Made by a program: the position numbers and the translations under genes | Notes under the pieces: model-generated | Told to the model about the DNA's origin: nothing | Databases searched by the model: none | Seen by the model: only the letters and a program-made list of their open reading frames with translations | In this document: piece after piece, positions 1 through 64,000 of the stretch | Layout: every line of letters starts with the position of its first letter | Numbering within the stretch: the stretch's first letter is position 1 | IMG/VR virus record: IMGVR_UViG_3300015610_000750 | Location: 39,140 to 103,139 of that record | Source of the DNA: a virus | Taxonomy: Duplodnaviria > Caudoviricetes | Length of the DNA stretch: 64,000 bases | Strand: one strand, 5' to 3'

Positions 1-793
1 AGACCATTGAATCTATCTTCTCGGCTCCAAAATTACTCATTAGGAAGTGGTATGTTTTTTCATAGTCAACATCTTTATCATATAATAGACTATATAATTC
101 CAATTTAAGTTTATTGGATACATTAGAAGATGATTGTATAAGTCCACCAGTGTTCATGAAATTCTGGATACTTACCATTATTCCTCTGAAGTCGGGAAAC
201 TTTTTATTTATAATCGATACCAAGTCTTCTTTAGATATTGTTACTTCTTCTTTAGGTAGAATTGTATTTTGTATTCTTTTATACATCTCTGTCTTCAAGA
301 ATTTTTCTTCTTCAACATCTTGACAATCAAAGTTAACTTCTATGAATCTTGATCTAATTCCTGGTGTTATCTTATTTAAGTGATTGGTTGTTAATATGAA
401 CCTAACATTCTTGTGATACTTTTCAATAAATGCTTTGAACGCATCTTGAAATTGTGTAGATACTCTCTCGAACTCATCTAAAAATACATATTTAATATCC
501 GAATCTGAATCCATCATCGGAGTCACTTTACAGAAATTTTCTATCTCTGATCTTAAGACATCAATAGATGTAAACAATGAACTATTCAATTCTAAAAATG
601 CTTTGTCCTTTGTGTACTTACCGATTAATACTCTCGCAAGAGTCGTTTTTCCTGTTCCATAGTGACCATGAAATATGTAGTTACTATTTACACCTTTTTC
701 AAATTGTTTTTTTATTCTAGGTAATAGGATTGTATCGTCTATTGATTTTGGACGCCATTTTTCCCATAAAAGAAGTTCGTTTGTATTTGACAT
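1..793 (-). CDS. Clamp loader large subunit (gp44/RFC-like AAA+ ATPase), 3'-partial at window edge
   Basis: Manual translation of the minus strand from ATG at 793: LWEKWRPKSIDD, Walker A GHYGTGKTT, Walker B VFLDEFE, RFILTTNH, IRSRF; not in the ORF track because it runs off the window. Confidence 0.9.
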   Translation of the reverse strand, partial: MSNTNELLLWEKWRPKSIDDTILLPRIKKQFEKGVNSNYIFHGHYGTGKTTLARVLIGKYTKDKAFLELNSSLFTSIDVLRSEIENFCKVTPMMDSDSDIKYVFLDEFERVSTQFQDAFKAFIEKYHKNVRFILTTNHLNKITPGIRSRFIEVNFDCQDVEEEKFLKTEMYKRIQNTILPKEEVTISKEDLVSIINKKFPDFRGIMVSIQNFMNTGGLIQSSSNVSNKLKLELYSLLYDKDVDYEKTYHFLMSNFGAEKIDSMV

Positions 794-843
794 AGTTAAT
801 ATATTGTTGATCGGAGGGAAAGTTTAATTTTTATATATACAGT

Positions 844-1713
844 ATGATTGGTGAAAGGTTTAATTTTGAAGACGTATTTTTCCGTGATTTGACAGTGTGT
901 GTATTGGATACACTTGAAGGTCAAGTTAAATGGTTAAATAGGTTTGCGGCGGGAGATAACTATGTTAATGTCCCATTTTACTACTCTTTAACTGGAGATG
1001 AGAGGTTTCTATTAGATTCTTTTCAAGATGATGTTGTTTCACAAAACAGATTTGTTGAGTTAAACACAGATATTGTCCCAAGAGGTCACTTAACTATGAC
1101 CGGATTTAATATAAAGTCAGATGAATTTGCTAATCCAAATGTTTGGCTTAGAATGGTTATTGAAAATGAAGTTGAAATAAGAAAGGTTTTGGCAAAAGTT
1201 AGAGCTATTCCTATTTCAGTTAATTTCGACTTAGCTATTATGGTAAATAGTGAAATCGATGTTTTTAAGTGTAGTCAGGCTATAATGGATACGTTGTGGC
1301 TTTATAGATATATGTATTTTGAACATAACTTCATGAACATAGATGCTATAATGATAATGCCAGATACAGAGCAAATTGAGATAACAAGGGAGAAGAATAT
1401 GTCGAGTGATAATGCTATAAAGTTATCATTATCATTTGAAGTTCATACATATTATCCAGCTTTGAGAAAAGACAGAATGGGATCAAATGGAACTGGACCA
1501 GCGACTGGGCCTGGTGGAACAGGTGGACCAGGAGACTACTTAAATACACAGTCTGGTGTAACTCCTTCTGACCAGCAGGGTTCTTACTTGAATCCTTCGT
1601 ATGCTATAGTTCCTAAAAGAACAAGATGGTTCAACAATATATTGAAATCTAGAGAGAGTTCTACCGCTAGACCAAGTAACCCAAATTCAGAAAATGACAA
1701 TACTAATCAGTAA
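844..1713 (+). CDS. Probable tail terminator/sheath stabilizer (T4 gp15-like)
   Basis: VNVPFYYS...ERFL...IVPRGHLTMTGF pattern resembles gp15; late-type TTATATATAC promoter just upstream. Confidence 0.55.
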   Translation: MIGERFNFEDVFFRDLTVCVLDTLEGQVKWLNRFAAGDNYVNVPFYYSLTGDERFLLDSFQDDVVSQNRFVELNTDIVPRGHLTMTGFNIKSDEFANPNVWLRMVIENEVEIRKVLAKVRAIPISVNFDLAIMVNSEIDVFKCSQAIMDTLWLYRYMYFEHNFMNIDAIMIMPDTEQIEITREKNMSSDNAIKLSLSFEVHTYYPALRKDRMGSNGTGPATGPGGTGGPGDYLNTQSGVTPSDQQGSYLNPSYAIVPKRTRWFNNILKSRESSTARPSNPNSENDNTNQ

Positions 1714-1782
1714 AAGAAAAATGGTAAAAATTGACATTTTGGAACTAATATATAGTTTATATAAAAAATAACATTTTAAAGT

Positions 1783-3066
1783 ATGAAGAATCTTAAACTA
1801 GAGCTGTTTAACTTCAAAAAGAACCTTTCTCTTGATCAAGAAGAAGTTTCAAGAATAGTTGAGGCACATTTAAATTCATGTAATGACTTATCGGAAAAGA
1901 CTATTGTGCTTTCGCTAAACGAAAGACTTAAGCCATATACATATGATAAGGATGTTAAATCTTTGCTAGAAGGTTTAAATGATGATATGAAAAATTACGA
2001 ACTTGTTTATGAATTAAAGAACCTATACAGCGTTCTTAGCTCAAAAAACCAGGGAGAACTTTACAGACAACCTATCAATGTTTTGTTACAAACAATTAAT
2101 CTTGAGTCAGATCAAGATAGAATGTCTAAGATTCTTAATGAATTGGCAGTATATGACTGGGTTCCAGAAATAAAATTATTTGTTCATAACTTAACAAAAT
2201 CTCCTGAACAAAGATCAAACCTTTTAAGTGGTGGTAAAGGAGAGTCAATCTTCACTATTGTTGAACAAGTTGAAGATGGTCACATAGCTCTTGTAAAAGA
2301 TTCTTGGTTCATTTTAAATGAAAATACAATTGAGAAGACATTACTTGAGACTCATGTTAAGGATGAAGAAACTCTTAGAACTTTAAGAATGTTAGAAACA
2401 GCTATGAAGTATGCTTATGTTACTGAAGATAGAGTTAATTTCAGAATTTCTGAATATTTAACCATCGGTCTTGCAGTTAATGAGAAAGGTGGTATCTTCA
2501 TTAATGATGATGAAATGAACGAAGAGACAACTCTTGAAAGTTTATTCTCATCTCCAATTGTTCCTATCGTGAACAAAAACTTCTACCCATTATTAGTTGA
2601 AGTTTCTAAAAATTTATCTAACTTCGTTGAATTAGACGTTGTTAAGAGAATTTCTAACTTAATTAACCCATACTTAGAAGTATTTGCATTTAATTATAAA
2701 AACAGTACATACTTATACAGATGTGATGAGAGATATGGTAACTCATTCTTCAAATATGAGTCAGCTCTTGAATTAGTTAACGAAGTAAGAAACGAGTTAA
2801 ACTATGATTTAACATATTTCTATGAGAATAGATTAGATAAAGAAGTAGTTGCTAAGAAAAAACTTGAAGACAAAGAAAGAGAAATTTCTCTTAAATTAGA
2901 AGATGTGAACTTTAACATTTCAAAAGTTAAAGGTTCTATTCAAATGATTGGAGAATCTCAAGTATTATCACAAGCATTAGGTAATCTTGAAAAGAGAAAA
3001 AATTCTTTAGAGACTGAACTACAAGCTGTGAAAGAATTACAATATAAAGAAAGAATTAAACTTTAA
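1783..3066 (+). CDS. Hypothetical late protein with C-terminal coiled coil
   Basis: 427-aa ORF, TAATATATA promoter upstream, hairpin downstream. Confidence 0.6.
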   Translation: MKNLKLELFNFKKNLSLDQEEVSRIVEAHLNSCNDLSEKTIVLSLNERLKPYTYDKDVKSLLEGLNDDMKNYELVYELKNLYSVLSSKNQGELYRQPINVLLQTINLESDQDRMSKILNELAVYDWVPEIKLFVHNLTKSPEQRSNLLSGGKGESIFTIVEQVEDGHIALVKDSWFILNENTIEKTLLETHVKDEETLRTLRMLETAMKYAYVTEDRVNFRISEYLTIGLAVNEKGGIFINDDEMNEETTLESLFSSPIVPIVNKNFYPLLVEVSKNLSNFVELDVVKRISNLINPYLEVFAFNYKNSTYLYRCDERYGNSFFKYESALELVNEVRNELNYDLTYFYENRLDKEVVAKKKLEDKEREISLKLEDVNFNISKVKGSIQMIGESQVLSQALGNLEKRKNSLETELQAVKELQYKERIKL

Positions 3067-3193
3067 TTTATTATTTTAATATCATGAAATTAAACCCTGA
3101 TTTTTTAATCGGGGTTTAATCTTTTTAAAAAATACTAATATAATGATTAAAGCATTCCACATAGGGGAACCCTAAAAAAATAAATGCTTAATA

Positions 3194-3559
3194 ATGTATC
3201 TTAATAATAAAGATTTGTATGTTGAAATAATAGTATCAAAGGCACAAGGAAAACTTACCAGAAACGCTGAGAAAATGTTAGAGTTGTTGGCTAAAAAAAC
3301 AATTAAAAAGATGAGATATTGGTCTAACGATGATAAACTTGATTGTTATCAAAGTGGACTCTTAGATATGTTTCAAAACTGGTATAACTTTAATGAAGAA
3401 AAATCTGTAAATGCTTTCGCATACTTCACAGAAGTCTTTAAGAGAGGTATCGCTAAAGGATATAACGAACTCTATAAGAAGAAAGGTGACAACGAACATC
3501 TAATAAAACTAATTTCAATAGAAGGTTCAAATGAAGGTCAAGGATTACACTCACTCTAG
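3194..3559 (+). CDS. Late-transcription sigma factor (T4 gp55-like)
   Basis: YLNNKDL N-terminus and NFNEEKSVNAFAYFTEV motif typical of gp55. Confidence 0.8.
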   Translation: MYLNNKDLYVEIIVSKAQGKLTRNAEKMLELLAKKTIKKMRYWSNDDKLDCYQSGLLDMFQNWYNFNEEKSVNAFAYFTEVFKRGIAKGYNELYKKKGDNEHLIKLISIEGSNEGQGLHSL

Positions 3560-3563
3560 TGTT

Positions 3564-3722
3564 ATGGTCACTGACCTATTTACTTATGATATGGTTACTG
3601 ATCCGGGATTTTCCGACTCTAAATTAGAGATGCCTTATGAACTTTGGATTAAACTTAGAAATAATGAGAGAAAGAGATTAATTTCAAATATTTTAGACAA
3701 AATAAAAAAACCACTCGATTGA
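3564..3722 (+). CDS. 52-aa mini-protein: prohead-protease-derived segment plus RxxxIxxIL tag
   Basis: LFTYDMVTDPGFSDSK matches LFTYDIVADPGFASAK in the protease at 10460; ATG 3564 is in frame with track ORF 3531..3722. Confidence 0.7.
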   Translation: MVTDLFTYDMVTDPGFSDSKLEMPYELWIKLRNNERKRLISNILDKIKKPLD

Positions 3723-3736
3723 GTGGTTTTCTTTTT
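3704..3736. terminator. Bidirectional intrinsic terminator
   Basis: AAAAAACCACTC-GATT-GAGTGGTTTT between convergent genes. Confidence 0.8.
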
Positions 3737-4040
3737 ATTTCTTTTTGTATCTTTTACTTTCCATTGTTTCTGATGAGGCTACATTTCTAACAGCTGGTTC
3801 TTCTACACCAACCATTCTGCTTTTACCTCCTTCAGTTGCGTAACTTAAAGAGTAAACACCAAGTTCAACATCTTCATTTTGATTAGCAATGAATTCCATT
3901 TTATCTTCAGCTTCTTCTTGAGAATTAGCTCTTACAGTGATATCACAAGTGAATGTGTAATAGTTATTCACATCTGTATCTTCACCCCAATTTTGTTTAG
4001 GTTTTTGTTCATATAGTTCGTTGAACTTCTTAATCTTCAT
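3735..4040 (-). CDS. Hypothetical protein with putative capsid-targeting N-terminus
   Basis: MKIKKFNELYE start; TAATATATA on the minus strand at ~4066-4074. Confidence 0.6.
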   Translation of the reverse strand: MKIKKFNELYEQKPKQNWGEDTDVNNYYTFTCDITVRANSQEEAEDKMEFIANQNEDVELGVYSLSYATEGGKSRMVGVEEPAVRNVASSETMESKRYKKK

Positions 4041-4105
4041 AATAATGAATTATTTTTTAATAATGTATATATTATTTTTTATAACGTAATTTATATATAA
4101 AAAAC

Positions 4106-4133
4106 AAAAACCCACTTTTCAGTGGGTTTTTTT
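4106..4133. terminator. Intrinsic terminator after glutamine synthetase
   Basis: AAAAACCCACT-TTTC-AGTGGGTTTTTTT. Confidence 0.8.
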
Positions 4134-4134
4134 A

Positions 4135-5220
4135 TTATGCCAATTCATTTATTTCACTGAATACTGTTTCAAGCATTCTATTTGATACTAAATAAGGGTC
4201 GCAGTTTGAGGCAGGTCTCCTATCTTCAAAATATCCTTTCTTATCAACTATTGCCTGAGCTGGTATTCTGATTGATGTGTCTCTTGTGCTATATCCATAG
4301 CTAAAGTCATGTATACCTGATGTTTCATGTTCACCGGTTAATCTTTGTTCATTGTGTAATCCATATACATCAATGTGATTTTGATGATTTTTTTCAAGTT
4401 TAATCATCGATTCTTTTATTATATCGATACCACCTTCAGATCTCATTTCTTTAGTCGAGAAGTTAACATGACATCCTGTTCCATTCCAATCACCTTTGAT
4501 AGGTTTTGGGTGAAGAGATACATTGACATTATGTTTTTCTGCCACTCTTTGTAATAGATATCTAGATATCCATAATTGATCTGAACCATTTAATGCGGTT
4601 ACTGGTCCAATTTGATACTCCCATTGTCCTAAAAGAACTTCTGCATTTATACCAGATATTTCTAAACCTATATTTAAACATAGATTCATATGTTCTTCTA
4701 CTATTTCTCTACCAACAACAGTATCAGCTCCTATTCCACAGTAATAATCACCTTGTGGTCTTGGAGTTTGACCTATTGTAAATCCTAATGGTAAACCAAC
4801 TCCCTCAGAAAATGGTGAAACTGGTTTGTGTGTCAGTGTGTATTCTTGTTCCCATCCAAACCAAGGTAATTCTGATTTTGGTGAGTTTTCATTTATTCCT
4901 AGTTCTTTTAATCTATTTACTAGTTTGTGTCTGTTATTTGATTCGTGTGGTGTTCCATCTGGACTCATAACTTCACATAAAACTAATTTAGAACCATTAT
5001 TTCTAAAGGGGTCGTTTACTACAAATACTGGTTTTAATAAACAGTCAGTATTTTTGCCTTTTCCAGATAAAGCTTGTTTTGTTGAACTTCCATCAAATGA
5101 CCAAATTGAATAGTTTGATGGGTCATTGTTTTCAATGGGTTCAGATATTTTTGTCTTACTTCTCAGTTGTTGTGGGTTATTCCCATCCAACCAAATGTAC
5201 TCTAACATGATTTTATTCAT
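4135..5220 (-). CDS. glnII: Glutamine synthetase type II
   Basis: EYIWLDG, LRSKTK, WSFDGSST, PWFGWEQEY, GINAEV...QWEYQIGP, GDWNGTGCHVNFST, YFEDRRPASNCDPY. Confidence 0.93.
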   Translation of the reverse strand: MNKIMLEYIWLDGNNPQQLRSKTKISEPIENNDPSNYSIWSFDGSSTKQALSGKGKNTDCLLKPVFVVNDPFRNNGSKLVLCEVMSPDGTPHESNNRHKLVNRLKELGINENSPKSELPWFGWEQEYTLTHKPVSPFSEGVGLPLGFTIGQTPRPQGDYYCGIGADTVVGREIVEEHMNLCLNIGLEISGINAEVLLGQWEYQIGPVTALNGSDQLWISRYLLQRVAEKHNVNVSLHPKPIKGDWNGTGCHVNFSTKEMRSEGGIDIIKESMIKLEKNHQNHIDVYGLHNEQRLTGEHETSGIHDFSYGYSTRDTSIRIPAQAIVDKKGYFEDRRPASNCDPYLVSNRMLETVFSEINELA

Positions 5221-5295
5221 ATGTATGGTTTTATTTTTGTTTATTATATTAATTTTTAAAACTTAGTTTCTTCCAAAACATACAATTTTTATAAA

Positions 5296-5607
5296 ATGAG
5301 ATCGATGAATAAAGTAATTTTACAATTTTGGGAAGAGTCCGAAAGAGGATGGGGAACTAGACCTGATGGGTGTTCACTTCATTTAGACATTAATAGTAGA
5401 AACTCATATGTTGAGAAAATATATGAAGATAGAAAGTCATCTGATGTTCCAGATGAGTATGATAGAATTGTAGGTGAACCAATAGACGCTTTTATAAGTG
5501 ATGTTATGTTTGCTAGAGTTAAGTTGAAAACTAATGTTAGAATACACGAGCATGAGTTAAATAATTTAATGAATATGGCAGAAATAATAGTTAAAGATGA
5601 TAAATAG
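5296..5607 (+). CDS. Conserved phage hypothetical protein
   Basis: WEESERGWGTRPDGCSLH motif; 103 aa. Confidence 0.6.
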   Translation: MRSMNKVILQFWEESERGWGTRPDGCSLHLDINSRNSYVEKIYEDRKSSDVPDEYDRIVGEPIDAFISDVMFARVKLKTNVRIHEHELNNLMNMAEIIVKDDK

Positions 5608-5944
5608 TATTTTCTATATTCTATTGTTTCTATTCATTTGGAATGAATTCTATTATGTTAGAAATAGAAACAAATTAGCTACTAAATTTAGGGATAGGGC
5701 AATTGAGTCTTATACTTTATTTGACGTAGTATATTACCTAACTAGAGTTTTTTATTGGTTTTGGTTAATCATTGGTTGTTTTTCACATTTACAGCATTAT
5801 TTTCAGATAATAATACTGTTATCATTGGGTAAATTTATATTATACCACTTAAATAAGAAAATATACGATGTATATGACTTAATAATAGCTATTGTGTCAA
5901 TAGTTACTTTAATATTATTATTTGTTGATAGGTTTATAAGTTAA
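5597..5944 (+). CDS. Hypothetical membrane protein
   Basis: Several hydrophobic segments. Confidence 0.6.
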   Translation: MINSIFYILLFLFIWNEFYYVRNRNKLATKFRDRAIESYTLFDVVYYLTRVFYWFWLIIGCFSHLQHYFQIIILLSLGKFILYHLNKKIYDVYDLIIAIVSIVTLILLFVDRFIS

Positions 5945-6464
5945 ACCTTTTTAATGTATCTTCGGTTATAACAATGAACTTATAACCCTTTTTCTCACAC
6001 CATTTAATCATTGTTTGCCACTTTTCTGCATTCTTTTGAGCCATTTTGAATTTATATTCAAGTGATTGTAGTTTCTTTAATGATGTTTTTTCTGGTGTTT
6101 GAAATTTACCTTCTGTGAATAACACCGCGTCATTATATTCTGCTTTTGGTTTTACCTCAGCTATAACAGTCTGAATGCTACCATCTGGCATTTTTAGTTC
6201 ATAGTAGAAATCTGGATAATATGAGTGTTCTTTTATTTTTAACTCACCATTTACAACGTGTGTCATTTGATAAGGTATTCTTATACATTCGGATCCCCAT
6301 TTTACAATCTCCTTTTTATTATCCAACCAAGTTATTATTTTCTTTTCCCAAGAGCTTCTAAAGAAAACTCCACCTTTGGCATTTAACTTAATAACTTTGT
6401 CTTTATGTTTTGGGATATAATTCCCTTGATTATACTTGGAGTTATTTGGTGCTGAATTTAACAT
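5934..6464 (-). CDS. Head completion nuclease (T4 gp4, TnsA-like)
   Basis: RSSWE, WGSE..IPY, YYPDFY, EVKP, NAEKW motifs; close to the portal gene. Confidence 0.85.
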   Translation of the reverse strand: MLNSAPNNSKYNQGNYIPKHKDKVIKLNAKGGVFFRSSWEKKIITWLDNKKEIVKWGSECIRIPYQMTHVVNGELKIKEHSYYPDFYYELKMPDGSIQTVIAEVKPKAEYNDAVLFTEGKFQTPEKTSLKKLQSLEYKFKMAQKNAEKWQTMIKWCEKKGYKFIVITEDTLKRFNL

Positions 6465-6513
6465 ATTTATATATGTGACGTTTTTTTATATATAAAAAAA
6501 CTCTTTTTTCGAT

Positions 6514-7209
6514 ATGGGTGCATTACAAGACAAAGTTGATTTGAGTCTATTGGTATATGGCAATGGAGTAGCTGATAATTTTAAAAATAACTCACTATAC
6601 TTTTATGATAAGTATCAAAAGAGTGATAAGGAAATAACAAGCATAAATGTAAAGGATATTAAACTCGGTGGTTTTTATTTCCTTCACTATCTGGATGATT
6701 CTAATTGGATGAGATGGTCACCTATTTTTGCTTGTGATTATAGAAAGTTCTCTAATCAAGTTATTTTATTTGGTGTGAACTTTAACTTTATTCCTTTGGA
6801 GGTTAGAGTATCTATTTTTGATAAGTTTATCACGGAAGAAGATTTTGAGAAAGACACCTTACTTAAGGTTGATTATGCAGGTGTTTATAGAGAGCTTTTA
6901 AAATATGGATTTGAGTATGCTATAACTGAGTATAATTTGATACAGGTTAAATTTGTACACAAAATATCTATGAATATGGTTCCTAGATTTTTATATTCAC
7001 AACATCCTCAAAATAAATATGATCCAAATAAATTAGTTCAAATATGGAATGCTAAATTGGACTCAAGAGATAAGAGACATAAAGAGATGATGTCATCACT
7101 ATTATCTGATTTCTATGATGTTAATGGTGAGATAAAGGATAAATATAAAAAACTCAAAGAACACATACAAAGACTGCAAAATAGTGCAGAAAAATATGGT
7201 GGAAAATAA
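6514..7209 (+). CDS. Probable DNA end protector (T4 gp2-like)
   Basis: GGFYFLHY...SPIF...GVNFNFIP..R pattern resembles gp2; adjacent to gp4. Confidence 0.5.
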   Translation: MGALQDKVDLSLLVYGNGVADNFKNNSLYFYDKYQKSDKEITSINVKDIKLGGFYFLHYLDDSNWMRWSPIFACDYRKFSNQVILFGVNFNFIPLEVRVSIFDKFITEEDFEKDTLLKVDYAGVYRELLKYGFEYAITEYNLIQVKFVHKISMNMVPRFLYSQHPQNKYDPNKLVQIWNAKLDSRDKRHKEMMSSLLSDFYDVNGEIKDKYKKLKEHIQRLQNSAEKYGGK

Positions 7210-7225
7210 TTAATATATAGTTAAT

Positions 7226-7699
7226 ATGAAACATCTTAGAAAATTCGAAGAACTTGACTACTCTACATATAGTAGTGCTGCTGCAAAACTTAAGCAACAT
7301 GGTCAAAAGGCAAGAGCTGCAAAATTATCATCTCACGCTGAAGAGATGGAGATGAAAAGAATAAATCAAATGTCATTTGATATTCTTGTTGGTGAAACTA
7401 GACCATTTAATGATGCTAAATATAAATCAGTAAATGTTTTAAGAGAGAGTGGCGCTAAGGGTATTGTTTGTATTTTCGAGTCAGGTAATAACACACACAG
7501 AGTATTGTCTACTATCAACGCTGATGGTTCTGTTATTTGGAGAGACTATAATAAATTTGCTAATAGAAAATCAGTTAATGAATATCAGAAATTACTAAGA
7601 ATGTTGGGTGAATTTCAACCAGAAGTTAAGAAACTTTTAGAGGAGATGAATTTAACTCCTGACTCATTAAAAGTTGTTCCTAGAACATTTTATATTTAA
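7226..7699 (+). CDS. Hypothetical protein with putative capsid-targeting N-terminus
   Basis: MKHLRKFEE start; TAATATATA at 7211. Confidence 0.6.
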   Translation: MKHLRKFEELDYSTYSSAAAKLKQHGQKARAAKLSSHAEEMEMKRINQMSFDILVGETRPFNDAKYKSVNVLRESGAKGIVCIFESGNNTHRVLSTINADGSVIWRDYNKFANRKSVNEYQKLLRMLGEFQPEVKKLLEEMNLTPDSLKVVPRTFYI

Positions 7700-7766
7700 T
7701 TGGCCTACCCTGGGTTTGGAGGGGCATCATATTTTTAATATATACCATTAAATTTTAATTTTTTAA

Positions 7767-9458
7767 ATGGCTTCATATAACCCATCAAACACACAGGGAA
7801 ATTTTCAATATATTAATTCTGCAGTTGAGAACAAGGGATTGTTTTCGAGAATTTTAAGAAACTTATCATCTCATGGTATGAACTATGATGACATGATAGT
7901 TAGAAACCAAGTTGGTGTTGGTATAAATGAAGATCCATATGCTGCTAGAGGTAATAGCATGTATGATTTCTTCTCACAGAGAGCTGTTGCCTCTGTCCTT
8001 AATAAGAAGTCTATTCCATATTTAGATAAATCATACGGTGATAAAAGAAGAATTTTAAGAGAATATTCTATAAAGGATGAGATAAGAGATTTCGTTAGTA
8101 CTATATGTGATGAATCAATTATCTATAATGATAAGGATTTCTGTCAACCAAAGCCATTATCAAATGATTACCCACAAGAAGTTAGAGATAAGTATCAAGA
8201 GTATTTTGAGAAAGTTTATAATAAGTTTGGATTCTCCGATAACATTAGTGCTTGGAATATGATGAGAGATTTTTTAATTGATGGGTATGTTGCGGTTGAG
8301 ATAATCTATGATGATAAGAAAAAGAATATAATTGGATTTAATAGACTAAGACCCGAAACATTAGTTCCCGCATATGAGCCATCTATTGGTCATTTGTGGA
8401 TTCAATTTCCTGAAGATCCTCAATTGAGAAGGATATTTTTAGATTCTCAGATTATTTATATTTCATATTCAACGCAAAATGACTATTCTGAAACTTCATA
8501 TGTTGAAGGTTTGATTAAGCCTTATAACCAATTAAAGATAATTGAACAAACAAGAATAATGTTCAACATCATTAATGCTACTGTTTATCAAAAGTTTACT
8601 ATACCAATTAAGGGATTACCTAGACAAAGAGCTGAAGAGCAAATTGGTCAGTTAATACATGACTATTCTGAAGAAGTTGAGTGGGATGATTCACTTGGTA
8701 CTTTAACTATAAATGGAGCTAAACACTTACCTTACAATAAACAAGTTTGGTTTCCTGAGGGAGATGCTGGTACTCCAAATATGGAGTTAGTTTCACCAGA
8801 AGGACACAACTTAAATGAGAGTGATATACTAACTTGGTTCTATAATGCATTAAAAAGGGCATCTAAGATTCCTTTCCAGAGATTTGAAAAGGAAAATGGT
8901 GGTGGTAATATATTTACCGATGCTGCTGAGATGACAAGAGATGAGGTTAAGTTTTCTAACTTCATTGGGAGATTAAGAGCTAACTTTAAAGAATTAGTAG
9001 TTAAGCCAATAAAATTACAAATGATGATAGAGTTCCCTGAGTTAAAAGAAGATGAGATATTTATTAATCAAGTGGATATATCATTTAACTCCAATCAGTT
9101 ATTTGAAGAGTGGAAGAAGATCGGAAACATGGAGAAGAAAGCCGGTGTTCTATCAACGTTACTTGGTATTCAAAAGGCTGATGGTAATCCATACTTCCAC
9201 ATTGAGTACTTAATAGATCACGTATTTAAGTTATCTCCAGAGGAGAAAGAAGAAAATAAGAAATATTGGACTAAAGAGGGTGCTGGTGGTGGATCTGCTA
9301 CAGAAGGTGGTGGAGGCGCTGAAGGTGGCGGTGAAATGGGTGGTCCTGAAGGTGGTGGAGAAGCCGGAGGTCCTGAAATGGGTGGTCCTGAACCGGGTGG
9401 TGAAGCTGGTGGAGGTGCTGAAGGTGGCGGTGAAGCTGGTAGTGAATTTGAATTTTAA
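7767..9458 (+). CDS. Portal protein (T4 gp20-like) with Gly/Glu-rich C-terminal tail
   Basis: LIKPYNQLKIIE, RAEEQI, WFP, FYNALKRASKIP..RF, EMTRDEVKFSNFIGRLR; position upstream of protease and capsid genes. Confidence 0.9.
   Translation: MASYNPSNTQGNFQYINSAVENKGLFSRILRNLSSHGMNYDDMIVRNQVGVGINEDPYAARGNSMYDFFSQRAVASVLNKKSIPYLDKSYGDKRRILREYSIKDEIRDFVSTICDESIIYNDKDFCQPKPLSNDYPQEVRDKYQEYFEKVYNKFGFSDNISAWNMMRDFLIDGYVAVEIIYDDKKKNIIGFNRLRPETLVPAYEPSIGHLWIQFPEDPQLRRIFLDSQIIYISYSTQNDYSETSYVEGLIKPYNQLKIIEQTRIMFNIINATVYQKFTIPIKGLPRQRAEEQIGQLIHDYSEEVEWDDSLGTLTINGAKHLPYNKQVWFPEGDAGTPNMELVSPEGHNLNESDILTWFYNALKRASKIPFQRFEKENGGGNIFTDAAEMTRDEVKFSNFIGRLRANFKELVVKPIKLQMMIEFPELKEDEIFINQVDISFNSNQLFEEWKKIGNMEKKAGVLSTLLGIQKADGNPYFHIEYLIDHVFKLSPEEKEENKKYWTKEGAGGGSATEGGGGAEGGGEMGGPEGGGEAGGPEMGGPEPGGEAGGGAEGGGEAGSEFEF
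9278..9441 (+). repeat. Low-complexity GGGAE/GGPE repeats at the portal C-terminus
   Basis: Repeated GGTGGT/GAAGGTGG units, e.g. GCTGAAGGTGGCGGTGAA twice and GAAATGGGTGGTCCTGAA twice. Confidence 0.85.
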
Positions 9459-9459
9459 C

Positions 9460-9489
9460 AAAAAATCCTCTCAAATGAGAGGATTTTTT
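9460..9489. terminator. Bidirectional intrinsic terminator
   Basis: AAAAAATCCTCTCA-AA-TGAGAGGATTTTTT. Confidence 0.8.
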
Positions 9490-9910
9490 AATTATCTATA
9501 TAAAACACTACTTTATTTCTTTTTTCGAGTTTCATGACTTTTATCTCTAAGTCTATTTCATTTGAGATTATTTCTTTTAATATCTTACCATTAGGAGTTG
9601 TCATTGTTTCTATTGTGACTTTCAATCTTTCTACCGTATCATCCTTTATTATGAAGTTCATTGATACTATCTTAAATGCAAATTTGGTAATACTTATTTC
9701 CTCATTTTCGGGTTTACCGAGTAGTCCAAGAAACTCCCATGATCCTGATGATATCTCATCTATTGCGAATTCAACTTTCTTGCCCTCTAATAGAGTATTT
9801 AGTTTTACCTCTCTAAGGTATGACTTGAATTCTGGTAATGGTTCTAAAAGATGGTTAAATGATGAGAACACCAATTCGCTTTCTAAATTAACTATAAAAT
9901 CTTTTCTCAA
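9488..9910 (-). CDS. Degenerate prohead-protease-like protein carrying the REVKLNTLL tag
   Basis: IETMTTPNGKILKEII resembles the gp21 TPxGK helix; no catalytic His/Ser motifs visible. Confidence 0.5.
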   Translation of the reverse strand: MRKDFIVNLESELVFSSFNHLLEPLPEFKSYLREVKLNTLLEGKKVEFAIDEISSGSWEFLGLLGKPENEEISITKFAFKIVSMNFIIKDDTVERLKVTIETMTTPNGKILKEIISNEIDLEIKVMKLEKRNKVVFYIDN

Positions 9911-10302
9911 TTTTCAATTTCCTTTTTTGATATGTTGTCAACTCCGTACTTATCGACTAATGTTTTCTTCATCTTAGCCAATACTTTTCTATTTTGAATT
10001 GGGTAATCAACACCATGTGTCTTTTGTAGTGAATTTTTTCTTTTTGTTTCAGAACATTTTCTACAATAGTATTCACCCCATTTGTTATTGTACTTTACAT
10101 AGTTTTTGAATATGACTTCTTTTTCTTTATCACATCCTTCTCCGTCACATTTACATTTTATTTTAAAATGAGAACCTTTTGATAGTAATTCAATTGGTAT
10201 TACCAAATCATCACCTATTGAAACATCGTCATATCCCATATCCTCATAATATTGGAAATTGGATTCAGTTATTCTTATAGTTATCTCCCTGGTTAGTATC
10301 AT
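9907..10302 (-). CDS. Zinc-ribbon protein with KYGVDN-type repeats (homing-endonuclease-associated module, no nuclease domain)
   Basis: CDGEGC...YYCRKC; KTHGVDYP and KYGVDNIS repeats. Confidence 0.55.
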   Translation of the reverse strand: MILTREITIRITESNFQYYEDMGYDDVSIGDDLVIPIELLSKGSHFKIKCKCDGEGCDKEKEVIFKNYVKYNNKWGEYYCRKCSETKRKNSLQKTHGVDYPIQNRKVLAKMKKTLVDKYGVDNISKKEIEN

Positions 10303-10382
10303 GGATTTTTTACAATTTTACTTATTTATTAAAAAATACACGCTTCTTCCATGATTATTATAGGTATTTGGAAAATAAGTAC

Positions 10383-10432
10383 TATAAAAAATCCACCTCT
10401 GGAAAAAAAGGGTTCTGGTCGACAATATATAC
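10383..10432 (+). promoter_or_regulatory. TATAAAAAATCCACC box plus late promoter for the protease/scaffold gene
   Basis: Exact 15-mer shared with 12536 and 57839; ATATATAC 42 nt downstream. Confidence 0.7.
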
Positions 10433-10459
10433 TTTACCTTAAAAAATAAGATATTTTAA

Positions 10460-12529
10460 ATGAAACCAGTTTTAATCGTAGAAAACTCGACAAATTCCCT
10501 GGTAAAAGAGAGCACTTCTGGTAAGAAGGATTATATCTTGGGTGGTATATTCACTGAATTCGGTGTTAAAAATCGTAATGAAAGAATTTATACTGCTGAC
10601 AAGTTTCTTCCTTGTTTAGAAGAGTTAAACGATCGTATGAATACGTTCGGTACTGTTTACGGAGAGTTTGATCATCCTGATGTATTTGATACATCCCTAT
10701 CTAGATCATCACATATTATCACAAAAGCTGAATATATGAAAGAGTCTAATAGAGTTGAGGGTGAAATTAGATTATTGAGCACTTATTGGGGTAAAGAAGC
10801 AAGGGCATTAGTTGATGACGGATGTCCAATTTTCGTTTCCTCTAGAGCTGCAGGTATTACTGAGTCTGACGGTACCGTAACATTGAAGAAGTTATTTACT
10901 TATGATATTGTTGCTGACCCAGGATTTGCATCTGCAAAAATGAGTGTAAAAGTACTTAATGAATCATTCGGTTACTCAAATAACACAAACTTCAGGATAT
11001 ATGAAATGTCCGATGAGTCAAAAATTAATGAATTATTCAATATGAACAAAAATGACTTTGTCACTAAAAAACAATTGACTGATTACTCTCAGTATCTAAT
11101 TAAAGAATTAGCTACTACTAAGAAAGAAGTTAAGAATGCTTTAACTAAAGGTAATCTAAGTCCAAAGAAGTTAGAAACTCTTCTAGAATACTATGAAGAA
11201 TTACAATCAACTAACTCACAAATCGTTAAGTATCTTGACTACCTTGCTGAAAAGGTACAAGTTGTTGTTAACGAGAACTCATCATTAAAAAAGACAGCTG
11301 ATAAGCTTATCAAACATAATGATTATTTAGCAGAAAATTTAGAAAAAGCTATTAACTATACTGAATATCTTGCTGAAAATCTTGATAAGAATATTGACTA
11401 CTCTGAATATTTAGCAGAAAACTTAGATAAGAATATTTCTTACGCTGAGTATTTAGCTGAAAATCTTGATAGAAACATTTCATATTCAGAATATATCGCT
11501 GAGAATCTTGATAAAAACATTCAATACTCTGAATATTTAGCTGAGAATTTAGATAATAATATCGCTTATTCAGAATATATCGCTGAGAATTTAGATAAGA
11601 ACATTTCTTACTCTGAATATTTAGCTGAACATTTAGATAATTCTATCGCTTACTCTGAATATTTAGCAGAGCATGTTGAAGGAAATATCGCTTATTCAGA
11701 ATATATCGCTGAACATTTAGATGATAACATCGCTTATTCAGAATATATCGCTGAAAATCTTGACAAATCAATTTCTTACCAAGGAATGATCGTTGAGAAA
11801 TTAAATGGTGGTAAACTATTCGAAAGTAATGGTGAAATGTTACCATCTCTAGATGCTGCTGGTTTTGAATCAGTTGGTGAAGAAGAGGAAGAAGAAGAGT
11901 GTGGTCCATGTAATGATGAACTACCTCAAGAGGAAGAAGAAAACGCTGAAGTAAATGCTTCAGAAGAGGAAGAAGAGGAAGAAGTACACGAACAAATCAG
12001 TGGTAGCTCTGACACAGAATTATCACAATCTATTGATAAATTAATTGAAGAGGCTAAAAAACGTAAAGTCTCTGAATCAACTGACTTGAATTTCTTAAAG
12101 TTCTTAAACAAGTCACAAGTTGATAGCTTCTATGCATTAAATCCGGAAGAACAGGAAACTGTTAAACTTCACATAAACGAAAGAAGTTATTTCACACAAA
12201 AGGATGTATTAGCATTAATTAGTGAAGCGTTATCTGCAAAGAATGAATCTCTTGAAGAAAGAGTAATCAGATTGATGCCTGAAAACGTTAAGCCAATCTG
12301 GAATCAGTTAAATGAATCTTCTAAGAAATCTATCTTATCACAAGCTAGATTATATCCAGAAGATGTATTAAAAACTGAAAGTCAAATTGAGCATTTCTGG
12401 TTGACCAGAAATCTTAAGAAAAATGAATCTGTAACTAAGCAGTTAGTATCTCACGAAAGTTTAATTCAAGAAGATAGACTTTCTGATAAAGATGTACAAG
12501 CTATAATGGAAAGATTCAAAAACATTTAA
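10460..12529 (+). CDS. Prohead core protease (gp21-like) fused to scaffold/core protein
   Basis: KNRNERIY, GEFDHP, VSSRAAG, TYDIVADPGF; followed by coiled-coil repeats and an acidic linker. Confidence 0.9.
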   Translation: MKPVLIVENSTNSLVKESTSGKKDYILGGIFTEFGVKNRNERIYTADKFLPCLEELNDRMNTFGTVYGEFDHPDVFDTSLSRSSHIITKAEYMKESNRVEGEIRLLSTYWGKEARALVDDGCPIFVSSRAAGITESDGTVTLKKLFTYDIVADPGFASAKMSVKVLNESFGYSNNTNFRIYEMSDESKINELFNMNKNDFVTKKQLTDYSQYLIKELATTKKEVKNALTKGNLSPKKLETLLEYYEELQSTNSQIVKYLDYLAEKVQVVVNENSSLKKTADKLIKHNDYLAENLEKAINYTEYLAENLDKNIDYSEYLAENLDKNISYAEYLAENLDRNISYSEYIAENLDKNIQYSEYLAENLDNNIAYSEYIAENLDKNISYSEYLAEHLDNSIAYSEYLAEHVEGNIAYSEYIAEHLDDNIAYSEYIAENLDKSISYQGMIVEKLNGGKLFESNGEMLPSLDAAGFESVGEEEEEEECGPCNDELPQEEEENAEVNASEEEEEEEVHEQISGSSDTELSQSIDKLIEEAKKRKVSESTDLNFLKFLNKSQVDSFYALNPEEQETVKLHINERSYFTQKDVLALISEALSAKNESLEERVIRLMPENVKPIWNQLNESSKKSILSQARLYPEDVLKTESQIEHFWLTRNLKKNESVTKQLVSHESLIQEDRLSDKDVQAIMERFKNI
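11315..11776 (+). repeat. 11 tandem 42-bp (14-aa) repeats YSEY[LI]AE[NH]LDxNIx in the scaffold
   Basis: Counted directly in the translation and the DNA. Confidence 0.95.
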
Positions 12530-12535
12530 TCTGTA

Positions 12536-12585
12536 TATAAAAAATCCACCCTTGAAAAATATAGGTTTAGGACACATATATATAG
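12536..12585 (+). promoter_or_regulatory. TATAAAAAATCCACC box plus late promoter for the capsid gene
   Basis: Exact 15-mer; ATATATA 40-42 nt downstream. Confidence 0.7.
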
Positions 12586-12611
12586 ATATACAAAAAAGAA
12601 AAAATTAAATT

Positions 12612-14309
12612 ATGTCACACATTAGAATAGACAAACAAAAAGCAGTTAAGAAGTGGGCACCTGTTCTTGAGAACATGGGTATCACTGGCGACAGAGTTGA
12701 TTGGATGGCTGAGTACGCTGAGTTTCACCAAATCAATGAGAACGCTTATGTAAACGCTTCTAACGTAGCAGGTATGGGTTCAGTAGTTGCTGCTCAACCT
12801 TCTTCATTAGCTGGTAATACAATCACATCATTTGCAGGCCAAGTTGGTTCTGGTGATGTTGGTCAAAACCTTTTACCAGTAGCTATGAAAATCGCGGCTC
12901 AAACAATCGGTCTTGATTTAGTAGCAGTAAAACCATCTCCAGGTCCAAAAATCGATTTATTGTACATCGACTTCCAGTATGATGATACACAAATGGGTGA
13001 CCAAGATGAGAGACCACAAGTTTTCAAATTAAACGTTACTGAGTTATCAACAGTTCAAACAGCTTTAAGAGCTTTCATGACTGCTAACTCTATCAACGAG
13101 ACAACTGGTGGTATGAACGGAAGAATTTGGGTAAGACTTAACGCTAACTCAGCAGTACCTTCTTTCACTACAACTGACCAATCTGCTAACTCTAAATATG
13201 GTACAGCTGAATTCTTAGGATTCTCTCGTATCGATGGTTATCCAATGTTCAGAGCTTACAGACAGTTTAACACTGCTCACACAGCTGTTAGTTCAGCAAG
13301 TACTCTTTGGTCATTCGATCAAACTAGAAACACATTTAACCCAACTCAATCAATGGTTGCTCAAATCACTGCTATTGGTACTTACTCAGTAACAGGAGTT
13401 GACGTTCAATTAGTATCAGCACTTGAAGATCATATCCCTGGTTTCTCTGCAAACTGGAATGGTTCATCTTCTGCAGCTTTCGCTGGTAACTATCCAATGG
13501 ACAGAGCAATGGACGATAAGACTTACGCTGGTGTTATCGGTCCTAAGATTTCTTCTAAAACAATCGCAGTTGGTACTATCGAAGTAACTTCAGCATTGAG
13601 AAGAACTGAAATCGAAGATATTAAAGCTAACACAGGTATGGATATCGTTCAAAAGATGGAATCTATCCTTGTTAACGAATTATCTCAAACAATATCTAAG
13701 CAAATCGTTGCTAAGATATTCGAAATGGGTGATCTTAACAGAACATCTGCTCCTTTATTCGGAGGTACTCCAACTATCACTGGTCAAACTATATTTGACT
13801 TAGATACTGACTACGTTGGTACAGGTGGTCCTGGTGGAGAAACAACACACGCTATTCAACGTAAGTTAATTACTAAGATAGCACACGCTTCTAACTTCAT
13901 TGCAACAGAAGGTCGTGTTGGTCCAGCTCAGTACTTAATCACTAATGGAGGTCTTGCAGCAGCTTTACAAGATATCGCTGGTTATACAATTAACCCAGTT
14001 AAATCTAAGATGAACTCTCAAGGTCAATTATACCCAGTAGGTACAATTGGAGATATTTCAATATATGTTGACCCATATATGAAGTATAACGATAACAGAA
14101 TCGTTCTTGGTAGAAAGAACAATCCTGACCAACCAGGTATCATCTTCGTTCCATACTTAATGGCACAATCAATATCTATCATCTCTGAAGCTACATTCGC
14201 TCCGCGTATGTTACTAAGAAGTAGATATGCAGTTGCTGAAGTAGGTTGGTTCCCACAAAAGCAGTTCATGACTATCAAAGTTAAGGATACTAAACAATTC
14301 TTAAACTAA
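12612..14309 (+). CDS. Major capsid protein (T4 gp23-like)
   Basis: KKWAPVLE, AQTIGLDLVAVKP, IYVDPY, GIIFVPY, TFAPRMLLRSRYA; strongly biased codon usage; candidate INE cleavage site near residue 43. Confidence 0.93.
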   Translation: MSHIRIDKQKAVKKWAPVLENMGITGDRVDWMAEYAEFHQINENAYVNASNVAGMGSVVAAQPSSLAGNTITSFAGQVGSGDVGQNLLPVAMKIAAQTIGLDLVAVKPSPGPKIDLLYIDFQYDDTQMGDQDERPQVFKLNVTELSTVQTALRAFMTANSINETTGGMNGRIWVRLNANSAVPSFTTTDQSANSKYGTAEFLGFSRIDGYPMFRAYRQFNTAHTAVSSASTLWSFDQTRNTFNPTQSMVAQITAIGTYSVTGVDVQLVSALEDHIPGFSANWNGSSSAAFAGNYPMDRAMDDKTYAGVIGPKISSKTIAVGTIEVTSALRRTEIEDIKANTGMDIVQKMESILVNELSQTISKQIVAKIFEMGDLNRTSAPLFGGTPTITGQTIFDLDTDYVGTGGPGGETTHAIQRKLITKIAHASNFIATEGRVGPAQYLITNGGLAAALQDIAGYTINPVKSKMNSQGQLYPVGTIGDISIYVDPYMKYNDNRIVLGRKNNPDQPGIIFVPYLMAQSISIISEATFAPRMLLRSRYAVAEVGWFPQKQFMTIKVKDTKQFLN

Positions 14310-14329
14310 GAAGTCTCACTGAGATATCG

Positions 14330-14357
14330 AAAAAAGTCCCTTCATTGGGACTTTTTT
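14330..14357 (+). terminator. Intrinsic terminator after the capsid gene
   Basis: AAAAAGTCCC-TTCATT-GGGACTTTTTT. Confidence 0.85.
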
Positions 14358-14391
14358 CATTTTAAATAGTTTGTAAATTAATATATACACT

Positions 14392-15081
14392 ATGGAAGCA
14401 AAGAAGTATATACTTGCTGTTGATTACCCAAGTAATGGTAATATTAAACTTTGGTACTATGATACTATTGGTGAAATATTAGATGAGATAAAATGCTGGA
14501 TATTAGATGATGATGAGGATCATGATTTGTTAAGTGTTAGTGATGAATATGTTGAAGATAGATTATCCGAAATGGAAATTACATTTTCTATCTATAAGTA
14601 TGGTGAGGAAGATCCTATTTCTGAATTATATTCAAATCCAGATGATAAATTTAGTGATTGGTTGGATGAGATGACATCTATTGTAGAAAATAATGTTATT
14701 AAATATGACCAGTTTATTACTGAAGGTAAAAAAGATAAATTCCCTAATATTAAAAAGGTTGTGATTGATGACTTTGTTGTCTATGTAGGTAGAGATTCAT
14801 TATCAAACGACCATTTAACATTTAATATGTCACATCCAGAAGATATATGGATGCATGCGAAAGGTGTTCCAGGTAGTCATGTTGTTATAAGAGTTAGAGA
14901 GAATTTACCTACGAAAGAGGTTATAAGAAAGGCAGCAGAGTTAGCTGTTAAGAATAGTAAGGCAAAAGATGATAAAACCACAGTAGTTTATTGTCAAAGA
15001 AAATTTGTAAAGAAAGAAAAAGATATGAAACCAGGACAAGTTAAGGTTGATTATGTCAATTCTGAGGAAATTACTATTTAA
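14392..15081 (+). CDS. NFACT-R (DUF814) RNA-binding domain protein with an acidic N-terminal domain
   Basis: VYVGRD..SNDHLT, DIWMHAKGVPGSHVVIR, AAELAVKNSK, PGQV. Confidence 0.85.
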   Translation: MEAKKYILAVDYPSNGNIKLWYYDTIGEILDEIKCWILDDDEDHDLLSVSDEYVEDRLSEMEITFSIYKYGEEDPISELYSNPDDKFSDWLDEMTSIVENNVIKYDQFITEGKKDKFPNIKKVVIDDFVVYVGRDSLSNDHLTFNMSHPEDIWMHAKGVPGSHVVIRVRENLPTKEVIRKAAELAVKNSKAKDDKTTVVYCQRKFVKKEKDMKPGQVKVDYVNSEEITI

Positions 15082-15119
15082 AATTAATATATACATAAGT
15101 AAAATAAATTTATTTATTA

Positions 15120-16478
15120 ATGGCAGAGAAAGAAAAGGGTACACCAAGACTAAAGTTCACACAAGAACTTATTGATATACTTAAGCAAATTGAAGGAGAG
15201 AATGATTATTTAGCCTTTGAATTGTTGGGTATGGAGGAAGAAGATGCTAGATACCACAATGGTTTAGGTATAACACTTGTTGGGACATCCAAACAAGATT
15301 GGTGTTTCGATGTTGTTATAAAGAACAAAATACATCCTATGAAAATAGGAAAGTTTGTTAGATACTTTATCGGTAACAAAGGAATTGTTGATGATAAAGA
15401 GATATACAAATTTGCAGACTTATATAATAAGATTAAAAATGGAGAGCCTGAAAAGCACGAATATGAACCTATAAAAGTTCCTCCTTTTTCTTATAATCCA
15501 AAGGATGTTAGAGCTACATTCCTTTCAATGGTTACTAAAACGTATCCACATGGACACGAAGAAGAAGTTCTTCAGTTTTTACCAGAATTACAGAAAGATT
15601 CTGTTGGTAATTATTACCTAATAGTTGGTAAATCAGAAACAATGTTCACTAGTCACTTAGATACTGCTGATAGAAAACAAGAAGATACCGTTTTATATGA
15701 CGCAGAAGAAAAGGGAGAGTCTTATATTATAACTGATGGTAATACTATATTGGGTGCGGATGATAAGTCCGGAGTTACTGTTATGTTGTATATGATTGCT
15801 CACAATATTCCTGGATTGTATTATTTCTTCGTTGGTGAAGAGAGAGGTGGTATTGGTTCTGGTAAGTTAGCCGCTATATTTGATACTGTACCTTATCTAA
15901 AGAGTATTAAGAGATGTATATCATTCGATAGAAGAAGTTATCACTCTGTCATTACTGAGCAATTAGGTAGAAAGTGTTGTTCAAATGAGTTTGGTACAGC
16001 TTTATGTAAGGAATTTAATAAGAGTGGATTGGTTAAATTATCACTAGATCCAACGGGTATTTATACTGACTCTGCATCATTTATTGATGATATTCCGGAA
16101 TGTACTAATATTTCAGTTGGATATATGCATGAACATACTGGTGATGAATATCAAAATATAACATTCTTAGAAAATTTATGTAAAGCATCTTTATCAGTTA
16201 ATTGGGAATCATTACCTACTGTTAGAAAAGTTGGAATTGACCAAGAAATAGTTAAGAAATATAGAAATTTCCTTAATGAAGTTAAGGCGTCTGCTTTTGC
16301 ATTGGATATGAAACTGTATGGATATGAAGGTGAAGTATTTTTAAGAGTTGATTTAGATGAAACTGACATTGATCTTATACACAATGATTTAGTTTCATTG
16401 AGTGTTTTATTAAAGAAATATAAGATGGATCCTAATATAAGGTTCAGTGGAACCTATTTAAAAATAGAACTAAAGTAA
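15120..16478 (+). CDS. M28-family zinc peptidase with an N-terminal KIGxF domain
   Basis: SHLDT, LGADDKSG, GEERG, ISFDR, TDS, NISVGY..EHT. Confidence 0.85.
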   Translation: MAEKEKGTPRLKFTQELIDILKQIEGENDYLAFELLGMEEEDARYHNGLGITLVGTSKQDWCFDVVIKNKIHPMKIGKFVRYFIGNKGIVDDKEIYKFADLYNKIKNGEPEKHEYEPIKVPPFSYNPKDVRATFLSMVTKTYPHGHEEEVLQFLPELQKDSVGNYYLIVGKSETMFTSHLDTADRKQEDTVLYDAEEKGESYIITDGNTILGADDKSGVTVMLYMIAHNIPGLYYFFVGEERGGIGSGKLAAIFDTVPYLKSIKRCISFDRRSYHSVITEQLGRKCCSNEFGTALCKEFNKSGLVKLSLDPTGIYTDSASFIDDIPECTNISVGYMHEHTGDEYQNITFLENLCKASLSVNWESLPTVRKVGIDQEIVKKYRNFLNEVKASAFALDMKLYGYEGEVFLRVDLDETDIDLIHNDLVSLSVLLKKYKMDPNIRFSGTYLKIELK

Positions 16479-16479
16479 T

Positions 16480-17037
16480 ATGAAGTTAAAGAATTATAAA
16501 GAGCTATTTGAAGAAGTAGATCCTAAAGACTGGGGAGAAGATGATGATGATCTTTATGGAAGACCACATTATGGAAGTAAGAATGATGACTATGAAGAGT
16601 TAAAGAAGAAATTCAAAGAGCAAATGGGTGAATCATTTGATGACGATGATGATAATGAAGATACTTCTGCATCAGATGAAATGGATAACTTATTATATTT
16701 ACTTAGAACTCTATTTAAGAATGGTGGTGTAGAAGCTGAATTTGAAAGTAAAGGATTAGATATAATGGTTTATGTTGTTCTTAATAAGAGAGAGAAAATG
16801 TCCTCTATACTTAAAGTATTCGATTTAGTTAAGAAACTAAAGAGAGATATATTACCTCAATATGATTCAGAATTTGAAATGTGGGAAACTAAATCAGGAC
16901 TACCAATGTTAACATTTAACTTTGAATATGAAGGTTCTGATGGTGATCCTAACCACGATGGTACTAAGCCATTTGATGACCACGAAGGTTCAATTGACTT
17001 CGATGAAGATATTGATGATGAAGATCCATTTGTATAA
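16480..17037 (+). CDS. Acidic hypothetical protein with putative capsid-targeting N-terminus
   Basis: MKLKNYKELFEE start. Confidence 0.6.
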   Translation: MKLKNYKELFEEVDPKDWGEDDDDLYGRPHYGSKNDDYEELKKKFKEQMGESFDDDDDNEDTSASDEMDNLLYLLRTLFKNGGVEAEFESKGLDIMVYVVLNKREKMSSILKVFDLVKKLKRDILPQYDSEFEMWETKSGLPMLTFNFEYEGSDGDPNHDGTKPFDDHEGSIDFDEDIDDEDPFV

Positions 17038-17111
17038 AATGGAAAAAAGTCTGTTTTTTCTTGAAATATATAATATTCACAAAACCATTTTGTATTTTTA
17101 AAATATAAATG

Positions 17112-17119
17112 TATATTTG
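17112..17119 (+). promoter_or_regulatory. Bacteroidota-type -7 promoter element (TAnnTTTG) for the tmRNA
   Basis: TATATTTG; the same octamer occurs at 34477, 35434 and 38351 upstream of genes. Confidence 0.6.
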
Positions 17120-17140
17120 TGATATAATTACAAAACACTT

Positions 17141-17521
17141 GGGGATGTCATAGAATTGATTCGCAGAGTAAAGGTAGTTATGCAGGTATCGGGTGGTAAG
17201 ATGTCCGATTAATAAATTATCAGACAAAATTGTAAACGGAAACGTAACAGAAGTAGGAACTCGTGAAGATTTAGTAGCGGCACTACAAAACAACATGCTC
17301 TTGGTAGAAGAGCCAGCAACTGTCTAACAGCGGTTACTGACAAAAAAATTCTCCACTGATTCACAACAGACCAAAAGGTGAGATTTTTTGTTGTTACTCG
17401 TTTGAGTCTTTCAAAATCAAGTAACTATTTTGTGAGTTTAGAAAAATTTAACAAGCCTGTGAATGAATAAATGCAATTAACTGAGGAAGACACGTTGGGC
17501 AGTGCAACGTCATCTCCACAA
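17141..17521 (+). ncRNA. ssrA: tmRNA
   Basis: 5' GGGGATG pairs with 3' CATCTCC (17511-17517) giving a G3:U alanine determinant and discriminator A; T-arm ACGTTG/CAACGT; internal tag ORF 17238-17327. Confidence 0.88.
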
Positions 17522-17528
17522 AGAAATT

Positions 17529-17574
17529 ATCCACTCCGCTTCCAGTAGAACAGCGCGCTCAGAGTGGATTTTTT
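17529..17574 (+). terminator. Hairpin/terminator after the tmRNA
   Basis: ATCCACTC...GAGTGGAT followed by a T-run. Confidence 0.65.
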
Positions 17575-17642
17575 ATTATATTTAATTATGAAAAAAAGAA
17601 GAGACAGATCAGATATGTAAGTACAAAAAATAACTTACGTAT

Positions 17643-17963
17643 ATGTCAAAACATACAAACAAACATTGGTTAAGAGAGAAAGAATTTATCTCTCTTAAAA
17701 GAGAATTGGATGAACTTTGGGACACTATTCCTGTCGTTAGATGGAGAAGAATTCCACACACAAGAGTTCATGAGATAAACGCTAGATTGCGTCATAAATT
17801 CTATAATGAATATCATGGTTGGTGTCATACTGCCCCAAAACATTATAGAAAAACATTAAATAGAATACAAAGAGCTAAGTCTAAACAAGTTCTTTATAAA
17901 GTCCTAAATGGTAAAGAAGTTTCTTTCGAGGATTGTTATAAAGGATGTAACTGGTATTGGTAA
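17643..17963 (+). CDS. Basic hypothetical protein
   Basis: 106-aa ORF, R/K/W rich. Confidence 0.55.
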   Translation: MSKHTNKHWLREKEFISLKRELDELWDTIPVVRWRRIPHTRVHEINARLRHKFYNEYHGWCHTAPKHYRKTLNRIQRAKSKQVLYKVLNGKEVSFEDCYKGCNWYW

Positions 17964-18244
17964 TGAAATTAATAATTATAAATAGTGGCAATAGAATTTC
18001 TATTGACTTTGATTCAAAGGTTAAGATTAACTCTGGTACCTTACACTCTCTTAAAGAACTAGTAACTCTCAAAGATATTGAGAAAGAAGTTCGAGAGTAT
18101 CTTGGAGTTGAAAATTGGAGAACTAGAGTTATGCCTGGTTTCGATTCAACAACTATACATACTGGTAGTGACGAGGAATATAATCGTATTAAAACTATTG
18201 TTAGAAGGGATAATATAATTGAAAAACTATTAGAAAATGATTGA
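17963..18244 (+). CDS. Hypothetical protein with C-terminal RDNIIEKLL tag
   Basis: ORF track (ATG 17963 preferred); shared C-terminal motif. Confidence 0.6.
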   Translation: MKLIIINSGNRISIDFDSKVKINSGTLHSLKELVTLKDIEKEVREYLGVENWRTRVMPGFDSTTIHTGSDEEYNRIKTIVRRDNIIEKLLEND

Positions 18245-18713
18245 TAAATTTGAGGGAGAAAATAGATTTTTATCTAATTTTTACCCATCTGAAATAACAC
18301 ACGAAGGTATTGTTTATCCAACAAATGAACACTACTATGTTGCCATGAAAATTAATGAACCACAGTATATTACAATAGATGGTGAATTGAAAAATCTAGA
18401 TATAAAAAGATCTAGAGTTTATGTCTCAAAAATTAAAACCGCAGGTGATGTTAAGAGACTTGGTAGAAAGTTAAAGGTCAGAGATGATTGGGATGATGTT
18501 AAATTATCCGTTATGGAATATGGGGTTAGACAAAAGTTTAACAAACATGAGGATCTTAAAAATATGTTACTCGATACGGGTGATGAAGAGTTAATTGAAG
18601 GTAACTGGTGGGGTGACACTTACTGGGGAGTATGTAATGGTAAGGGGGAAAATCACCTAGGTAAAATACTAATGAGAGTTAGAGAAGAGATTAGATGTCC
18701 AACCTCTGTGTGA
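18237..18713 (+). CDS. NADAR (YbiA-like) family protein
   Basis: FLSNFY, EHYY.AMK, KRLGR, DDWD.VK, LIEGNWWGDTYWG, GENHLGKILMRVR. Confidence 0.9.
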   Translation: MIDKFEGENRFLSNFYPSEITHEGIVYPTNEHYYVAMKINEPQYITIDGELKNLDIKRSRVYVSKIKTAGDVKRLGRKLKVRDDWDDVKLSVMEYGVRQKFNKHEDLKNMLLDTGDEELIEGNWWGDTYWGVCNGKGENHLGKILMRVREEIRCPTSV

Positions 18714-18780
18714 TTTTCTTTTACCACTAGCTACCAGGCATAGTTTTGAGTTACAAATTTATTATCTTTGTATAGAAATG
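18691..18780 (-). pseudogene. Remnant of a homing-endonuclease DNA-binding (NUMOD1-like) C-terminus
   Basis: Minus strand reads CNSKLCLVASGKRKSHRGWTS; upstream part is frameshifted/stopped. Confidence 0.5.
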
Positions 18781-18789
18781 GACGACAAT

Positions 18790-18816
18790 AAACTTAGTCA
18801 TATATTAGTTATATAA
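18790..18816 (+). promoter_or_regulatory. Putative middle promoter AAAC-N17/18-TATAA
   Basis: Same spacing recurs upstream of several replication genes (see findings). Confidence 0.55.
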
Positions 18817-18835
18817 CCAATAAAATATTTTTTAA

Positions 18836-19816
18836 ATGAGTATAATTTCCTATTTTGGTGGTAAGTCAAGTAATGTGTTTATGAATTTTATAAACACTCG
18901 AATACCAAAAGATGGTAGTATTAAAACCTATGTTGAACCATTTAGTGGAGCAATGGGTACATTCATGGATGATGATTCATTGAAATTTGATACTGTCATT
19001 TATAATGATAAGAACAGACACCAAGTTAATCTATTTAAGTGTTGTTCAGAACCCGATAAGTTTATTCCCTATCTTGAAAATATAAAAAACGGTCTACTAA
19101 AGACATCTGAGACTGATCCACTTAAGAAGTGGGATTTCTATAAATCTATTTATAAAGATTATACTAAAAATGATTTTTTAGATAATAATAATTTCCAAAT
19201 TGGTGATTTTGAAAAGGCTGCAATTTATGCTTTCCTTATTACATCTTCACATAATTCTGTTTATCCGAGAGGGGCAGGATTTAATGGATATAAAAAGGAT
19301 AGAGATAAGTTAAAGTTGGAAGTACTTATTAATAAACTTAAAAAGAACACCTATACACAAAAGCTAAAATCTATTACAGAGTTCTCAAATATTGATTTTG
19401 AGGAACTAATTAAAAAGTATGACTCTGAAGATACATTTATGTATCTTGATCCTCCTTATGCTAGATTTAATGAAGATAAGGGAGATGATGATGCGAAGCG
19501 TTTATTTTGGTATGGTGCTGACTCTGATGGAGTTTTTGGTCCATCTTCACATAGAAGATTAATAGAATTATTGAAGAATACTAAGTGCAGATGGTCTCTA
19601 TCATACTACTATTTCCCATTATTGGATGAATTACTTCCTCGTGGTGAATATTACTGGGAACAGAAAGAAGTATTTAGAAGTTCTGCTCAAGGTGGTAATA
19701 ATCACCAATTAAAGGGTAAACAAGAAAAGGGTGTCGAACTTTTGATAATGAACTACGATCCATCTACTGGTAAGAAAACAAATTTAGCGCATGTGGATAG
19801 ACGAGTTGAAATCTAG
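18836..19816 (+). CDS. DNA adenine methyltransferase (Dam/D12 class)
   Basis: YFGGKS, YVEPFSGA, YND, YLDPPY. Confidence 0.88.
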   Translation: MSIISYFGGKSSNVFMNFINTRIPKDGSIKTYVEPFSGAMGTFMDDDSLKFDTVIYNDKNRHQVNLFKCCSEPDKFIPYLENIKNGLLKTSETDPLKKWDFYKSIYKDYTKNDFLDNNNFQIGDFEKAAIYAFLITSSHNSVYPRGAGFNGYKKDRDKLKLEVLINKLKKNTYTQKLKSITEFSNIDFEELIKKYDSEDTFMYLDPPYARFNEDKGDDDAKRLFWYGADSDGVFGPSSHRRLIELLKNTKCRWSLSYYYFPLLDELLPRGEYYWEQKEVFRSSAQGGNNHQLKGKQEKGVELLIMNYDPSTGKKTNLAHVDRRVEI

Positions 19817-20513
19817 TGATTTAGTCAATGTAATGCCTTACATGACTTTGAATAAGAATCTTAATAACTTTATTAAGATTCAATTTAGTATGGCTTACCA
19901 TGAACCGGATGAACTATTGAATAGAGATAAATTGATACATCTCGTTTCAAATGAGTTTAATATGGCAATATCGAATAAAATAATGAAAGAGTTTAATTCA
20001 GTAAATGTCTTTGATTATATCGATAAAAGTGGTATTGGTGATATTCAAGTTTTACCATTAAATGATGTTATTAAAATAGCTGAGGAGTTTTACCATAAGA
20101 CAGATTCTTATAAGTATCTAATCACCAATGGTAATTTGGGTAGCTTTCTACAAGATTCTTCAAGATTTACCATTACACCAGTCACTAATAGTATATCAAA
20201 TTGGTCATCACTTACATATAATATTGGTAAGTTTGGAGATTTGGATGTTTGGATTGATCCAGTTCTTGAATGGAAAGATACAACAGGCTATCTTTTCGAT
20301 GGAATCAACATTAACATTGGTGATTTCACAGCAACGATCAGTAATCAAGCAACATTTACACCAAGATTGATATTTGACTTAGAGATTGATTTTAGGATTA
20401 TTAATCCTAAATTATTTTTTGTAGTAACTGATAAGACATCAAAGTCATATTCAAGATACAAATCTCTACTAAGAGATATTAAAATTAATGATGTTTTAGA
20501 TGAAGAAAATTAG
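19791..20513 (+). CDS. Degenerate capsid-protein paralog (C-terminal half) with RDIKINDVL tag
   Basis: YLITNGNLGSFLQD, IGKFGDLDVWIDP and ATFTPRL align with capsid YLITNGGLAAALQD, VGTIGDISIYVDP and ATFAPRM. Confidence 0.8.
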   Translation: MWIDELKSSDLVNVMPYMTLNKNLNNFIKIQFSMAYHEPDELLNRDKLIHLVSNEFNMAISNKIMKEFNSVNVFDYIDKSGIGDIQVLPLNDVIKIAEEFYHKTDSYKYLITNGNLGSFLQDSSRFTITPVTNSISNWSSLTYNIGKFGDLDVWIDPVLEWKDTTGYLFDGININIGDFTATISNQATFTPRLIFDLEIDFRIINPKLFFVVTDKTSKSYSRYKSLLRDIKINDVLDEEN

Positions 20514-20757
20514 AAATTCATATTTAAGAATAAAACAGAGTGGTGATAATGACCCGAATTCCGGAGTATTTGACCCAGATGTATCTGCTGATATTGATGG
20601 TAATGTGAGGGTTGATGGATTGGTATTGGTTGATCGTAAAACTGGAAAAGATTGGCAAATCTCTATATATGATGGTGAAATAATGATAGAACCACTTGAG
20701 AAAGAGGAGAGAAGAGATTATAGAATTAAAAAGATAATAACAGATGGAAGTAAGTAA
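20500..20757 (+). CDS. Hypothetical protein with RDYRIKKII tag
   Basis: ORF track; shared motif. Confidence 0.6.
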   Translation: MKKIRNSYLRIKQSGDNDPNSGVFDPDVSADIDGNVRVDGLVLVDRKTGKDWQISIYDGEIMIEPLEKEERRDYRIKKIITDGSK

Positions 20758-21127
20758 GCATTTGGATAAAATTAAATCAATGGGATTTGATATATCAATT
20801 GATTGGAATAGTGAAATTAATATTTGGTATAATGCTAATGATATTTACCCAGCTACTGCTTATTCTGCTGAGATATTACATTGTGCATTCTATCAGAGTA
20901 AAACATCGGGATATTCATTTGAACAAGTTATAGAGTCTTGTTGCGATGCTTTCTATGCTTGGTATAATAAAAATGTTGATACTATTAAGTATTTTGATAA
21001 AAACTATAATGCAGATGCACTTGAAAAGTTAGAAAGTTGTACACTTGGTGATATTACTAAACAAATTGCAAGAGATTTGAATCTTGTTGATGTGTTGGAA
21101 GTATTTGCTAAATACGATAGAGATTAA
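20744..21127 (+). CDS. Hypothetical protein with RDLNLVDVL tag variant
   Basis: ORF track; shared motif. Confidence 0.55.
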   Translation: MEVSKHLDKIKSMGFDISIDWNSEINIWYNANDIYPATAYSAEILHCAFYQSKTSGYSFEQVIESCCDAFYAWYNKNVDTIKYFDKNYNADALEKLESCTLGDITKQIARDLNLVDVLEVFAKYDRD

Positions 21128-21606
21128 TGTTCTCCACTTCTTGTTACATTTATATCTTGTGTTATATCCTCTACTGACCAGTATCCTGTTTCAGATTTAA
21201 CTTTTTTAGATGTTTTCTCTAAGACATTTTCAATTTCCTCTTCTAAGATTTGCATATCATATGTGAATTGATTTGCAATTTCTTCAGCGATGAATCTTAA
21301 TTCATCTAACTTTTCTGCCTCGTCTGTGATAGCTCTTGATTCTTGAATTCTTGATTGAAGCCAACTTGTATGTTCATGTTCATTTGATTCTTTGATACTA
21401 TCAATTGCATCGATCTTATCATCAATCATATCACGACTAATATCTGTCCATTTACGAGTGTTTTTATCGAATTTAGACTTCATGACATTTGGTAAGTTAC
21501 CTACTTTATTCTCATTATCAGAATAACCCCTTCTATCTTTTTGTAATTCCTTCTTCTCTATATCTTTTGAGAAGTCGTCAAATGTTTTTACTTTCTTACC
21601 TGCCAT
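21124..21606 (-). CDS. Hypothetical late protein (KVKTFDDF N-terminus)
   Basis: TAATATATA on the minus strand at ~21629; CTS-like start. Confidence 0.55.
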   Translation of the reverse strand: MAGKKVKTFDDFSKDIEKKELQKDRRGYSDNENKVGNLPNVMKSKFDKNTRKWTDISRDMIDDKIDAIDSIKESNEHEHTSWLQSRIQESRAITDEAEKLDELRFIAEEIANQFTYDMQILEEEIENVLEKTSKKVKSETGYWSVEDITQDINVTRSGEH

Positions 21607-21640
21607 AATTTGTAGTAATTTTATAATCTATATATTAAGA

Positions 21641-22333
21641 TTAGGATTTGATTTTTTCATCTAAAATCCTTGCAATGTTTGATCCTATAAAGAAGTGTAT
21701 ATTTCTTAAAGTATCTGATTCAACAGTTTGAATATCATCCATGAACTTGAATTGGAATTTGTATTTGTCTTGCTCTTCATCAGTCTCTCTATCAACCTTT
21801 GATACAGATACATCCATTTTATAGTTGTTATTGACATCAACTTCAAAGTCGAATGTGGTTTTATCACAAGGGGTTGTTTTGAACTTTGGTTCATATTTTA
21901 CATCAAAGATTGAATAATCAGTAATCTTTTCTCTTCTCATATAATAGTTTAAGAACATAGCGGGTGCCTCGATGAAATCACTTAAAATTTGAAGGTCCTC
22001 TCCAAAGTTTCTTGATTCTATTATATCTTCAATTTTCTGTTTCATATCAATAATATTATCAAAGTCTATTCTATGGTAAACACAGTTTATGTCATATAGA
22101 TATAAGAATGATTCTTCAATTATGTATCTCTTTTCTAAGTCGGATTTGAATATGAACTTAGTATGTATTATAGATGAGTCTTCAACAGATAATCCATGTA
22201 TTGAAATAACAAGTTTGTAAAAGTCTTCATCCTCAGATAGCTCATATACTGTTTCTACTGATTTAACGACACCTTCTTCCTCTTCAAATACTTCCTTAAA
22301 AGCTTGCTCTATTTCCGATATTTTTATTTTCAT
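21641..22333 (-). CDS. Hypothetical protein
   Basis: 230-aa ORF overlapping the upstream stop codon. Confidence 0.6.
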   Translation of the reverse strand: MKIKISEIEQAFKEVFEEEEGVVKSVETVYELSEDEDFYKLVISIHGLSVEDSSIIHTKFIFKSDLEKRYIIEESFLYLYDINCVYHRIDFDNIIDMKQKIEDIIESRNFGEDLQILSDFIEAPAMFLNYYMRREKITDYSIFDVKYEPKFKTTPCDKTTFDFEVDVNNNYKMDVSVSKVDRETDEEQDKYKFQFKFMDDIQTVESDTLRNIHFFIGSNIARILDEKIKS

Positions 22334-23412
22334 ATTCCAAAATCATCTTTTATATCTTTTGTAACATCACCTAGTGTGTTAAAAGTTTCAGTTCTATTAT
22401 TCTCAAAGTCACCGAAAACTGTATTGCCATAGTTTTGTCTTTCTACTCTAATTGGTGATTCCTTATAATATACCTTTATAAAGTCAGAAAATCCTTCTGA
22501 ATAACCACAAGAACCATATTCTATATCTATATAGTCTTTATTCTCATCGTAATTATATCTTAAGCTCGTAGACCAACTTTCGTCACTTTGTTTATCTAAC
22601 TCTTTACTTATATTATCTAATGTGTATAGAAACTCAAGCAACTCGTCTGTATTTGATTCAAATTGCTTATCATATGCGTATTTCTTTAACTCCATTATTT
22701 TACCAATATATCCATTTCTTCTTAGTAGTTTGAAAACCAAATTACCAATTGAGTACTCACCACTCTCACTTTCCAATCCACTCTTTCTAAGGTCTTTTAT
22801 TTTCTTCCAAACCTTATCGATTTTTTCTTTGAACGACTCATATTTATCCTCATCTACTTGTTCTTCTATATCATCAACCTTATCCATTATGGATGTTGCT
22901 TTTTTAGAAATCATCTTTTCGTCTGGTTCGAAGTCCACTTTTTCTGGCTTTTTAATCCACTTGTTCTTCATCAATGAGAATACACCACCCATTCTTCCAG
23001 ACTTTATACCTTCTTTCAAGTCATCTTCGTTCTGAATTGCCACTTCAACTTCATATCCCTTAATTGTTATGTCATGTCCTGAATTCCACATCTTCTTGGC
23101 ATAGTCACATAGTTGTTCAACTAGTTCTAGGTTTTCATCAACATCTCTATAATCGATTATGATGTGTAAATCGTAGTCAGAGTATTGTTCTGACCAGTTA
23201 TAGTTACATAATGATCCACATAGTGCAATATCAATAACATCTGCTTCTATATCAGTTGATTCATAGAAGTCTTGTGCTATTTGTAATAAGTCTGTTCTAA
23301 CCTCTTCTGATAATTCAAAGTTATCCCATAACTTAGGATTTAAGTTGTCTTTAATATAAAATGACTTTATAGGATCTAAGTCAGATTCCTTGAATTCGTA
23401 GAATTTTAACAT
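22330..23412 (-). CDS. Pol-beta-superfamily nucleotidyltransferase with CTS-like N-terminus and an extra C-terminal domain
   Basis: hGS...SDxDh motif (LCGSLCNYNWSEQYSDYDLHII), YEVEV, EYSIGNLVFKLLRR. Confidence 0.8.
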   Translation of the reverse strand: MLKFYEFKESDLDPIKSFYIKDNLNPKLWDNFELSEEVRTDLLQIAQDFYESTDIEADVIDIALCGSLCNYNWSEQYSDYDLHIIIDYRDVDENLELVEQLCDYAKKMWNSGHDITIKGYEVEVAIQNEDDLKEGIKSGRMGGVFSLMKNKWIKKPEKVDFEPDEKMISKKATSIMDKVDDIEEQVDEDKYESFKEKIDKVWKKIKDLRKSGLESESGEYSIGNLVFKLLRRNGYIGKIMELKKYAYDKQFESNTDELLEFLYTLDNISKELDKQSDESWSTSLRYNYDENKDYIDIEYGSCGYSEGFSDFIKVYYKESPIRVERQNYGNTVFGDFENNRTETFNTLGDVTKDIKDDFGI

Positions 23413-23435
23413 AGAGTATATATTAAAATGTTAAT

Positions 23436-23910
23436 TTATTTCTTGGTGAAGTATTTCTCTCTTAGCTCTTTTTTAGCTTTTGTGTAATACCAAGCATCAA
23501 TAGCGTGTTGCTTTTGACCAAAGAAAAAGTTTAATAATTTGCTAAACTTCAAACCAAATTTATTTAACTTACCATCTATTTGTAGTTTACCAACACTTGC
23601 TGATACTGACATATTTTTCTCAGTGAATGTTGTATTCTCCTCTGCTGTTAACATATCTTCCAATATTTCACCATTTACATTCCAAGCCAAATCAAGTGAG
23701 TATGCAATTTCATAAAACGCATGTCCTATTGCAGCTGAGAATCCATCTATTAGTCTCCACCAAAATTGGAAAAACGCATACCATTTTTTGAAAGTTATTG
23801 ATAACCATATCGAATAACCTAGTGAGTAAGCAGTACCTATTGTAAGCATTAAACAACTTACTATAATTGCCCATATTAGAGCCCATAAACCTTGAAATAG
23901 TTCTTTCATA
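23436..23910 (-). CDS. Hypothetical membrane protein
   Basis: Likely start MKELFQGLWALIW; hydrophobic N-terminal helices. Confidence 0.55.
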
Positions 23911-24168
23911 TTATTTATTTTTAAATTTTTTTGATGTTCCCGGAATAACTCTATCAGATGACATTGTTCCGGTGAACTCATAGTCAAAGTAGTCATCTAC
24001 CTTTATTTTGAATTTTTTATTACCATCTGTTACATAAGCGCACCTAACGGTTGGGTCATAGTTTAGCTCTTTTATGATTAATGGATCACCATCTTTGTCA
24101 TATATGGTTTCACCAACTAATGTTTCTCTAAGAACCATTTCGAATATATTTGTCTTATACTTTGCCAT
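23911..24168 (-). CDS. Hypothetical protein
   Basis: 85-aa ORF. Confidence 0.5.
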   Translation of the reverse strand: MAKYKTNIFEMVLRETLVGETIYDKDGDPLIIKELNYDPTVRCAYVTDGNKKFKIKVDDYFDYEFTGTMSSDRVIPGTSKKFKNK

Positions 24169-24233
24169 AATTTATTAAGTCATATTTTGTAGATGTGTTT
24201 TAATCTCTGGCCAGAAATATTATCTATATATTT

Positions 24234-24941
24234 TTAGTTCAATCTTAAACTTTCTATTATACCATCTTTAATTGCCTGATTTAAATATGGTTTTGTACTA
24301 TTTGCTATCACATCTCTAAGTGGTTGTGTGTATCCATCTATAAATAGGCTAATCTCACTTTTAACGGATGTTAATAAGTCGAATGAATATAATTGACCTA
24401 TATTAATTAATACATATGACTTTGCTTTAGATATAATATTAGTTCGTCTATCAATTCCTTCTTGTATTGATTCTTCTAATGTGTAATACTTTACTGTATT
24501 TTTTATAAGACCAATACTATTATCACTAAGGTACCATCTAGATGATTGATTTCTATACTGCACTAAACCATTCGAATCTCTTATATATTCTCTGGTTTCA
24601 TCTAATATTAAATTTGAATATGTGTGACCATCATAGAACTCATAATATTCAACTTTTGTTAATTCCCCAAATATTATTGTTCTTTTTTTGTGAAATCCAA
24701 GTATATCATAATCTATAATTGATGGATCTATGTAGGATCCTATCTTAAATTTCTTTTCAGTTATTTCCTCTCCATAATTATACCCATTACTTATATAAAA
24801 AGCTTGATACTTATAAAGTGGTAAATTTGGATTATTAATATCACAAACAAGTACTAAATCGTCTTCATTGTAGGAACCACCTTCAAAAACAATTAAGTTT
24901 GGATTACTCATCATTTGTTGATTTTTAGTTAAATTTATCAT
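24234..24941 (-). CDS. Hypothetical protein in the tail-fibre-like cluster
   Basis: 235-aa ORF co-oriented downstream of the fibre-like genes. Confidence 0.55.
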   Translation of the reverse strand: MINLTKNQQMMSNPNLIVFEGGSYNEDDLVLVCDINNPNLPLYKYQAFYISNGYNYGEEITEKKFKIGSYIDPSIIDYDILGFHKKRTIIFGELTKVEYYEFYDGHTYSNLILDETREYIRDSNGLVQYRNQSSRWYLSDNSIGLIKNTVKYYTLEESIQEGIDRRTNIISKAKSYVLINIGQLYSFDLLTSVKSEISLFIDGYTQPLRDVIANSTKPYLNQAIKDGIIESLRLN

Positions 24942-24943
24942 AA

Positions 24944-25111
24944 TTAGCTAATTATAATTGTTATTGATTCACCTCCAGCGGATGTGAAATCATAGTTAGG
25001 TCCATCAAGTGAATATGATATTATACTACCATTTACTGTCTGTGGAGTTTCTAATATAAATTCAGTTGTATCACCTGAAGCTGTTCCTCCGAAAATTATA
25101 TCATCTATCAT
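24944..25111 (-). CDS. 55-aa small protein (MIDDIIFGG...ITIIIS), not in the ORF track
   Basis: ATG overlaps the stop of the upstream gene; fills the intergenic gap exactly. Confidence 0.6.
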   Translation of the reverse strand: MIDDIIFGGTASGDTTEFILETPQTVNGSIISYSLDGPNYDFTSAGGESITIIIS

Positions 25112-27222
25112 TGTTGAGTCAATAAAGCTTTTATTCTTACCCCACCAGGTAAAGATGATGCTGTATATCTAATGTAGTTTCCAACTGTGTCTTCTGTATC
25201 TAACCAAGCATTCCAAGAAGAACCATTATCAGAAGAATATTCCCATGTTCCGAAGGATGATGATGTTACATTGTCGTCTAGTATTAAAGATCCGGTTGTT
25301 GCGTTATATAGTCTAATTCTCATATTAGGAATGTTTGATCCCCATAATATTGATTGTCTCCATGCAAATATGTTTGATGTAATACTTGAATTAGCTACTG
25401 ATGGTTGATAATGACCATCAGTTGATTGATCCTCATATATTAGACTCAATCCCATTATCCTGGATGGTATACAAGTTGTTCCAATCACCTTAAATGATAT
25501 AGCAAACTGTATTTCAGTTCCATTTACGCCAGATAAATCACCACTATCATCTAATAGATTCCAAGATCCTGAATTATCAGATATACCAGATGTTCTATAA
25601 TAGACTCTATATGGTTCTGTCGCTAGTGAAAATGTATCTGTTCCTAATCTCTCAATATCATTTATATAAATATTATATAATTTACTAGAGTCTGATATAT
25701 CAAATTTAGGAGTAATTAATAACTCATTATTATTGATCGCGAAAGTCCAATGTGATCCAATTGGAAGTGTATATAGTTGGTTAATTGCTGCTGTTGTACC
25801 GACTCTAGCTAAATATAGAATTCCATTTTCTGACCAAACAGAGAATGGTGATGCCAAAATGGCTGGATGTGGAACTCCTCCCGAATCTGAAGTTGATTGG
25901 TCTTGTTGTTTATCATCAACTAGAAAAATATGATCGAATGGATCAGATGATGTATTATATTTTGTTACATAACTTCTAACACCTGCAGCACCTGATGTTG
26001 TTATTACCAGTCTATCTATACCTGTTGATATCTCACAAGAGGTCATCGCACCAGAGGCCAAGTATGTTGTTGTACCACCTGGTGGTATTTCAACCATAGT
26101 ATCTGATTGCCAAGTTGTTGAGCCATTTGTTATTGATGATATGTCAGATCTATATATACGAGTAGTTGTTGCAAAATATAGAGATTCTATACCATTTCCT
26201 GGACCATGGCTTAGTGTACCCACTCTACCATTATTTGCTTGTGATAAAGTACCGGTAACCGTTTGGTTTCCTGTTTTTATAATATTAGTCGTTGTATCTT
26301 TTCCGGCTGTTAATGTGAGAGCCGCTCTAAAATTATAAACAAAAACTGCTGCCCCTGTCACGTTTAATACATATACTCTTTGGTCTGTCCAAGATGTTCT
26401 TGTACCTAATGCTGATCCAGCAGCTGTAGTGTTAGTGACGGTTGCTGCATCTGCCAACCAATATACCGCTCTTATATTATCTACTGTTGTAGCAGCAGGT
26501 ATTGTTGTACCACCAGGAGTAAATATTTCTGGTCTTATACCTTTAGATACGAATAATCCACCATTTGTCACAGTAGCGTTTGTTGTTGATGTTATTATCA
26601 TAATATCTTCGATGACATACGGTGTACCTGATGAAATTGTCCCAGCAGAAGATGATAGGGTTATTGATGTGTCACCCCCAATAGATGATATTTCATACCA
26701 AGTTGATATTTGTGTTGGATCTGTTGATCCAAATCCAATTCTACTGCCAACAGACATTCTATCAGATGACCAATTTGTTGAACTACCTGTAACTGATGTT
26801 CCAGAAACTCCAACTGTTCCAGATGTATATAGTTCTCTACTCACTCTAAATCCTCTTATAGTATGTAAAGTAGCTGTTGGATATGTTAGTGTTACGAAAC
26901 CTTTCCAGTTAAATGTAGAATTTGTTTTATTATACTCATATAATATAATTCTTCTAGTTGCAGCTGCTGTTGCGTTATCTGCTAAAAAAACCCAATCAAT
27001 AGTATCAGAAAAAGTAACAACATGAGGATAAATTCCCGGTATGGCGGTTGATTGCTCCATTGGTCTGGTCATTCCTATCTTAGCAGGTCCAGCATATTTA
27101 TCCTGTGATAATGCACCAGTATATTGTTTAATAAGCGTACCTAAATTCGTCTTAGTCTGATCATATGACGATATAGGGGTTGTTGCACCAGTAAATTTGA
27201 AGTTTATAGCCTTTGTTGCCAT
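25108..27222 (-). CDS. Putative tail fibre/receptor-binding virion protein
   Basis: 704 aa, T/S/G-rich beta composition, GTVGVSGTSVTGSSTNW fibre-like motif. Confidence 0.6.
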   Translation of the reverse strand: MATKAINFKFTGATTPISSYDQTKTNLGTLIKQYTGALSQDKYAGPAKIGMTRPMEQSTAIPGIYPHVVTFSDTIDWVFLADNATAAATRRIILYEYNKTNSTFNWKGFVTLTYPTATLHTIRGFRVSRELYTSGTVGVSGTSVTGSSTNWSSDRMSVGSRIGFGSTDPTQISTWYEISSIGGDTSITLSSSAGTISSGTPYVIEDIMIITSTTNATVTNGGLFVSKGIRPEIFTPGGTTIPAATTVDNIRAVYWLADAATVTNTTAAGSALGTRTSWTDQRVYVLNVTGAAVFVYNFRAALTLTAGKDTTTNIIKTGNQTVTGTLSQANNGRVGTLSHGPGNGIESLYFATTTRIYRSDISSITNGSTTWQSDTMVEIPPGGTTTYLASGAMTSCEISTGIDRLVITTSGAAGVRSYVTKYNTSSDPFDHIFLVDDKQQDQSTSDSGGVPHPAILASPFSVWSENGILYLARVGTTAAINQLYTLPIGSHWTFAINNNELLITPKFDISDSSKLYNIYINDIERLGTDTFSLATEPYRVYYRTSGISDNSGSWNLLDDSGDLSGVNGTEIQFAISFKVIGTTCIPSRIMGLSLIYEDQSTDGHYQPSVANSSITSNIFAWRQSILWGSNIPNMRIRLYNATTGSLILDDNVTSSSFGTWEYSSDNGSSWNAWLDTEDTVGNYIRYTASSLPGGVRIKALLTQQ

Positions 27223-28046
27223 TATGTTTTATTTATTTTTAATGTTAGTGTAACTTGAGTTACTATACTTGATGACTCCACATTAAAGGCAATTATATCA
27301 CCTTCTGTTATTGTAGTGGACCATGCAGTTAATGTGTTATTGTTGTTTTTTATCTGAGATGATAAAGTTGGTTTGTCGATACCACATATCGAATCTGATA
27401 AAGTTGGTGGATAATTGGCGTATGTATCTTTCCAAACGTCAATTACAATACTTCCAGTTGCTGTAGACAATAATTCCCATCCAGTTATAACCCCTGAGTA
27501 TGGTACAGTTACATACGACTTAACTCCAGTTGTTATTGGAATAATTCCATTTCCTATACCAATACCTATTTGTCCTTTATTAGCAGCTGAGCTTTCACCA
27601 TTGTTGATGCACATCCAATATACATTACCAGTTATTGCGGGATTCGAATTTGAATTTATTCTGAATCCATTCTCCGTTTGGTTATCAATGGTCCAAGATC
27701 TAGATGAGTTGCCTATTACTGCGGTTGAGTAGCTAGATCCACTAAATGGTGTACTAAATGTGACTGTGTATCGTTTAGGATTACCACTAAATGATGCTCC
27801 TGATATAAATCCAGCTTTTGTTCCTTGATTTATTAATTTATTGTCAATGTATGATATTATTTTATCCGCTGTCCAAATGTCACTTGATGCTGTCCCAAAA
27901 TCATTAAATAAATATCCTGATGAATTTATCGAGTTTGTACCAAATATTAATATCTCACTTTGAGTGAATGATGAATTATTTGTTCCACCATTCTCAATTG
28001 AAACAAGACCATCTATTTGTTTAGCATTAATTTTACCATTTGCCAT
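27222..28046 (-). CDS. Putative tail-fibre-associated protein
   Basis: VSIENGGTN fibre motif, TVTFSTPF H-lectin-like segment; N-terminus paralogous to 28743..29267; late promoter upstream. Confidence 0.6.
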   Translation of the reverse strand: MANGKINAKQIDGLVSIENGGTNNSSFTQSEILIFGTNSINSSGYLFNDFGTASSDIWTADKIISYIDNKLINQGTKAGFISGASFSGNPKRYTVTFSTPFSGSSYSTAVIGNSSRSWTIDNQTENGFRINSNSNPAITGNVYWMCINNGESSAANKGQIGIGIGNGIIPITTGVKSYVTVPYSGVITGWELLSTATGSIVIDVWKDTYANYPPTLSDSICGIDKPTLSSQIKNNNNTLTAWSTTITEGDIIAFNVESSSIVTQVTLTLKINKT

Positions 28047-28091
28047 AACTTATATATTAAAATATAAGTCTACGATTTTAATATATAAGTT

Positions 28092-28427
28092 ATGAAATTG
28101 AAAAAATATAATGAATTTATAATTGAGTCAAACTCTAATGGTTTTAATTCATTGGGTGAATGGGTTGAGTCATTAATAGATGATGATTATGTTAAAAACA
28201 TCATATCGAGATATACTAAGGATATAGATCCAGATATTGAACTTTCAAATGCTATAAACATCTTAGACGAGAGAACCAAGTCTGAGATAAAATCACAGAT
28301 AGATAATTATCTAGAAAATGGTATCGAAGAAAAAGATCCCACTATCGTAGCATCAACCGATATAGAAGAATTAACCGAGGCAGAAATCACTATGGCTGGT
28401 AAAGGAATATTTAGTTCATTCCTTTGA
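28092..28427 (+). pseudogene. Probably truncated CTS-bearing late protein
   Basis: MKLKKYNEFIIES start; stops abruptly at a junction with an oppositely oriented gene fragment. Confidence 0.5.
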
Positions 28428-28703
28428 TGGACTTATAACAACACCTATATGTGACTCAAAGTAACAACCATTGGCTATCTCTTTCCCAGTTGAAATAACT
28501 GGCGCACCAGGATGCCAAGGTACGGTTTCTATCTTCTTTCTAACAACCTTATATCCATGTAGATCCAACTCAAATGCTATCCTCTCACACTCAATATATG
28601 CTGATTTGTTATCACCGAAGTGTTTTGATGATGTCATTATATCTTTCAGAACTGACCCACCATTTATCTCTAAATCAAGTATAATTGGTTTAACTACTAC
28701 CTT
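28416..28703 (-). pseudogene. Internal gene fragment (VKPIILDLE...KIETVPWHP...YFESHI)
   Basis: Open frame extends upstream of the track ATG without a start codon and ends at a junction. Confidence 0.5.
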
Positions 28704-28746
28704 TTATAGTTACTTCCTCTTTTATAAATTTTGAAAAATCTTTCAT
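28690..28746 (-). pseudogene. 18-codon N-terminal stub MKDFSKFIKEEVTIKG
   Basis: CTS-like start immediately terminated. Confidence 0.45.
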
Positions 28747-29267
28747 TTCCTGTTCCTAACCTCACCAGTCCAAGTAGATGCTGCTCCACTTGATATGGAT
28801 ATATATTTTATCACACCATCAAATGGTAGGACAAAGGGGGTTGTATTGAATGGTAATCCATCTCCACTTCTTAGATAGATGTTAGATACATTGTTGCTTG
28901 CTCTGGCCCCAGTTAATGTGGCTGATGATATGTAGTCTATTGTCTTAGATGCGCTCCATACATCACTTGAACTCGTTCCAGAGTCATTGAAGACTTTTCC
29001 GGATGATATAACGGAACTTGTTGTTGAATTAACTATTAATATTTGAGAAGCTGTAAATGATACATTCCCTAATCCACCTCTATTCAGAGGTAGTGATCCT
29101 GTCCAACCTACTGTGAAAGAGTGTGTCGTACCAGATGTAGCTATTGTTAGAGTTACATTTGAGTCGTTATTAGATGTAATGTATTGATCAGAAAAGGTTA
29201 ACCCATTTATGGTCTTTACCACCGTGTTGTCAACTATTTGTTTACCATTAATCCTACCGTTAGACAT
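28743..29267 (-). CDS. Tail-fibre-like protein, possibly C-terminally truncated
   Basis: MSNGRINGKQI, LPLNRGGLG and FNDSGTSSSDVWSASK paralogous to 27222..28046. Confidence 0.55.
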   Translation of the reverse strand: MSNGRINGKQIVDNTVVKTINGLTFSDQYITSNNDSNVTLTIATSGTTHSFTVGWTGSLPLNRGGLGNVSFTASQILIVNSTTSSVISSGKVFNDSGTSSSDVWSASKTIDYISSATLTGARASNNVSNIYLRSGDGLPFNTTPFVLPFDGVIKYISISSGAASTWTGEVRNRK

Positions 29268-29360
29268 TTAAAAATTTATTCTTTTGCTATTTTATATATA
29301 TTAAAAATGTTGCGGTAAAAGAACATTTAATATATAAATTGGGTAAAAAACAAAAACCAA

Positions 29361-30698
29361 ATGGATTTATATAATAACGAGATGAGTAAATTAGTCACAT
29401 TAAACGGAATTGATGATCAAAAACTACTTGATGAGATCATTGATAATGAAATAATTGTTATCGAAGATATACAAGGTAGCAAGATATGGGTAAATTGGGA
29501 TGGTGAATCATTCACTATAAAACCAAAATCTATAAGTAATAATGCTATAAATCTTATAGATTTAGCAATGCAGAATTATTACAACCCAGCAACAAACTAT
29601 TTCAATTCACTTGATAGTAGAGTTAGGGGACTTTTAAATAAAAAATGGTGGTTCTGTTTTGAATATTTTCCAGATGAGCAACCAGCAAATATTGAATATC
29701 AAAAGTTACCAAAGAATAATTTAGTATTAACTTCAATATGCAAGAATGGTAAATATGACTACTCAATAGAGGAATTAGACGAGTATGCTAGATTGTTTGA
29801 TGTTGATGTGATTCCTATTGTTTTTCAAGGAAAACTTTCACAAAGAATGATAGAAGCTATTAAATACTTCATTAATACCAGTGAGGATGATTTAGAGTAT
29901 GTTTTTGGTGAGAAGTCATTTGCTTTCTTCTTCTATAAAATACTAAATCCAGCATCTGGTAATTCATTCCTAATGGATGGTGAGAATTTCCAAAACAATT
30001 TAGAGAAGCTTATAATCAGAGTAAAAGATAGAGATATTTCATTTGAAATATTAAATCCTCTTTATAAGAGAGTTTCTGATACCAATAATACAGAATTTGT
30101 TGAGATATACACTCTAATACTTGTTAACTTTTTAAACTTCTGTCAATCTGTTGATCTTAAAGATATTAAACTTAAAGGTGAAAAGAAAGATGAAGTTTAT
30201 ATTTACTTAATGTGTAAGTTATATAACATATACTTATCAGAAGTAAAGGATGATTTAGTTAATTTTGATTTTGTTATCCCTGAATTCTTTGATAAGGATA
30301 AATTCAAAATTAACAGAGAATTGATTTCCAATAAACTAACTAAGGAGTATATAAGTGAAAATGATAAATTAGAATACATTTTTAAAGTTATTTTAGGTTC
30401 TTTCTCGAAGAAAAGAAAGAAACCAATAGGTGTATTTACTGATAATACTGTTAATCTATTTAATGCTTTTGTTGATGATATTAGTAATTATATCGATGAA
30501 TATCTTAATAAGATTCGTGAGGTTGAATTAACAAGAGCTGGTCTATTAGACTTTGGAGATTTCTTTGAAATAAAGTATGACCAAGACGCTGAGGGTGAGG
30601 TATATCCTGATGTTTATTCTGAATTCGAGAAACAACCAGATGAGTCGAAGAAAAAAGGTAAAGGTGGTAAAGGCGCTCTTCCTAAAATGCCTAAGTAA
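29361..30698 (+). CDS. RNA-ligase-fold protein, apparently lacking the catalytic lysine
   Basis: IEDIQGS (vs EKxDGS), FEY, PIVFQG, LEKLII (vs EGxV). Confidence 0.5.
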   Translation: MDLYNNEMSKLVTLNGIDDQKLLDEIIDNEIIVIEDIQGSKIWVNWDGESFTIKPKSISNNAINLIDLAMQNYYNPATNYFNSLDSRVRGLLNKKWWFCFEYFPDEQPANIEYQKLPKNNLVLTSICKNGKYDYSIEELDEYARLFDVDVIPIVFQGKLSQRMIEAIKYFINTSEDDLEYVFGEKSFAFFFYKILNPASGNSFLMDGENFQNNLEKLIIRVKDRDISFEILNPLYKRVSDTNNTEFVEIYTLILVNFLNFCQSVDLKDIKLKGEKKDEVYIYLMCKLYNIYLSEVKDDLVNFDFVIPEFFDKDKFKINRELISNKLTKEYISENDKLEYIFKVILGSFSKKRKKPIGVFTDNTVNLFNAFVDDISNYIDEYLNKIREVELTRAGLLDFGDFFEIKYDQDAEGEVYPDVYSEFEKQPDESKKKGKGGKGALPKMPK

Positions 30699-30699
30699 T

Positions 30700-30912
30700 A
30701 TGAAAGAAATTAATATGAGTATTAAGAGTGTTAAAGTAGAGGCTACCACAAGACATGTTAGAGCTCAGTGGACCGCACAAATGGCTAGTGATATAGCATC
30801 ATTGACATCAATTGATTTCGAGGCGGAGCTTAGAGCAATACTTAGACAGCAGAATAGAACAGAGAAGTTATCTAAAATTTTAAATTCAGTTAAACATTAT
30901 AATAGTTTTTAG
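30700..30912 (+). CDS. 70-aa capsid-protein fragment with RTEKLSKIL tag
   Basis: SIKSVKVEATTRHVRAQWTAQMASDI...DFEAELRAIL resembles the gp23 EAKSRxLKAxxxxELAQDL...DAxAEL..IL segment. Confidence 0.7.
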   Translation: MKEINMSIKSVKVEATTRHVRAQWTAQMASDIASLTSIDFEAELRAILRQQNRTEKLSKILNSVKHYNSF

Positions 30913-30924
30913 TTATAAATTTCC

Positions 30925-32151
30925 ATGAATGTAGTTGTTAATTGGAATGATGTTAATCGAACATCGATTCGTGAGAAGTTAAGTTATAAGAAAAACAGTC
31001 TTCAATTCTTACCACAGTGTATAGAGAATATATCAGACAATGATTTCTTTACCTTTAAGGGTAAGAAACTAAAAGTCGCATACGTTGTTGATATAGTTCA
31101 CAATTTAATATTAAAATATTATTTCAAAAAGGATAATCAATTTAGCTTATCAGCAGTTGTGTTGAAAGATAAGTATGGATATCTTTATAATTATTATATT
31201 GACTATCTGGTTAGTAGAAATATCATTATGATGTTGGTTAACTATAAATCAGGTACTAGATCACGAATCTATGCATTGAATGAGTCTGTACTTAGAGGTA
31301 AGATTAAACGATATAGAAATTCTGATAAAGTATTACTTAAAAAGTATAAAAATAAGGTATCTCAGGTAGAAGAGGGTGGAATAGAGAACTCATTAATTGA
31401 TTCTGATGTTAAATCTAAATTAGTAGATGACTTATTTCATATCGAAATTGAATTTGATAGGTCTATATTCTATCTTGACTCACTTAAGAACGAAGATACT
31501 GATATTTATAATCGAAATAAGTATAGTGTCGAGTGTATCAATGATAAACACATATTTTATCACTTTGATAATTATGGTAGAATGCACACTAATTTTACAA
31601 TACTTAAATCTTTCATAAGAAAGAACTGTCTTTTGATAGATGGTAAACAAACTTGTGAGATTGATATTAAGAACAGCCAACCATTGTTCTTATCTAAACT
31701 AATTGAAGATAGTCATACTAAGTGGGTGAATGATGATGAGTTACAGTTATTTAAGTTCTTAACCACAACTGGTAAATATTACCAATATATAATGACTGAA
31801 TTGGGTATAACAAACAAGGGAGATGCCAAAGAACTGACATATAAGGTTTTATTTGGTAGGAACGCGAAGAATAGTAAGCCTGATGCTTTATTTTCGAGTA
31901 TTTTCCCAACTATACATAATTTTATAAAGCTTTATAAGAAAGAAATGGGTGACTATAAAATTTTAGCATATGAGTTACAGAAGGCAGAATCAAATTTAAT
32001 TTTCAATAAAATCATTAGACAAATAATGACACTTTATCCAGAGATAAAGATGGTGACGGTACATGATAGTATTATTGTCCCGATGGAGGATAAAGATAGA
32101 GTTTCAGCTATTTTTAATTCTAAACTATATGAAGAATTTGGAATAATATAA
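30925..32151 (+). CDS. Minimal PolA/T7-RNAP-superfamily polymerase (TV-Pol-like) with an N-terminal domain
   Basis: GRMHT, motif A EIDIKNSQP, motif B AKELTYKVLFG, LQKAES, motif C TVHDSI. Confidence 0.7.
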   Translation: MNVVVNWNDVNRTSIREKLSYKKNSLQFLPQCIENISDNDFFTFKGKKLKVAYVVDIVHNLILKYYFKKDNQFSLSAVVLKDKYGYLYNYYIDYLVSRNIIMMLVNYKSGTRSRIYALNESVLRGKIKRYRNSDKVLLKKYKNKVSQVEEGGIENSLIDSDVKSKLVDDLFHIEIEFDRSIFYLDSLKNEDTDIYNRNKYSVECINDKHIFYHFDNYGRMHTNFTILKSFIRKNCLLIDGKQTCEIDIKNSQPLFLSKLIEDSHTKWVNDDELQLFKFLTTTGKYYQYIMTELGITNKGDAKELTYKVLFGRNAKNSKPDALFSSIFPTIHNFIKLYKKEMGDYKILAYELQKAESNLIFNKIIRQIMTLYPEIKMVTVHDSIIVPMEDKDRVSAIFNSKLYEEFGII

Positions 32152-32162
32152 TTATATATACC

Positions 32163-32324
32163 ATGATGAAAACTTTTTATTTAAAACAAAAATCTAATAA
32201 AAATGAGATAATCACCAGAATTGAAGCAGTTTCAATTGATCAGGCAATTAAGTTCTTTTCGAGAATCAAAAATCTTGCAAAGGATGACCTATTAAAGATA
32301 TTTATTGTAACTGATCAGTTATGA
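32163..32324 (+). CDS. 53-aa small protein, not in the ORF track
   Basis: MMKTFYLKQK...IFIVTDQL, preceded by TTATATATAC. Confidence 0.55.
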   Translation: MMKTFYLKQKSNKNEIITRIEAVSIDQAIKFFSRIKNLAKDDLLKIFIVTDQL

Positions 32325-32342
32325 TAAATTAATATATACTTA

Positions 32343-32879
32343 ATGATAGGTTTGGATCAAGCTACATCTTCTTATGTGATTATAACGTCTGATAAAATAG
32401 ACGATATTGAGACTGTTTTATACGGCAGAGACTATTCTATTATCCCAATCAAAGAATTTTATAACGGTGATTATAAGAACTCAATCATATCATATGGTAG
32501 AGTTGATAATGATAATTTAAGAAGAGATGTCCTTTTCTTACTTGATAAGTTTAACTTCAACTCAGCAATCATAAAATATCATGGAGAAAGTGTTATTAAG
32601 AGAATTAATAGAGATGGTTCTGAAGTTCCTCTTGATTTAGTTATGTATAATACTGATTTCAACAAACCTTCTTATTTATACAATGGATATTCATTCTCTT
32701 TTAATGAGAAAAAGAGATACTACTTTCCTTCTAAGAAAGAAGATATTAAAAAGGGTATGATTGTTGAGTTTTTTACAAATAATAAATGGGTTGAAAAACA
32801 AGTTTCCAACCCAGAATTAGAATATGAGAAGATGTATAAGCTACTTATTAAGTATAATAAGTTAAGAATTGCTATATAA
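32343..32879 (+). CDS. Hypothetical late protein
   Basis: TAATATATAC immediately upstream. Confidence 0.6.
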   Translation: MIGLDQATSSYVIITSDKIDDIETVLYGRDYSIIPIKEFYNGDYKNSIISYGRVDNDNLRRDVLFLLDKFNFNSAIIKYHGESVIKRINRDGSEVPLDLVMYNTDFNKPSYLYNGYSFSFNEKKRYYFPSKKEDIKKGMIVEFFTNNKWVEKQVSNPELEYEKMYKLLIKYNKLRIAI

Positions 32880-33663
32880 TTTCAAAATTAACAATATTCT
32901 TATTGAATGAGAATTTAACAGGCTTCATGTAGAAGTCTTTCCTATTATTGAATACCATCAGACCTCCTTTATCTTTACCATTTTCAGTTCTTCCAACAAT
33001 TACCTTATTTGGTTTTATTAGTGGTGACTCTATTACAGCCATTCCTTGAATACTACCAATAATAGATGGGTCTTTTGGATTTGTTGGAGTTGTTACAAAA
33101 CTAGCTACTTTGAAATATTTTGATGATCCTTTACCAACTATAACAAATGTTGCTGGTCCAATCCTTCCATATGTTGCAATATAACCACTAGCTGACATTA
33201 TTCTAGTGATGATCTTTCTCGCATTTGATTGCAGATTATCATAATCACTATTATTTGGATCATTTGTTATTGTAACATTTGATATTTGTGGTGGTAGCGA
33301 GCTGTGATTTTTCAGAGAATCTAAAAAATTAATAACACTATTCCAAATACCCTGATATGATGAGAATTGTTTCTTATTAAATGATGACAGTGATGTTGTG
33401 AAAACTCTTGGAGCTATTATTCCTACACTACTCCCACCAAATCCAATCATTGATGATGGTTCTTCAATATTGACTCTTTTTGATAATTCCTCTTCTTTGT
33501 TATCGAGAATGGCATCAAGAGTTATTTCTCTATTTTTGATTTCTCTCATTAATTCTTCATCAGAGGAATCAATCACATCTATATAATGAAGAGAAGATGA
33601 ATCACTTATTGAATCATCTTCATTATAGTTGCATATTAATTCTAAATCTTCCCTACTTATCAT
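32872..33663 (-). CDS. Degenerate capsid-protein paralog with N-terminal REITLDAIL tag
   Basis: ARKIITRIMSASGYIATYGRIGPATFVIV aligns with capsid QRKLITKIAHASNFIATEGRVGPAQYLIT; NKVIVGR vs NRIVLGR. Confidence 0.75.
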   Translation of the reverse strand: MISREDLELICNYNEDDSISDSSSLHYIDVIDSSDEELMREIKNREITLDAILDNKEEELSKRVNIEEPSSMIGFGGSSVGIIAPRVFTTSLSSFNKKQFSSYQGIWNSVINFLDSLKNHSSLPPQISNVTITNDPNNSDYDNLQSNARKIITRIMSASGYIATYGRIGPATFVIVGKGSSKYFKVASFVTTPTNPKDPSIIGSIQGMAVIESPLIKPNKVIVGRTENGKDKGGLMVFNNRKDFYMKPVKFSFNKNIVNFEII

Positions 33664-34411
33664 ATTTGTTGACCATTCCTATTTTTTGGGAACTCATTGC
33701 TATATGACGACTAAGTTCATCATTTGTCATTTTAGCTGAATTGTTTAATATTTGAAGGTTTCTTTGATACCATTTCATATCTGGTTGTTCTTTTGCATGA
33801 TATAAGTGATAACATCTTGCTCTCAATTCTGTCCATTTTAGGAATTTGTGAACTTTTATTGTTTGAAAGTCATCTTCACCACCCCATCCGATGAAATCTT
33901 CATTCCATCCGCCTATTTTCATAATAGACTCTTTTCGGAACATTGCTATTCCACCAGAGATGTTAATTTTTTGATTGTCAGTTTCTCCTCTTCCAGGTCT
34001 TGATATTTGTAATATTTGATTGAAATCCATATTACTTTCTTGTTGTTCTAAATCAACAACTGTGTGATATGGACTAACCATTTCATATTCTTGTAATGCC
34101 TTAAGACCATTGATGAAATCATTTGGATTCATTATTAAATCTGAGTCTCCAAAAACAATAAGGGGAGCTGTTGAGTATTTAATTGCTATATTGAATGCCC
34201 ATGATCTGTTATATGGCATATCTGATTTCACGAAAATGTGTTTTGCTCTTAAATTAAGGTTTTCAATTTTTGAGTGTGTGTCTTGTTCAATTAGTAGTAC
34301 TTCCACACCGTTGAATCCATTTATCCATTCGAGTACTCTTTTAAGATTCTGTAATCTATCCATCCTATGTCTATATCCTATTACATAGGTAAATGCGTAT
34401 GCTTGATTCAT
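33653..34411 (-). CDS. GT-A glycosyltransferase (GT2/GT7-like)
   Basis: YNRSWAFN, DSD (DxD), GGWNEDFIGWGGEDD, HLYH; likely start MNQAYAF. Confidence 0.85.
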   Translation of the reverse strand: MNQAYAFTYVIGYRHRMDRLQNLKRVLEWINGFNGVEVLLIEQDTHSKIENLNLRAKHIFVKSDMPYNRSWAFNIAIKYSTAPLIVFGDSDLIMNPNDFINGLKALQEYEMVSPYHTVVDLEQQESNMDFNQILQISRPGRGETDNQKINISGGIAMFRKESIMKIGGWNEDFIGWGGEDDFQTIKVHKFLKWTELRARCYHLYHAKEQPDMKWYQRNLQILNNSAKMTNDELSRHIAMSSQKIGMVNKYDK

Positions 34412-34496
34412 TAAATAATATAGTTTTTTATTTATAAAAAAAATCATTTGAAAGTTGTGGAATTTGGCAAAATGATTATATTTGTATATATACAAT

Positions 34497-34901
34497 ATGA
34501 AGAAAATAGGTAGAATTGAAAAAGTAAGTTTCCCCGATTTGAGTATCGATTCAATTGATGCTAAGGTAGATACTGGTGCTTATGGCACCGCTCTTCATGT
34601 TAATGGTATACGAACAAGGAATGGGAAACTTTCCTTTTGGGTAGATGATCCATCTTGTAGATTATACTTTGATAAGTATAAGGTTATTAACGTAAAAAGC
34701 TCTTTTGGTAAAACACAAAAGAGATATTCAATAATGACAAGAATTAAGGTTGGTGATTCCACATATAAGATATATGTATCTCTAACTAATAGAAAGGATA
34801 TGAAATATCCCGTTTTGATTGGTAGAAGGTTTCTATATAAGTTCCACTATATAGTAGATGTAAGAAAAAAACATATTAATGATAGAGCTAAAAAAGTGTA
34901 A
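34497..34901 (+). CDS. RimK-associated retropepsin-like (ATP-dependent Zn protease family) protein
   Basis: IGRIE, AKVDTGAY, VKSSFG...R, LTNRKDMKYPVLIGRRFL. Confidence 0.85.
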   Translation: MKKIGRIEKVSFPDLSIDSIDAKVDTGAYGTALHVNGIRTRNGKLSFWVDDPSCRLYFDKYKVINVKSSFGKTQKRYSIMTRIKVGDSTYKIYVSLTNRKDMKYPVLIGRRFLYKFHYIVDVRKKHINDRAKKV

Positions 34902-35403
34902 TTTCATCACTGGTGACCCAAGGTCGGTTTCGTTCGGGGTTCATAGTGTTTTATCCTTCTTAGAATTAGAAGGTCGAAATATAATGCTTTTATGTAAACC
35001 CAAGACAATTGATACTTCAAGTAGCTTAAAGTACATCTGGAATGTTAAGAAGGAGTTCACTGATTTCTTTTCATTTAAGAAACTACTCAAAGATAATTCT
35101 GCATTATTTAGAATTGATTTACTTGTTGTAGACCTATGGAGTCTGAGAAATATACCTATTGAGTATAAGCAGGCTCTTGATGAAACAGGTATACAATATA
35201 TTATACTATCGAAACAGTATCACTACACATCATCTGAGGACATTGGCGACTTTCATATTCAAAATGAATCTGATGGTACTTTTAACTCAAAATATACAAT
35301 TACAGATAAGGTTAGTGGTTGGTCTTCATCCCTTGAAGATTTGAAGAAGTCTTATATCAGAGACAAGAGAATAGATGGCATTATAGGAGACGAAGAAATC
35401 TAA
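34879..35403 (+). CDS. Degenerate RecA/helicase-like protein with RDKRIDGII tag
   Basis: FITGD (decayed P-loop), RIDLLVVDLW Walker-B-like strand. Confidence 0.45.
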   Translation: MIELKKCNFITGDPRSVSFGVHSVLSFLELEGRNIMLLCKPKTIDTSSSLKYIWNVKKEFTDFFSFKKLLKDNSALFRIDLLVVDLWSLRNIPIEYKQALDETGIQYIILSKQYHYTSSEDIGDFHIQNESDGTFNSKYTITDKVSGWSSSLEDLKKSYIRDKRIDGIIGDEEI

Positions 35404-35467
35404 TAAAAATTTCCATATTTCAAAATAAATCCGTATATTTGTATATAATTTAGAACAATTACAATTA

Positions 35468-36622
35468 ATGAGGATTAGACGAAAATTTTTACAACTTACC
35501 AAATGGACATATCCATATGGTACAGAACATACTCTCGAAAGCTATCTACCAAAAGGTTTTAGAAAAGACGAGAATGACAATTACTATTTCCAAATTGGAG
35601 AGAATCCAACAACCATGTTTGCTTGTCACCTTGACACATCTTGTTCCAAACAGGAGAAGGTAACTCATATGCAAGACAGTCAATATATTGGTACTAATGG
35701 TAAGACAATTCTTGGTGCTGATGATAAGGCTGGAATGGTTATTCTTCTTTATATGATAGAGAAGAAAATACCAGGTCTATATTACTTCTTCATTGGTGAA
35801 GAGGTTGGATGTATTGGTTCGAATGCGTTATCAATGCAATGGGAAGAATTACAAATGTTCAATGATATTAAAAAGGTAATTTCCTTTGATAGGAGAGGTA
35901 CTAAGTCTATTATAACTCACCAATTATATGGTCGTTGTTGTTCTGATGAATTTGCTCAAGAATTGGCAAATAGATTGAATTCAACTGATAATGGTTTAGA
36001 AATGGAGCTCGATGATACTGGTATGATGACAGACTCCGCTCAATTTGTTGACCTTGTGCCAGAGTGTACGAATATTTCGGTTGGTTATTACAATGAACAT
36101 ACTGTTAATGAAGTTCAAGATATAGAATTCTTACAAAGATTATGTAAGGCAGTTGTTAGTATTGACTGGGAAACCTTACCAGTTGTGAGAGATCCGGATG
36201 TAGATGATGAATACGATGATTGGTATGGTTGGGATAAGTCTCCATCTAAATATAACTATGGTAATGTTGCTGAAGAGGATGAGCCTGAGTTCCAAGATGG
36301 TTACTATACATATGTTATGTGGGGTAAAGAAACACGTAGAATGTTAGTATCTATGGATAGAATTAGAGAAGAGAGGACTCTTATTTATAATTGGTTGTTC
36401 TCAACGGGAATAATACACGATTATAAGGGTATAACTTGGAATGGTCACTCATTATATACACAAAATTCTCAAGATAGACTTGAGTTTATTGGTAATCGAG
36501 TTGATATTATGGAATATATTCCAGCATTAGCAACTATACCTAAAAATTTATTGTCTGATAAGCCTAGTAGACCAAAGGCTATGTCTAGATTCCCTGATTG
36601 GGAAGATGAAATTTATAATTAA
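35468..36622 (+). CDS. M28-family zinc peptidase (paralog of 15120..16478)
   Basis: CHLDT, LGADDKAG, GEEVG, ISFDRRG, TDS, NISVGYYNEHT. Confidence 0.85.
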   Translation: MRIRRKFLQLTKWTYPYGTEHTLESYLPKGFRKDENDNYYFQIGENPTTMFACHLDTSCSKQEKVTHMQDSQYIGTNGKTILGADDKAGMVILLYMIEKKIPGLYYFFIGEEVGCIGSNALSMQWEELQMFNDIKKVISFDRRGTKSIITHQLYGRCCSDEFAQELANRLNSTDNGLEMELDDTGMMTDSAQFVDLVPECTNISVGYYNEHTVNEVQDIEFLQRLCKAVVSIDWETLPVVRDPDVDDEYDDWYGWDKSPSKYNYGNVAEEDEPEFQDGYYTYVMWGKETRRMLVSMDRIREERTLIYNWLFSTGIIHDYKGITWNGHSLYTQNSQDRLEFIGNRVDIMEYIPALATIPKNLLSDKPSRPKAMSRFPDWEDEIYN

Positions 36623-37149
36623 TGTCTATGGGAACCTGCGAAATCATCGTAGGTTTCTTTTTTTACGACCAATAGAGCTCCGTTTTTGTATGTATCCTCA
36701 AATATGTGTCCCTCTCCACCAGATGACATTATGTATAGTCCATCTTTACCACTTCTAACTTTTGTTAGAACTATTTCCAAATATGGGTTATTTATAATAC
36801 AGATTACATAATCACCTTCTACACAAGACATTCTTTCATCATCTAGTTCTTTAAGAACATCCATATTTACTTTGTCAGTTTTAACACTCTTAAAAACTGA
36901 TTCTAAATTCATGTTCATTGACACTTGTCTTTCCATAGTACTAACCGCATCAGAATTTAATAGATTTTCTGATGTGAAGTCAGCATCACCTGAGACTGTA
37001 TTATATAACTCGTGTACTTCAACAAAGGCATTATCTATCGCACCTATTAGTGCCGTTAAGCATTTATCTCTTAGATTTACTCTACCGTATAATATTACAT
37101 CCTTGTGTTCAGATGCTCCTTCGTTAAACTGTGACCACTTCTTAATCAT
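36619..37149 (-). CDS. Hypothetical protein with CTS-like N-terminus
   Basis: Likely start MIKKWSQFNE. Confidence 0.55.
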   Translation of the reverse strand: MIKKWSQFNEGASEHKDVILYGRVNLRDKCLTALIGAIDNAFVEVHELYNTVSGDADFTSENLLNSDAVSTMERQVSMNMNLESVFKSVKTDKVNMDVLKELDDERMSCVEGDYVICIINNPYLEIVLTKVRSGKDGLYIMSSGGEGHIFEDTYKNGALLVVKKETYDDFAGSHRH

Positions 37150-37150
37150 A

Positions 37151-37381
37151 TTACTGTCCAATTATAGCTATATTCATTCTGAACCCTCTGTTGTTATCAT
37201 CTAAACAGAGTAGTATCATTTCTCTCCAAAAATTTGGTTGTTCTTCTATCTTTAATTCACCCAGTTTATATCCTTTCTGTGAAAGAAAATCGGCAATAAA
37301 TTGCTCAGTCTCTTCTAATTGATTGAAAAAGTCAAGACCTGTTTCATTTAGTGCGTTTATTAATTCGTCTTCTAGTGACAT
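37151..37381 (-). CDS. Hypothetical protein
   Basis: Tightly packed operon. Confidence 0.55.
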   Translation of the reverse strand: MSLEDELINALNETGLDFFNQLEETEQFIADFLSQKGYKLGELKIEEQPNFWREMILLCLDDNNRGFRMNIAIIGQ

Positions 37382-37569
37382 TATCCTAATATAATACCTG
37401 GTGTTTTATACTCTTTCTGAGTCGCAATTTCTAACATCTGTGTAGTTGATAGATTTTTTGGATCCCAACCTTTTTTCTTAGAATATTCAGATATAAATTT
37501 TTCTCTTAATAGAGTCATTTCTTCTTTTGAAATTGCTTGATTTTTGATTAAATCTACTTTCTTTTCCAT
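37381..37569 (-). CDS. Hypothetical protein
   Basis: Tightly packed operon. Confidence 0.55.
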   Translation of the reverse strand: MEKKVDLIKNQAISKEEMTLLREKFISEYSKKKGWDPKNLSTTQMLEIATQKEYKTPGIILG

Positions 37570-37584
37570 ATAATTTGTTATTTT

Positions 37585-38016
37585 TTACATTATTAAAAAT
37601 AAGTACACAAATACTTGAGCTAATAGACCTAATACCATGAAGATGGTTCTATTCCTATAAGTCATTATTTTGGTTAATTTAGCAGTTGATGTACTTGATT
37701 GGTCTGTCCATCTTTTTTGATATACCTTATCATCTAATTTATTTCTTGTATAGTAATAAGTACCATTGTGAAAAAAACTAAATATTAGCATCATTGATAG
37801 TACACTTGTAATTGAGTAAAGTAATCCTATGTTACAGAACAAATACATTCCAATTATTGCTAATACGATACTTCTTTGTAATGCAAATATTGGATGTATT
37901 TCAAATTTACAATCTCTTCTACTATTTGACTTGAAATGCCAGTAAAATCCCTCTCTAAATCCTTCCAGAGTGGAATATACCATCCATATTATATTTGTTA
38001 ATATTAGTGAAACCAT
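37585..38016 (-). CDS. Hypothetical membrane protein
   Basis: Multiple hydrophobic helices. Confidence 0.6.
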   Translation of the reverse strand: MVSLILTNIIWMVYSTLEGFREGFYWHFKSNSRRDCKFEIHPIFALQRSIVLAIIGMYLFCNIGLLYSITSVLSMMLIFSFFHNGTYYYTRNKLDDKVYQKRWTDQSSTSTAKLTKIMTYRNRTIFMVLGLLAQVFVYLFLIM

Positions 38017-38303
38017 TACTCAGATACTCCTTTCTTACTATTTGTATAGTCTTTTCTTATTTTATATCCGATTAGAGTTGTTGATAGTGCAAAGAATATT
38101 CCAACTCCTAATCCAACATAGTCACCTTCTGTTAAGAATATTTTCCACCCTATTATACTACCAGCTAGATTCCCTAAGAATCCAACTACATACATTTTCC
38201 TCATCCATAGTAACCATGGACCGAATTCATAACCACCGGTGTAGTCTTTAAATCTAACTGATGCTTCTATTTCTGCCTCAGTTCTTTTTCTCCATTTACC
38301 CAT
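38016..38303 (-). CDS. Hypothetical membrane protein
   Basis: Two hydrophobic helices. Confidence 0.55.
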   Translation of the reverse strand: MGKWRKRTEAEIEASVRFKDYTGGYEFGPWLLWMRKMYVVGFLGNLAGSIIGWKIFLTEGDYVGLGVGIFFALSTTLIGYKIRKDYTNSKKGVSE

Positions 38304-38359
38304 AGTATATTTATTTTTTGATATTATAATATATATTAAAATAAATTCCGTATATTTGT

Positions 38360-39145
38360 ATGATGAAAGAAAAGGAACTACTTTGGAATATACTCACATC
38401 TAAAGACCCATCACAAGAGCTTATTAGACTTGATAATGATGGTGTTCTTAGTATTCTTTTGCCTGAATTGACCGACTTGAAGGGAGTTGATGTTGTTGAT
38501 GGTAGAGGTCACAAGGATAATTACCTACACACTTTACAAGTAATAAAACAAACAGCTGAGGCATCAACTAATCCTTGGTTGAGACTTGTTGCTATTCTAC
38601 ACGATGCTGGTAAGGCAAAAACTAAAAAATACTTTGCTGGTAAGGGATGGACTTTCCAAAACCACGAGCTGGTTAGTGCTCACATGGTTAAGGATGTATT
38701 TAATAGATTTGGATTAGATAAGACCAAAATGAAATATGTCTATAAACTTATAGAGTACCACGGTATCGCTAAAGAATTAACAAAGGAAGATGTTAGTGAT
38801 TCTGCTATTCGTAGATTCTCAACAGAGTTGGGTGATTGGATCGATGATTTGTTGTTATTCTGTAAGTGTGATATGACGACAAGATTTGAGGATAAGAGAG
38901 CTAGATTTCAAAAAGATTTAGATGATCTTAAGAGTAGAGTCTTAGAAGTAAGAGAAAAAGATGAAGCTGCTAAGTGGAGATGTCCAATCGATGGTAATTT
39001 CATCATGAAAGAACTTAATATTGTTCCTGGTAAAAAATTAGGATTAATAAAATCTGAAATAGAAAGAGCTATCAAAGCTGGGGAAGTCGAAGATGATTTT
39101 GATAGTGCGTATGAATATTTAATGTCTATCAAGGATAAATACTAA
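38360..39145 (+). CDS. HD-domain protein matching the C-terminal half of CCA-adding enzymes (no NTase head)
   Basis: LPEL..LKGV, HKDNYLHTLQV, LHDAGK, FQNHE, DSAIRR, PIDGNFIMKELNIVPGKKLG. Confidence 0.8.
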   Translation: MMKEKELLWNILTSKDPSQELIRLDNDGVLSILLPELTDLKGVDVVDGRGHKDNYLHTLQVIKQTAEASTNPWLRLVAILHDAGKAKTKKYFAGKGWTFQNHELVSAHMVKDVFNRFGLDKTKMKYVYKLIEYHGIAKELTKEDVSDSAIRRFSTELGDWIDDLLLFCKCDMTTRFEDKRARFQKDLDDLKSRVLEVREKDEAAKWRCPIDGNFIMKELNIVPGKKLGLIKSEIERAIKAGEVEDDFDSAYEYLMSIKDKY

Positions 39146-39333
39146 TGAATATTTTATTAGAGCTTAATAATAAAATAGATGAACTAAAGAAGTCCGGATT
39201 GGAAGACTCTCAAGTTAAAATTGAGGGTCTTGCCTTTTTAAAAAATACTTTGAGAAGCGCATCATTCGATGATAGAAAGGACTTTTGGAGGTACATAGAC
39301 AGAGATAAAAAATTAAACGAAATTTTAAAATGA
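39145..39333 (+). CDS. Small protein with C-terminal RDKKLNEIL tag
   Basis: ORF track; shared motif. Confidence 0.6.
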   Translation: MNILLELNNKIDELKKSGLEDSQVKIEGLAFLKNTLRSASFDDRKDFWRYIDRDKKLNEILK

Positions 39334-39665
39334 AAAAATTCACAGGTGTTAGATTAAACAAAATTCTTGTTGATAGAAACAAACTATCTGATGAGAATGT
39401 TGCGGACATTGAAAGATTACATCGTATTAAACATTATATTTTTGAATATATGGAGAATACAGATGATTCAGAAAAATTGAAAAAATTGGCTAACTTAGTT
39501 GAGTTGGTTGAATATAAGTTGCAATCTACTTGGAAGTTTAATGTAGATAAAAACTATCATAGATGGTTTGAAATACCAAAGTGTACTTGCCCGAAGATGG
39601 ACAATGCTGAATATATTGGTACAAACTATAAAGTGTTTAATAGAAATTGTAAGATACATGCCTGA
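39330..39665 (+). CDS. Conserved phage protein with a zinc-binding C-terminus
   Basis: LQxxWxF...HRWF...CTCPKMDN...CKIH. Confidence 0.65.
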   Translation: MKKFTGVRLNKILVDRNKLSDENVADIERLHRIKHYIFEYMENTDDSEKLKKLANLVELVEYKLQSTWKFNVDKNYHRWFEIPKCTCPKMDNAEYIGTNYKVFNRNCKIHA

Positions 39666-40443
39666 ACTAACAGAAGTTAAAATAATGTCAGATTTCATAA
39701 ATAGAAATTCTGAGAATAAAACCTACTCTAAATTATATCATGTTGAAAAGGGAAATAGCCCTATCGACTCAAAGCTAATCGAAAACTTTAATGTAAGTGC
39801 CAATTCTTTTGGTAAAGAATTACAATTGAGGGTACATCATGATCTTACAGATCTTAAGTTTTCTGTATTTATGGGTATGAGTGGTAATTGGAAATTTGTA
39901 CCAACTGAGGATTGGAATAATACCAAATTTGTCAGAATGAGACTTGATACCAATGATGGATACTCATTGTTGTTACACGGTGGTTATATGGGACCTAAGT
40001 ATAAATTGGGTGGATTTTCTGGTGTAGATAGAGGTCCGGATCCAACAAAAGAATTCGATAAATTCAAATCTAATGTCATTAAAAACCTATCAACTAAGGC
40101 GTTTGATAAGCCTATTTGTGAGGCTTTACTTGACCAAAAGTACTTTAATGGTATTGGTAACTATCTTAGGAGTACAATATTATATTATGCTGATGTGAAT
40201 CCTTTTGAGAAGGCATCTACATCTATAAAGAATAATCCAAAGATATTAGATTTATGTAGAGATATCCCAATGAAGTCTTATGAGTTAAATGGTGGTCAAT
40301 TAAAAGATTGGAAGAATCCATTTGATAATGACTCTAAGGAATTTGAGGAGTGGGTTTTTTATCAAAAAGGTAAATCAGTTAAAGATAAAACTGGAAGAAC
40401 TTTTTGGTACGATGATAAGTGGGAAAGTAAGAGTCCCTATTAA
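39658..40443 (+). CDS. Fpg/Nei-family DNA glycosylase, NEIL1-like
   Basis: True start MPELTEV (catalytic P2/E3), GKEL, GMSG, H2TH LLDQKYFNGIGNYLR, zincless finger GRTFWY. Confidence 0.9.
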   Translation: MPELTEVKIMSDFINRNSENKTYSKLYHVEKGNSPIDSKLIENFNVSANSFGKELQLRVHHDLTDLKFSVFMGMSGNWKFVPTEDWNNTKFVRMRLDTNDGYSLLLHGGYMGPKYKLGGFSGVDRGPDPTKEFDKFKSNVIKNLSTKAFDKPICEALLDQKYFNGIGNYLRSTILYYADVNPFEKASTSIKNNPKILDLCRDIPMKSYELNGGQLKDWKNPFDNDSKEFEEWVFYQKGKSVKDKTGRTFWYDDKWESKSPY

Positions 40444-40473
40444 ACAAAATGTAATGCCCTTAATATAAAGGGC

Positions 40474-40998
40474 ATGTTCAGTAAGATTTTTAATATTATA
40501 CAAGGAGATAGATCAAGTGGTAAATCAGTATTACTTTGGAGTTTATCGAAGATATTAAAGTCTGAGGGATATAAGATTTGTTTTTTAGGATGTTCTGAGG
40601 AATATACAAATGATGGAACAGATGTGTTTTTGAAACACTATGACTTTGTAAGAGTGATACCTAATAATGTCTCTTACTCTAATAATCAAACATTTGAATT
40701 ACTCAAAGAGTTACTGGAGAGAGATAAGTATGATTATTTACTTATAGATGATGTAGATATATTTGACAAGTCTTATTGGAATAAGATAAAGAATATAAAT
40801 ATAAAGAAGATATTTACTTGTGGTGAGTTACCTTTAATTGGTGGTTTACCATACAACCTTATGAAGGTCACACACAGATATGATGATTCGGACTTATCTA
40901 ATAAAGTATTTATTGAATACAATAAGGATTTTTATGATTTGGAATCATTTATTTCCACTTTACATAGGGATATGAAAATAAAAAATATACTAAGATGA
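40474..40998 (+). CDS. Small P-loop ATPase-like protein with RDMKIKNIL tag
   Basis: GDRSSGKS, YDYLLIDD. Confidence 0.6.
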   Translation: MFSKIFNIIQGDRSSGKSVLLWSLSKILKSEGYKICFLGCSEEYTNDGTDVFLKHYDFVRVIPNNVSYSNNQTFELLKELLERDKYDYLLIDDVDIFDKSYWNKIKNINIKKIFTCGELPLIGGLPYNLMKVTHRYDDSDLSNKVFIEYNKDFYDLESFISTLHRDMKIKNILR

Positions 40999-42065
40999 AT
41001 AATAGTGTAGATAAACAATATTTAGAACTTCTTAGACACATATTGTCTAATGGTACTATAAAACAAGATAGAACTGGGACAGGGACTATATCAGTCTTTG
41101 ATTACACAATGAGGTTCAATATGTCTGAAGGGTTTCCAATCCTAACATCAAAAAAGATGTTTATGAAAGGAGTTATACATGAATTGATTTGGTTTCTTCG
41201 AGGTGAAACAAATATTAAATATCTCGTAGATAATGATGTTCATATCTGGGATGGAGATGCTTATAAGAACTACGAAAAAGAGTGGTTAAAAGAAAACCCA
41301 CCTATGTCAGGTCCATATGATAGTAAAATGTTATCTAAAGAGGAATTCATCAGTAAGATAAAAGATGATGGTGATTTTGCTAAAAAATGGGGCGAATTGG
41401 GTCCTGTTTATGGTAAACAATGGAGAAAGTGGAATAACTACTCACATAATAAAGTTTTTGGTAGTAGTGATTATGAGGTAACTAATAAATCAGTAGACCA
41501 AATTGCAAACCTAATAAACGATCTTAAGAATAACCCAGATTCAAGACGATTAATGGTATCAGCTTGGAATGTAGGTGAGATAGACCAAATGGTTTTACCA
41601 CCTTGTCACTATGGATTTCAATGTTATACATCAGAGATGAATCTCTATGAGAGAAAGAAGTTTTGGTGTGATTCTCTTGGTAAAAGTATTCAATATGCTG
41701 AGGATTTCAGTGATGTTGAATTAGATACACTTGGTGTTCCAAAGAGACGACTAAGTTTGAAATGGACACAGAGAAGCGTAGACACATTTTTGGGACTTCC
41801 ATTTAATATCACATCTTATGGTTTATTATTACACATTTTAGCTAAAGAGGTTAATATGGCTCCACATGAGCTTATATTCTCAGGGGGTGATGTTCATTTA
41901 TATACTAATCATATCGAACAAGTAAAGGAACAATTGAATAGAGATACATTTAAGTTACCAAAGTTGGTTCTTAAAAATAAATCTATTGATGATTTGAAAT
42001 ATGAAGATATTGAAATATTAAATTATCAATCAGATAAAGTATTAAAAGGTAAACTATCAAATTAA
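40995..42065 (+). CDS. thyA: Thymidylate synthase
   Basis: DRTGTGT, ELIWFLRG, LGPVYGKQWR, SRR, LPPCH, QRSVD.FLGLPFN, GDVHLY.NH. Confidence 0.95.
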   Translation: MNNSVDKQYLELLRHILSNGTIKQDRTGTGTISVFDYTMRFNMSEGFPILTSKKMFMKGVIHELIWFLRGETNIKYLVDNDVHIWDGDAYKNYEKEWLKENPPMSGPYDSKMLSKEEFISKIKDDGDFAKKWGELGPVYGKQWRKWNNYSHNKVFGSSDYEVTNKSVDQIANLINDLKNNPDSRRLMVSAWNVGEIDQMVLPPCHYGFQCYTSEMNLYERKKFWCDSLGKSIQYAEDFSDVELDTLGVPKRRLSLKWTQRSVDTFLGLPFNITSYGLLLHILAKEVNMAPHELIFSGGDVHLYTNHIEQVKEQLNRDTFKLPKLVLKNKSIDDLKYEDIEILNYQSDKVLKGKLSN

Positions 42066-42074
42066 TTATAAATT

Positions 42075-42275
42075 ATGTCAACAACAAAAGTACAAGCAGG
42101 AACAGTTAATGTTAAGGAGATAACAGATGCTGTTAAAACAATTGAGTTATTAACATCTCAATACAAAAAGAAAAGAATGTCAACTGAGAATTATATTAAG
42201 CATGTTCATGAGAACTTGGCTAAATTGACATCAGAAAGAAATTACTTAGAGTATCTTAAAAACATAGGTCAATAA
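42075..42275 (+). CDS. Hypothetical protein
   Basis: Operon packing. Confidence 0.5.
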   Translation: MSTTKVQAGTVNVKEITDAVKTIELLTSQYKKKRMSTENYIKHVHENLAKLTSERNYLEYLKNIGQ

Positions 42276-42520
42276 TGATTGCGTTTTTCTTAATCACATC
42301 ACTCTTACTTTTAATATCATGGGTTATATTTCTAATCGGTCTCTTTACAAAAAGAGTCGCTAGATCTAAGATGTATGGTATAATGGCTGTCACTTATGTT
42401 GCACACTCATTATCATGTCAGATGATGGGACTTCCTTATGTTTTCTTTTTAGTATTTTCCATATTTTGTATGGCTTTCCATATTTTCTATAAAAAAATAG
42501 AAAACAATGTCAACCAATGA
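42275..42520 (+). CDS. Small membrane protein
   Basis: Hydrophobic helices. Confidence 0.55.
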   Translation: MIAFFLITSLLLLISWVIFLIGLFTKRVARSKMYGIMAVTYVAHSLSCQMMGLPYVFFLVFSIFCMAFHIFYKKIENNVNQ

Positions 42521-43035
42521 CATATAATAAAAAAAGAATTAATATGAGTAATATATCATCCAACTCACTATATGAACAAATCGTTGAACAAGTAAAAAAT
42601 ATAAACACTGAAGGTCTATCTGATGATGTTTCAAATTCCCCATCAACCTCAGTTATAGAAGAACAAAAGATTTACTTTTGGACAAGATTGTATCTACGAG
42701 AAGAAAATCCAAATGTAGAGCCAGGTGATGATGTTAATATAGTTTATACACCCTCTGGTGAAGAACTAAAAACTAAATTCATATGTTACGGTAAACAGGG
42801 ATTAGAAAGAGACCACGATGGTGAAGTAACTTCATATAATGCAGAAGATGATAAGAAAATACTTTGCTTGATGATTGATTCTAAGCAAGTTAACTACTCA
42901 GAAGATATACCTTTTATTAGAACCTTATTTAAGGCTGGTTTTCACTATGATTATCAGTTAATAAAAAGAGACGATTTGATATTTACACTTGATAAATCAG
43001 GAATGATTTTAGATTACTACGATGTAGATTTTTAA
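42517..43035 (+). CDS. Hypothetical protein
   Basis: 172-aa ORF. Confidence 0.55.
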   Translation: MTYNKKRINMSNISSNSLYEQIVEQVKNINTEGLSDDVSNSPSTSVIEEQKIYFWTRLYLREENPNVEPGDDVNIVYTPSGEELKTKFICYGKQGLERDHDGEVTSYNAEDDKKILCLMIDSKQVNYSEDIPFIRTLFKAGFHYDYQLIKRDDLIFTLDKSGMILDYYDVDF

Positions 43036-44558
43036 CTACATTCGTAGCAATCGTGTCTACCTCTTCCTCTGCAATCCGAGCAATCTTCCTCACCAGATCC
43101 TTCACAATTCGAGCATTCGATTTTACCCTTACCATCACATTCTGGACAGTCGATAGTGTTTCCATCATCATCTTCTACTCTCCCTGATCCATCACATTCT
43201 CCACATTCGACTTCTCCATCTCCACCACATTCGTGACAGTCAAAGTGTCCGTCACCGTTACACTCACTACATTCTACCTCACCGCTTCCTCCACATTCAT
43301 CACAAGATCCGTTTCCACCTGAAGTATCTTCTAATTTGTAATCATATGAACCACCATCATCGTTGGTTAATTCACCGTGGTATGCGTTATAGAATTTAAG
43401 AGTATCTAAATATGGATAGTATGAGTATTCACCACTCCTATCTAATTTAACTACTACTTCCCAATCATCTGAGCTAACCTGTTCACCATTTAACATCAAT
43501 GGGGTTGATTCGTCATTTTCTTGGTGTTTCTTATATAACCATCCATTTTTATGTGCGAACTGAATAAAGATATTAACATCTGAGTCTTTATTTGTATAGA
43601 CTCTATCCATGAACTTTCTACCTCTAGTATCTGTCCAAAGTAGTGCTCTTCCTTTAAGTAAAGGCTCTGATGGGTGAAGAGGATTTGAATTTACTTCTTC
43701 TGGCTCTGTTTTAAGTATTACTAATGATACTTGATTTGGATTTTGTGTATAGATTCCAAAATACTTTGAGCATTTTGAATATCTCATACAAGATGATGCT
43801 AAGGTTCCACCATTAGATGGTAGATACTTTGCCTCATTATACCATTCTGCAATTGCTGGTCCACTTACAATTTCCATGTTTCTGAATACATCTTTTTCAA
43901 TTTGTATTCTTGATTTGTACTCATTTACAAATTCTTCTATTTCTTTGTCGGTGACTTTTATTCCAGCCTTATCTAACATTCTTCTGGCTAGTCTTCCTAT
44001 TTTTATCTCGCTTTTTGGACCATCCGCTAAATTTTCTGATTCAGATATTCCTGATTTTTTGATAATATTTTGACGCACTTCACCATCTCTGTTAACGAAG
44101 GTTATAACACATAAAGCATTATCTGGGTATAATGATTCCCAAAATGGACTTGTGTGATATTTATTTACAACATCTAATGGTATTTCGGTTATTTCAGTTA
44201 TTCTATCACCATTTGATGGGTGATCTATATCTTTAATTACTAAGCCTGATTTTTCTGGATTATCTCTAAATAACCCTGCCAATCCAGTATAAACTTCCCC
44301 AGCATTTGATACTATTTTTGCTCTTACTGCTTTATTGTCTTGTATAAAAGACACAGTATCTTCTTTATCCATAACGACATCTATGTAATTTGTTGGCACA
44401 TCGATGTCTTTTTTGAATAAGTCTAATAGATTTTTAGCTATTGGTGATTTTAGTTTTGATAATATTTCAGTGAACCTATCACTATATCTAATATTTGCTT
44501 CAAGTAAAAGCTCTAATTTACTTTCTGATATAAAATCGTAGTATCTGGAAATTTTCAT
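43032..44558 (-). CDS. CTS-bearing protein with an SCM/GRALLW/MDRVY/YPYLDT domain and DnaJ-type CxxCxGxG zinc-finger repeats
   Basis: Seven CxxCxGxG repeats plus a terminal CxxC; paralog of 49557..50837. Confidence 0.7.
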   Translation of the reverse strand: MKISRYYDFISESKLELLLEANIRYSDRFTEILSKLKSPIAKNLLDLFKKDIDVPTNYIDVVMDKEDTVSFIQDNKAVRAKIVSNAGEVYTGLAGLFRDNPEKSGLVIKDIDHPSNGDRITEITEIPLDVVNKYHTSPFWESLYPDNALCVITFVNRDGEVRQNIIKKSGISESENLADGPKSEIKIGRLARRMLDKAGIKVTDKEIEEFVNEYKSRIQIEKDVFRNMEIVSGPAIAEWYNEAKYLPSNGGTLASSCMRYSKCSKYFGIYTQNPNQVSLVILKTEPEEVNSNPLHPSEPLLKGRALLWTDTRGRKFMDRVYTNKDSDVNIFIQFAHKNGWLYKKHQENDESTPLMLNGEQVSSDDWEVVVKLDRSGEYSYYPYLDTLKFYNAYHGELTNDDGGSYDYKLEDTSGGNGSCDECGGSGEVECSECNGDGHFDCHECGGDGEVECGECDGSGRVEDDDGNTIDCPECDGKGKIECSNCEGSGEEDCSDCRGRGRHDCYECS

Positions 44559-44590
44559 TATCTATATATTTATTATTACAGTTTAAAAAC

Positions 44591-44628
44591 AAAAAAGATC
44601 CTTTTCAAATCTGAAGATTCAAAAGGAT
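44591..44628 (-). terminator. Probable minus-strand terminator
   Basis: ATCCTTTT...AAAAGGAT stem followed by a T-run on the minus strand. Confidence 0.5.
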
Positions 44629-44879
44629 GGGCAATAGCAACACAAGGTAATAACTTTGCTATGTATGTTCAACAAGCATTAGACCCAAGATCAGGAAGAA
44701 CAGGTAAACCATTGGATAGAAAATATGGTGAAATGGATCTTAATGATTTATCAAAAAGTGATTTCTTAAAGTTTGCACAAGTAGCTAAGAAATTAAACTT
44801 AGATTACAAAGCCCCAAATTTCCTCTTCATTAGTCAACTCTACGTTAGAGTATCCTTCAAATGTTTTTAAGTGTTTCAT
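44628..44879. pseudogene. Disrupted CTS-bearing gene: minus-strand stub MKHLKTFEG... abutting a plus-strand coding fragment
   Basis: 26-aa minus ORF 44799..44879 behind a late promoter; plus-strand open frame 44628-44816 with protein-like codon usage. Confidence 0.5.
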
Positions 44880-44964
44880 ACTTTTAAACTTTATATTTTA
44901 ATGTATATATTAAACTCATAAACTCATTTTTAGTATAATTAATGAAAAAAATTATTTAAATTTC

Positions 44965-46470
44965 ATGTTAGTAGAAACACAATATTTGACAAATAGTAGG
45001 CGATTAGTAGTTAGTTATGTAGATAAAACCGGCGATATAAAGCTAAAGTATTACGAATGGGAGAACCCAATGAAGTACGTTGTTTGTGATGACAACGATA
45101 AAGACAAACATCCATCATTTAGGTCTTGGGATGGTAAGTCTGTTAAACAAATTGAGGTTAATCACCCTGATAGATACGCAATCTATGAATTTTTGGATTC
45201 TTTACCAGAAAAGGAAAGAGAAGAAATATTTGAGTTCAACCTACCAAAGATATACTTTATAGATATTGAGACCGAGATTATTGATGGTTTCCCTGAGGCA
45301 AAGGATGCTCCCACAAGAGTATTGTCTATATCAATTGTTTATGATGATAAGATTATACTTTTAGGACTTAAAGATATGCCAGAAGACATGCAGGATAGAA
45401 TTATAACTAATACCAATACATATTTTGAGAAATTTAATGCTAACTATAAGTTCAAATACATAAAGTATGATGATGAATTCGATATGCTTTATGCCTTTTT
45501 CTATAAGATGGTTCCAAAAATGCCACTTATAACTGGTTGGAACTTCTTAAACTATGACTGGTTATATCTCGTGAATAGATCTAGAAAGTTATTTAAGACT
45601 ATAAATGGCAAAGAGTATAGAATCGACCCAGCAGTTTCTTCTTTAACAAAGAGAATGAATAAAATATGGTCAACTGACTATGAAGTTCCTGCACATCGAA
45701 TGATTTTTGACTACATGCAATTATATGAGGTATGTGATACTTCTATTAAAGTTAAGGAATCATCATCTTTAGACTTCGTATCAAGTAAATTAGTAGGTGT
45801 TGAAAAGATTAAATATAGTGGTTCATTACAGAAACTATACGAAGATGACTTTGAAACATTCATGTACTATAACGCGGTTGACTCCGTTCTTGTTCAAAAG
45901 ATACACGAATCACGAAATTATATTTCCATCATATATGCGATATCCGCTTTGGCTAAAATTAGAATAGTTGACGTTGTTTCTCAGATGAATAATGCTCTTG
46001 GTTCATTAGCTATTACTGAGGGTGTATTGAGAAATCGATTCCGTGAGATGGATAACATCGTATTGTTCAGAGATGATACAAAAGGAGAAGGTGAGTCTAC
46101 CATTGCTGGTGGTTGGGTTAAGGATCCAGTTGTCGGTATGAATCAGTGGTGTGTTACTTATGACTTTGCCTCACTTTATCCTACTACACAAAGACAGTTC
46201 TACATAGCACCTGAGACATTTGTTGGTGTTAGAGATGAGAATAACCCAGAGTATTGTGATAATGGTAGAAAGATAGACCTTGATAAACACGTTATTTGTG
46301 TAAACGGTGTTGTTTTTGAGAAGAGATTATCTCCTACACTTAGAATGCTTGAGGATGTTTACGCTGACCGTAAGAAGAACAAGAATATTATGATGGATAA
46401 AAAGGATGAGTTGAAGAAAGTAAATGATGAGATAAAGGCATTAGAAGCCGAGTTGTCAGGATCTATTTAA
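44965..46470 (+). CDS. Family B DNA polymerase, N-terminal half (3'-5' exonuclease plus motif A)
   Basis: FIDIETE, ITGWN...YDW, FDYM, SLDFV, YNAVD, GGWVKDP, YDFASLYP; lacks KxxxNSxYG and YGDTDS. Confidence 0.88.
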   Translation: MLVETQYLTNSRRLVVSYVDKTGDIKLKYYEWENPMKYVVCDDNDKDKHPSFRSWDGKSVKQIEVNHPDRYAIYEFLDSLPEKEREEIFEFNLPKIYFIDIETEIIDGFPEAKDAPTRVLSISIVYDDKIILLGLKDMPEDMQDRIITNTNTYFEKFNANYKFKYIKYDDEFDMLYAFFYKMVPKMPLITGWNFLNYDWLYLVNRSRKLFKTINGKEYRIDPAVSSLTKRMNKIWSTDYEVPAHRMIFDYMQLYEVCDTSIKVKESSSLDFVSSKLVGVEKIKYSGSLQKLYEDDFETFMYYNAVDSVLVQKIHESRNYISIIYAISALAKIRIVDVVSQMNNALGSLAITEGVLRNRFREMDNIVLFRDDTKGEGESTIAGGWVKDPVVGMNQWCVTYDFASLYPTTQRQFYIAPETFVGVRDENNPEYCDNGRKIDLDKHVICVNGVVFEKRLSPTLRMLEDVYADRKKNKNIMMDKKDELKKVNDEIKALEAELSGSI

Positions 46471-47119
46471 CTCTTGTTGTATTAAAGTTGATGTTTGGTA
46501 ATTCACTTTTAACCATTCTTTCAACTTTATTTACAATTTTTGAATTGTCATCGTAGAAATGAGCTGATTCAAATCCTGTATTTTTTAAAATTTCAATAAT
46601 TTTATTCCCTTTCCAAACTCCGGAATTGCCAGAACCTTTTCCAGCAGGGAACATATGTAGTCCATATTTTGGTTGTTCTAATCCAAAACTTTCCATTACG
46701 CTGATTATCTTAGACCTCATATCTTCTGGTCTTGCTGTAACTATACACTTATTTTCAACTTTTGAGTATAATTCACTTAGACTTTTTAAGTCATAAGGTA
46801 GTGAAATATCTGTGAATGGAAATCTACTTGGTGTTAAAAGGTAAACCCTTGGACCTTTTCTTATCCAATTTCCATCTATTTTTATTTTATGATTTGGATC
46901 TTTTACGAAAATTCTTCCATTCTCCCACTTCAAATCTGATAATTTCACTTTAACTTTTGATAGAGATGACTTTAACATTGATTCTATTTCAGATGACTCT
47001 TTTAAATAGTCTACTACTAACTCCTCAAAAGAAGGAGTTTTAACAATAGTTTCATCAAAATCAAAGATGTATAAAGTCTCAGATGTTTGAAAGTTTTCAA
47101 ATTTTTTAATAATCGTCAT
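46463..47119 (-). CDS. HAD phosphatase (Swiss-army-knife RNA-repair-like) with CTS-like start
   Basis: IFDFDETI, IVTAR, K, FYDD. Confidence 0.75.
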   Translation of the reverse strand: MTIIKKFENFQTSETLYIFDFDETIVKTPSFEELVVDYLKESSEIESMLKSSLSKVKVKLSDLKWENGRIFVKDPNHKIKIDGNWIRKGPRVYLLTPSRFPFTDISLPYDLKSLSELYSKVENKCIVTARPEDMRSKIISVMESFGLEQPKYGLHMFPAGKGSGNSGVWKGNKIIEILKNTGFESAHFYDDNSKIVNKVERMVKSELPNINFNTTRVK

Positions 47120-47294
47120 TAGTGAATAAATCGTTTATAATATATTTGTATCCTTCGCCATATTTTTCGATACACATATTATATATTTCTTCTTCATTCT
47201 CAATTCCTTCTTGGAATATTGTTTGGATGTATTCTTTTATCTCATCTCTGTCGGAGTAAATTCCGAACTCATCGTAGTCTAGTATTATATTCAT
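47106..47294 (-). CDS. Small acidic protein
   Basis: Late promoter on the minus strand at ~47308. Confidence 0.5.
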   Translation of the reverse strand: MNIILDYDEFGIYSDRDEIKEYIQTIFQEGIENEEEIYNMCIEKYGEGYKYIINDLFTNDDY

Positions 47295-47396
47295 AGGGTT
47301 TTATTTTTATATATTATAAAAAACCACTAAAAAATCGTTTTTAGAAACAAAAATTACTTATTGTAATATAATTTTTACAAATTTAATTAAATATAG

Positions 47397-49064
47397 ATGT
47401 CGCTTAAGAAAGATCTCTCCAAGTATAAACCCAGAAAAGAACAAAAAGAAGCACTCAGTTTCATTGATAATGAGTGGAGAATGAATAAGAATAATAAATT
47501 CTTTCTACTCAATTTACCCGTTGGTACCGGTAAATCACATTTAGCACTAATGATAGCAGATTGGTATCAAAAAAATGTAAATAGATTAGGTAAGATTGAT
47601 ATAATCACCAATAGTAAAATATTACAAGATCAATACGCTGATACTTATAGTTCAATAAATGACCTAAAAGGTAAAGAGAACTATGAGTGTGAAACTTATT
47701 CTTGTTCTTGTGCTCAGGGTTCCGAATTTAATAGACTGAATAAGACAAGTTGTGAATCTTGTCCATATAACTCAGCCAGAGAATCATTCATTAGTGGTAA
47801 TATCTCACTGACGAATTTCTATCTTTATATTCTATATGCCATTTACAATCCAAAATTACTAGAATCAAGAGGTGCTAATGTTTTGATAGTTGATGAGTCA
47901 CACGAATTTGATGATGTTATGTCTGACTTTATATCTATTAAGATAACAGAGAATACAATAAAACGTCTCAAATTTACAAATGAGTATGAGATTATTAAAC
48001 GATTGAAGTCAGTATCTACGATAGCTGAATATGTATCTTATTTACAGTATTTAGTTGCTGAGATAAACGATACAATTGAGGGAATGGAGAAAGGTCTTGG
48101 TTCTCAACCGAGAAATGTTAAATCAGATAAAAGAGATTTGAAGATATCTAAACTACTAAAGTCTAAAAATTCTGATGTTAAGATAATGCAAACTGTAACT
48201 GATTTAAGACAATATCAGTTAAAGATAGATGTTTTCTTGAAAGAATATAAAGCAAATCCTAATAACTGGGTATTGGAGACTTCATACAATGAGAAACTTA
48301 AACAAAAAGAATTATCACTTGAACCAATATGGGCATATGATTACTTAGACAAGTATGTATTTAGTCATTATGATATGGTTGTATTGATGTCTGGTACTAT
48401 TCTAGATAAGAACTTATTCTGTATGTTAAATGGTCTTGATGTTACTAAGGCAGTTTATTATTCGATAAGATCACCTTTCCCACTTAAGAATAGACCTATT
48501 TACTACATGCCAGTTGGTAAGATGACATATAAGAATAAGGAAGAAGCATTTAAGAGGTATGTTCCATATATTCAAAAGCTATTAGCTAAATATAAGAATC
48601 ATAAAGGTATAATACATACAAACTCATTTGAACTCGCTAATTGGATAAAGGATAAAGTCAAAGACCCAAGACTTATATTCCATGATTCATCCAATAAAGA
48701 TGAGATGTTGAAATTACATTTTGAATCTGAGGAACCAACGGTTATTGTTAGTCCGAGTATGGATACTGGTGTTTCTTTTGATCATGATAAAAGTAGATTT
48801 CAGATAATTGCTAAAGTCCCATATCCATCACTTGGTTCACAAAAGAATAAACTGAGACAGAAAAATAATCCTGAGTGGTATCAATGGAAAACTGTTACTG
48901 GTATTGTTCAAATGACTGGTAGATCTGTTAGGTCAGATACAGATTGGGCAGATACTATAATAATTGATGGATGTTTTAGTGATGTGATTAGACATAGCGG
49001 GCATTATATTCCAGATTGGATACAAGAAGCTATAAAACGTATTAATATAAAAGAAAGTGCATAA
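47397..49064 (+). CDS. DinG/XPD-family helicase
   Basis: PRKEQ, LPVGTGKS, LQDQY, KGKENYEC with Cys cluster, VDESH, MSGT, KVPYP, QMTGRSVRS..D. Confidence 0.9.
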   Translation: MSLKKDLSKYKPRKEQKEALSFIDNEWRMNKNNKFFLLNLPVGTGKSHLALMIADWYQKNVNRLGKIDIITNSKILQDQYADTYSSINDLKGKENYECETYSCSCAQGSEFNRLNKTSCESCPYNSARESFISGNISLTNFYLYILYAIYNPKLLESRGANVLIVDESHEFDDVMSDFISIKITENTIKRLKFTNEYEIIKRLKSVSTIAEYVSYLQYLVAEINDTIEGMEKGLGSQPRNVKSDKRDLKISKLLKSKNSDVKIMQTVTDLRQYQLKIDVFLKEYKANPNNWVLETSYNEKLKQKELSLEPIWAYDYLDKYVFSHYDMVVLMSGTILDKNLFCMLNGLDVTKAVYYSIRSPFPLKNRPIYYMPVGKMTYKNKEEAFKRYVPYIQKLLAKYKNHKGIIHTNSFELANWIKDKVKDPRLIFHDSSNKDEMLKLHFESEEPTVIVSPSMDTGVSFDHDKSRFQIIAKVPYPSLGSQKNKLRQKNNPEWYQWKTVTGIVQMTGRSVRSDTDWADTIIIDGCFSDVIRHSGHYIPDWIQEAIKRINIKESA

Positions 49065-49091
49065 AAAAAACCCACCGTTTGGTGGGTTTTT
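49063..49091. terminator. Bidirectional intrinsic terminator
   Basis: AAAAAAACCCACC-GTTT-GGTGGGTTTTT. Confidence 0.85.
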
Positions 49092-49094
49092 GTT

Positions 49095-49484
49095 TTATTT
49101 CTTTTTAGATTTCTCAATTGCTTTTCCTCTAGCTTTTTCGTACCCAGAGATTTTCTTGTCTTTGTTTAAATCAGCCTTTTTTGGATTTTTTAATCCAGAA
49201 TCCTTAAATGATAAAAATTTCTTTCTTTCGATAACTTCGTCACCCCATACTTTTCTTCTGTGTATGTGTTCTTCCTCTTCATCTTCCTCATCTTCCATTT
49301 CTTCATCTTCATGAAACTCTGCTTCTAATCCATCTTCTTCCTCTTCTTCCATTTCATCTTCTTCTTCCTCCATCTCATCTTCTTTCTTTATGTGAGTAAG
49401 CCAATCTTGTTCGTCAGAATCTACGTCTGAGAATCTACCCATATCATCTTGGGCGAAGTTTTCAAATCTTTTAAGGTGTTTCAT
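49095..49484 (-). CDS. Highly acidic CTS-bearing protein
   Basis: MKHLKRFENF start, poly-E centre, ADLNKDKKISGYEKARG EF-hand-like tail. Confidence 0.65.
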   Translation of the reverse strand: MKHLKRFENFAQDDMGRFSDVDSDEQDWLTHIKKEDEMEEEEDEMEEEEEDGLEAEFHEDEEMEDEEDEEEEHIHRRKVWGDEVIERKKFLSFKDSGLKNPKKADLNKDKKISGYEKARGKAIEKSKKK

Positions 49485-49556
49485 TTTTATAGGATTATTT
49501 TTATTAACATATATATTATTGTTTAAACTCCAAAATCACTATTTTATATATACTTT

Positions 49557-50837
49557 ATGAAAATTTTTAACTATTCTGACTTTATTTTTGAATCATCGGA
49601 TGTTACTTTTCCATTTTTTTACTCAAAAGCATTTGAGGAAAATTTAAGCAGAATAGATTCTCCTATCTCAGATATAATACTTGATATGAAACTAACACCA
49701 ACTAAAATATCAATGATAGATATTGGTAGTGCTGATGATACTGTTAGATTTGTTCAGTCAAATAGACTTGTTGATTATTTTGATAGCAATGATAAGGAAA
49801 AATGGTATAAATTTCTTAGAAGTATAAAGTCAACTGATGAAATTTGGACGAAGAATAGTTCCGAGATGAAGATTGGTAGATTTATTAGGAGAGTTGTTGG
49901 TGGTGATATTAAAGACTCAGAGATAGAAGAGTTTGTTAATAAGTGGAAGTCTATAAAAGAAGGTGGTATGTTTGAACTATGGGATTCATCCATGATAGAA
50001 GATGCTTACAATTCGACTAAATATTCACAAAATGGACCATCAAGTAACCCACTTATTAACTCTTGTATGAATGACCAATTTGAATTTGTATCATATTACA
50101 AATACTCCAGTGCTAAAGTGTTAGTGTTATTGGACGATGATGGTTACATTTCTGGTAGAGCTCTTGTTTGGACTGACCATATGGGTAAAAAGATAATGGA
50201 TAGGGTTTATTATATATGGGATAGTGATTATCACAAATTTACATCCTATGCAATGAAGAAAGGGTGGTATTATAAGACCAGAAATATTAGTGGTGGTTCA
50301 TCTTTCACAAATAAAGAAGGTAAACAGGTATCTCTGCATTCTAAAGTTAAGGTTCCAAACTGCTGGAATATGATGGATTATAATGAATTTCCTTATATGG
50401 ATACATTTTACTACACAACTGGAGAAGTTGCTATGAATTATGAACCTGATGGTGAATATCTTAAACTACAAGATACTGATGGTGGTTATGAACATCAAAC
50501 AAATTTATATGATATTCATGGAAACCACATCTCTGATATGGATGACTATGTTGAGTCTGAAACACAGGGAGGATATCTTTACATACCTACTGCGGTTCAT
50601 GTTAGATATGATGGTGGTGGATATAGTGGGTACGAACTTGATGATTATATTGAAAAGGATTACTTAGAAAATCCTAAAAATGGATTTGTTAAGGCGATAG
50701 ATGGTAAATGGTATAGAGAAACACATTGTGTTTGGTCTGATAAGGAAAATTCTTGGATATTTAGACCTGATGCTATTTATGATAAGGGTGATTGGATTTG
50801 GTGGGACAATTTTCACCCAGGAGGAAATAATATATAG
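49557..50837 (+). CDS. CTS-bearing paralog of 43032..44558
   Basis: MKIFNYSDFIFES; KIGRF..EIEEFVN, NSCM, GRALVW, MDRVY, FPYMDTF. Confidence 0.7.
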   Translation: MKIFNYSDFIFESSDVTFPFFYSKAFEENLSRIDSPISDIILDMKLTPTKISMIDIGSADDTVRFVQSNRLVDYFDSNDKEKWYKFLRSIKSTDEIWTKNSSEMKIGRFIRRVVGGDIKDSEIEEFVNKWKSIKEGGMFELWDSSMIEDAYNSTKYSQNGPSSNPLINSCMNDQFEFVSYYKYSSAKVLVLLDDDGYISGRALVWTDHMGKKIMDRVYYIWDSDYHKFTSYAMKKGWYYKTRNISGGSSFTNKEGKQVSLHSKVKVPNCWNMMDYNEFPYMDTFYYTTGEVAMNYEPDGEYLKLQDTDGGYEHQTNLYDIHGNHISDMDDYVESETQGGYLYIPTAVHVRYDGGGYSGYELDDYIEKDYLENPKNGFVKAIDGKWYRETHCVWSDKENSWIFRPDAIYDKGDWIWWDNFHPGGNNI

Positions 50838-50840
50838 TAT

Positions 50841-51617
50841 ATGAAGATTCAAAGATTTAACGAACATTCTAATCAATCATCAATGTTAGATGATTTCATA
50901 AACTCACTTGGTCCTATTATTACTGAATCTAGTAAGGAAAACAAATACAAAGAATTTGAAGGTAAAATTATTAAAGATTTGAAATTAAATCTTAGTATAG
51001 TTGGTACTTTCGGTGCTGGACTTGGTGCTTTATATCCAATAGTTGAGAAGCTCGTTAAAAACATGCAACTAAATATTGAGTTGACTCCTGATAGAGTTGT
51101 TTTACTAACAGTTGCTGCTTTCTCTATTGTATATCTTGAAGAGAAAAAAGCTAAGATGAATCCTAAACAAGAAGAATCACTTAGAAAAGATTGTAAATCA
51201 ATGTTAGAGGAATTGAAGATGGCTGGTATCGGAAACGGTATAGTTAAAAAATTGACTGATGGATTCAAATCTATAACTAATATATTTAAGACTATCGCTA
51301 AACACACTGGTGCTATCGTTGGTGGATTTATTGATATGTTTGCTTATGCTGCCTTGAGTATTCCAGTACTTAATGGTGTAATGGCAATTATTGGTAAATA
51401 TGATCTAAACTTAGACTCTCTTATTACCAATTTTATGGGACTTGCTGTTGGTGTTGGTTCATTAATTGCTAAACATGGTATAGCTGATATAATTAATCGA
51501 ATTAAAGGTATCAACAAGAAGAAAGTCGTTGATGAGATTGAGACACCAGTTATTCAGAAATTCGGAGATGCCGAAGTGGATCAAAAAGAGGGAGAATTGA
51601 TCCGTGAAGATCAATAA
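50841..51617 (+). CDS. CTS-bearing protein with hydrophobic helices
   Basis: MKIQRFNE; several G/A-rich hydrophobic segments. Confidence 0.6.
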   Translation: MKIQRFNEHSNQSSMLDDFINSLGPIITESSKENKYKEFEGKIIKDLKLNLSIVGTFGAGLGALYPIVEKLVKNMQLNIELTPDRVVLLTVAAFSIVYLEEKKAKMNPKQEESLRKDCKSMLEELKMAGIGNGIVKKLTDGFKSITNIFKTIAKHTGAIVGGFIDMFAYAALSIPVLNGVMAIIGKYDLNLDSLITNFMGLAVGVGSLIAKHGIADIINRIKGINKKKVVDEIETPVIQKFGDAEVDQKEGELIREDQ

Positions 51618-51715
51618 TATCCAAGAACTTTGTGATTATTTTACTATTGATATGGATATATCTATAAACTTAGCTATGTCAATTTATATAATATAAAAAG
51701 TGAAGTAAAATTAAT

Positions 51716-53050
51716 ATGACTCCACAATTAGAGAAGGTATTTTTAAATTACATATTAAAGACAAAGAAATATTTTGAATTAGTAAAACCATACTTTTTTA
51801 GAAACTCTGAGATACAATTTGTTTATGGAATTGTGAGGGAGTATATGTTAAAAAGTTCAGAGGCAGCAACACCCACACCACGTCAGATATTAGACATGGT
51901 ATCCTTAGAAGATAAGGATGGTATAATTACTAAAGAAATCCTAAAATCGATTTTACAAGTAGACCTAAAGGAATACGATGAAAAGAACTTCATCGAGCCT
52001 AAGTTTAATGCGTGGGTTTTATCCAACCGTTTAAAAACAGGCACTGTTGATATAATTGATGAAACTAGAAATCTTGATAACATTTCAGATTTTGAAAAAG
52101 CAGTTGAAGCAGCTGCTAAGATTAAAGGTATAGTGGATGAAATGTCCAGTACCAATTTCGTTCAGGATGATGATATGGGTTCTGATTTTGATGACCCAGA
52201 ACATCACGTCCAAGATACATCCAAATTTAAAGTTAAATCAGGGTTTGAAACAATCGACCATATGTTAGGTGGTGGATGGGATGTTCAAACACTTAATGTC
52301 ATAATGGCTGAAACTAATAATGGTAAGTCATTGTGGATGCAAAATTTTGCAGTTAAGGCTGCTGATATGGGATATAATGTACTATATGTTACCCTTGAGA
52401 TGAGTGAAAGAAAAGTCATGAAGAGAATGGGTGCTATGAGACTTAGAATACCTATAAATGAATATGATAAATACTCAAAAGACTCTGATTATATAAAGAA
52501 GAGAATAGAGTCATTAAAAAATTCATCTGATGTAGGTGGTGATTTATTTACTAAGAAAGTTGGTAAGATAATTGCTAAATTCTGGGCAGCTGGTACGGCA
52601 ACTGTTTCAGACATTGATAACTATATTCAGAAATTAAAAGAGAAAAAAGATATTAAAATTGATTTAGTTATTGTAGACTATATCACATTAATAGCATCTG
52701 CTAAAGGTTCTGCTACTGATAGTCTTTATGTTAAAGGTAAACATTTATCAGAAGGTTTAAGAGCTGTTGGTGCTAAATTTAAGTGTCCGGTCATTACTGG
52801 TGTTCAAGTTGCAAAAGATGCTTGGAACTCATCTGATATAACATTAGAGAGTGTTCCTGAGTCAAAGGCGATTGCAGAGACAGCTGATACTTTCTTTGCC
52901 ATTATTAGAACAGAAGAAATGAAAAGACAAAACTTATATAGATTTAAGTTGTTAAAGCAAAGAGATGGTGATTTTTTAAAATCACAAATTAAATTAAACC
53001 TCAATCCAACATACTTGACATTGGAAAATGATCAATTTTTGGATGCTTAA
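51716..53050 (+). CDS. Replicative helicase (gp41/DnaB-like)
   Basis: SGFETIDHMLGGG, AETNNGKS, VTLEMSE, DLVIVDYI, SEGLRA, ESKAIAETAD, LKQR. Confidence 0.9.
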   Translation: MTPQLEKVFLNYILKTKKYFELVKPYFFRNSEIQFVYGIVREYMLKSSEAATPTPRQILDMVSLEDKDGIITKEILKSILQVDLKEYDEKNFIEPKFNAWVLSNRLKTGTVDIIDETRNLDNISDFEKAVEAAAKIKGIVDEMSSTNFVQDDDMGSDFDDPEHHVQDTSKFKVKSGFETIDHMLGGGWDVQTLNVIMAETNNGKSLWMQNFAVKAADMGYNVLYVTLEMSERKVMKRMGAMRLRIPINEYDKYSKDSDYIKKRIESLKNSSDVGGDLFTKKVGKIIAKFWAAGTATVSDIDNYIQKLKEKKDIKIDLVIVDYITLIASAKGSATDSLYVKGKHLSEGLRAVGAKFKCPVITGVQVAKDAWNSSDITLESVPESKAIAETADTFFAIIRTEEMKRQNLYRFKLLKQRDGDFLKSQIKLNLNPTYLTLENDQFLDA

Positions 53051-53096
53051 AACAAAGATTATTTATATAATATAAAATAAAAAATAAAATCTCTCT

Positions 53097-54071
53097 ATGA
53101 GCAAAAAGAAAGTTAGAGATGAAGAAGAACTTGACGAAGAGTTAGAACAAGAGAATGATGATAGTGAATCAAATGATTCATATCAGGATGACGATTCGGA
53201 TGATGATTCTTCGGATGAAGAAATATCTGATAGTAAAATATCAGACGATGATGATAATATTGAGTTGGTTATTGAGATCGATGAAGATGATCTTGATATA
53301 ATGAGTGGTGATGTAGAAGAGTCGAAAGAAACCAAGTCCGAAGAAGAAGAGGATATTGTTTTATCTAAGCACAAGATACAGGGAAAGCACTCTCTTAAAT
53401 ATGACTCCATTTTCAAAGGTAAAAAAGAAGATCCTTTAGATGAGGATGATTTAGATGGTACATCTATGTACTATAAAGAATCAATTGAGGTTGATAAGGC
53501 ATCCAATTACTATTTTGAATCTATTGATAATGAACAGTACATAAGAGCTAAATTAGTTAAGGAGAGGGTTTATGCAGTATTGAGTGAAAATACAAATCTT
53601 AATTTCCTTAACAATAGAAGAAAGCCATCAAGAGTTGACTTCAATAACTATTATATGTTATTGAGAGCTAATCTTAAAGATGAGAGCTTTACTAATGTTG
53701 AACTATTCAACGAATTGGCTGTTTATTTTTCAGATAACTTATTTAATATGTTTAAGTTATTAGATAACAAATGGAGAAACTTGATAATAACAGAATTACA
53801 GGATCATATAGGTAAATCCAAAAATGATAAAGAGATTAGAAATAGAAATATTTATATCTCCACTGAATTAGAATTTACTTGGGTTGATGAGTTTGGGGAT
53901 GAGAAGATAATAACAGGAGTTGTTGTTGATTGTGATTATGAAAATTCAAAATTTAAAGTAGACTCTTATGAGAATATTTATGAGATTGATCTTATTCATA
54001 TTACGAAGATCCTTAACAATTCTAAGTTTAAGTATAATCTTAATAAGCTAAATAATATTGATTTTTTATAA
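53097..54071 (+). CDS. Hypothetical protein with a long acidic N-terminus
   Basis: D/E-rich first ~85 aa. Confidence 0.6.
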   Translation: MSKKKVRDEEELDEELEQENDDSESNDSYQDDDSDDDSSDEEISDSKISDDDDNIELVIEIDEDDLDIMSGDVEESKETKSEEEEDIVLSKHKIQGKHSLKYDSIFKGKKEDPLDEDDLDGTSMYYKESIEVDKASNYYFESIDNEQYIRAKLVKERVYAVLSENTNLNFLNNRRKPSRVDFNNYYMLLRANLKDESFTNVELFNELAVYFSDNLFNMFKLLDNKWRNLIITELQDHIGKSKNDKEIRNRNIYISTELEFTWVDEFGDEKIITGVVVDCDYENSKFKVDSYENIYEIDLIHITKILNNSKFKYNLNKLNNIDFL

Positions 54072-54167
54072 TTTTTTTGGGGAATTGAAAATTTTACAAA
54101 AAATTAAGATCTAATTCCAATTATTAAAAATTGATTCAATATATAAACATACAAAAAAAATTAGAGA

Positions 54168-56720
54168 ATGAGCATGATAAAAGTAACAAAGCGAAACGGC
54201 AAAAAAGAGCCATTAATGTTAGATAAAATATTAGACAGGATTAACCAGCAAACATATGGTTTAGACCAAAAGTGGATAATTCCATTTGAGATAGCTCAAA
54301 AAGTTATCGAAGGTATTACACCAGATATAAAAACTTCAGTTCTTGATCAGTTAGCTATGGAAACAGCGGCTGCTTTAACTACAAAACACCCAGATTACGC
54401 TGTTTTAGCGGCTAGATTGGCAATTACAAACTTACATAAAGAAACAAAAAAGAGTTTCTCAGAAACAGTTGAGGACTTACATAACTATATCGATCCAAAG
54501 ACAGGTAGACCTTCTCCGATCGTATCAGAGAAATTTTACTCAATAGTGAAAAAGCACGCAGATGAACTTGATTCATCTATCGTTCACTCTAGAGACCATA
54601 ACTTTGACTATTTTGGTTTTAAAACACTTGAGAAATCATATCTTTTAAAATTAAACGGTAAAGTTGCTGAAAGACCTCAATATATGTATATGAGAACGGC
54701 ACTTCAAATCTGGGGAGAGAATATTGAAAAAGTAAGAGAGACATACAATTTACTATCAGAAGGATATTATACACATGCTACTCCAACTTTATTTAACTCT
54801 GGTACAACTAGACCACAATTATCATCTTGTTTCCTATTAGATGTTGAGAGTGATTCAATTGAAGGTATCTTTAATACATTGAAAGAATCAGCTCAAATTT
54901 CAAAGAATGCTGGTGGAATTGGTATTTCTTTTGGTAAAGTAAGAGCTAAGGGTACTTATATTGCTGGTACAAATGGTACATCAAATGGTATTATTCCATT
55001 TTTGAAAATATACAATGAAACTGCTAGAGCAGTTGACCAAGGTGGTGGTAAACGTAAAGGATCTATCGCTATCTATATGGAACCTTGGCATGCTGATATA
55101 TTTGAATTCCTAGACTTACGTAAGAATCAAGGTAAGGATGAGTTAAGAGCGAGAGACCTTTTCTTAGCTATGTGGATGAATGATTTATTCATGGAGAGAG
55201 TTGAACTTGACGAAGATTGGTCATTGATGTGTCCACATGAGTGTGAAGGATTAACAGAAACTTATGGATCTGAATTCAAAGAATTATACTTGAAGTATGA
55301 GAAAGAAGGTAGAGTTAAGAAAACTGTTAAAGCTAGAGAGGTTTGGAATAAAATTCTTGAATCACAAATTGAAACAGGTACTCCTTATATCCTTTACAAG
55401 GACTCTATAAATGAGAAGTCAAATCAATCAAATATCGGTGTTGTTAGATCTTCTAACCTATGTGCTGAGATTGTTGAGGCAACTGGTGTTACTAAAGTTC
55501 AGAAAGATATTTTACAAAATAAAGAATTACTTGATAAATTAGGATTATCAGAATTTTATGGTGAAGACTCTGTTAATGAAACAGCTGTTTGTAACTTAGC
55601 ATCTATTGCTCTTCCTAAGTTTATTAATAAGAATAAGACTTATAATCACAATAAATTATATGAAGTTGCTTATAACGCTATTATCAATTTGAACAATGTT
55701 ATTGATGTGAATTATTACCCATCAAGAGCTGCTAAGTTCTCTAACTTATTGCACAGACCTGTTGGTTTAGGTGTTCAAGGATTGGCTGACGTATTCTTCG
55801 CAACTGGTCTTTCTTATGAGTCAGAAGAAGCTAAACAGTTAAATAAAGAGATATTTGAGACAATCTATTATGCGGCTATGAGAGCATCTTGTGATTTAGC
55901 TAAAGAACAAGGTACTTATGCTACTTATAAAGATTCTCCTATTTCTCAAGGTAAATTCCAATTTGACCTTTGGGGTGTTAAAACATCTAAGAGATGGGAT
56001 TGGGATAAATTAAGAGAAGATATTAAGAAGTATGGTGTTAGAAACTCATTGACAACTTGTATTATGCCTACCGCATCTACAGCTTCTATCTTAGGAAACG
56101 AAGCATCTTGTGAAGCTCAAACTTCTAATATGTATACTAGACGTGTTTTATCTGGTGAGTTTATACTTGTTAACAAATATCTTGTTAAGGAATTAGTTAA
56201 GTTAGGTATTTGGAACGACAATCTTAGAAAGAAGATTATCGCTGAGAACGGTTCAGTTCAAAACATACCAGAAATTCCAACTAATTTGAAAGAGATTTTC
56301 AAAACAGTTTATGAAATTAAACAAAAGGATGTTATAGAGATGTCTGCTGATAGAGGAGCGTTTATCGATCAAACTCAATCAATGAATATCTTTATGGATT
56401 CACCTAACTTTGCAAAGTTAACATCGATGCATTTTTATGGTTGGGGTAGAAGAAACTTCATAAATGGGGCTGATGGTAATCCAGTTATTCCACAAGGTGA
56501 GAATGTCGAAGTTATCTATGATAAAGATGGTAAGCCAAGATGTTACAGAGATAAGAGATACGCATTAAAAACTGGTATCTATTATTTGAGAAATAAATCT
56601 GCTACTGATGCTGTTAAGTTCACTATACAAGAAGAGAACAAGAAAAGTGTAGAAGAACAAATGGCTGAAATCTCGTGTAGTTTAGATTCACCGGAGGATT
56701 GCCAAATGTGTGGATCTTGA
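54168..56720 (+). CDS. nrdA: Ribonucleotide reductase class Ia alpha subunit with ATP cone
   Basis: VTKRNG ATP cone, ERPQ, ATPTLFN, SSCF, DQGGGKRKG, SNLCAEI, VCNLAS, MPTAST, C-terminal CxxC. Confidence 0.96.
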   Translation: MSMIKVTKRNGKKEPLMLDKILDRINQQTYGLDQKWIIPFEIAQKVIEGITPDIKTSVLDQLAMETAAALTTKHPDYAVLAARLAITNLHKETKKSFSETVEDLHNYIDPKTGRPSPIVSEKFYSIVKKHADELDSSIVHSRDHNFDYFGFKTLEKSYLLKLNGKVAERPQYMYMRTALQIWGENIEKVRETYNLLSEGYYTHATPTLFNSGTTRPQLSSCFLLDVESDSIEGIFNTLKESAQISKNAGGIGISFGKVRAKGTYIAGTNGTSNGIIPFLKIYNETARAVDQGGGKRKGSIAIYMEPWHADIFEFLDLRKNQGKDELRARDLFLAMWMNDLFMERVELDEDWSLMCPHECEGLTETYGSEFKELYLKYEKEGRVKKTVKAREVWNKILESQIETGTPYILYKDSINEKSNQSNIGVVRSSNLCAEIVEATGVTKVQKDILQNKELLDKLGLSEFYGEDSVNETAVCNLASIALPKFINKNKTYNHNKLYEVAYNAIINLNNVIDVNYYPSRAAKFSNLLHRPVGLGVQGLADVFFATGLSYESEEAKQLNKEIFETIYYAAMRASCDLAKEQGTYATYKDSPISQGKFQFDLWGVKTSKRWDWDKLREDIKKYGVRNSLTTCIMPTASTASILGNEASCEAQTSNMYTRRVLSGEFILVNKYLVKELVKLGIWNDNLRKKIIAENGSVQNIPEIPTNLKEIFKTVYEIKQKDVIEMSADRGAFIDQTQSMNIFMDSPNFAKLTSMHFYGWGRRNFINGADGNPVIPQGENVEVIYDKDGKPRCYRDKRYALKTGIYYLRNKSATDAVKFTIQEENKKSVEEQMAEISCSLDSPEDCQMCGS

Positions 56721-56785
56721 TAATCCTGATAATTGTATTTTTTGAGGGACATAACATAATTTAATATATAAAAGAAAACATTTTT

Positions 56786-57835
56786 ATGTATTATATTTAT
56801 GTGTATTTAGACACTAGAAAAAAAGGTTCATATTCATTTGGAGATTTCCATTTTGAATATGAACCTTTTTATATTGGTAAAGGTATCAATGATAGATATC
56901 TAACACATCTTAGGGTTGCGAATGGAAGTAGAAAAGGAAAAAACAATCTAATAGTAACTAGAATAAAAAGTATTCTAAATGATGGTTTTGAACCAATTAT
57001 AGTTAAGGTAATTGAGGGATTAACAAAAGAAAACTATGACAGTTATGAAATATCAACGATTAAACTAATTGGGAAATCTTGTGATGGTTCAGGACCTCTT
57101 TTAAATACAACTGATGGTGGTGATGGTGGGATAACTTGGATTGGAGATCATCACAATAAAGGGAAAAAACTAGAAGAGATTGTTGGTGAGGAAAAGGCAA
57201 CTGAGTTGAAACAAAAATTATCAGAACAAGCATCTAAAAGAGTTGGTGAATTGAATCCTAATTTTGGTAATAAGGGAGAGTTAAATCCAATATTTGGTAG
57301 AAATCACACAAATGATGAATTGAGTAAGATGAGTATTTCAGCACTAGAACAATTTTCAAGTTATACAAAGGAACATATAGATTTCATTGTTAAAAGAATG
57401 AATGATGGTAGAGATAATATTTCTGATGAAATTAAACAAAAATGGTATGAGAATCGTTCTATTCTAATGAAGAATAAATATAATAATGGTGAATTATTCT
57501 CTGACGAACACAGAAAAAAATTAAAAGATACTAATTATAAAAAGTTAAATAAGGGATCTGAAAAGTTAAAATTATCCGAAGAGACTAAAAGAAAATTATC
57601 TGATAGTCTAAAAAATAGAGTATTTACTTTAGAGCATAGAGAGAAACTAAGGAAGTGTATATCATATGATGAGTTTGAATTGGTTATAGTTGAGTTAGCT
57701 AAGAATGGTATTGTTAAAACGATAACATCTTATCGAAAATATGCTAAGGATAATCCTGATTTAAAATATCCTATAAGGCCTGAAAAATCATATAAGAATG
57801 ATGGGTGGTCTGGTTGGAGAAAATATGGTTTGTAA
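56786..57835 (+). CDS. Free-standing GIY-YIG homing endonuclease with NUMOD3 repeats
   Basis: YYIYVY...FYIGKG..R, LLNTTDGGDG, GELNPNFG, LSEETKRKLS; directly after nrdA. Confidence 0.82.
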   Translation: MYYIYVYLDTRKKGSYSFGDFHFEYEPFYIGKGINDRYLTHLRVANGSRKGKNNLIVTRIKSILNDGFEPIIVKVIEGLTKENYDSYEISTIKLIGKSCDGSGPLLNTTDGGDGGITWIGDHHNKGKKLEEIVGEEKATELKQKLSEQASKRVGELNPNFGNKGELNPIFGRNHTNDELSKMSISALEQFSSYTKEHIDFIVKRMNDGRDNISDEIKQKWYENRSILMKNKYNNGELFSDEHRKKLKDTNYKKLNKGSEKLKLSEETKRKLSDSLKNRVFTLEHREKLRKCISYDEFELVIVELAKNGIVKTITSYRKYAKDNPDLKYPIRPEKSYKNDGWSGWRKYGL

Positions 57836-57838
57836 ACC

Positions 57839-57889
57839 TATAAAAAATCCACCTCTGAAAAAAACGAAATTTTAGAGGTTGATATATAC
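57839..57889 (+). promoter_or_regulatory. TATAAAAAATCCACC box plus late promoter upstream of a non-coding region
   Basis: Exact 15-mer; ATATATAC 43 nt downstream. Confidence 0.65.
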
Positions 57890-57970
57890 TAAACAAATTA
57901 AGAAAAATAAAAAAATTAAAAACTTTTTGAAACTTTTTATTTTTTTATTATATATAATATATATTAAAAT

Positions 57971-58372
57971 TACCGTAGTGAATTGGAGGGTTACTTCGTA
58001 AATGGATTACAAAAAAACACTCTTTGATAACTTACTCGGTCAATTATAAAATGGCAAACATAGCGATAGTTTTGAGATACTTCGTATAAACTATGATTCA
58101 ACGATCAAGTGTTTAGCTGACAGCGAAAACTACCTGTCCTGACATCGAAAGAAGTCAGGTTCTAAAATAAACAGGTGAAAAAGTCCGGAAAATACTCCGT
58201 TAAAAGATTAAGGAATTCATAAACTTCCTTCAAAAAAAGAGATGAGTGAGATGTACACTGAAAATATCGGCAAAGTTTTTGGGAGAATTCTTTGTATCGC
58301 TCAGGCTAAATTTACTTGTTTGCATAAATACTAATGACCAGATTCAACAGAAATGTTAGTCTGGTCTTTTTT
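57971..58372 (+). ncRNA. Candidate large structured non-coding RNA (~400 nt), family unknown
   Basis: No ORF, higher GC than flanks; nested stems GCAAACA/TGTTTGC, ACCTGT/ACAGGT, CCTGAC/GTCAGG with a GAAA loop, ATAGTTT/AAACTAT, AAGGAA/TTCCTT, TGAGTGA/TCGCTCA; promoter and terminator flank it. Confidence 0.65.
58336..58372 (+). terminator. Intrinsic terminator closing the candidate ncRNA
   Basis: GACCAGATT...AGTCTGGTC followed by TTTTTT. Confidence 0.75.
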
Positions 58373-58388
58373 GTTTTATTTGTTTTAT

Positions 58389-59012
58389 TCACAAATTATT
58401 CCTCTTAATATCTCGATTAACTTTACTACAAAGTGGTCTTAAATTTGAATAATGATTTAGTTTGACCAAGTCCTCATAGTTTTCAGCACTTGATAGTGGA
58501 ATTATATGGTCTATATCCCATCCATAATTAAACTCACCATTGTATAATCCTTTGTTTTTCCATGTCATCCAATTTTCAAATTGTGACTCTATGTGAGTTT
58601 TAAATTTCTCATAAGTGCATCCTAATATTATTTCTGTTTTTAGTAATTTTTCTGATTTTTTATTTCTAAATGCTAGCTTTATTAGGTTTCTACAACTTCT
58701 TCTGAGCTTAAACATCAAATCTGTGTTATATCTATTTCGAGAATATTCAGTATGATAGTTTGGATTATTAATTTTAAAATCCTTCAAATTTTTTAATACT
58801 AGTTCTTTATTCTCTTTGACATATTCCCTTCTCCTTTCGTTTAATTTTTCCCTATTCTCCTTTTGATATTTTCTTTGTCTTTCTCTAATTCTTTCTCTAT
58901 TAGTATCATCATATTTTTTTCTGTTTTTATTATAACATGATATACATCTCTTTCTTGTATATTTTTTGAATAGGTTTTGGTCGGTTTCTAAACAATCTAT
59001 ACATACTTTCAT
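58389..59012 (-). CDS. HNH endonuclease with N-terminal CxxC motifs
   Basis: CIDC...CISC, LGCT, MTWKN, WDIDHIIPLS, NHYSNLRPL..N..KRN. Confidence 0.85.
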   Translation of the reverse strand: MKVCIDCLETDQNLFKKYTRKRCISCYNKNRKKYDDTNRERIRERQRKYQKENREKLNERRREYVKENKELVLKNLKDFKINNPNYHTEYSRNRYNTDLMFKLRRSCRNLIKLAFRNKKSEKLLKTEIILGCTYEKFKTHIESQFENWMTWKNKGLYNGEFNYGWDIDHIIPLSSAENYEDLVKLNHYSNLRPLCSKVNRDIKRNNL

Positions 59013-59191
59013 ATAATAATTTTTAGTTTTTTTAATTCATTCTTAAAGAGTTCATTTTTACATAGCTCTTCGATAATTATGTTTTCTATAAACTTTGATC
59101 TATTTGAAAAATTAGAATCTACTATTTCAAGAACCTTCGGATCAAGAGTTATTGACGCATTTACTTTTTTAATCTTAACTTTTCTTTTCAT
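59009..59191 (-). CDS. Small ribbon-helix-helix-like regulator
   Basis: SITLDPKVL...NRSKFIE. Confidence 0.6.
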   Translation of the reverse strand: MKRKVKIKKVNASITLDPKVLEIVDSNFSNRSKFIENIIIEELCKNELFKNELKKLKIII

Positions 59192-59312
59192 ATTATCTAT
59201 TTCTTTTTAGTATATATTAAATAACCAAAGTCAAAAACAATAATTTTACAATAATTTTTACTTTTTTGAAAATATTTTTCTATCTTTACAGATTAAATAA
59301 CTATAATAAAAT

Positions 59313-61505
59313 ATGAGACTAACACACCTATCAATATATCAAATATCCAAAGATGGAGTTTTTGATAATGTAAATTCATATAAAGAATTAAATGATTCTA
59401 TTAAAAAGTATGGAGAATCTAAAGGAACACCAGGTTCAGATGAATATAATAATGCTGTTGGGAATTCTTTTGAGATATTTACACAATTTTTCTGTCTTAA
59501 ATATGGAAATCATCCATTATTGGGTATAAAAAATATAACTGATACTAGTGACGATTCATTTAATGTTGGATATGATTTCACGTTTATTGATTTTAGTGAC
59601 AAACCTGGTCAAATTCAGTCTAAATGGAGAGGAAATCCAAATCATCAATTTACAATATCAGAATTAGCAACAAATAGTGCTATTGCTGCTGATATGAATA
59701 TTGATAAGGATAATAATATACTCTTCACTAATTTGGACGATGTTGAAGAGTTATTTCACTATACTTATAAAACGGCTAGAAATAGAAGAAGGGTTTTTGG
59801 TAAAAATTCACAAGAAGAGTCAATTTTGAGGGATCCTAATTTTTGGAACGATTTTAGAAATTGTATAAAAGACTCGTCCAAAAATAGTTTTGAAGATCCT
59901 TACACACCAAGAGATATCCAAGATTGGATGTTAAATGGTATCAATAAAGATGGTGTTGTTTATGAGGGTGCTGAGTCTGTTCTAGGTGGTAAATACACAA
60001 AGGGAAGATTTGAGGCATCGACTGGTGCTGGTAAAACATTATGTCAGTTTTATAACATAGATAGGTCATTCAAAGTGTATGGTAAGAATTTGTCAGTGAT
60101 GATATTACCAACAAGGTCTCTTATAAGTCAAACATTTGGTGAGTTCTACAAGTGGAAAATGTTTGGTGACGATAGTAGTAGAAGTAATGTTTCATGTTTA
60201 ATTATAATGTCTGGGTCGAAGCCAAGATACAACGACCAAGTGGCAAATGTATTACAAACTTTGAGTGTCAAGGATTCTATTGATTTTGTATCAAAAGAGA
60301 TTTCTATTGGTAGAAAAGTTGTAATATTTACAACTATGAAATCACATGGGTTAAAATATTCTGATATTATTGACGGTCTTAAAGAAAAGTCAATTAGAGT
60401 GGGTCTTGAAATTATAGATGAATATCATAATATTATTTCATCGTCAAGTTCTAGAAAAGAGCAACTAGAAATTGCTGAATATCTCAAAAATAGTGAAGAT
60501 AGAACAGATGGTTCTTTATTCTATAGCGCTTCTAATAAGCATGGTCAGATACTTAGTTCGTTTAATGAGGATTTATTCGGTAAGTTATTATGTAAAGTAA
60601 GTAGGAATGAGCTTAGAGTTAGGGGTTATGTATCTCCTAAGCTAGTTTTTAAAATAGTTAGAGTTAAAGAGAAAAAGAACGATTCTGAGTCTCGAAGAAA
60701 TGCTTCGAGAATTAAATTGGATTTAGATAAGGCTCAGAGTGAGGCGGTGGCTATTATATCAGCTTATAAGGACTTACAAAATTATTATGAAAATCCAAAT
60801 ATGATTACTTTTGGAGACCATGTTGAAGGTTGTAGATATATATCTTCTAATGAGGAAGTTAAAAGTAATTTGCCTGGTGTTAAAAGTCATTTTATGGCAT
60901 CAGAAACCACAAATTCGGATAGGGATTATATCATAGATACTATTAGAAATAGTGGTGGTAATATACTAAACCAGCACTCTGTTGCCAAGGAAGGTATTAA
61001 TATTAACAACTTACATGGATCAGTTATTGGTAGAAATATGAGTATAATATCCCTACAACAATCCATTGGTAGAAGTGATAGAGGATTATATTCTGATTTA
61101 TTGAAATTGAATAAAGGTGAAATATCCTTAGATAATCCGAATGGTTGGGAAAAGTATTATAATGTGGTTTATGTTATAGTTGATTCAGATGAATCATTCT
61201 ATCAGAGGGTTAGAGAAATAGTAGGATATCTTTTAGGTGAAGGTATTCCTGAGAGTGAGTGGGATATATCAGAATTAGAAGATGATGGTAAGGGTGGATC
61301 CGAGTATAAGAAGCCCGATTTTTCACCTACAATTACAACTAGTTTTTCTTTTGATAAGAAAAAATTTAAACAAATGATTCAACAAGTTAAAATAGAACTA
61401 ATAGAAGAAGAAAAAAGAATACAGAAAGCTCTTTTAGAGGAAAAAGAAAGAGAAGAAATAAATTCTATGAATTGGTTAGAATTAATGAGATCAAAAAAGA
61501 TATAA
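59313..61505 (+). CDS. Restriction-type nuclease fused to an SF2 helicase (Res-like)
   Basis: GNSFE...GYDF...IQSKW (Mrr-like), ASTGAGKT, IIDEYH, SAS, EGINI, QSIGR. Confidence 0.75.
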   Translation: MRLTHLSIYQISKDGVFDNVNSYKELNDSIKKYGESKGTPGSDEYNNAVGNSFEIFTQFFCLKYGNHPLLGIKNITDTSDDSFNVGYDFTFIDFSDKPGQIQSKWRGNPNHQFTISELATNSAIAADMNIDKDNNILFTNLDDVEELFHYTYKTARNRRRVFGKNSQEESILRDPNFWNDFRNCIKDSSKNSFEDPYTPRDIQDWMLNGINKDGVVYEGAESVLGGKYTKGRFEASTGAGKTLCQFYNIDRSFKVYGKNLSVMILPTRSLISQTFGEFYKWKMFGDDSSRSNVSCLIIMSGSKPRYNDQVANVLQTLSVKDSIDFVSKEISIGRKVVIFTTMKSHGLKYSDIIDGLKEKSIRVGLEIIDEYHNIISSSSSRKEQLEIAEYLKNSEDRTDGSLFYSASNKHGQILSSFNEDLFGKLLCKVSRNELRVRGYVSPKLVFKIVRVKEKKNDSESRRNASRIKLDLDKAQSEAVAIISAYKDLQNYYENPNMITFGDHVEGCRYISSNEEVKSNLPGVKSHFMASETTNSDRDYIIDTIRNSGGNILNQHSVAKEGININNLHGSVIGRNMSIISLQQSIGRSDRGLYSDLLKLNKGEISLDNPNGWEKYYNVVYVIVDSDESFYQRVREIVGYLLGEGIPESEWDISELEDDGKGGSEYKKPDFSPTITTSFSFDKKKFKQMIQQVKIELIEEEKRIQKALLEEKEREEINSMNWLELMRSKKI

Positions 61506-61547
61506 TTTTGATTTTGTGAATTTAATATATAAAAGAAAAAATAGTTA

Positions 61548-61994
61548 ATGAAACACATTAAAAAAATAAACGAGCTAAAAGTAGGCATCATAACACATGA
61601 ACCTATTTTGGAAATGGCAAGGATAAATGATCCTAAGGAATTTCCATATGATGTTTTTGTTTATGGTGGGGATTCTTATGGTTCAGGTAGAAATGAACAT
61701 GGAGAACCACATTTTCATTTTGCTGATAAGATTAAAGGTGGTAAATGGAGTTTTTCAGTTTTAATTCCAACAGTTGAACAATGGAATCAAAATAAAGAAC
61801 TTTATATATCAGAAACATCAAATGGTGATTGGAACTGGACAGGACTTAGAAAAGAAAAAAAGTTGTTAATAAATTGGTTGGATAAACCAAATAACAATTT
61901 GAACCTATATACTAATTTGGAAATAATTAGACAACAATGGAACATTTTAAACACCGACAATAAAAATGTATCACAAATTAAAAGAATAAAATGA
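61548..61994 (+). CDS. CTS-bearing protein with an HxxPHFH (DUF4160-like) motif
   Basis: MKHIKKINE; EHGEPHFH; own TAATATATA promoter at ~61523. Confidence 0.55.
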   Translation: MKHIKKINELKVGIITHEPILEMARINDPKEFPYDVFVYGGDSYGSGRNEHGEPHFHFADKIKGGKWSFSVLIPTVEQWNQNKELYISETSNGDWNWTGLRKEKKLLINWLDKPNNNLNLYTNLEIIRQQWNILNTDNKNVSQIKRIK

Positions 61995-63577
61995 TAGGAA
62001 CAACATATTCAGTTATACAACCAGATATTTATCAGACATTTAAAGATGGTGATGATTTTGAACATATAATCGATAACTATATAATTGAAGCACATTCTGA
62101 TGATCCTCAGAAAAGAGAGTATTTACTTTCTTTACCAAAAAGAGAGAAGAGATTAAAGGCTCTTTCTCTTAGAACAAAGGATTTATATGAATGGAAAACA
62201 TTAATTGATAAGATCACTGGAAGTAGAGTGTCAAATGTTGATCACCTAAAACAAATTATTGCCGATTTTAGAGAATTTATAAAGAGAGCAAAAGTTGAAG
62301 ATAAACTATTTGGTGAAGTAATGACACCTCTCGATGAATTAGCAAGACCAATGGTCGATTTGGTTGAAAAATATGATTCGGAATTTTGGAAGACACCTAA
62401 AAAGGTATTGGATAGTTCTGCTGGTATTGGAACCTTTTTGATTATATGTGCTGCTAAATTTATGAATGGTTTAAAGAATTATCCTGGTTTAGAAGATCCT
62501 GATGTTAGATTCAAATTCATAGTTGAAAATTGTCTTTACTACGGTGAATTACAAAGTGGTAATGCTGCTTTATGGTTATCTGTTATAGACCCCTATGATG
62601 AATATAAAACAAATACTTTTTGGGGGAGCTTTCTTTCAGATAAAGATGATAAGTATAACTCTGATCTAAATGGTGTTTTTGATAAGCATATGAAAGAAGT
62701 ATGGACTGTTGATAAATTTGATTTAATTATTCAAAATCCACCTTATTCTTATTTGAAAGAAACTGATAAGAATAAATCATCTAAGAATCCTAAGACACAA
62801 CCAATGTGGCAATTTTTTGTTCAAAAATCATTAAAACTTTTGAAAGAAGGTGGTTACATGGTTATGGTTCATCCAGGTGGATGGAGGGATTTAGATGGGG
62901 TGTTTAAGGAAACACAAAATCTTTTAAAAGAAAAAAGTATTTTAGAACTTCATATGTTTCCTTTTAAGAGTGGATTAGAAGTATTTGGAGCTAAGACCAA
63001 CTTTGATTATTACATTCTTAAAAATAAAGAAAATAAAGGATGTATAACAGAAATTCATTGTGAGAATGGATCTATTGAAAGATTAAATTTATTAGAATTG
63101 GATTATATACCAGGTGAGAATATTTCAATGATTAATAGTCTTTTCGCTAAAGGGGGTGAGGATCGCGTAAATATAATATCGGATAGCACATATCATACCC
63201 AACAAGGTGAAAAAAAAGGATTTTTATCCAAATTAAAAAATGATAAATTCAAATATCCTGTTGTATATATGGTGTCATTTAAGAATGAACCCAGTTTTTG
63301 GTATTCTTCTATAAACAAAGGACATTTTGGGAATAAAAAGGTTATATGGGCCAATGGTAGTAGTGGTGTTATAATTGATAATAATGGTGAGTATGGACTA
63401 ACACAATTTTCAAGAGCAATTGTTGATGATGTTGAAAATTTGTATAACATTAAGAAAGCACTTGAAAGTGAAAAATTCATAAAAGAAGTAATGTTATTTA
63501 AGAACGGATTAGGACATAAGTATAATAATAAAGTTATATCTATGTTAAAAAAAGATTTTTGGAAGGATTTTATATGA
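61991..63577 (+). CDS. N6-adenine DNA methyltransferase (Eco57I-like, gamma class)
   Basis: GEVMTP, LDSSAGIGTF, FDLIIQNPPY. Confidence 0.85.
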   Translation: MIGTTYSVIQPDIYQTFKDGDDFEHIIDNYIIEAHSDDPQKREYLLSLPKREKRLKALSLRTKDLYEWKTLIDKITGSRVSNVDHLKQIIADFREFIKRAKVEDKLFGEVMTPLDELARPMVDLVEKYDSEFWKTPKKVLDSSAGIGTFLIICAAKFMNGLKNYPGLEDPDVRFKFIVENCLYYGELQSGNAALWLSVIDPYDEYKTNTFWGSFLSDKDDKYNSDLNGVFDKHMKEVWTVDKFDLIIQNPPYSYLKETDKNKSSKNPKTQPMWQFFVQKSLKLLKEGGYMVMVHPGGWRDLDGVFKETQNLLKEKSILELHMFPFKSGLEVFGAKTNFDYYILKNKENKGCITEIHCENGSIERLNLLELDYIPGENISMINSLFAKGGEDRVNIISDSTYHTQQGEKKGFLSKLKNDKFKYPVVYMVSFKNEPSFWYSSINKGHFGNKKVIWANGSSGVIIDNNGEYGLTQFSRAIVDDVENLYNIKKALESEKFIKEVMLFKNGLGHKYNNKVISMLKKDFWKDFI

Positions 63578-64000
63578 AAGAAATAGAAAACGCTTTAACT
63601 TTATTATCAAATCCCTATTGTATAGTTGGGATAATCTTAATAATTATTTTATTATGGTCTCTCTATTTTATAGGCAAAAAATATCCCCAAGAATAGAGGT
63701 GTTTAAAATTTGGCAAAAAGAAAAGGATATTCTTGAAAAAATTGATGTCATATCAAGTGACGAACAAGTTCTTATTGTTATATATCATAATAAGTATATA
63801 TTGGGATATGATAATGATGAAAAAATAGTATCAAATCTTATAGGATTTCATGCGCAATTTTCAAATGAAAATGTTGTAAAGTCATTTTATACTGATACGA
63901 ATCCGAACTTTGATATGGTTTTAACTAAACAAGAAATTAAAGATATTAAGGATAAGAGTTTCCGAGATAAATACAATTTTGTAATAAAAAAATATAGAAA
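63574..64000 (+). CDS. Membrane-anchored protein, split by a stop/frameshift at ~63696, partial
   Basis: 40-aa ORF with a TM helix, then a -1 frame open to the window end. Confidence 0.4.

Follow-up and report, generated by a model that had tools for sequence, protein, structure and literature searches.

The locus and its motif-bearing genes

The window, meaning the whole stretch of 64,000 nucleotides analysed here (positions 39,140 to 103,139 of the IMG/VR record IMGVR_UViG_3300015610_000750), is part of the genome of a huge phage of the Mahaphage type and contains a T4-like head module. The portal, protease-scaffold and major capsid genes of this module each have the late motif ATATATA 29–36 nt upstream of their start. 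A preliminary description of this DNA listed 11 peptides sharing a short motif, all of which are present in the window (Table 1); the coordinates given with them are ORF starts, not motif positions. ORFs are likewise named here by their start. The motif had been described as usually C-terminal, which is correct for eight ORFs, where it lies 1–9 residues before the stop codon, but not for ORFs 9488, 30700 and 32872, whose copies are not terminal tags. The functional capsid protein and protease lack the tag, as had been stated, but a helicase-like ORF of 555 aa, also described as free of it, has one internal copy (48132-48158).

Table 1. Motif-bearing ORFs and head module of the window, in window coordinates.
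Feature	Position	Strand	Motif (position)	Remarks
63-aa ORF	3531..3722	+	RKRLISNIL (3669-3695)	Marginal match, 8 residues before stop
T4-type head module (context)	7767..14309	+		Pfam; all genes untagged
Portal	7767-9458	+		Pfam; untagged
140-aa degenerate prohead-protease (gp21-fold) paralogue	9488..9910	-	REVKLNTLL (9788-9814)	Internal, residues 33-41
Protease-scaffold fusion	10460-12529	+		Pfam; untagged
Major capsid protein	12612-14309	+		Pfam; untagged
95-aa ORF	17957..18244	+	RDNIIEKLL (18206-18232)	3 residues before stop
240-aa mini HK97-fold protein (capsid paralogue)	19791..20513	+	RDIKINDVL (20472-20498)	In extra C-terminal helix
85-aa ORF	20500..20757	+	RDYRIKKII (20713-20739)	
127-aa ORF	20744..21127	+	RDLNLVDVL (21071-21097)	9 residues before stop
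70-aa capsid spine-helix fragment	30700..30912	+	RTEKLSKIL (30856-30882)	9 residues before stop
263-aa capsid-like paralogue	32872..33663	-	REITLDAIL (33505-33531)	Residues 45-53, N-terminal part, spine-helix position
174-aa ORF	34879..35403	+	RDKRIDGII (35359-35385)	
62-aa ORF	39145..39333	+	RDKKLNEIL (39301-39327)	1 residue before stop
174-aa P-loop-like ORF	40474..40998	+	RDMKIKNIL (40966-40992)	

The peptide can be followed into relatives of these ORFs. In LR756502.1, a complete relative, the orthologue of ORF 17957 (47% identity) has RDNIIENIL, that of ORF 20500 has RDFKIKKVL, and the syntenic ORF corresponding to 39145 ends RDKKINQLLK; ORF 20500 also has 14 orthologues in IMG/VR loci. 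Orthologues of ORFs 34879 and 40474, at 49% and 37% identity, have RDKKIDGII and RELKINNVLK, respectively, while short relatives of ORF 3531 in loci L092 and L050 end R.K.KI..I[FW]. ORF 40474 lies directly upstream of the thymidylate synthase gene (ThyA). Both ORFs 34879 and 40474 are tagged and 174 aa long, and a paralogous origin of the pair was considered and found no BLASTP support.

Consensus and extent of the C-terminal tag

A sequence logo gives the consensus of the C-terminal tag as R-[DE]-x-K-[IL]-[ND]-x-[IL]-L. The full tag is [ILV]-R-[DEN]-x-K-[IL]-[NDSE]-x-[IL]-[L, or G-I], with 0-3 further residues before the stop; it looks like a portable address label at the protein level, and probably forms a short amphipathic helix that ends the protein or lies close to its end. 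Its frequency lies far above that of shuffled controls: in LR756502.1 the tag is C-terminal in 163 of 989 ORFs (16.5%) against 3.5 in shuffles, and in the 103-kb contig seven motifs fall within 10 residues of the C-terminus, where 2000 shuffles give 0.09 (at most 2); reversed sequences have none, and none falls within 10 residues of the N-terminus. The tag need not stand at the very end of the protein; 0-12 residues separate it from the C-terminus, and the modal distance, with the R exactly 10 residues from the protein end, is found in 82 of the 163 LR756502.1 tags. A variant ending [ILM]-G-[ILV] accounts for 40 of the 163. A Shine-Dalgarno origin of the G in the L-G-I form was considered and rejected, as head genes have no such sequence upstream and the spacing, by eye, is too short.

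The LR756502.1 carriers are small, mutually unrelated and fast-evolving. With the tag removed, 85 strict carriers are all singletons without a single carrier-carrier match (blastp, 1e-4), which speaks, at the blastp level, against the tag being the best-conserved end of one paralogous family. The ten largest carriers in this genome matched no Pfam family, and searches of Pfam, PHROGs, PDB sequences and the ESM Atlas with carriers and the clpC neighbour described below returned nothing informative. A literature search found no description of this C-terminal tag.

Conservation and selection at the protein level

Several observations support selection maintaining the tag at the protein level. In families of only 22-40% identity few alignment columns are invariant, and the R, I and L of the tag belong to them. 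Synonymous divergence is equal in tag and body, but nonsynonymous divergence amounts to 0.23-0.32 for the tag and 0.38-0.49 for the body, and the tag codons vary freely, with R written as AGA, AGG or CGN and L as TTA, CTA, CTT or TTG. Among 24 orthologues of ORF 20744 the motif R[DEN].N[LI]..[LI][LF] is kept. Neither ORF 20744 nor ORF 19791 shows neutral decay, with dN/dS near 1: omega in close pairs is 0.07-0.17 and 0.16-0.39, respectively.

The freedom of synonymous codons under fixed amino acids makes an origin of the pattern in the nucleic acid or in translation very improbable, be it a signal for initiation of the downstream gene or a nascent-peptide effect at termination. Such an origin would fit the tight coupling of tagged genes to the next gene (57/85 versus 324/712, p=2e-4), a mild excess of A-ending codons at the last positions and, in the G-I variant, a final Ile usually written ATA and followed by TGA, giving an overlapping ATG. 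However, 15 of the 85 tagged genes have no co-directional downstream gene, and among ORF 20744 orthologues anywhere from 9 to 20 residues separate the R of the tag from the C-terminus, a variation which also dismisses a fixed stop distance of the kind demanded by free-carboxylate recognition or a ribosomal mechanism. No consistent Glu for a gp21-type cleavage site (L/I-x-E) follows the tag, and only the ORF 9488 family has one (LLE).

Orthologues whose bodies are only 22-35% identical still keep the tag, as a common docking hub would predict. The tag is read as a short linear docking motif that brings the cohort of carriers to one common reader, with a probability of roughly 85%. To this extent the modular arrangement of a tag and a hub put forward in the preliminary description survives, as a portable peptide on unrelated proteins.

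Head-protein paralogues and the decoy reading

Five motif ORFs in the window are paralogues of head proteins, ORFs 19791, 30700 and 32872 of the capsid protein and ORFs 9488 and 3531 of the protease, and the canonical C-terminal tag is confined to ORF 19791. The body of ORF 3531 copies 24 residues of the phage prohead protease (blastp against residues 138-161, 8.8e-6). ORF 30700, which follows a gene with a late promoter, matches Pfam Gp23 (6e-10) and the PHROG major head protein (1.4e-7); its RTEKLSKIL is probably not a tag, because it is the end of the spine helix. ORF 32872 matches Pfam Gp23 (4e-4) and, by blastp, the phage's own capsid protein (1.2e-8). ORF 9488 (AF2 pLDDT 88) has T4 gp21 as its best structural match (5jbl_A, Z 8.0, rmsd 2.7 over 105 residues; next match Z 4.5), and R33 and L41 of its motif are invariant in 46 orthologues. 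ORF 19791 lies downstream of a Dam methyltransferase gene with no late motif upstream. It is a complete and conserved mini HK97-fold protein, not a decaying fragment, with 220 capsid or encapsulin matches in the PDB at E<=1e-3 (AF2 pLDDT 86) and with R228, I232 and L236 invariant in 17 orthologues at 22-34% identity.

The tagged ORFs had been proposed as a library of decoys, in which fragments of core proteins serve as baits mimicking capsid, protease and helicase and divert defence sensors or rival phages. About seven were said to derive from core proteins. The five head paralogues bear this out and favour the proposal; ORF 34879, which matched no Pfam or PHROG family, has no support as a P-loop protein, and ORF 40474 has a Walker-A-like GDRSSGKS with only sub-threshold AAA matches in Pfam. 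That all seven are degenerate pieces does not agree with ORF 19791, a complete fold under purifying selection, and three of the five paralogues have the motif internally. Most carriers have no detectable relatives, and in LR756502.1 paralogues are fewer for tagged than for untagged ORFs. Carriers show no enrichment in fragments of core proteins (ORFs matching a protein at least 1.8 times longer in LR756502.1: 2/157 small tagged versus 17/638 untagged, p=0.4), so the decoy library is not supported; it is largely refuted as a general rule and very improbable as an account of the tag.

The predicted structures bear on a different proposal, that the motif is a self-association or capping helix which oligomerises small proteins or stabilises their folds and has no common reader. 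In the ORF 9488 family the motif belongs to a helix (residues 28-40) packed inside the compact fold, and in ORF 19791 it makes up the distal half of a helix of 21 residues (218-238), as would be expected of such an element. A generic hydrophobic helix would nevertheless have no need of the conserved R, D, K and N, and the identical nine-position pattern on about 160 otherwise dissimilar proteins, together with its absence from compositionally similar relatives, makes this proposal improbable.

Gene placement and a second, N-terminal label

The late motif stands upstream of only 6 of 163 tagged genes, compared with 110 of 638 untagged small genes (p=1.4e-6), and the nearest upstream promoter of tagged genes is mostly of the Bacteroidota type TAnnTTTG. 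Of the LR756502.1 tags, 88/163 fall within the small-ORF arrays at 0-100 kb and 600-642 kb. Tagged genes thus appear to cluster in early-type arrays outside the late operons, "early" being a class assigned from promoter motifs and not from expression. A second label, the T4-like N-terminal head-targeting peptide MKHLKKFNE, is present on at least 62 proteins, and late motifs accompany 34% of these. The two labels never share a protein (0 versus 10.2 expected, p=2e-5), in keeping with the earlier remark that no tagged protein has the capsid-targeting N-terminus.

These distributions weigh on the idea that the tag is a C-terminal head-loading signal, binding the scaffold, capsid or protease core so that its carriers are packed into the prohead and injected. 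A ten-residue C-terminal peptide on unrelated proteins recalls encapsulin cargo, one tag variant ending in L-G-I; head paralogues have the motif (C-terminally in ORF 19791, internally in ORFs 9488 and 32872), and the protease-scaffold fusion has a conserved tag-like DESKINELF directly after its protease domain. Yet the late promoter present on every head gene is strongly depleted among tagged genes, and a T4-like label that never occurs with the C-terminal tag is already in use, making head loading unlikely.

The phage Clp machine as a candidate reader

The docking reading calls for a reader, and circumstantial evidence tentatively points to the ClpC-like/ClpP protease of the phage itself. Genomes with the tag have ClpP in 2-3 copies, ClpS and a ClpC-like protein of about 700 aa, which has a UVR M-domain and a ClpP-docking GVGF loop and lacks the Clp_N domain; the ClpC-like protein with GVGF and 2-3 ClpP genes occur in LR756502.1, LR745206.1 and IMG/VR relatives. 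The 103-kb contig has no ClpC-like or ClpP gene and only a ClpS-like ORF, read by eye, the LR756502.1 orthologue of which was confirmed by Pfam ClpS. In 18 of 74 loci a conserved tagged ORF (107-141 aa) precedes the clpC-like gene by 7-45 nt (129 nt in two). Among small ORFs near clpC, 27/493 are tagged on contigs with the short ClpC versus 0/385 where ClpC is at least 800 aa. As a separate case, a 124-aa tagged ORF is located in the ClpP2 operon.

LR756501.1, with a ClpB-like ATPase that has Clp_N but no IGF-type loop, and with no ClpP or ClpS, showed no tags in the 100 kb sampled. Against the Clp link, LR756504.1 has ClpP and ClpS yet only a degenerate tag, its ATPase lacking a GxGF loop by regex; the co-occurrence of Clp and tag is known from a few related lineages, with phylogeny as a confounder. 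A link through the phage's own tmRNA was also considered and rejected. Its conserved tag frame (window ~17141-17525) includes R-E-D-L-V-A-A-L, tag-like by eye, but is not significant on the tag PSSM, scoring -3.75 bits, as high as about 20% of random 34-mers, where tagged termini have a median of 18.9 bits; ARAGORN and Rfam detected no tmRNA in the window.

If the Clp machine is the reader, the tag could be a degradation signal by which early proteins are cleared, or alternatively a tether keeping small, variable proteins at the protease. Late promoters are missing from the clpC and clpP genes, so the simple model of a late protease clearing early proteins is not supported, and conservation of the polar residues R, D, K and N is more suggestive of a helix that binds in a groove than of a degron engaged by the pore. 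More speculatively, the cohort might be a library of degrader adaptors, tethered by the tag to the N-domain-less ClpC-like/ClpP protease, whose small, fast-evolving bodies would each bind a different host protein, of defence or housekeeping, that is then destroyed. The existence of ClpP and ClpS in jumbo phages has been noted, and no more than that (Iyer et al., 2021; PMC7824862).

The tag might instead dock the cohort on a cytoplasmic hub other than Clp, of the Bacteroidota host or of the phage, such as a chaperone, a scaffold for a replication or takeover factory, or some host machine to which many early proteins need access. Whatever speaks for a docking motif speaks equally for this, the conserved polar positions are compatible with a specific groove that recognises them, and nothing ties the tag physically to Clp; but there is no candidate, PDZ, Lon and ClpX zinc-finger domains being absent from the four huge-phage genomes searched, and such a hub is a doubtful reader.

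Significance and relation to known systems

To our knowledge, terminal address peptides in phages are known only on a small scale, as on the internal proteins of T4. Here one ten-residue label marks about a sixth of the proteome in some of the largest known phages and runs parallel to a second, mutually exclusive N-terminal label, so that hundreds of proteins without known relatives can be sorted by sequence alone into two functional classes. The tag also defines a concrete hunt for its receptor. Should the reader be the Clp protease that the phage encodes, the phage would be the first known to operate a proteome-wide tagging system, serving either the timed clearance of early proteins or the targeted destruction of host proteins.

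The capsid targeting sequence of T4 internal proteins is an N-terminal peptide of the MKTYQEFIAE type, removed by gp21. Like the tag, it is a short terminal peptide on unrelated, fast-evolving accessory proteins of a T4-type phage, and the present lineage also has its own T4-like N-terminal label. The tag differs in being C-terminal, in having no consistent L-x-E cleavage site after it and, judged by promoter motifs, in being carried by genes without late promoters.

Encapsulin cargo-loading peptides are C-terminal tags of about ten residues, with a G-S-L or L-x-I-G-S-L-K type consensus, that attach to the inner face of a shell with the HK97 fold. They too occur on otherwise unrelated proteins, and HK97 folds are at hand in the phage capsid protein and the mini HK97 paralogue. 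In contrast, the tag (R-D-x-K-I-N-x-I-L) is probably helical and not of the G-S-L type, even though about a quarter of its copies end in the glycine variant; the mini HK97 protein is itself tagged, the carriers are not late genes, and binding to a shell is putative here.

Clp signals, namely ssrA and the C-terminal ClpX-binding peptide of SspB, resemble the tag as short terminal peptides linking many clients or adaptors to one AAA+ protease, and the lineage has both the Clp components and a tagged gene directly upstream of the clpC-like gene. In sequence the tag is unlike ssrA, the SspB peptide or the phage's own tmRNA tag; its placement is less strictly terminal, and a role in degradation is putative.

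Eukaryotic viruses recruit ubiquitin ligases through hub-docking boxes, such as the BC-box of HIV Vif and the PRANC/F-box of poxvirus ankyrin proteins. The phage has no ubiquitin-ligase system and the analogy is functional only, but the architecture is shared: a short conserved motif joined to a hypervariable body, in large and rapidly evolving gene sets. Were the carriers degrader adaptors, they would be to a bacterial virus what the F-box and BC-box strategies are to these eukaryotic viruses.

Genomic context of the tag

The window occupies bases 39140–103139 of a viral contig that is 103 kb long and has a G+C content of 31%. It is syntenic with the 205–255 kb region of the 642-kb 'uncultured phage' LR756502.1, where the proteins of neighbouring genes are 65–96% identical to those of the window, while LR745206.1, LR756501.1 and LR756504.1 are remoter relatives. 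Among the genomes of Al-Shayeb et al. (2020), the relatives of the window are the largest; they fall in the Mahaphage clade, the predicted hosts of which are Bacteroidetes (PMC7162821).

The window harbors a T4-type head module, surrounded by a cluster of genes of the protein-quality-control type. Further features of its surroundings are collected in the table.

Features in and near the window (window coordinates unless stated otherwise)
Feature	Position	Strand	Remarks
Portal	7767–9458		Head module
Prohead protease (S77-like) fused to scaffold	10460–12529	+	Head module; about 12 repeats of 14 residues (YSEYLAENLDKNIx) plus an acidic tract; conserved tag-like DESKINELF directly after the protease domain
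gp23-type capsid protein	12612–14309		Head module
ATATATA motif	7738, 10425, 12576, 15087 and other sites		29–36 nt upstream of portal, protease–scaffold, capsid and M28 peptidase genes
Quality-control-type cluster	14392–15081, 15120–16478, 35468–36622, 34482–34901, 18237–18713; contig 28446–28727 (-)		Stand-alone NFACT-R, two M28-like peptidase paralogues, RimB-like 'Zn_protease', NADAR protein, ClpS-like ORF (the last just upstream of the window)
ORF of 131 aa	9907–10302	-	Between portal and protease genes; Cys knuckles and repeated KYGV-type motifs; looks homing-endonuclease-like
Divergent tmRNA-like gene	~17141–17525	+	5' end GGGGATG..., with matching 3' acceptor strand; missed by ARAGORN and Rfam; conserved tag frame of ~30 residues, recovered from more than 40 related loci, ending ..NEVGTREDLVAALQNNMLLVEEPATV then stop
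G+C-rich hairpin	40440–40473		GCCCTTAATATAAAGGGC; immediately 5' of the start of ORF 40474, which is tagged and P-loop-like

Distribution and consensus of the tag

All eleven peptides of the preliminary description are present in the window, although the positions it listed are ORF starts and not where the motifs sit. Its view that the motif is usually C-terminal holds for 8 of the 11, which end 1–9 residues before the stop codon, with the other three placed elsewhere. Across the contig, R[DE]..[ILV]..[ILV][ILV] ends no more than 10 residues from the C-terminus in 7 proteins, against 0.09 in 2000 shuffles, and it is found neither near the ends of reversed sequences nor at protein N-termini.

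Genome-wide counts were made on LR756502.1, taken whole (989 ORFs). A strict pattern gives 118 matches, 85 of them C-terminal, and these yield the logo [ILV]-R-[DE]-x-K-[IL]-[NDSE]-x-[IL]-L followed by 0–3 residues; the K is present in 55 of the 85, although the search pattern did not contain it. N is tolerated in place of D, and a second form of the tag reads K-L-x-x-[LI]-G-I immediately before the stop. With a broader pattern 163 ORFs (16.5%) are tagged, compared with 3.5 in shuffles, and in 82 of these the R lies exactly ten residues from the end. More than half of the tags (88/163) are held in small-ORF arrays at 0–100 kb and 600–642 kb, and the strict carriers, that is the ORFs bearing the tag, are small, with a median of 126 aa. 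In LR745206.1 the tag reaches the same density (17 of the 102 ORFs in the initial 50 kb), and LR756504.1 has a degenerate form of it. Of 80 IMG/VR loci chosen by a capsid protein at least 70% identical, many also carry the tag.

The tagged proteins

Once the tag is stripped, none of the 85 strict carriers matches another carrier at 1e-4, and the ten largest belong to no Pfam family. The tagged ORFs had been proposed to form a library of core-protein fragments. This is not borne out, since pieces of longer proteins make up 2 of 157 small tagged ORFs compared with 17 of 638 untagged ones; tagged small ORFs also have fewer paralogues than untagged ones. Likeness to core proteins is supported for the window ORFs 19791, 9488, 30700, 32872 and 3531, but a core fold is combined with a canonical terminal tag only in 19791. 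This ORF is confidently predicted to form a minimal but complete HK97 fold, to which a C-terminal helix of 21 residues holding the tag is added. ORF 9488 (-) shows the gp21-protease fold in reduced form (Z 8.0 against 5jbl, 4.5 for the next match), with the motif in an internal helix. Two more, 30700 and 32872 (-), resemble gp23; in both, the motif occupies the spine-helix position, which in 32872 is N-proximal and in 30700 closes a fragment of the capsid spine helix. ORF 3531 contains 24 residues copied from the protease. Most orthologues of 9488–9910 (-) in related loci (L015–L094) end in an ssrA-like ..P-K-x-A-A then stop, which the window copy does not.

Selection on the peptide

Sequence comparison indicates that selection acts on the tag at the level of the peptide. 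Codons vary freely at every conserved tag position, apart from a slight bias towards A-ending codons close to gene ends. In pooled ortholog pairs, synonymous divergence is equal in tag and body, whereas nonsynonymous divergence is 0.23–0.32 in the tag and 0.38–0.49 in the body. The 19791 family (17 sequences, 22–34% identical) retains the tag R, I and L as 3 of its 8 invariant columns; in the 9488 family only three columns are invariant and the tag R and L account for two of them, and in the family neighbouring clpC the tag R is one of three. Omega in close ortholog pairs is 0.07–0.39, therefore the tagged genes are not decaying. As the tag-to-end distance ranges from 9 to 20 residues among orthologues, fixed spacing is preferred, not required.

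Expression class and a second label

Two motif families are enriched in intergenic regions. ATATATA is taken as the late promoter, while TAnnTTTG, which we liken to the Bacteroidota -7 element, is located before non-late operons. The late motif is found upstream of 6 of 163 tagged genes, compared with 110 of the 638 small genes that have no tag (p = 1.4e-6), and the nearest promoter upstream of operons with tagged genes is mostly TAnnTTTG. Judged by these motifs, the tagged genes would be of a non-late class.

A T4-like N-terminal peptide, MK[HY]L[KR][KT][FY]NE (MKHLKKFNE type, head-targeting), is carried by at least 62 ORFs in LR756502.1, 34% of which are immediately preceded by the late motif, and by about 20 in the contig. 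No LR756502.1 ORF bears both this label and the C-terminal tag (10.2 expected, p = 2e-5); the two labels therefore exclude each other and mark separate sets of proteins. Beside these distributions, a reading of the C-terminal tag as a head-loading signal appears improbable.

Candidate readers of the tag

The tag is best read as a docking label for one common reader, to which we give a probability of about 0.85. Tag-bearing genomes encode ClpP (2–3 copies), ClpS and a ClpC-like unfoldase of about 700 aa. This unfoldase lacks a Clp_N domain; it combines two AAA+ modules with a UVR M-domain and has the GVGF loop for docking to ClpP. The N-terminus of the unfoldase (LR756502.1 440128–442667; L101–L135) shows a conserved short motif, then a poly-Asp/Glu tract (..IKAALEDDDDD..). 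Of 74 loci, 18 have a tagged and conserved ORF (107–141 aa) ahead of the clpC-like gene, with a gap of 7–45 nt, or 129 nt in two loci. Small ORFs near clpC are tagged in 27 of 493 cases in short-ClpC contigs versus 0 of 385 where ClpC is at least 800 aa. LR756501.1, with no tag in the 100 kb sampled, has a ClpB-like ATPase and neither ClpP nor ClpS; LR756504.1 fits the pattern loosely. The Clp link is suggestive, with co-occurrence confounded by phylogeny. The clp genes fall outside the late class, and the tag encoded by the phage tmRNA does not resemble the C-terminal tag. Clp is the favoured candidate reader, though less probable than not; another cytoplasmic hub is slightly less likely, and explanations beyond Clp, such a hub and head loading have low probability.

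Relation to known systems

No published description of the C-terminal tag was found in the literature. In the defining features that can be tested here, it departs from the T4 capsid targeting sequence, from encapsulin cargo peptides and from Clp tags and tethers; with each of the three it would share its manner of working, that of a terminal address peptide.

What the first reader, a model, noticed from the sequence alone, without database searches (positions are those of the whole stretch)
57971..58372. Unannotated ~400-nt multi-stem RNA, possibly a new large phage ncRNA
The region is ORF-free and bounded by late-promoter motifs and a terminator. An outer helix GCAAACA(58054)/TGTTTGC(58317) encloses several hairpins, and AAACAC..TTGAT/ATCAAGTGTTT crosses it like a pseudoknot. 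TACTTCGTA hairpins occur twice. ACAGCGAAA and GGTGAAA flank a long helix, reminiscent of the paired T-loops around RNase P P12, but no P4 signature is present. Apparent co-regulation with head genes suggests a structural, packaging or sponge RNA. A role with the flanking GIY-YIG/HNH nucleases, or as an origin next to the AT-rich 57890-57970 tract, is the alternative.
Basis: partly seen in the sequence, partly recalled or inferred. Interest (0 to 1): 0.8.

Follow-up and report, generated by a model that had tools for sequence, protein, structure and literature searches.

The report
Two phage Y RNAs, one giant
The 400-base gene-free stretch encodes two tandem folded RNAs of the kind that dock onto the ring-shaped RNA-quality-control protein Ro60; one is about 270 bases long with a knotted cargo domain not seen in described Y RNAs, and this phage, unlike about 100 related stretches, has no Ro60 gene next to them.

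Summary
Window 57973-58372 has no ORF and is structured. It is conserved in 74 distinct sequences from huge-phage contigs (35-634 kb) in freshwater, wastewater, sludge and marine metagenomes.

It is not one anonymous 400-nt RNA, and it is not RNase P-like. It holds two tandem Ro60-type Y-RNA-like genes and a terminator:
- **Y-small** (57973-58039) and **Y-large** (58054-58323) share one "handle". The handle is a bulged stem (5' UAGYGA, 3' AAYUUNCU), then a covarying 9-10 bp helix, capped by the invariant UACUUCG.
- **Y-large cargo** is about 215 nt and holds two covarying pseudoknots.
- **Ro60 linkage:** in 107 of 110 homologous loci a Ro60 (TROVE+vWA) gene starts a median of 34 nt downstream. 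The three others are the window, a duplicate fetch of it, and one locus where the gap is 522 nt.
- **Distant relatives:** the same handle carries permuted tRNA-like cargo next to distant Ro60 genes.
- **This window:** synteny breaks right after the terminator, where an endonuclease, helicase and methylase island follows. No TROVE gene lies in the 103-kb contig.

Metatranscriptome contigs cover the RNAs. No Rfam family matches. An earlier first-reader note of this scan saw the same RNA pair on related DNA.

Verdict: a new variant of a known kind. Interest is moderate to high.

The parts
57973..58039 (+). Y-small, a Y-RNA-like gene of about 67 nt. Basal stem 57973-57975/58037-58039. Bulged U57976. 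Handle pairs 57977-57981/58032-58036 (UAGUGA / UUACU). 3' bulge AAC 58029-58031. Variable stem 57982-57991/58019-58028. About 27-nt loop that starts with the invariant UACUUCG (57992-57998) and ends with the conserved A-rich AAAAAAAC.
   Evidence: On 42 homologues 93.3% of cells are paired and 10 of 18 pairs show compensatory changes. Covariation is 0.391 against 0.143 in shuffles and at most 0.085 when partners are slid. Model R1 scores 78.6 bits here.
58040..58053 (+). Y-small 3' tail (GGUCAAUUA...) and an AU-rich spacer. In many relatives the spacer reads TATAAT 5-8 nt before Y-large.
   Evidence: Alignments. A promoter-like TTGATA-17-TAAAAT lies at 58024-58052, but its -35 is not conserved. 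The tail matches the 3' arm of the terminator.
58054..58084 (+). Y-large, 5' strand of the handle. P1 58054-58060. Bulged U58061. AGCGA 58062-58066. P2 5' strand UAGUUU(U)GAG 58067-58076. A + invariant UACUUCG 58077-58084.
   Evidence: It lines up position by position with the Y-small 5' strand (direct reading). P1 and handle: 6 of 12 pairs compensatory. P2: 94% paired.
58085..58299 (+). Y-large cargo domain, about 215 nt. Variable 5' part holding conserved AACUAUGA and AAGUG. Conserved GACAGC..A..CUAC. P3 and its variable hairpin 58131-58177. Conserved single strand GGUGAAAAAGUCCG 58174-58187. Tentative hairpin 58191-58209 with loop CCGUUAAA. Hairpin 58210-58215/58225-58230. Pseudoknot PK1 58218-58220/58242-58244. 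P5 58245-58248/58256-58259. Pseudoknot PK2 58250-58254/58264-58268. P6 58270-58275/58290-58295 with conserved loop UUU(C/U)GGGAGAAUU.
   Evidence: whole Y-large model 90.9% paired, 23 of 49 pairs compensatory, covariation 0.221 against 0.128 in shuffles and at most 0.074 when slid. PK1 3 of 3 pairs compensatory (up to 5 pair types), PK2 3 of 5, P6 4 of 6, P3 3 of 4. The P3 hairpin folds with median z -2.3 in 52 sequences. The 58191-58209 hairpin is weak (z -0.8).
58300..58323 (+). Y-large, 3' strand of the handle. P2 3' strand CUCAGGCUA 58300-58308. 3' bulge AAU 58309-58311. UUACU 58312-58316. P1 3' strand 58317-58323.
   Evidence: The motif AAYUUNCU is the same as in Y-small (AACUUACU 58029-58036).
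58334..58372 (+). Intrinsic terminator. Stem (AU)GACCAGA 58334-58342 / UCUGGUC(UU) 58360-58368, an inner mini-stem, and U tract 58367-58372.
   Evidence: Folds as a hairpin in the minimum-energy structure. Pairs are kept with changes, for example GGCCGGA/ACCGGCC and GACCGAUG/CAUCGGUC. The simple scanner misses it because its loop exceeds 8 nt.

Best explanation
The stretch is a small non-coding RNA operon of a huge phage. It encodes two Y-RNA-like RNAs, the partners of the ring-shaped RNA-surveillance protein Ro60, followed by an intrinsic terminator.

**What is shown:**
- Both RNAs close with the same handle: a bulged stem (5' U-bulge + AGYGA, 3' AAY bulge + UUNCU), then a 9-10 bp helix whose sequence drifts but stays paired, capped by the invariant single-stranded UACUUCG.
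- In relatives this unit sits directly in front of a Ro60 gene.
- The same handle carries other cargoes, including permuted tRNA-like ones, in front of more distant Ro60 genes.

**What is inferred** from published Ro60-Y RNA work (Chen 2014; phiLo Ro60-Yrl1/2, 2025):
- The handle is the docking site for the outer surface of the phage Ro60 ring.
- The other end of each RNA is the cargo. In Y-small it is an A-rich loop of about 27 nt. In Y-large it is a 215-nt domain with two pseudoknots. The cargo would recruit, tether or imitate another factor, such as host PNPase in RYPER-type particles, and so redirect host RNA decay or repair during infection.

**In this phage** the Ro60 gene is not next to the RNAs. 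An island (endonuclease VII-like gene, helicase, Eco57I-like methylase) begins exactly after the terminator. Ro60 therefore lies either beyond the contig end or is absent. The RNAs are intact and appear in RNA libraries, so they are probably still functional.
For: 1. **Linkage to Ro60.** 107 of 110 homologous RNA loci with enough flank have a Ro60 N-terminus within 300 nt downstream on the same strand (median 34 nt). That protein matches TROVE plus the Ro60 vWA domain. It matches phiLo phage Ro60 (9KOP/9L5Y, E 1e-22), Rsr 2NVO and Ro60 1YVP.
2. **Same layout as phiLo.** There, two Yrl RNAs upstream of Ro60 bind it in vitro (PMC12135203).
3. **The handle travels with Ro60.** Model R1, built from Y-small, finds 2-5 tandem handle RNAs directly upstream of Ro60 genes only 47-57% identical (L157, L160, L165, L166). 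One of them overlaps an Rfam tRNA hit and holds a T arm, an acceptor-like hairpin and a D arm in permuted order, as in YrlA.
4. **Structure.** Strong covariation in both RNAs.
5. **Conservation.** The pattern is that of an RNA: paired positions drift and loops stay fixed.
6. **Spread.** 74 distinct sequences in phage contigs of 35-634 kb and none in 185,579 prokaryote genomes.
7. **RNA libraries.** Contigs from three studies cover 57975-58372. One 619-nt contig with this window's own downstream arrangement has depth 278, against about 6-13 for neighbouring contigs.
Against: - No TROVE gene lies in the 103-kb contig, which is only about 18% of the genome. The defining linkage is therefore missing in the window itself.
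- No Rfam Y_RNA or YrlA match even at E<=10.
- The published CGAA motif is only half kept. CG is invariant, but CGAA occurs in 27 of 73 Y-small and 13 of 73 Y-large copies, and the window has CGUA in both.
- Binding to Ro60, the mature ends and the cargo's partner are all untested.
- RNA-library contigs can contain DNA and cannot show ends or levels (the tool's own caveat).
- Model R1 does not pick up the Y-large handle across its 215-nt cargo. The similarity of the two handles rests on direct reading.
Confidence: 0.75

Rival explanations
1. One bipartite RNA of about 400 nt. Y-small and Y-large would stay joined in a single transcript that carries two Ro60 docking sites, for example as a scaffold for a Ro60 dimer, and would not be processed into two Y RNAs.
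For: No terminator lies between them, and the only promoter-like site between them has a non-conserved -35. RNA-library contigs bridge both (X10 57983-58295, X16 57975-58244). phiLo Ro60 forms 2:2 particles. The Y-small tail is complementary to the 5' arm of the terminator, which could clamp the whole unit.
Against: Contigs cannot prove a single transcript. Many relatives have a consensus TATAAT 5-8 nt before the first base of Y-large P1. Each RNA is closed by its own covarying stem. In distant relatives the handle RNAs form arrays of 2-5 independent-looking units.
Confidence: 0.3
2. Purely a cis-acting leader or attenuator of the Ro60 mRNA. The folded region and terminator would exist only to set Ro60 translation or read-through, not to make stable trans-acting RNAs.
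For: In relatives the Ro60 ATG follows the terminator by a median of 34 nt. The Y-small tail has the same sequence as the 3' arm of the terminator, and the two change together in several lineages: GGCC in L227, L249 and L191, GGUUUU in L231 and GUUAUU in L236.
Against: The window keeps the whole unit intact although no Ro60 gene follows it. About 330 nt with two pseudoknots and two copies of a protein-handle motif is far more than an attenuator needs. The same handle occurs on tRNA-like Y RNAs. The own-versus-cross duplex energies for tail and terminator arm differ only modestly (-9.8 against -8.4 kcal/mol).
Confidence: 0.1
3. A catalytic or RNase P-like RNA, or a member of a known large structured RNA class (GOLLD, ROOL, group I/II intron, tmRNA).
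For: GGUGAAAAAGUCCG resembles the RNase P CR-I strand GAGGAAAGUCCGG (recalled from memory). The size and pseudoknots fit a complex fold. Homing endonuclease genes flank it.
Against: No Rfam hit at gathering score, and none better than E=4 to any of 4227 families in a 651-nt search. ARAGORN finds no tRNA or tmRNA. The motif lies in the middle of the RNA and has no P4 partner. The endonuclease genes are absent from relatives. A terminator and an opposite-strand gene follow it, so it is not an intron.
Confidence: 0.03

Closest known systems
Thermus phage phiLo Ro60 with Yrl1/Yrl2 (PMC12135203; PDB 9KOP, 9L5Y)
   Same: It is a phage system with two Y-RNA-like genes directly upstream of the Ro60 gene. 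The RNAs have a stem-bulge-stem with a CG(AA) motif on the 5' strand. The relatives' Ro60 is closest to phiLo Ro60 among solved structures (E 1e-22, full length).
   Different: phiLo Yrls are small; the resolved part of Yrl2 spans positions 4-59. Here the second RNA is about 270 nt with a 215-nt pseudoknotted cargo. The conserved motif here is UACUUCG, and AA is not conserved. In this window no Ro60 gene is adjacent.
Bacterial YrlA/YrlB and Yrn1
   Same: They are encoded within 4 kb of Ro60 on the same strand. They are modular, with a Ro60-binding stem plus an effector module. Several Y RNAs occur per locus. Handle-sharing RNAs of distant relatives carry the permuted T / acceptor-like / D arrangement that defines YrlA.
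   Different: The window's two RNAs have no tRNA-like domain. The GNCGAAN0-1G motif is replaced by UACUUCG(N). Both strands of the handle are conserved, which is more like Yrn1 and metazoan Y RNAs. No Rfam match was found.
Metazoan Y RNAs (Ro60 binding to a bulged conserved helix; Stein 2005 and Green 1998 as cited)
   Same: The 5' and 3' ends pair. A single-nucleotide bulge on the 5' strand and a 3-nt bulge on the 3' strand flank conserved base pairs. The other end carries a variable module.
   Different: The sequence motif differs (GGUCCGA there). Metazoan Y RNAs are about 100 nt, made by Pol III, and have no pseudoknotted cargo.
Large structured phage/bacterial ncRNAs (GOLLD, ROOL, HEARO; Rfam)
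   Same: It is a large, pseudoknotted, phage-borne ncRNA of unknown biochemical role.
   Different: No sequence or structure match. Here a protein partner family can be named from synteny.

Membership tests
Y RNA / Yrl (Ro60-associated ncRNA) | Encoded close to (under 4 kb) and on the same strand as a Ro60/TROVE gene | tested here: not met
   Window: no TROVE gene in the 103-kb contig, and synteny breaks right after the terminator. Homologues: met in 107 of 110 loci, median gap 34 nt. The feature therefore holds for the RNA family but not for this copy.
Y RNA / Yrl (Ro60-associated ncRNA) | 5' and 3' ends pair into a bulged stem (stem-bulge-stem) | tested here: met
   93% and 91% of cells paired, with 10 of 18 and 23 of 49 pairs compensatory. 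A U bulge on the 5' strand and a 3-nt bulge on the 3' strand occur in both RNAs.
Y RNA / Yrl (Ro60-associated ncRNA) | Conserved CGAA / GNCGAAN0-1G motif on the 5' strand | tested here: inconclusive
   UACUUCG is near-invariant in both RNAs. CGAA follows in only 27 of 73 (Y-small) and 13 of 73 (Y-large) copies, and the window has CGUA twice.
Y RNA / Yrl (Ro60-associated ncRNA) | Physically bound by Ro60 | not testable with these tools
   Needs EMSA or co-purification.
Y RNA / Yrl (Ro60-associated ncRNA) | Expressed as a stable small RNA | tested here: inconclusive
   RNA-library contigs from three studies cover it, one at depth 278 against about 6-13 nearby. Contigs show neither ends nor strand, and DNA carry-over is possible.
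YrlA subfamily (tRNA-mimic Y RNA) | Permuted tRNA-like domain (T arm, acceptor-like hairpin, D arm), or a match to the Rfam model | tested here: not met
   No Rfam or ARAGORN hit in the window, and no GGUUCGAAUCC. The domain is present in handle-sharing RNAs of L157, L160 and L165.
RNase P RNA | P4 helix formed by CR-I and CR-V, and a match to the Rfam RNase P models | tested here: not met
   No RNase P hit at E<=10. The GAAAAAGUCCG strand has no conserved 3' partner and lies mid-molecule.
Group I/II intron or homing-endonuclease-associated RNA | Interrupts a gene and is conserved together with the endonuclease ORF | tested here: not met
   The GIY-YIG gene (56786-57835) and the endonuclease VII-like gene (58389-59012, minus strand) are absent from the closest relative and from the other loci. 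A terminator follows the RNA.

The most novel reading that the evidence does not exclude
Y-large would be a new functional class of Ro60 cargo. Its 215-nt double-pseudoknot domain would be docked on Ro60 through the shared handle and would capture or imitate a host factor other than tRNA-binding enzymes, for example an RNase, a ribosome-associated factor or a defence sensor. It would work even where the phage's own Ro60 gene is unlinked or lost, for example by hijacking a host Ro60. In addition, the Y-small 3' tail (CUCUGGUC) has the same sequence as the 3' arm of the terminator. It could compete for the 5' arm and form a Ro60-sensing anti-terminator, which would set read-through into the Ro60 gene.
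Probability: 0.2. Interest if true: 0.8.

Novelty: new variant of a known kind. Interest (0 to 1): 0.55.

Why it matters
Y RNAs have been known for about 40 years, yet what their non-Ro60 end does is clear in only a few cases: tethering PNPase in Deinococcus, and tRNA mimicry of unknown purpose in YrlA.

This family gives several things to work with:
- a Y RNA about three times the usual size;
- a large, well-conserved and covarying cargo with two pseudoknots;
- a small sibling with the same handle;
- about 100 natural variants;
- a named protein partner with a solved homologue.

That makes a tractable system for finding a new Ro60-recruited activity and for seeing how huge phages rewire host RNA surveillance. 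The window's copy also has no linked Ro60 gene, which makes it a natural test of whether these RNAs work without a neighbouring Ro60 gene.

Tried and rejected
- **Rfam:** at gathering score over the whole window, and at E<=10 over 57800-58450, only chance-level hits appeared (snoRNA, miRNA). Rfam on the distant Ro60 loci gave only two tRNA-model hits and no YrlA hit.
- **ARAGORN:** no tRNA or tmRNA.
- **Alternative genetic codes** open no meaningful ORF.
- **First collection scan** with the 14-mer GGTGAAAAAGTCCG was too unspecific. It gave 116+ mostly chance loci, of which only three were true homologues.
- **Prokaryote genome scan** for the Y-large handle pattern: 0 hits.
- **Helicase search:** the window's helicase was sought in five relatives' contigs, four of them 95-98% complete. 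It was absent, so it cannot place Ro60.
- **Relative's downstream genes:** the 10 kb downstream in the closest relative was sought in the whole 103-kb contig and not found.
- **Alternative partners for the P2 5' strand** (AACUAU 58088-58093, AAACUA 58127-58132) fail in the L209 and L148 clades, so P2 was preferred.
- **RNAalifold's UAGC/GCUA pairing** was set aside in favour of the pairing that parallels Y-small.
- **Other pairings:** AGCGA 58121-58125 with UCGCU 58297-58301 (in the minimum-energy fold) shows no consistent covariation. The hairpin 58191-58209 is weak (z -0.8).
- **Model R1** does not reach across the Y-large cargo.
- **Parts of the window without RNA-contig cover** are not evidence of silence.
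- **One review** (PMC10870794) was not held.

Full report
**What is there**

Window 57973-58372 lies between a GIY-YIG/NUMOD3 homing-endonuclease gene (56786-57835, + strand) and an endonuclease VII-like gene (58389-59012, - strand). It has no meaningful ORF under table 11, TAG=Q or table 4. It folds better than shuffled sequence on the + strand (z -3.4). No Rfam family matches at gathering score, nothing better than E=4 appears in a permissive scan, and ARAGORN finds nothing. The window is the last 64 kb of a 103-kb viral contig that CheckV rates 18% complete, so it belongs to a phage of roughly half a megabase.

**Homologues**

BLAST found one relative, a 634-kb uncultured phage. Motif scans of the viral and metagenome collections, and a search with the neighbouring protein, then gave 120 loci and 74 distinct sequences. 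They come from contigs of 35-634 kb in freshwater, wastewater, activated-sludge and marine samples. The handle pattern is absent from 185,579 prokaryote genomes. The conservation pattern is that of an RNA. Short single-stranded blocks are near-invariant: UACUUCG twice, AAAAAAC, GACAGC, CUAC, GGUGAAAAAGUCCG and GGGAGAAUU. Between them, helices drift in sequence, and whole hairpins come and go.

**The turning point: Ro60**

In the relatives the RNA sits between the ribonucleotide reductase large subunit and, directly downstream on the same strand, a 483-aa protein.
- That protein matches TROVE plus the Ro60 vWA domain.
- Its best matches among solved structures are Thermus phage phiLo Ro60 (E 1e-22, full length), Deinococcus Rsr and Xenopus Ro60.
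- Of 110 RNA loci with at least 400 nt of downstream flank, 107 have the Ro60 N-terminus within 300 nt (median 34 nt). The exceptions are the window, a duplicate fetch of it, and one locus with a 522-nt gap.

Ro60 proteins bind Y RNAs, which bacteria and phages encode next to the Ro60 gene (PMC4201824). In phiLo, two Y-RNA-like genes upstream of Ro60 bind it and host PNPase in vitro (PMC12135203).

**Two RNAs with one handle**

The stretch resolves into two units.

*Y-small (57973-58039)*
- CCG/CGG basal pairs.
- A bulged U57976.
- AGUGA paired to UUACU.
- A 3-nt 3' bulge (AAC).
- A 10-bp helix, 57982-57991/58019-58028.
- A loop of about 27 nt that begins with UACUUCG and ends with A-rich AAAAAAAC.

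On 42 homologues, 93.3% of cells are paired and 10 of 18 pairs show compensatory changes. The covariation score is 0.391, against 0.143 for shuffles and at most 0.085 for slid partners.

*Y-large (58054-58323)* repeats the same plan position by position.
- P1: GCAAACA/UGUUUGC.
- A bulged U58061.
- AGCGA opposite UUACU.
- A 3' bulge (AAU).
- P2: UAGUUU(U)GAG/CUCAGGCUA.
- Then AUACUUCG.

The shared words are 5' UAGYGA, 3' AAYUUNCU and the apical UACUUCG. They mark the two RNAs as paralogues. This rests on direct reading.

**The handle is a Ro60-linked module**

A covariance model of Y-small finds 2-5 tandem handle-bearing RNAs directly upstream of Ro60 genes that are only 47-57% identical to the relatives' Ro60. 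In L157, L160 and L165 some of these carry GGUUCGAAUCC T arms, an acceptor-like hairpin and a UAGCUCA...GAGC D arm in permuted order. That is the hallmark of YrlA, and one of them is hit by the Rfam tRNA model. L166 carries a different large cargo of repeated hairpins. The handle is therefore constant and the cargo interchangeable.

**The Y-large cargo (58085-58299)**

Helices supported by counts on 42 homologues:

| Element | Coordinates | Pairs with compensatory changes |
|---|---|---|
| P3 (UACC/GGUG) | 58131-58134/58174-58177 | 3 of 4 |
| Optional hairpin (AAGGAA/UUCCUU) | 58210-58215/58225-58230 | 2 of 6 |
| PK1 (hairpin loop CAU with AUG) | 58218-58220/58242-58244 | 3 of 3, up to five pair types |
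| P5 (AGUG/CACU) | 58245-58248/58256-58259 | 2 of 4 |
| PK2 (P5 loop GAUGU with AUAUC) | 58250-58254/58264-58268 | 3 of 5 |
| P6 (GCAAAG/CUUUGU) | 58270-58275/58290-58295 | 4 of 6 |

- P3 closes a variable hairpin that folds well in 52 sequences (median z -2.3).
- P6 has a conserved 13-14-nt loop.
- The whole model is 90.9% paired with 23 of 49 pairs compensatory. Covariation is 0.221, against 0.128 for shuffles and at most 0.074 for slid partners.
- A hairpin at 58191-58209 is only tentative.
- I found no tRNA-like element and no resemblance to any Rfam family in this cargo.

**Terminator**

The hairpin 58334-58342/58360-58368 plus its U tract ends the unit. Its stem covaries in the wider set.

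**Expression**

Contigs from four metatranscriptome runs of three studies lie on 57975-58372.
- X10: a 333-nt contig covers 57983-58295.
- X16: a contig covers 57975-58244.
- X17: a 619-nt contig covers 58064-58687 at depth 278, while neighbouring contigs of the same run have depth about 6-13. This contig has the window's own arrangement, with the endonuclease gene following.

This is a hint of an abundant RNA, not proof. Contigs show neither ends nor strand, the runs were chosen because they hold this stretch, and DNA can be present in RNA libraries.

**Why the window is odd**

Compared with its closest relative (89% identity over the RNA), the window is collinear up to the end of the RNR gene.
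- The GIY-YIG gene is a window-specific insertion.
- 57838-58372 aligns at 79%.
- Similarity ends exactly after the terminator.

The relative continues with Ro60. The window continues with the endonuclease VII-like gene, a 60-aa ORF, a DEAD/ResIII helicase, a 148-aa ORF and an Eco57I-like N6-methylase, up to the contig end. Neither TROVE nor any of the relative's next 10 kb is found in the 103-kb contig. Ro60 may lie beyond the contig end, behind an inserted island of more than 5.6 kb, or it may be missing. The RNAs keep all conserved positions.

**Mechanism**

*Shown:* two paralogous, covarying, handle-closed RNAs; family-wide linkage to Ro60; the same handle on tRNA-mimic cargoes.

*Inferred:* the handle docks on Ro60, as in Xenopus, Deinococcus and phiLo. 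The cargoes tether or imitate other factors, with PNPase as the precedent, to redirect host RNA surveillance or repair during infection. I put this at about 0.75.

Whether the two RNAs are separate molecules or one two-handle transcript is open. There is no internal terminator and contigs bridge them. Many relatives, however, have a TATAAT just upstream of Y-large P1.

**An unexplained extra**

The Y-small 3' tail (CUCUGGUC; CUCGGUCAAUUA in the window) has the same sequence as the 3' arm of the terminator and is complementary to its 5' arm.
- The tail and the terminator change together in L227, L249 and L191 (GGCC), L231 (GGUUUU), L236 (GUUAUU) and L042 (GGUCAUU).
- They do not change together in L171.
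- Own-pair duplexes are only modestly better than cross-pairs (-9.8 against -8.4 kcal/mol).

An earlier first-reader note on related DNA (e1-5725558) proposed Ro60 autoregulation by anti-termination. My check leaves this possible but unproven.

**Verdict**

The RNase P, packaging and origin interpretations are not supported. The locus is a phage Y-RNA pair: a known kind, in a variant not matched by Rfam 15 nor described in the papers I searched and read. The variant has a new handle consensus and a Y RNA of about 270 nt with a double-pseudoknot cargo. This copy is unique among about 100 loci in lacking the adjacent Ro60 gene.

Noticed in passing
window 57846-57885: A conserved hairpin, CCACCUCU / AGAGGUUG, with loop GAAAAAAACGAAAUUUU, followed by GAUAUAUAC. 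Its stem covaries in relatives (CCCUU/AAGGG, CCUUC/GAAGG). It sits right after the RNR stop in most relatives but after the inserted GIY-YIG gene here, so it travels with the RNA unit. No U tract follows it. Its role (processing site, promoter element or operator) is unknown, and it is absent in the closest relative, L119.
   Followed up: partly
window 56786-57835: The GIY-YIG/NUMOD3 homing-endonuclease gene is a window-specific insertion between the RNR large-subunit gene and the RNA unit. The closest relative goes from RNR to the RNA in about 120 nt.
   Followed up: yes
window 58389-63577: Right after the terminator, synteny with all relatives ends. An island follows: an endonuclease VII-like gene (- strand), a 60-aa ORF, a DEAD/ResIII helicase (59313-61505), a 148-aa ORF and an Eco57I-like N6-methylase (61991-63577). 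The helicase is absent from four 95-98% complete relatives. It looks like a restriction-modification or defence-type variable island in the place where relatives have Ro60.
   Followed up: partly
window 58037-58046 and 58334-58368: The Y-small 3' tail has the same sequence as the 3' arm of the terminator and is complementary to its 5' arm. The two change together in several lineages. It may be an anti-terminator or a long-range clamp.
   Followed up: partly
L166:~2145-2415: Upstream of a Ro60 gene about 50% identical, a second handle (GAUAGUAAGAGUUAGUGUUACUUCG) opens a different large cargo. It is a run of five or six hairpins, each followed by (A/G)GGU(G/U), which looks like repeated protein-binding sites. 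It was not analysed further.
   Followed up: no
L157:1917-2470, L160:2135-2365, L165:2252-2402: Arrays of 2-5 tandem handle RNAs lie upstream of distant Ro60 genes. Some carry permuted tRNA-like cargo (T arm, acceptor-like hairpin, D arm). They are hit by model R1 and, in L157, by the Rfam tRNA model, but not by any Rfam Y RNA family.
   Followed up: partly
L121:7551-7680 (= L154:2381-2500): One relative has a GC-richer insert of about 120 nt (…GGACAAGCUCGUGUAUCUCGAAAGAGUGAACGG…GGUAUCCCACGAGCC…) between the terminator and the Ro60 start. A similar loose end (UUUGAAACUCGGACAAGCUCGUGUAACCAU) follows the terminator in an RNA contig of run X18. It may be another small structured element.
   Followed up: no
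window 58040-58053 and relatives' spacers: In many relatives the spacer between Y-small and Y-large reads TATAAT 5-8 nt before the first base of P1. This suggests that Y-large has its own -10 element. The matching -35 (TTGATA) lies in the covarying Y-small stem and is not conserved.
   Followed up: partly
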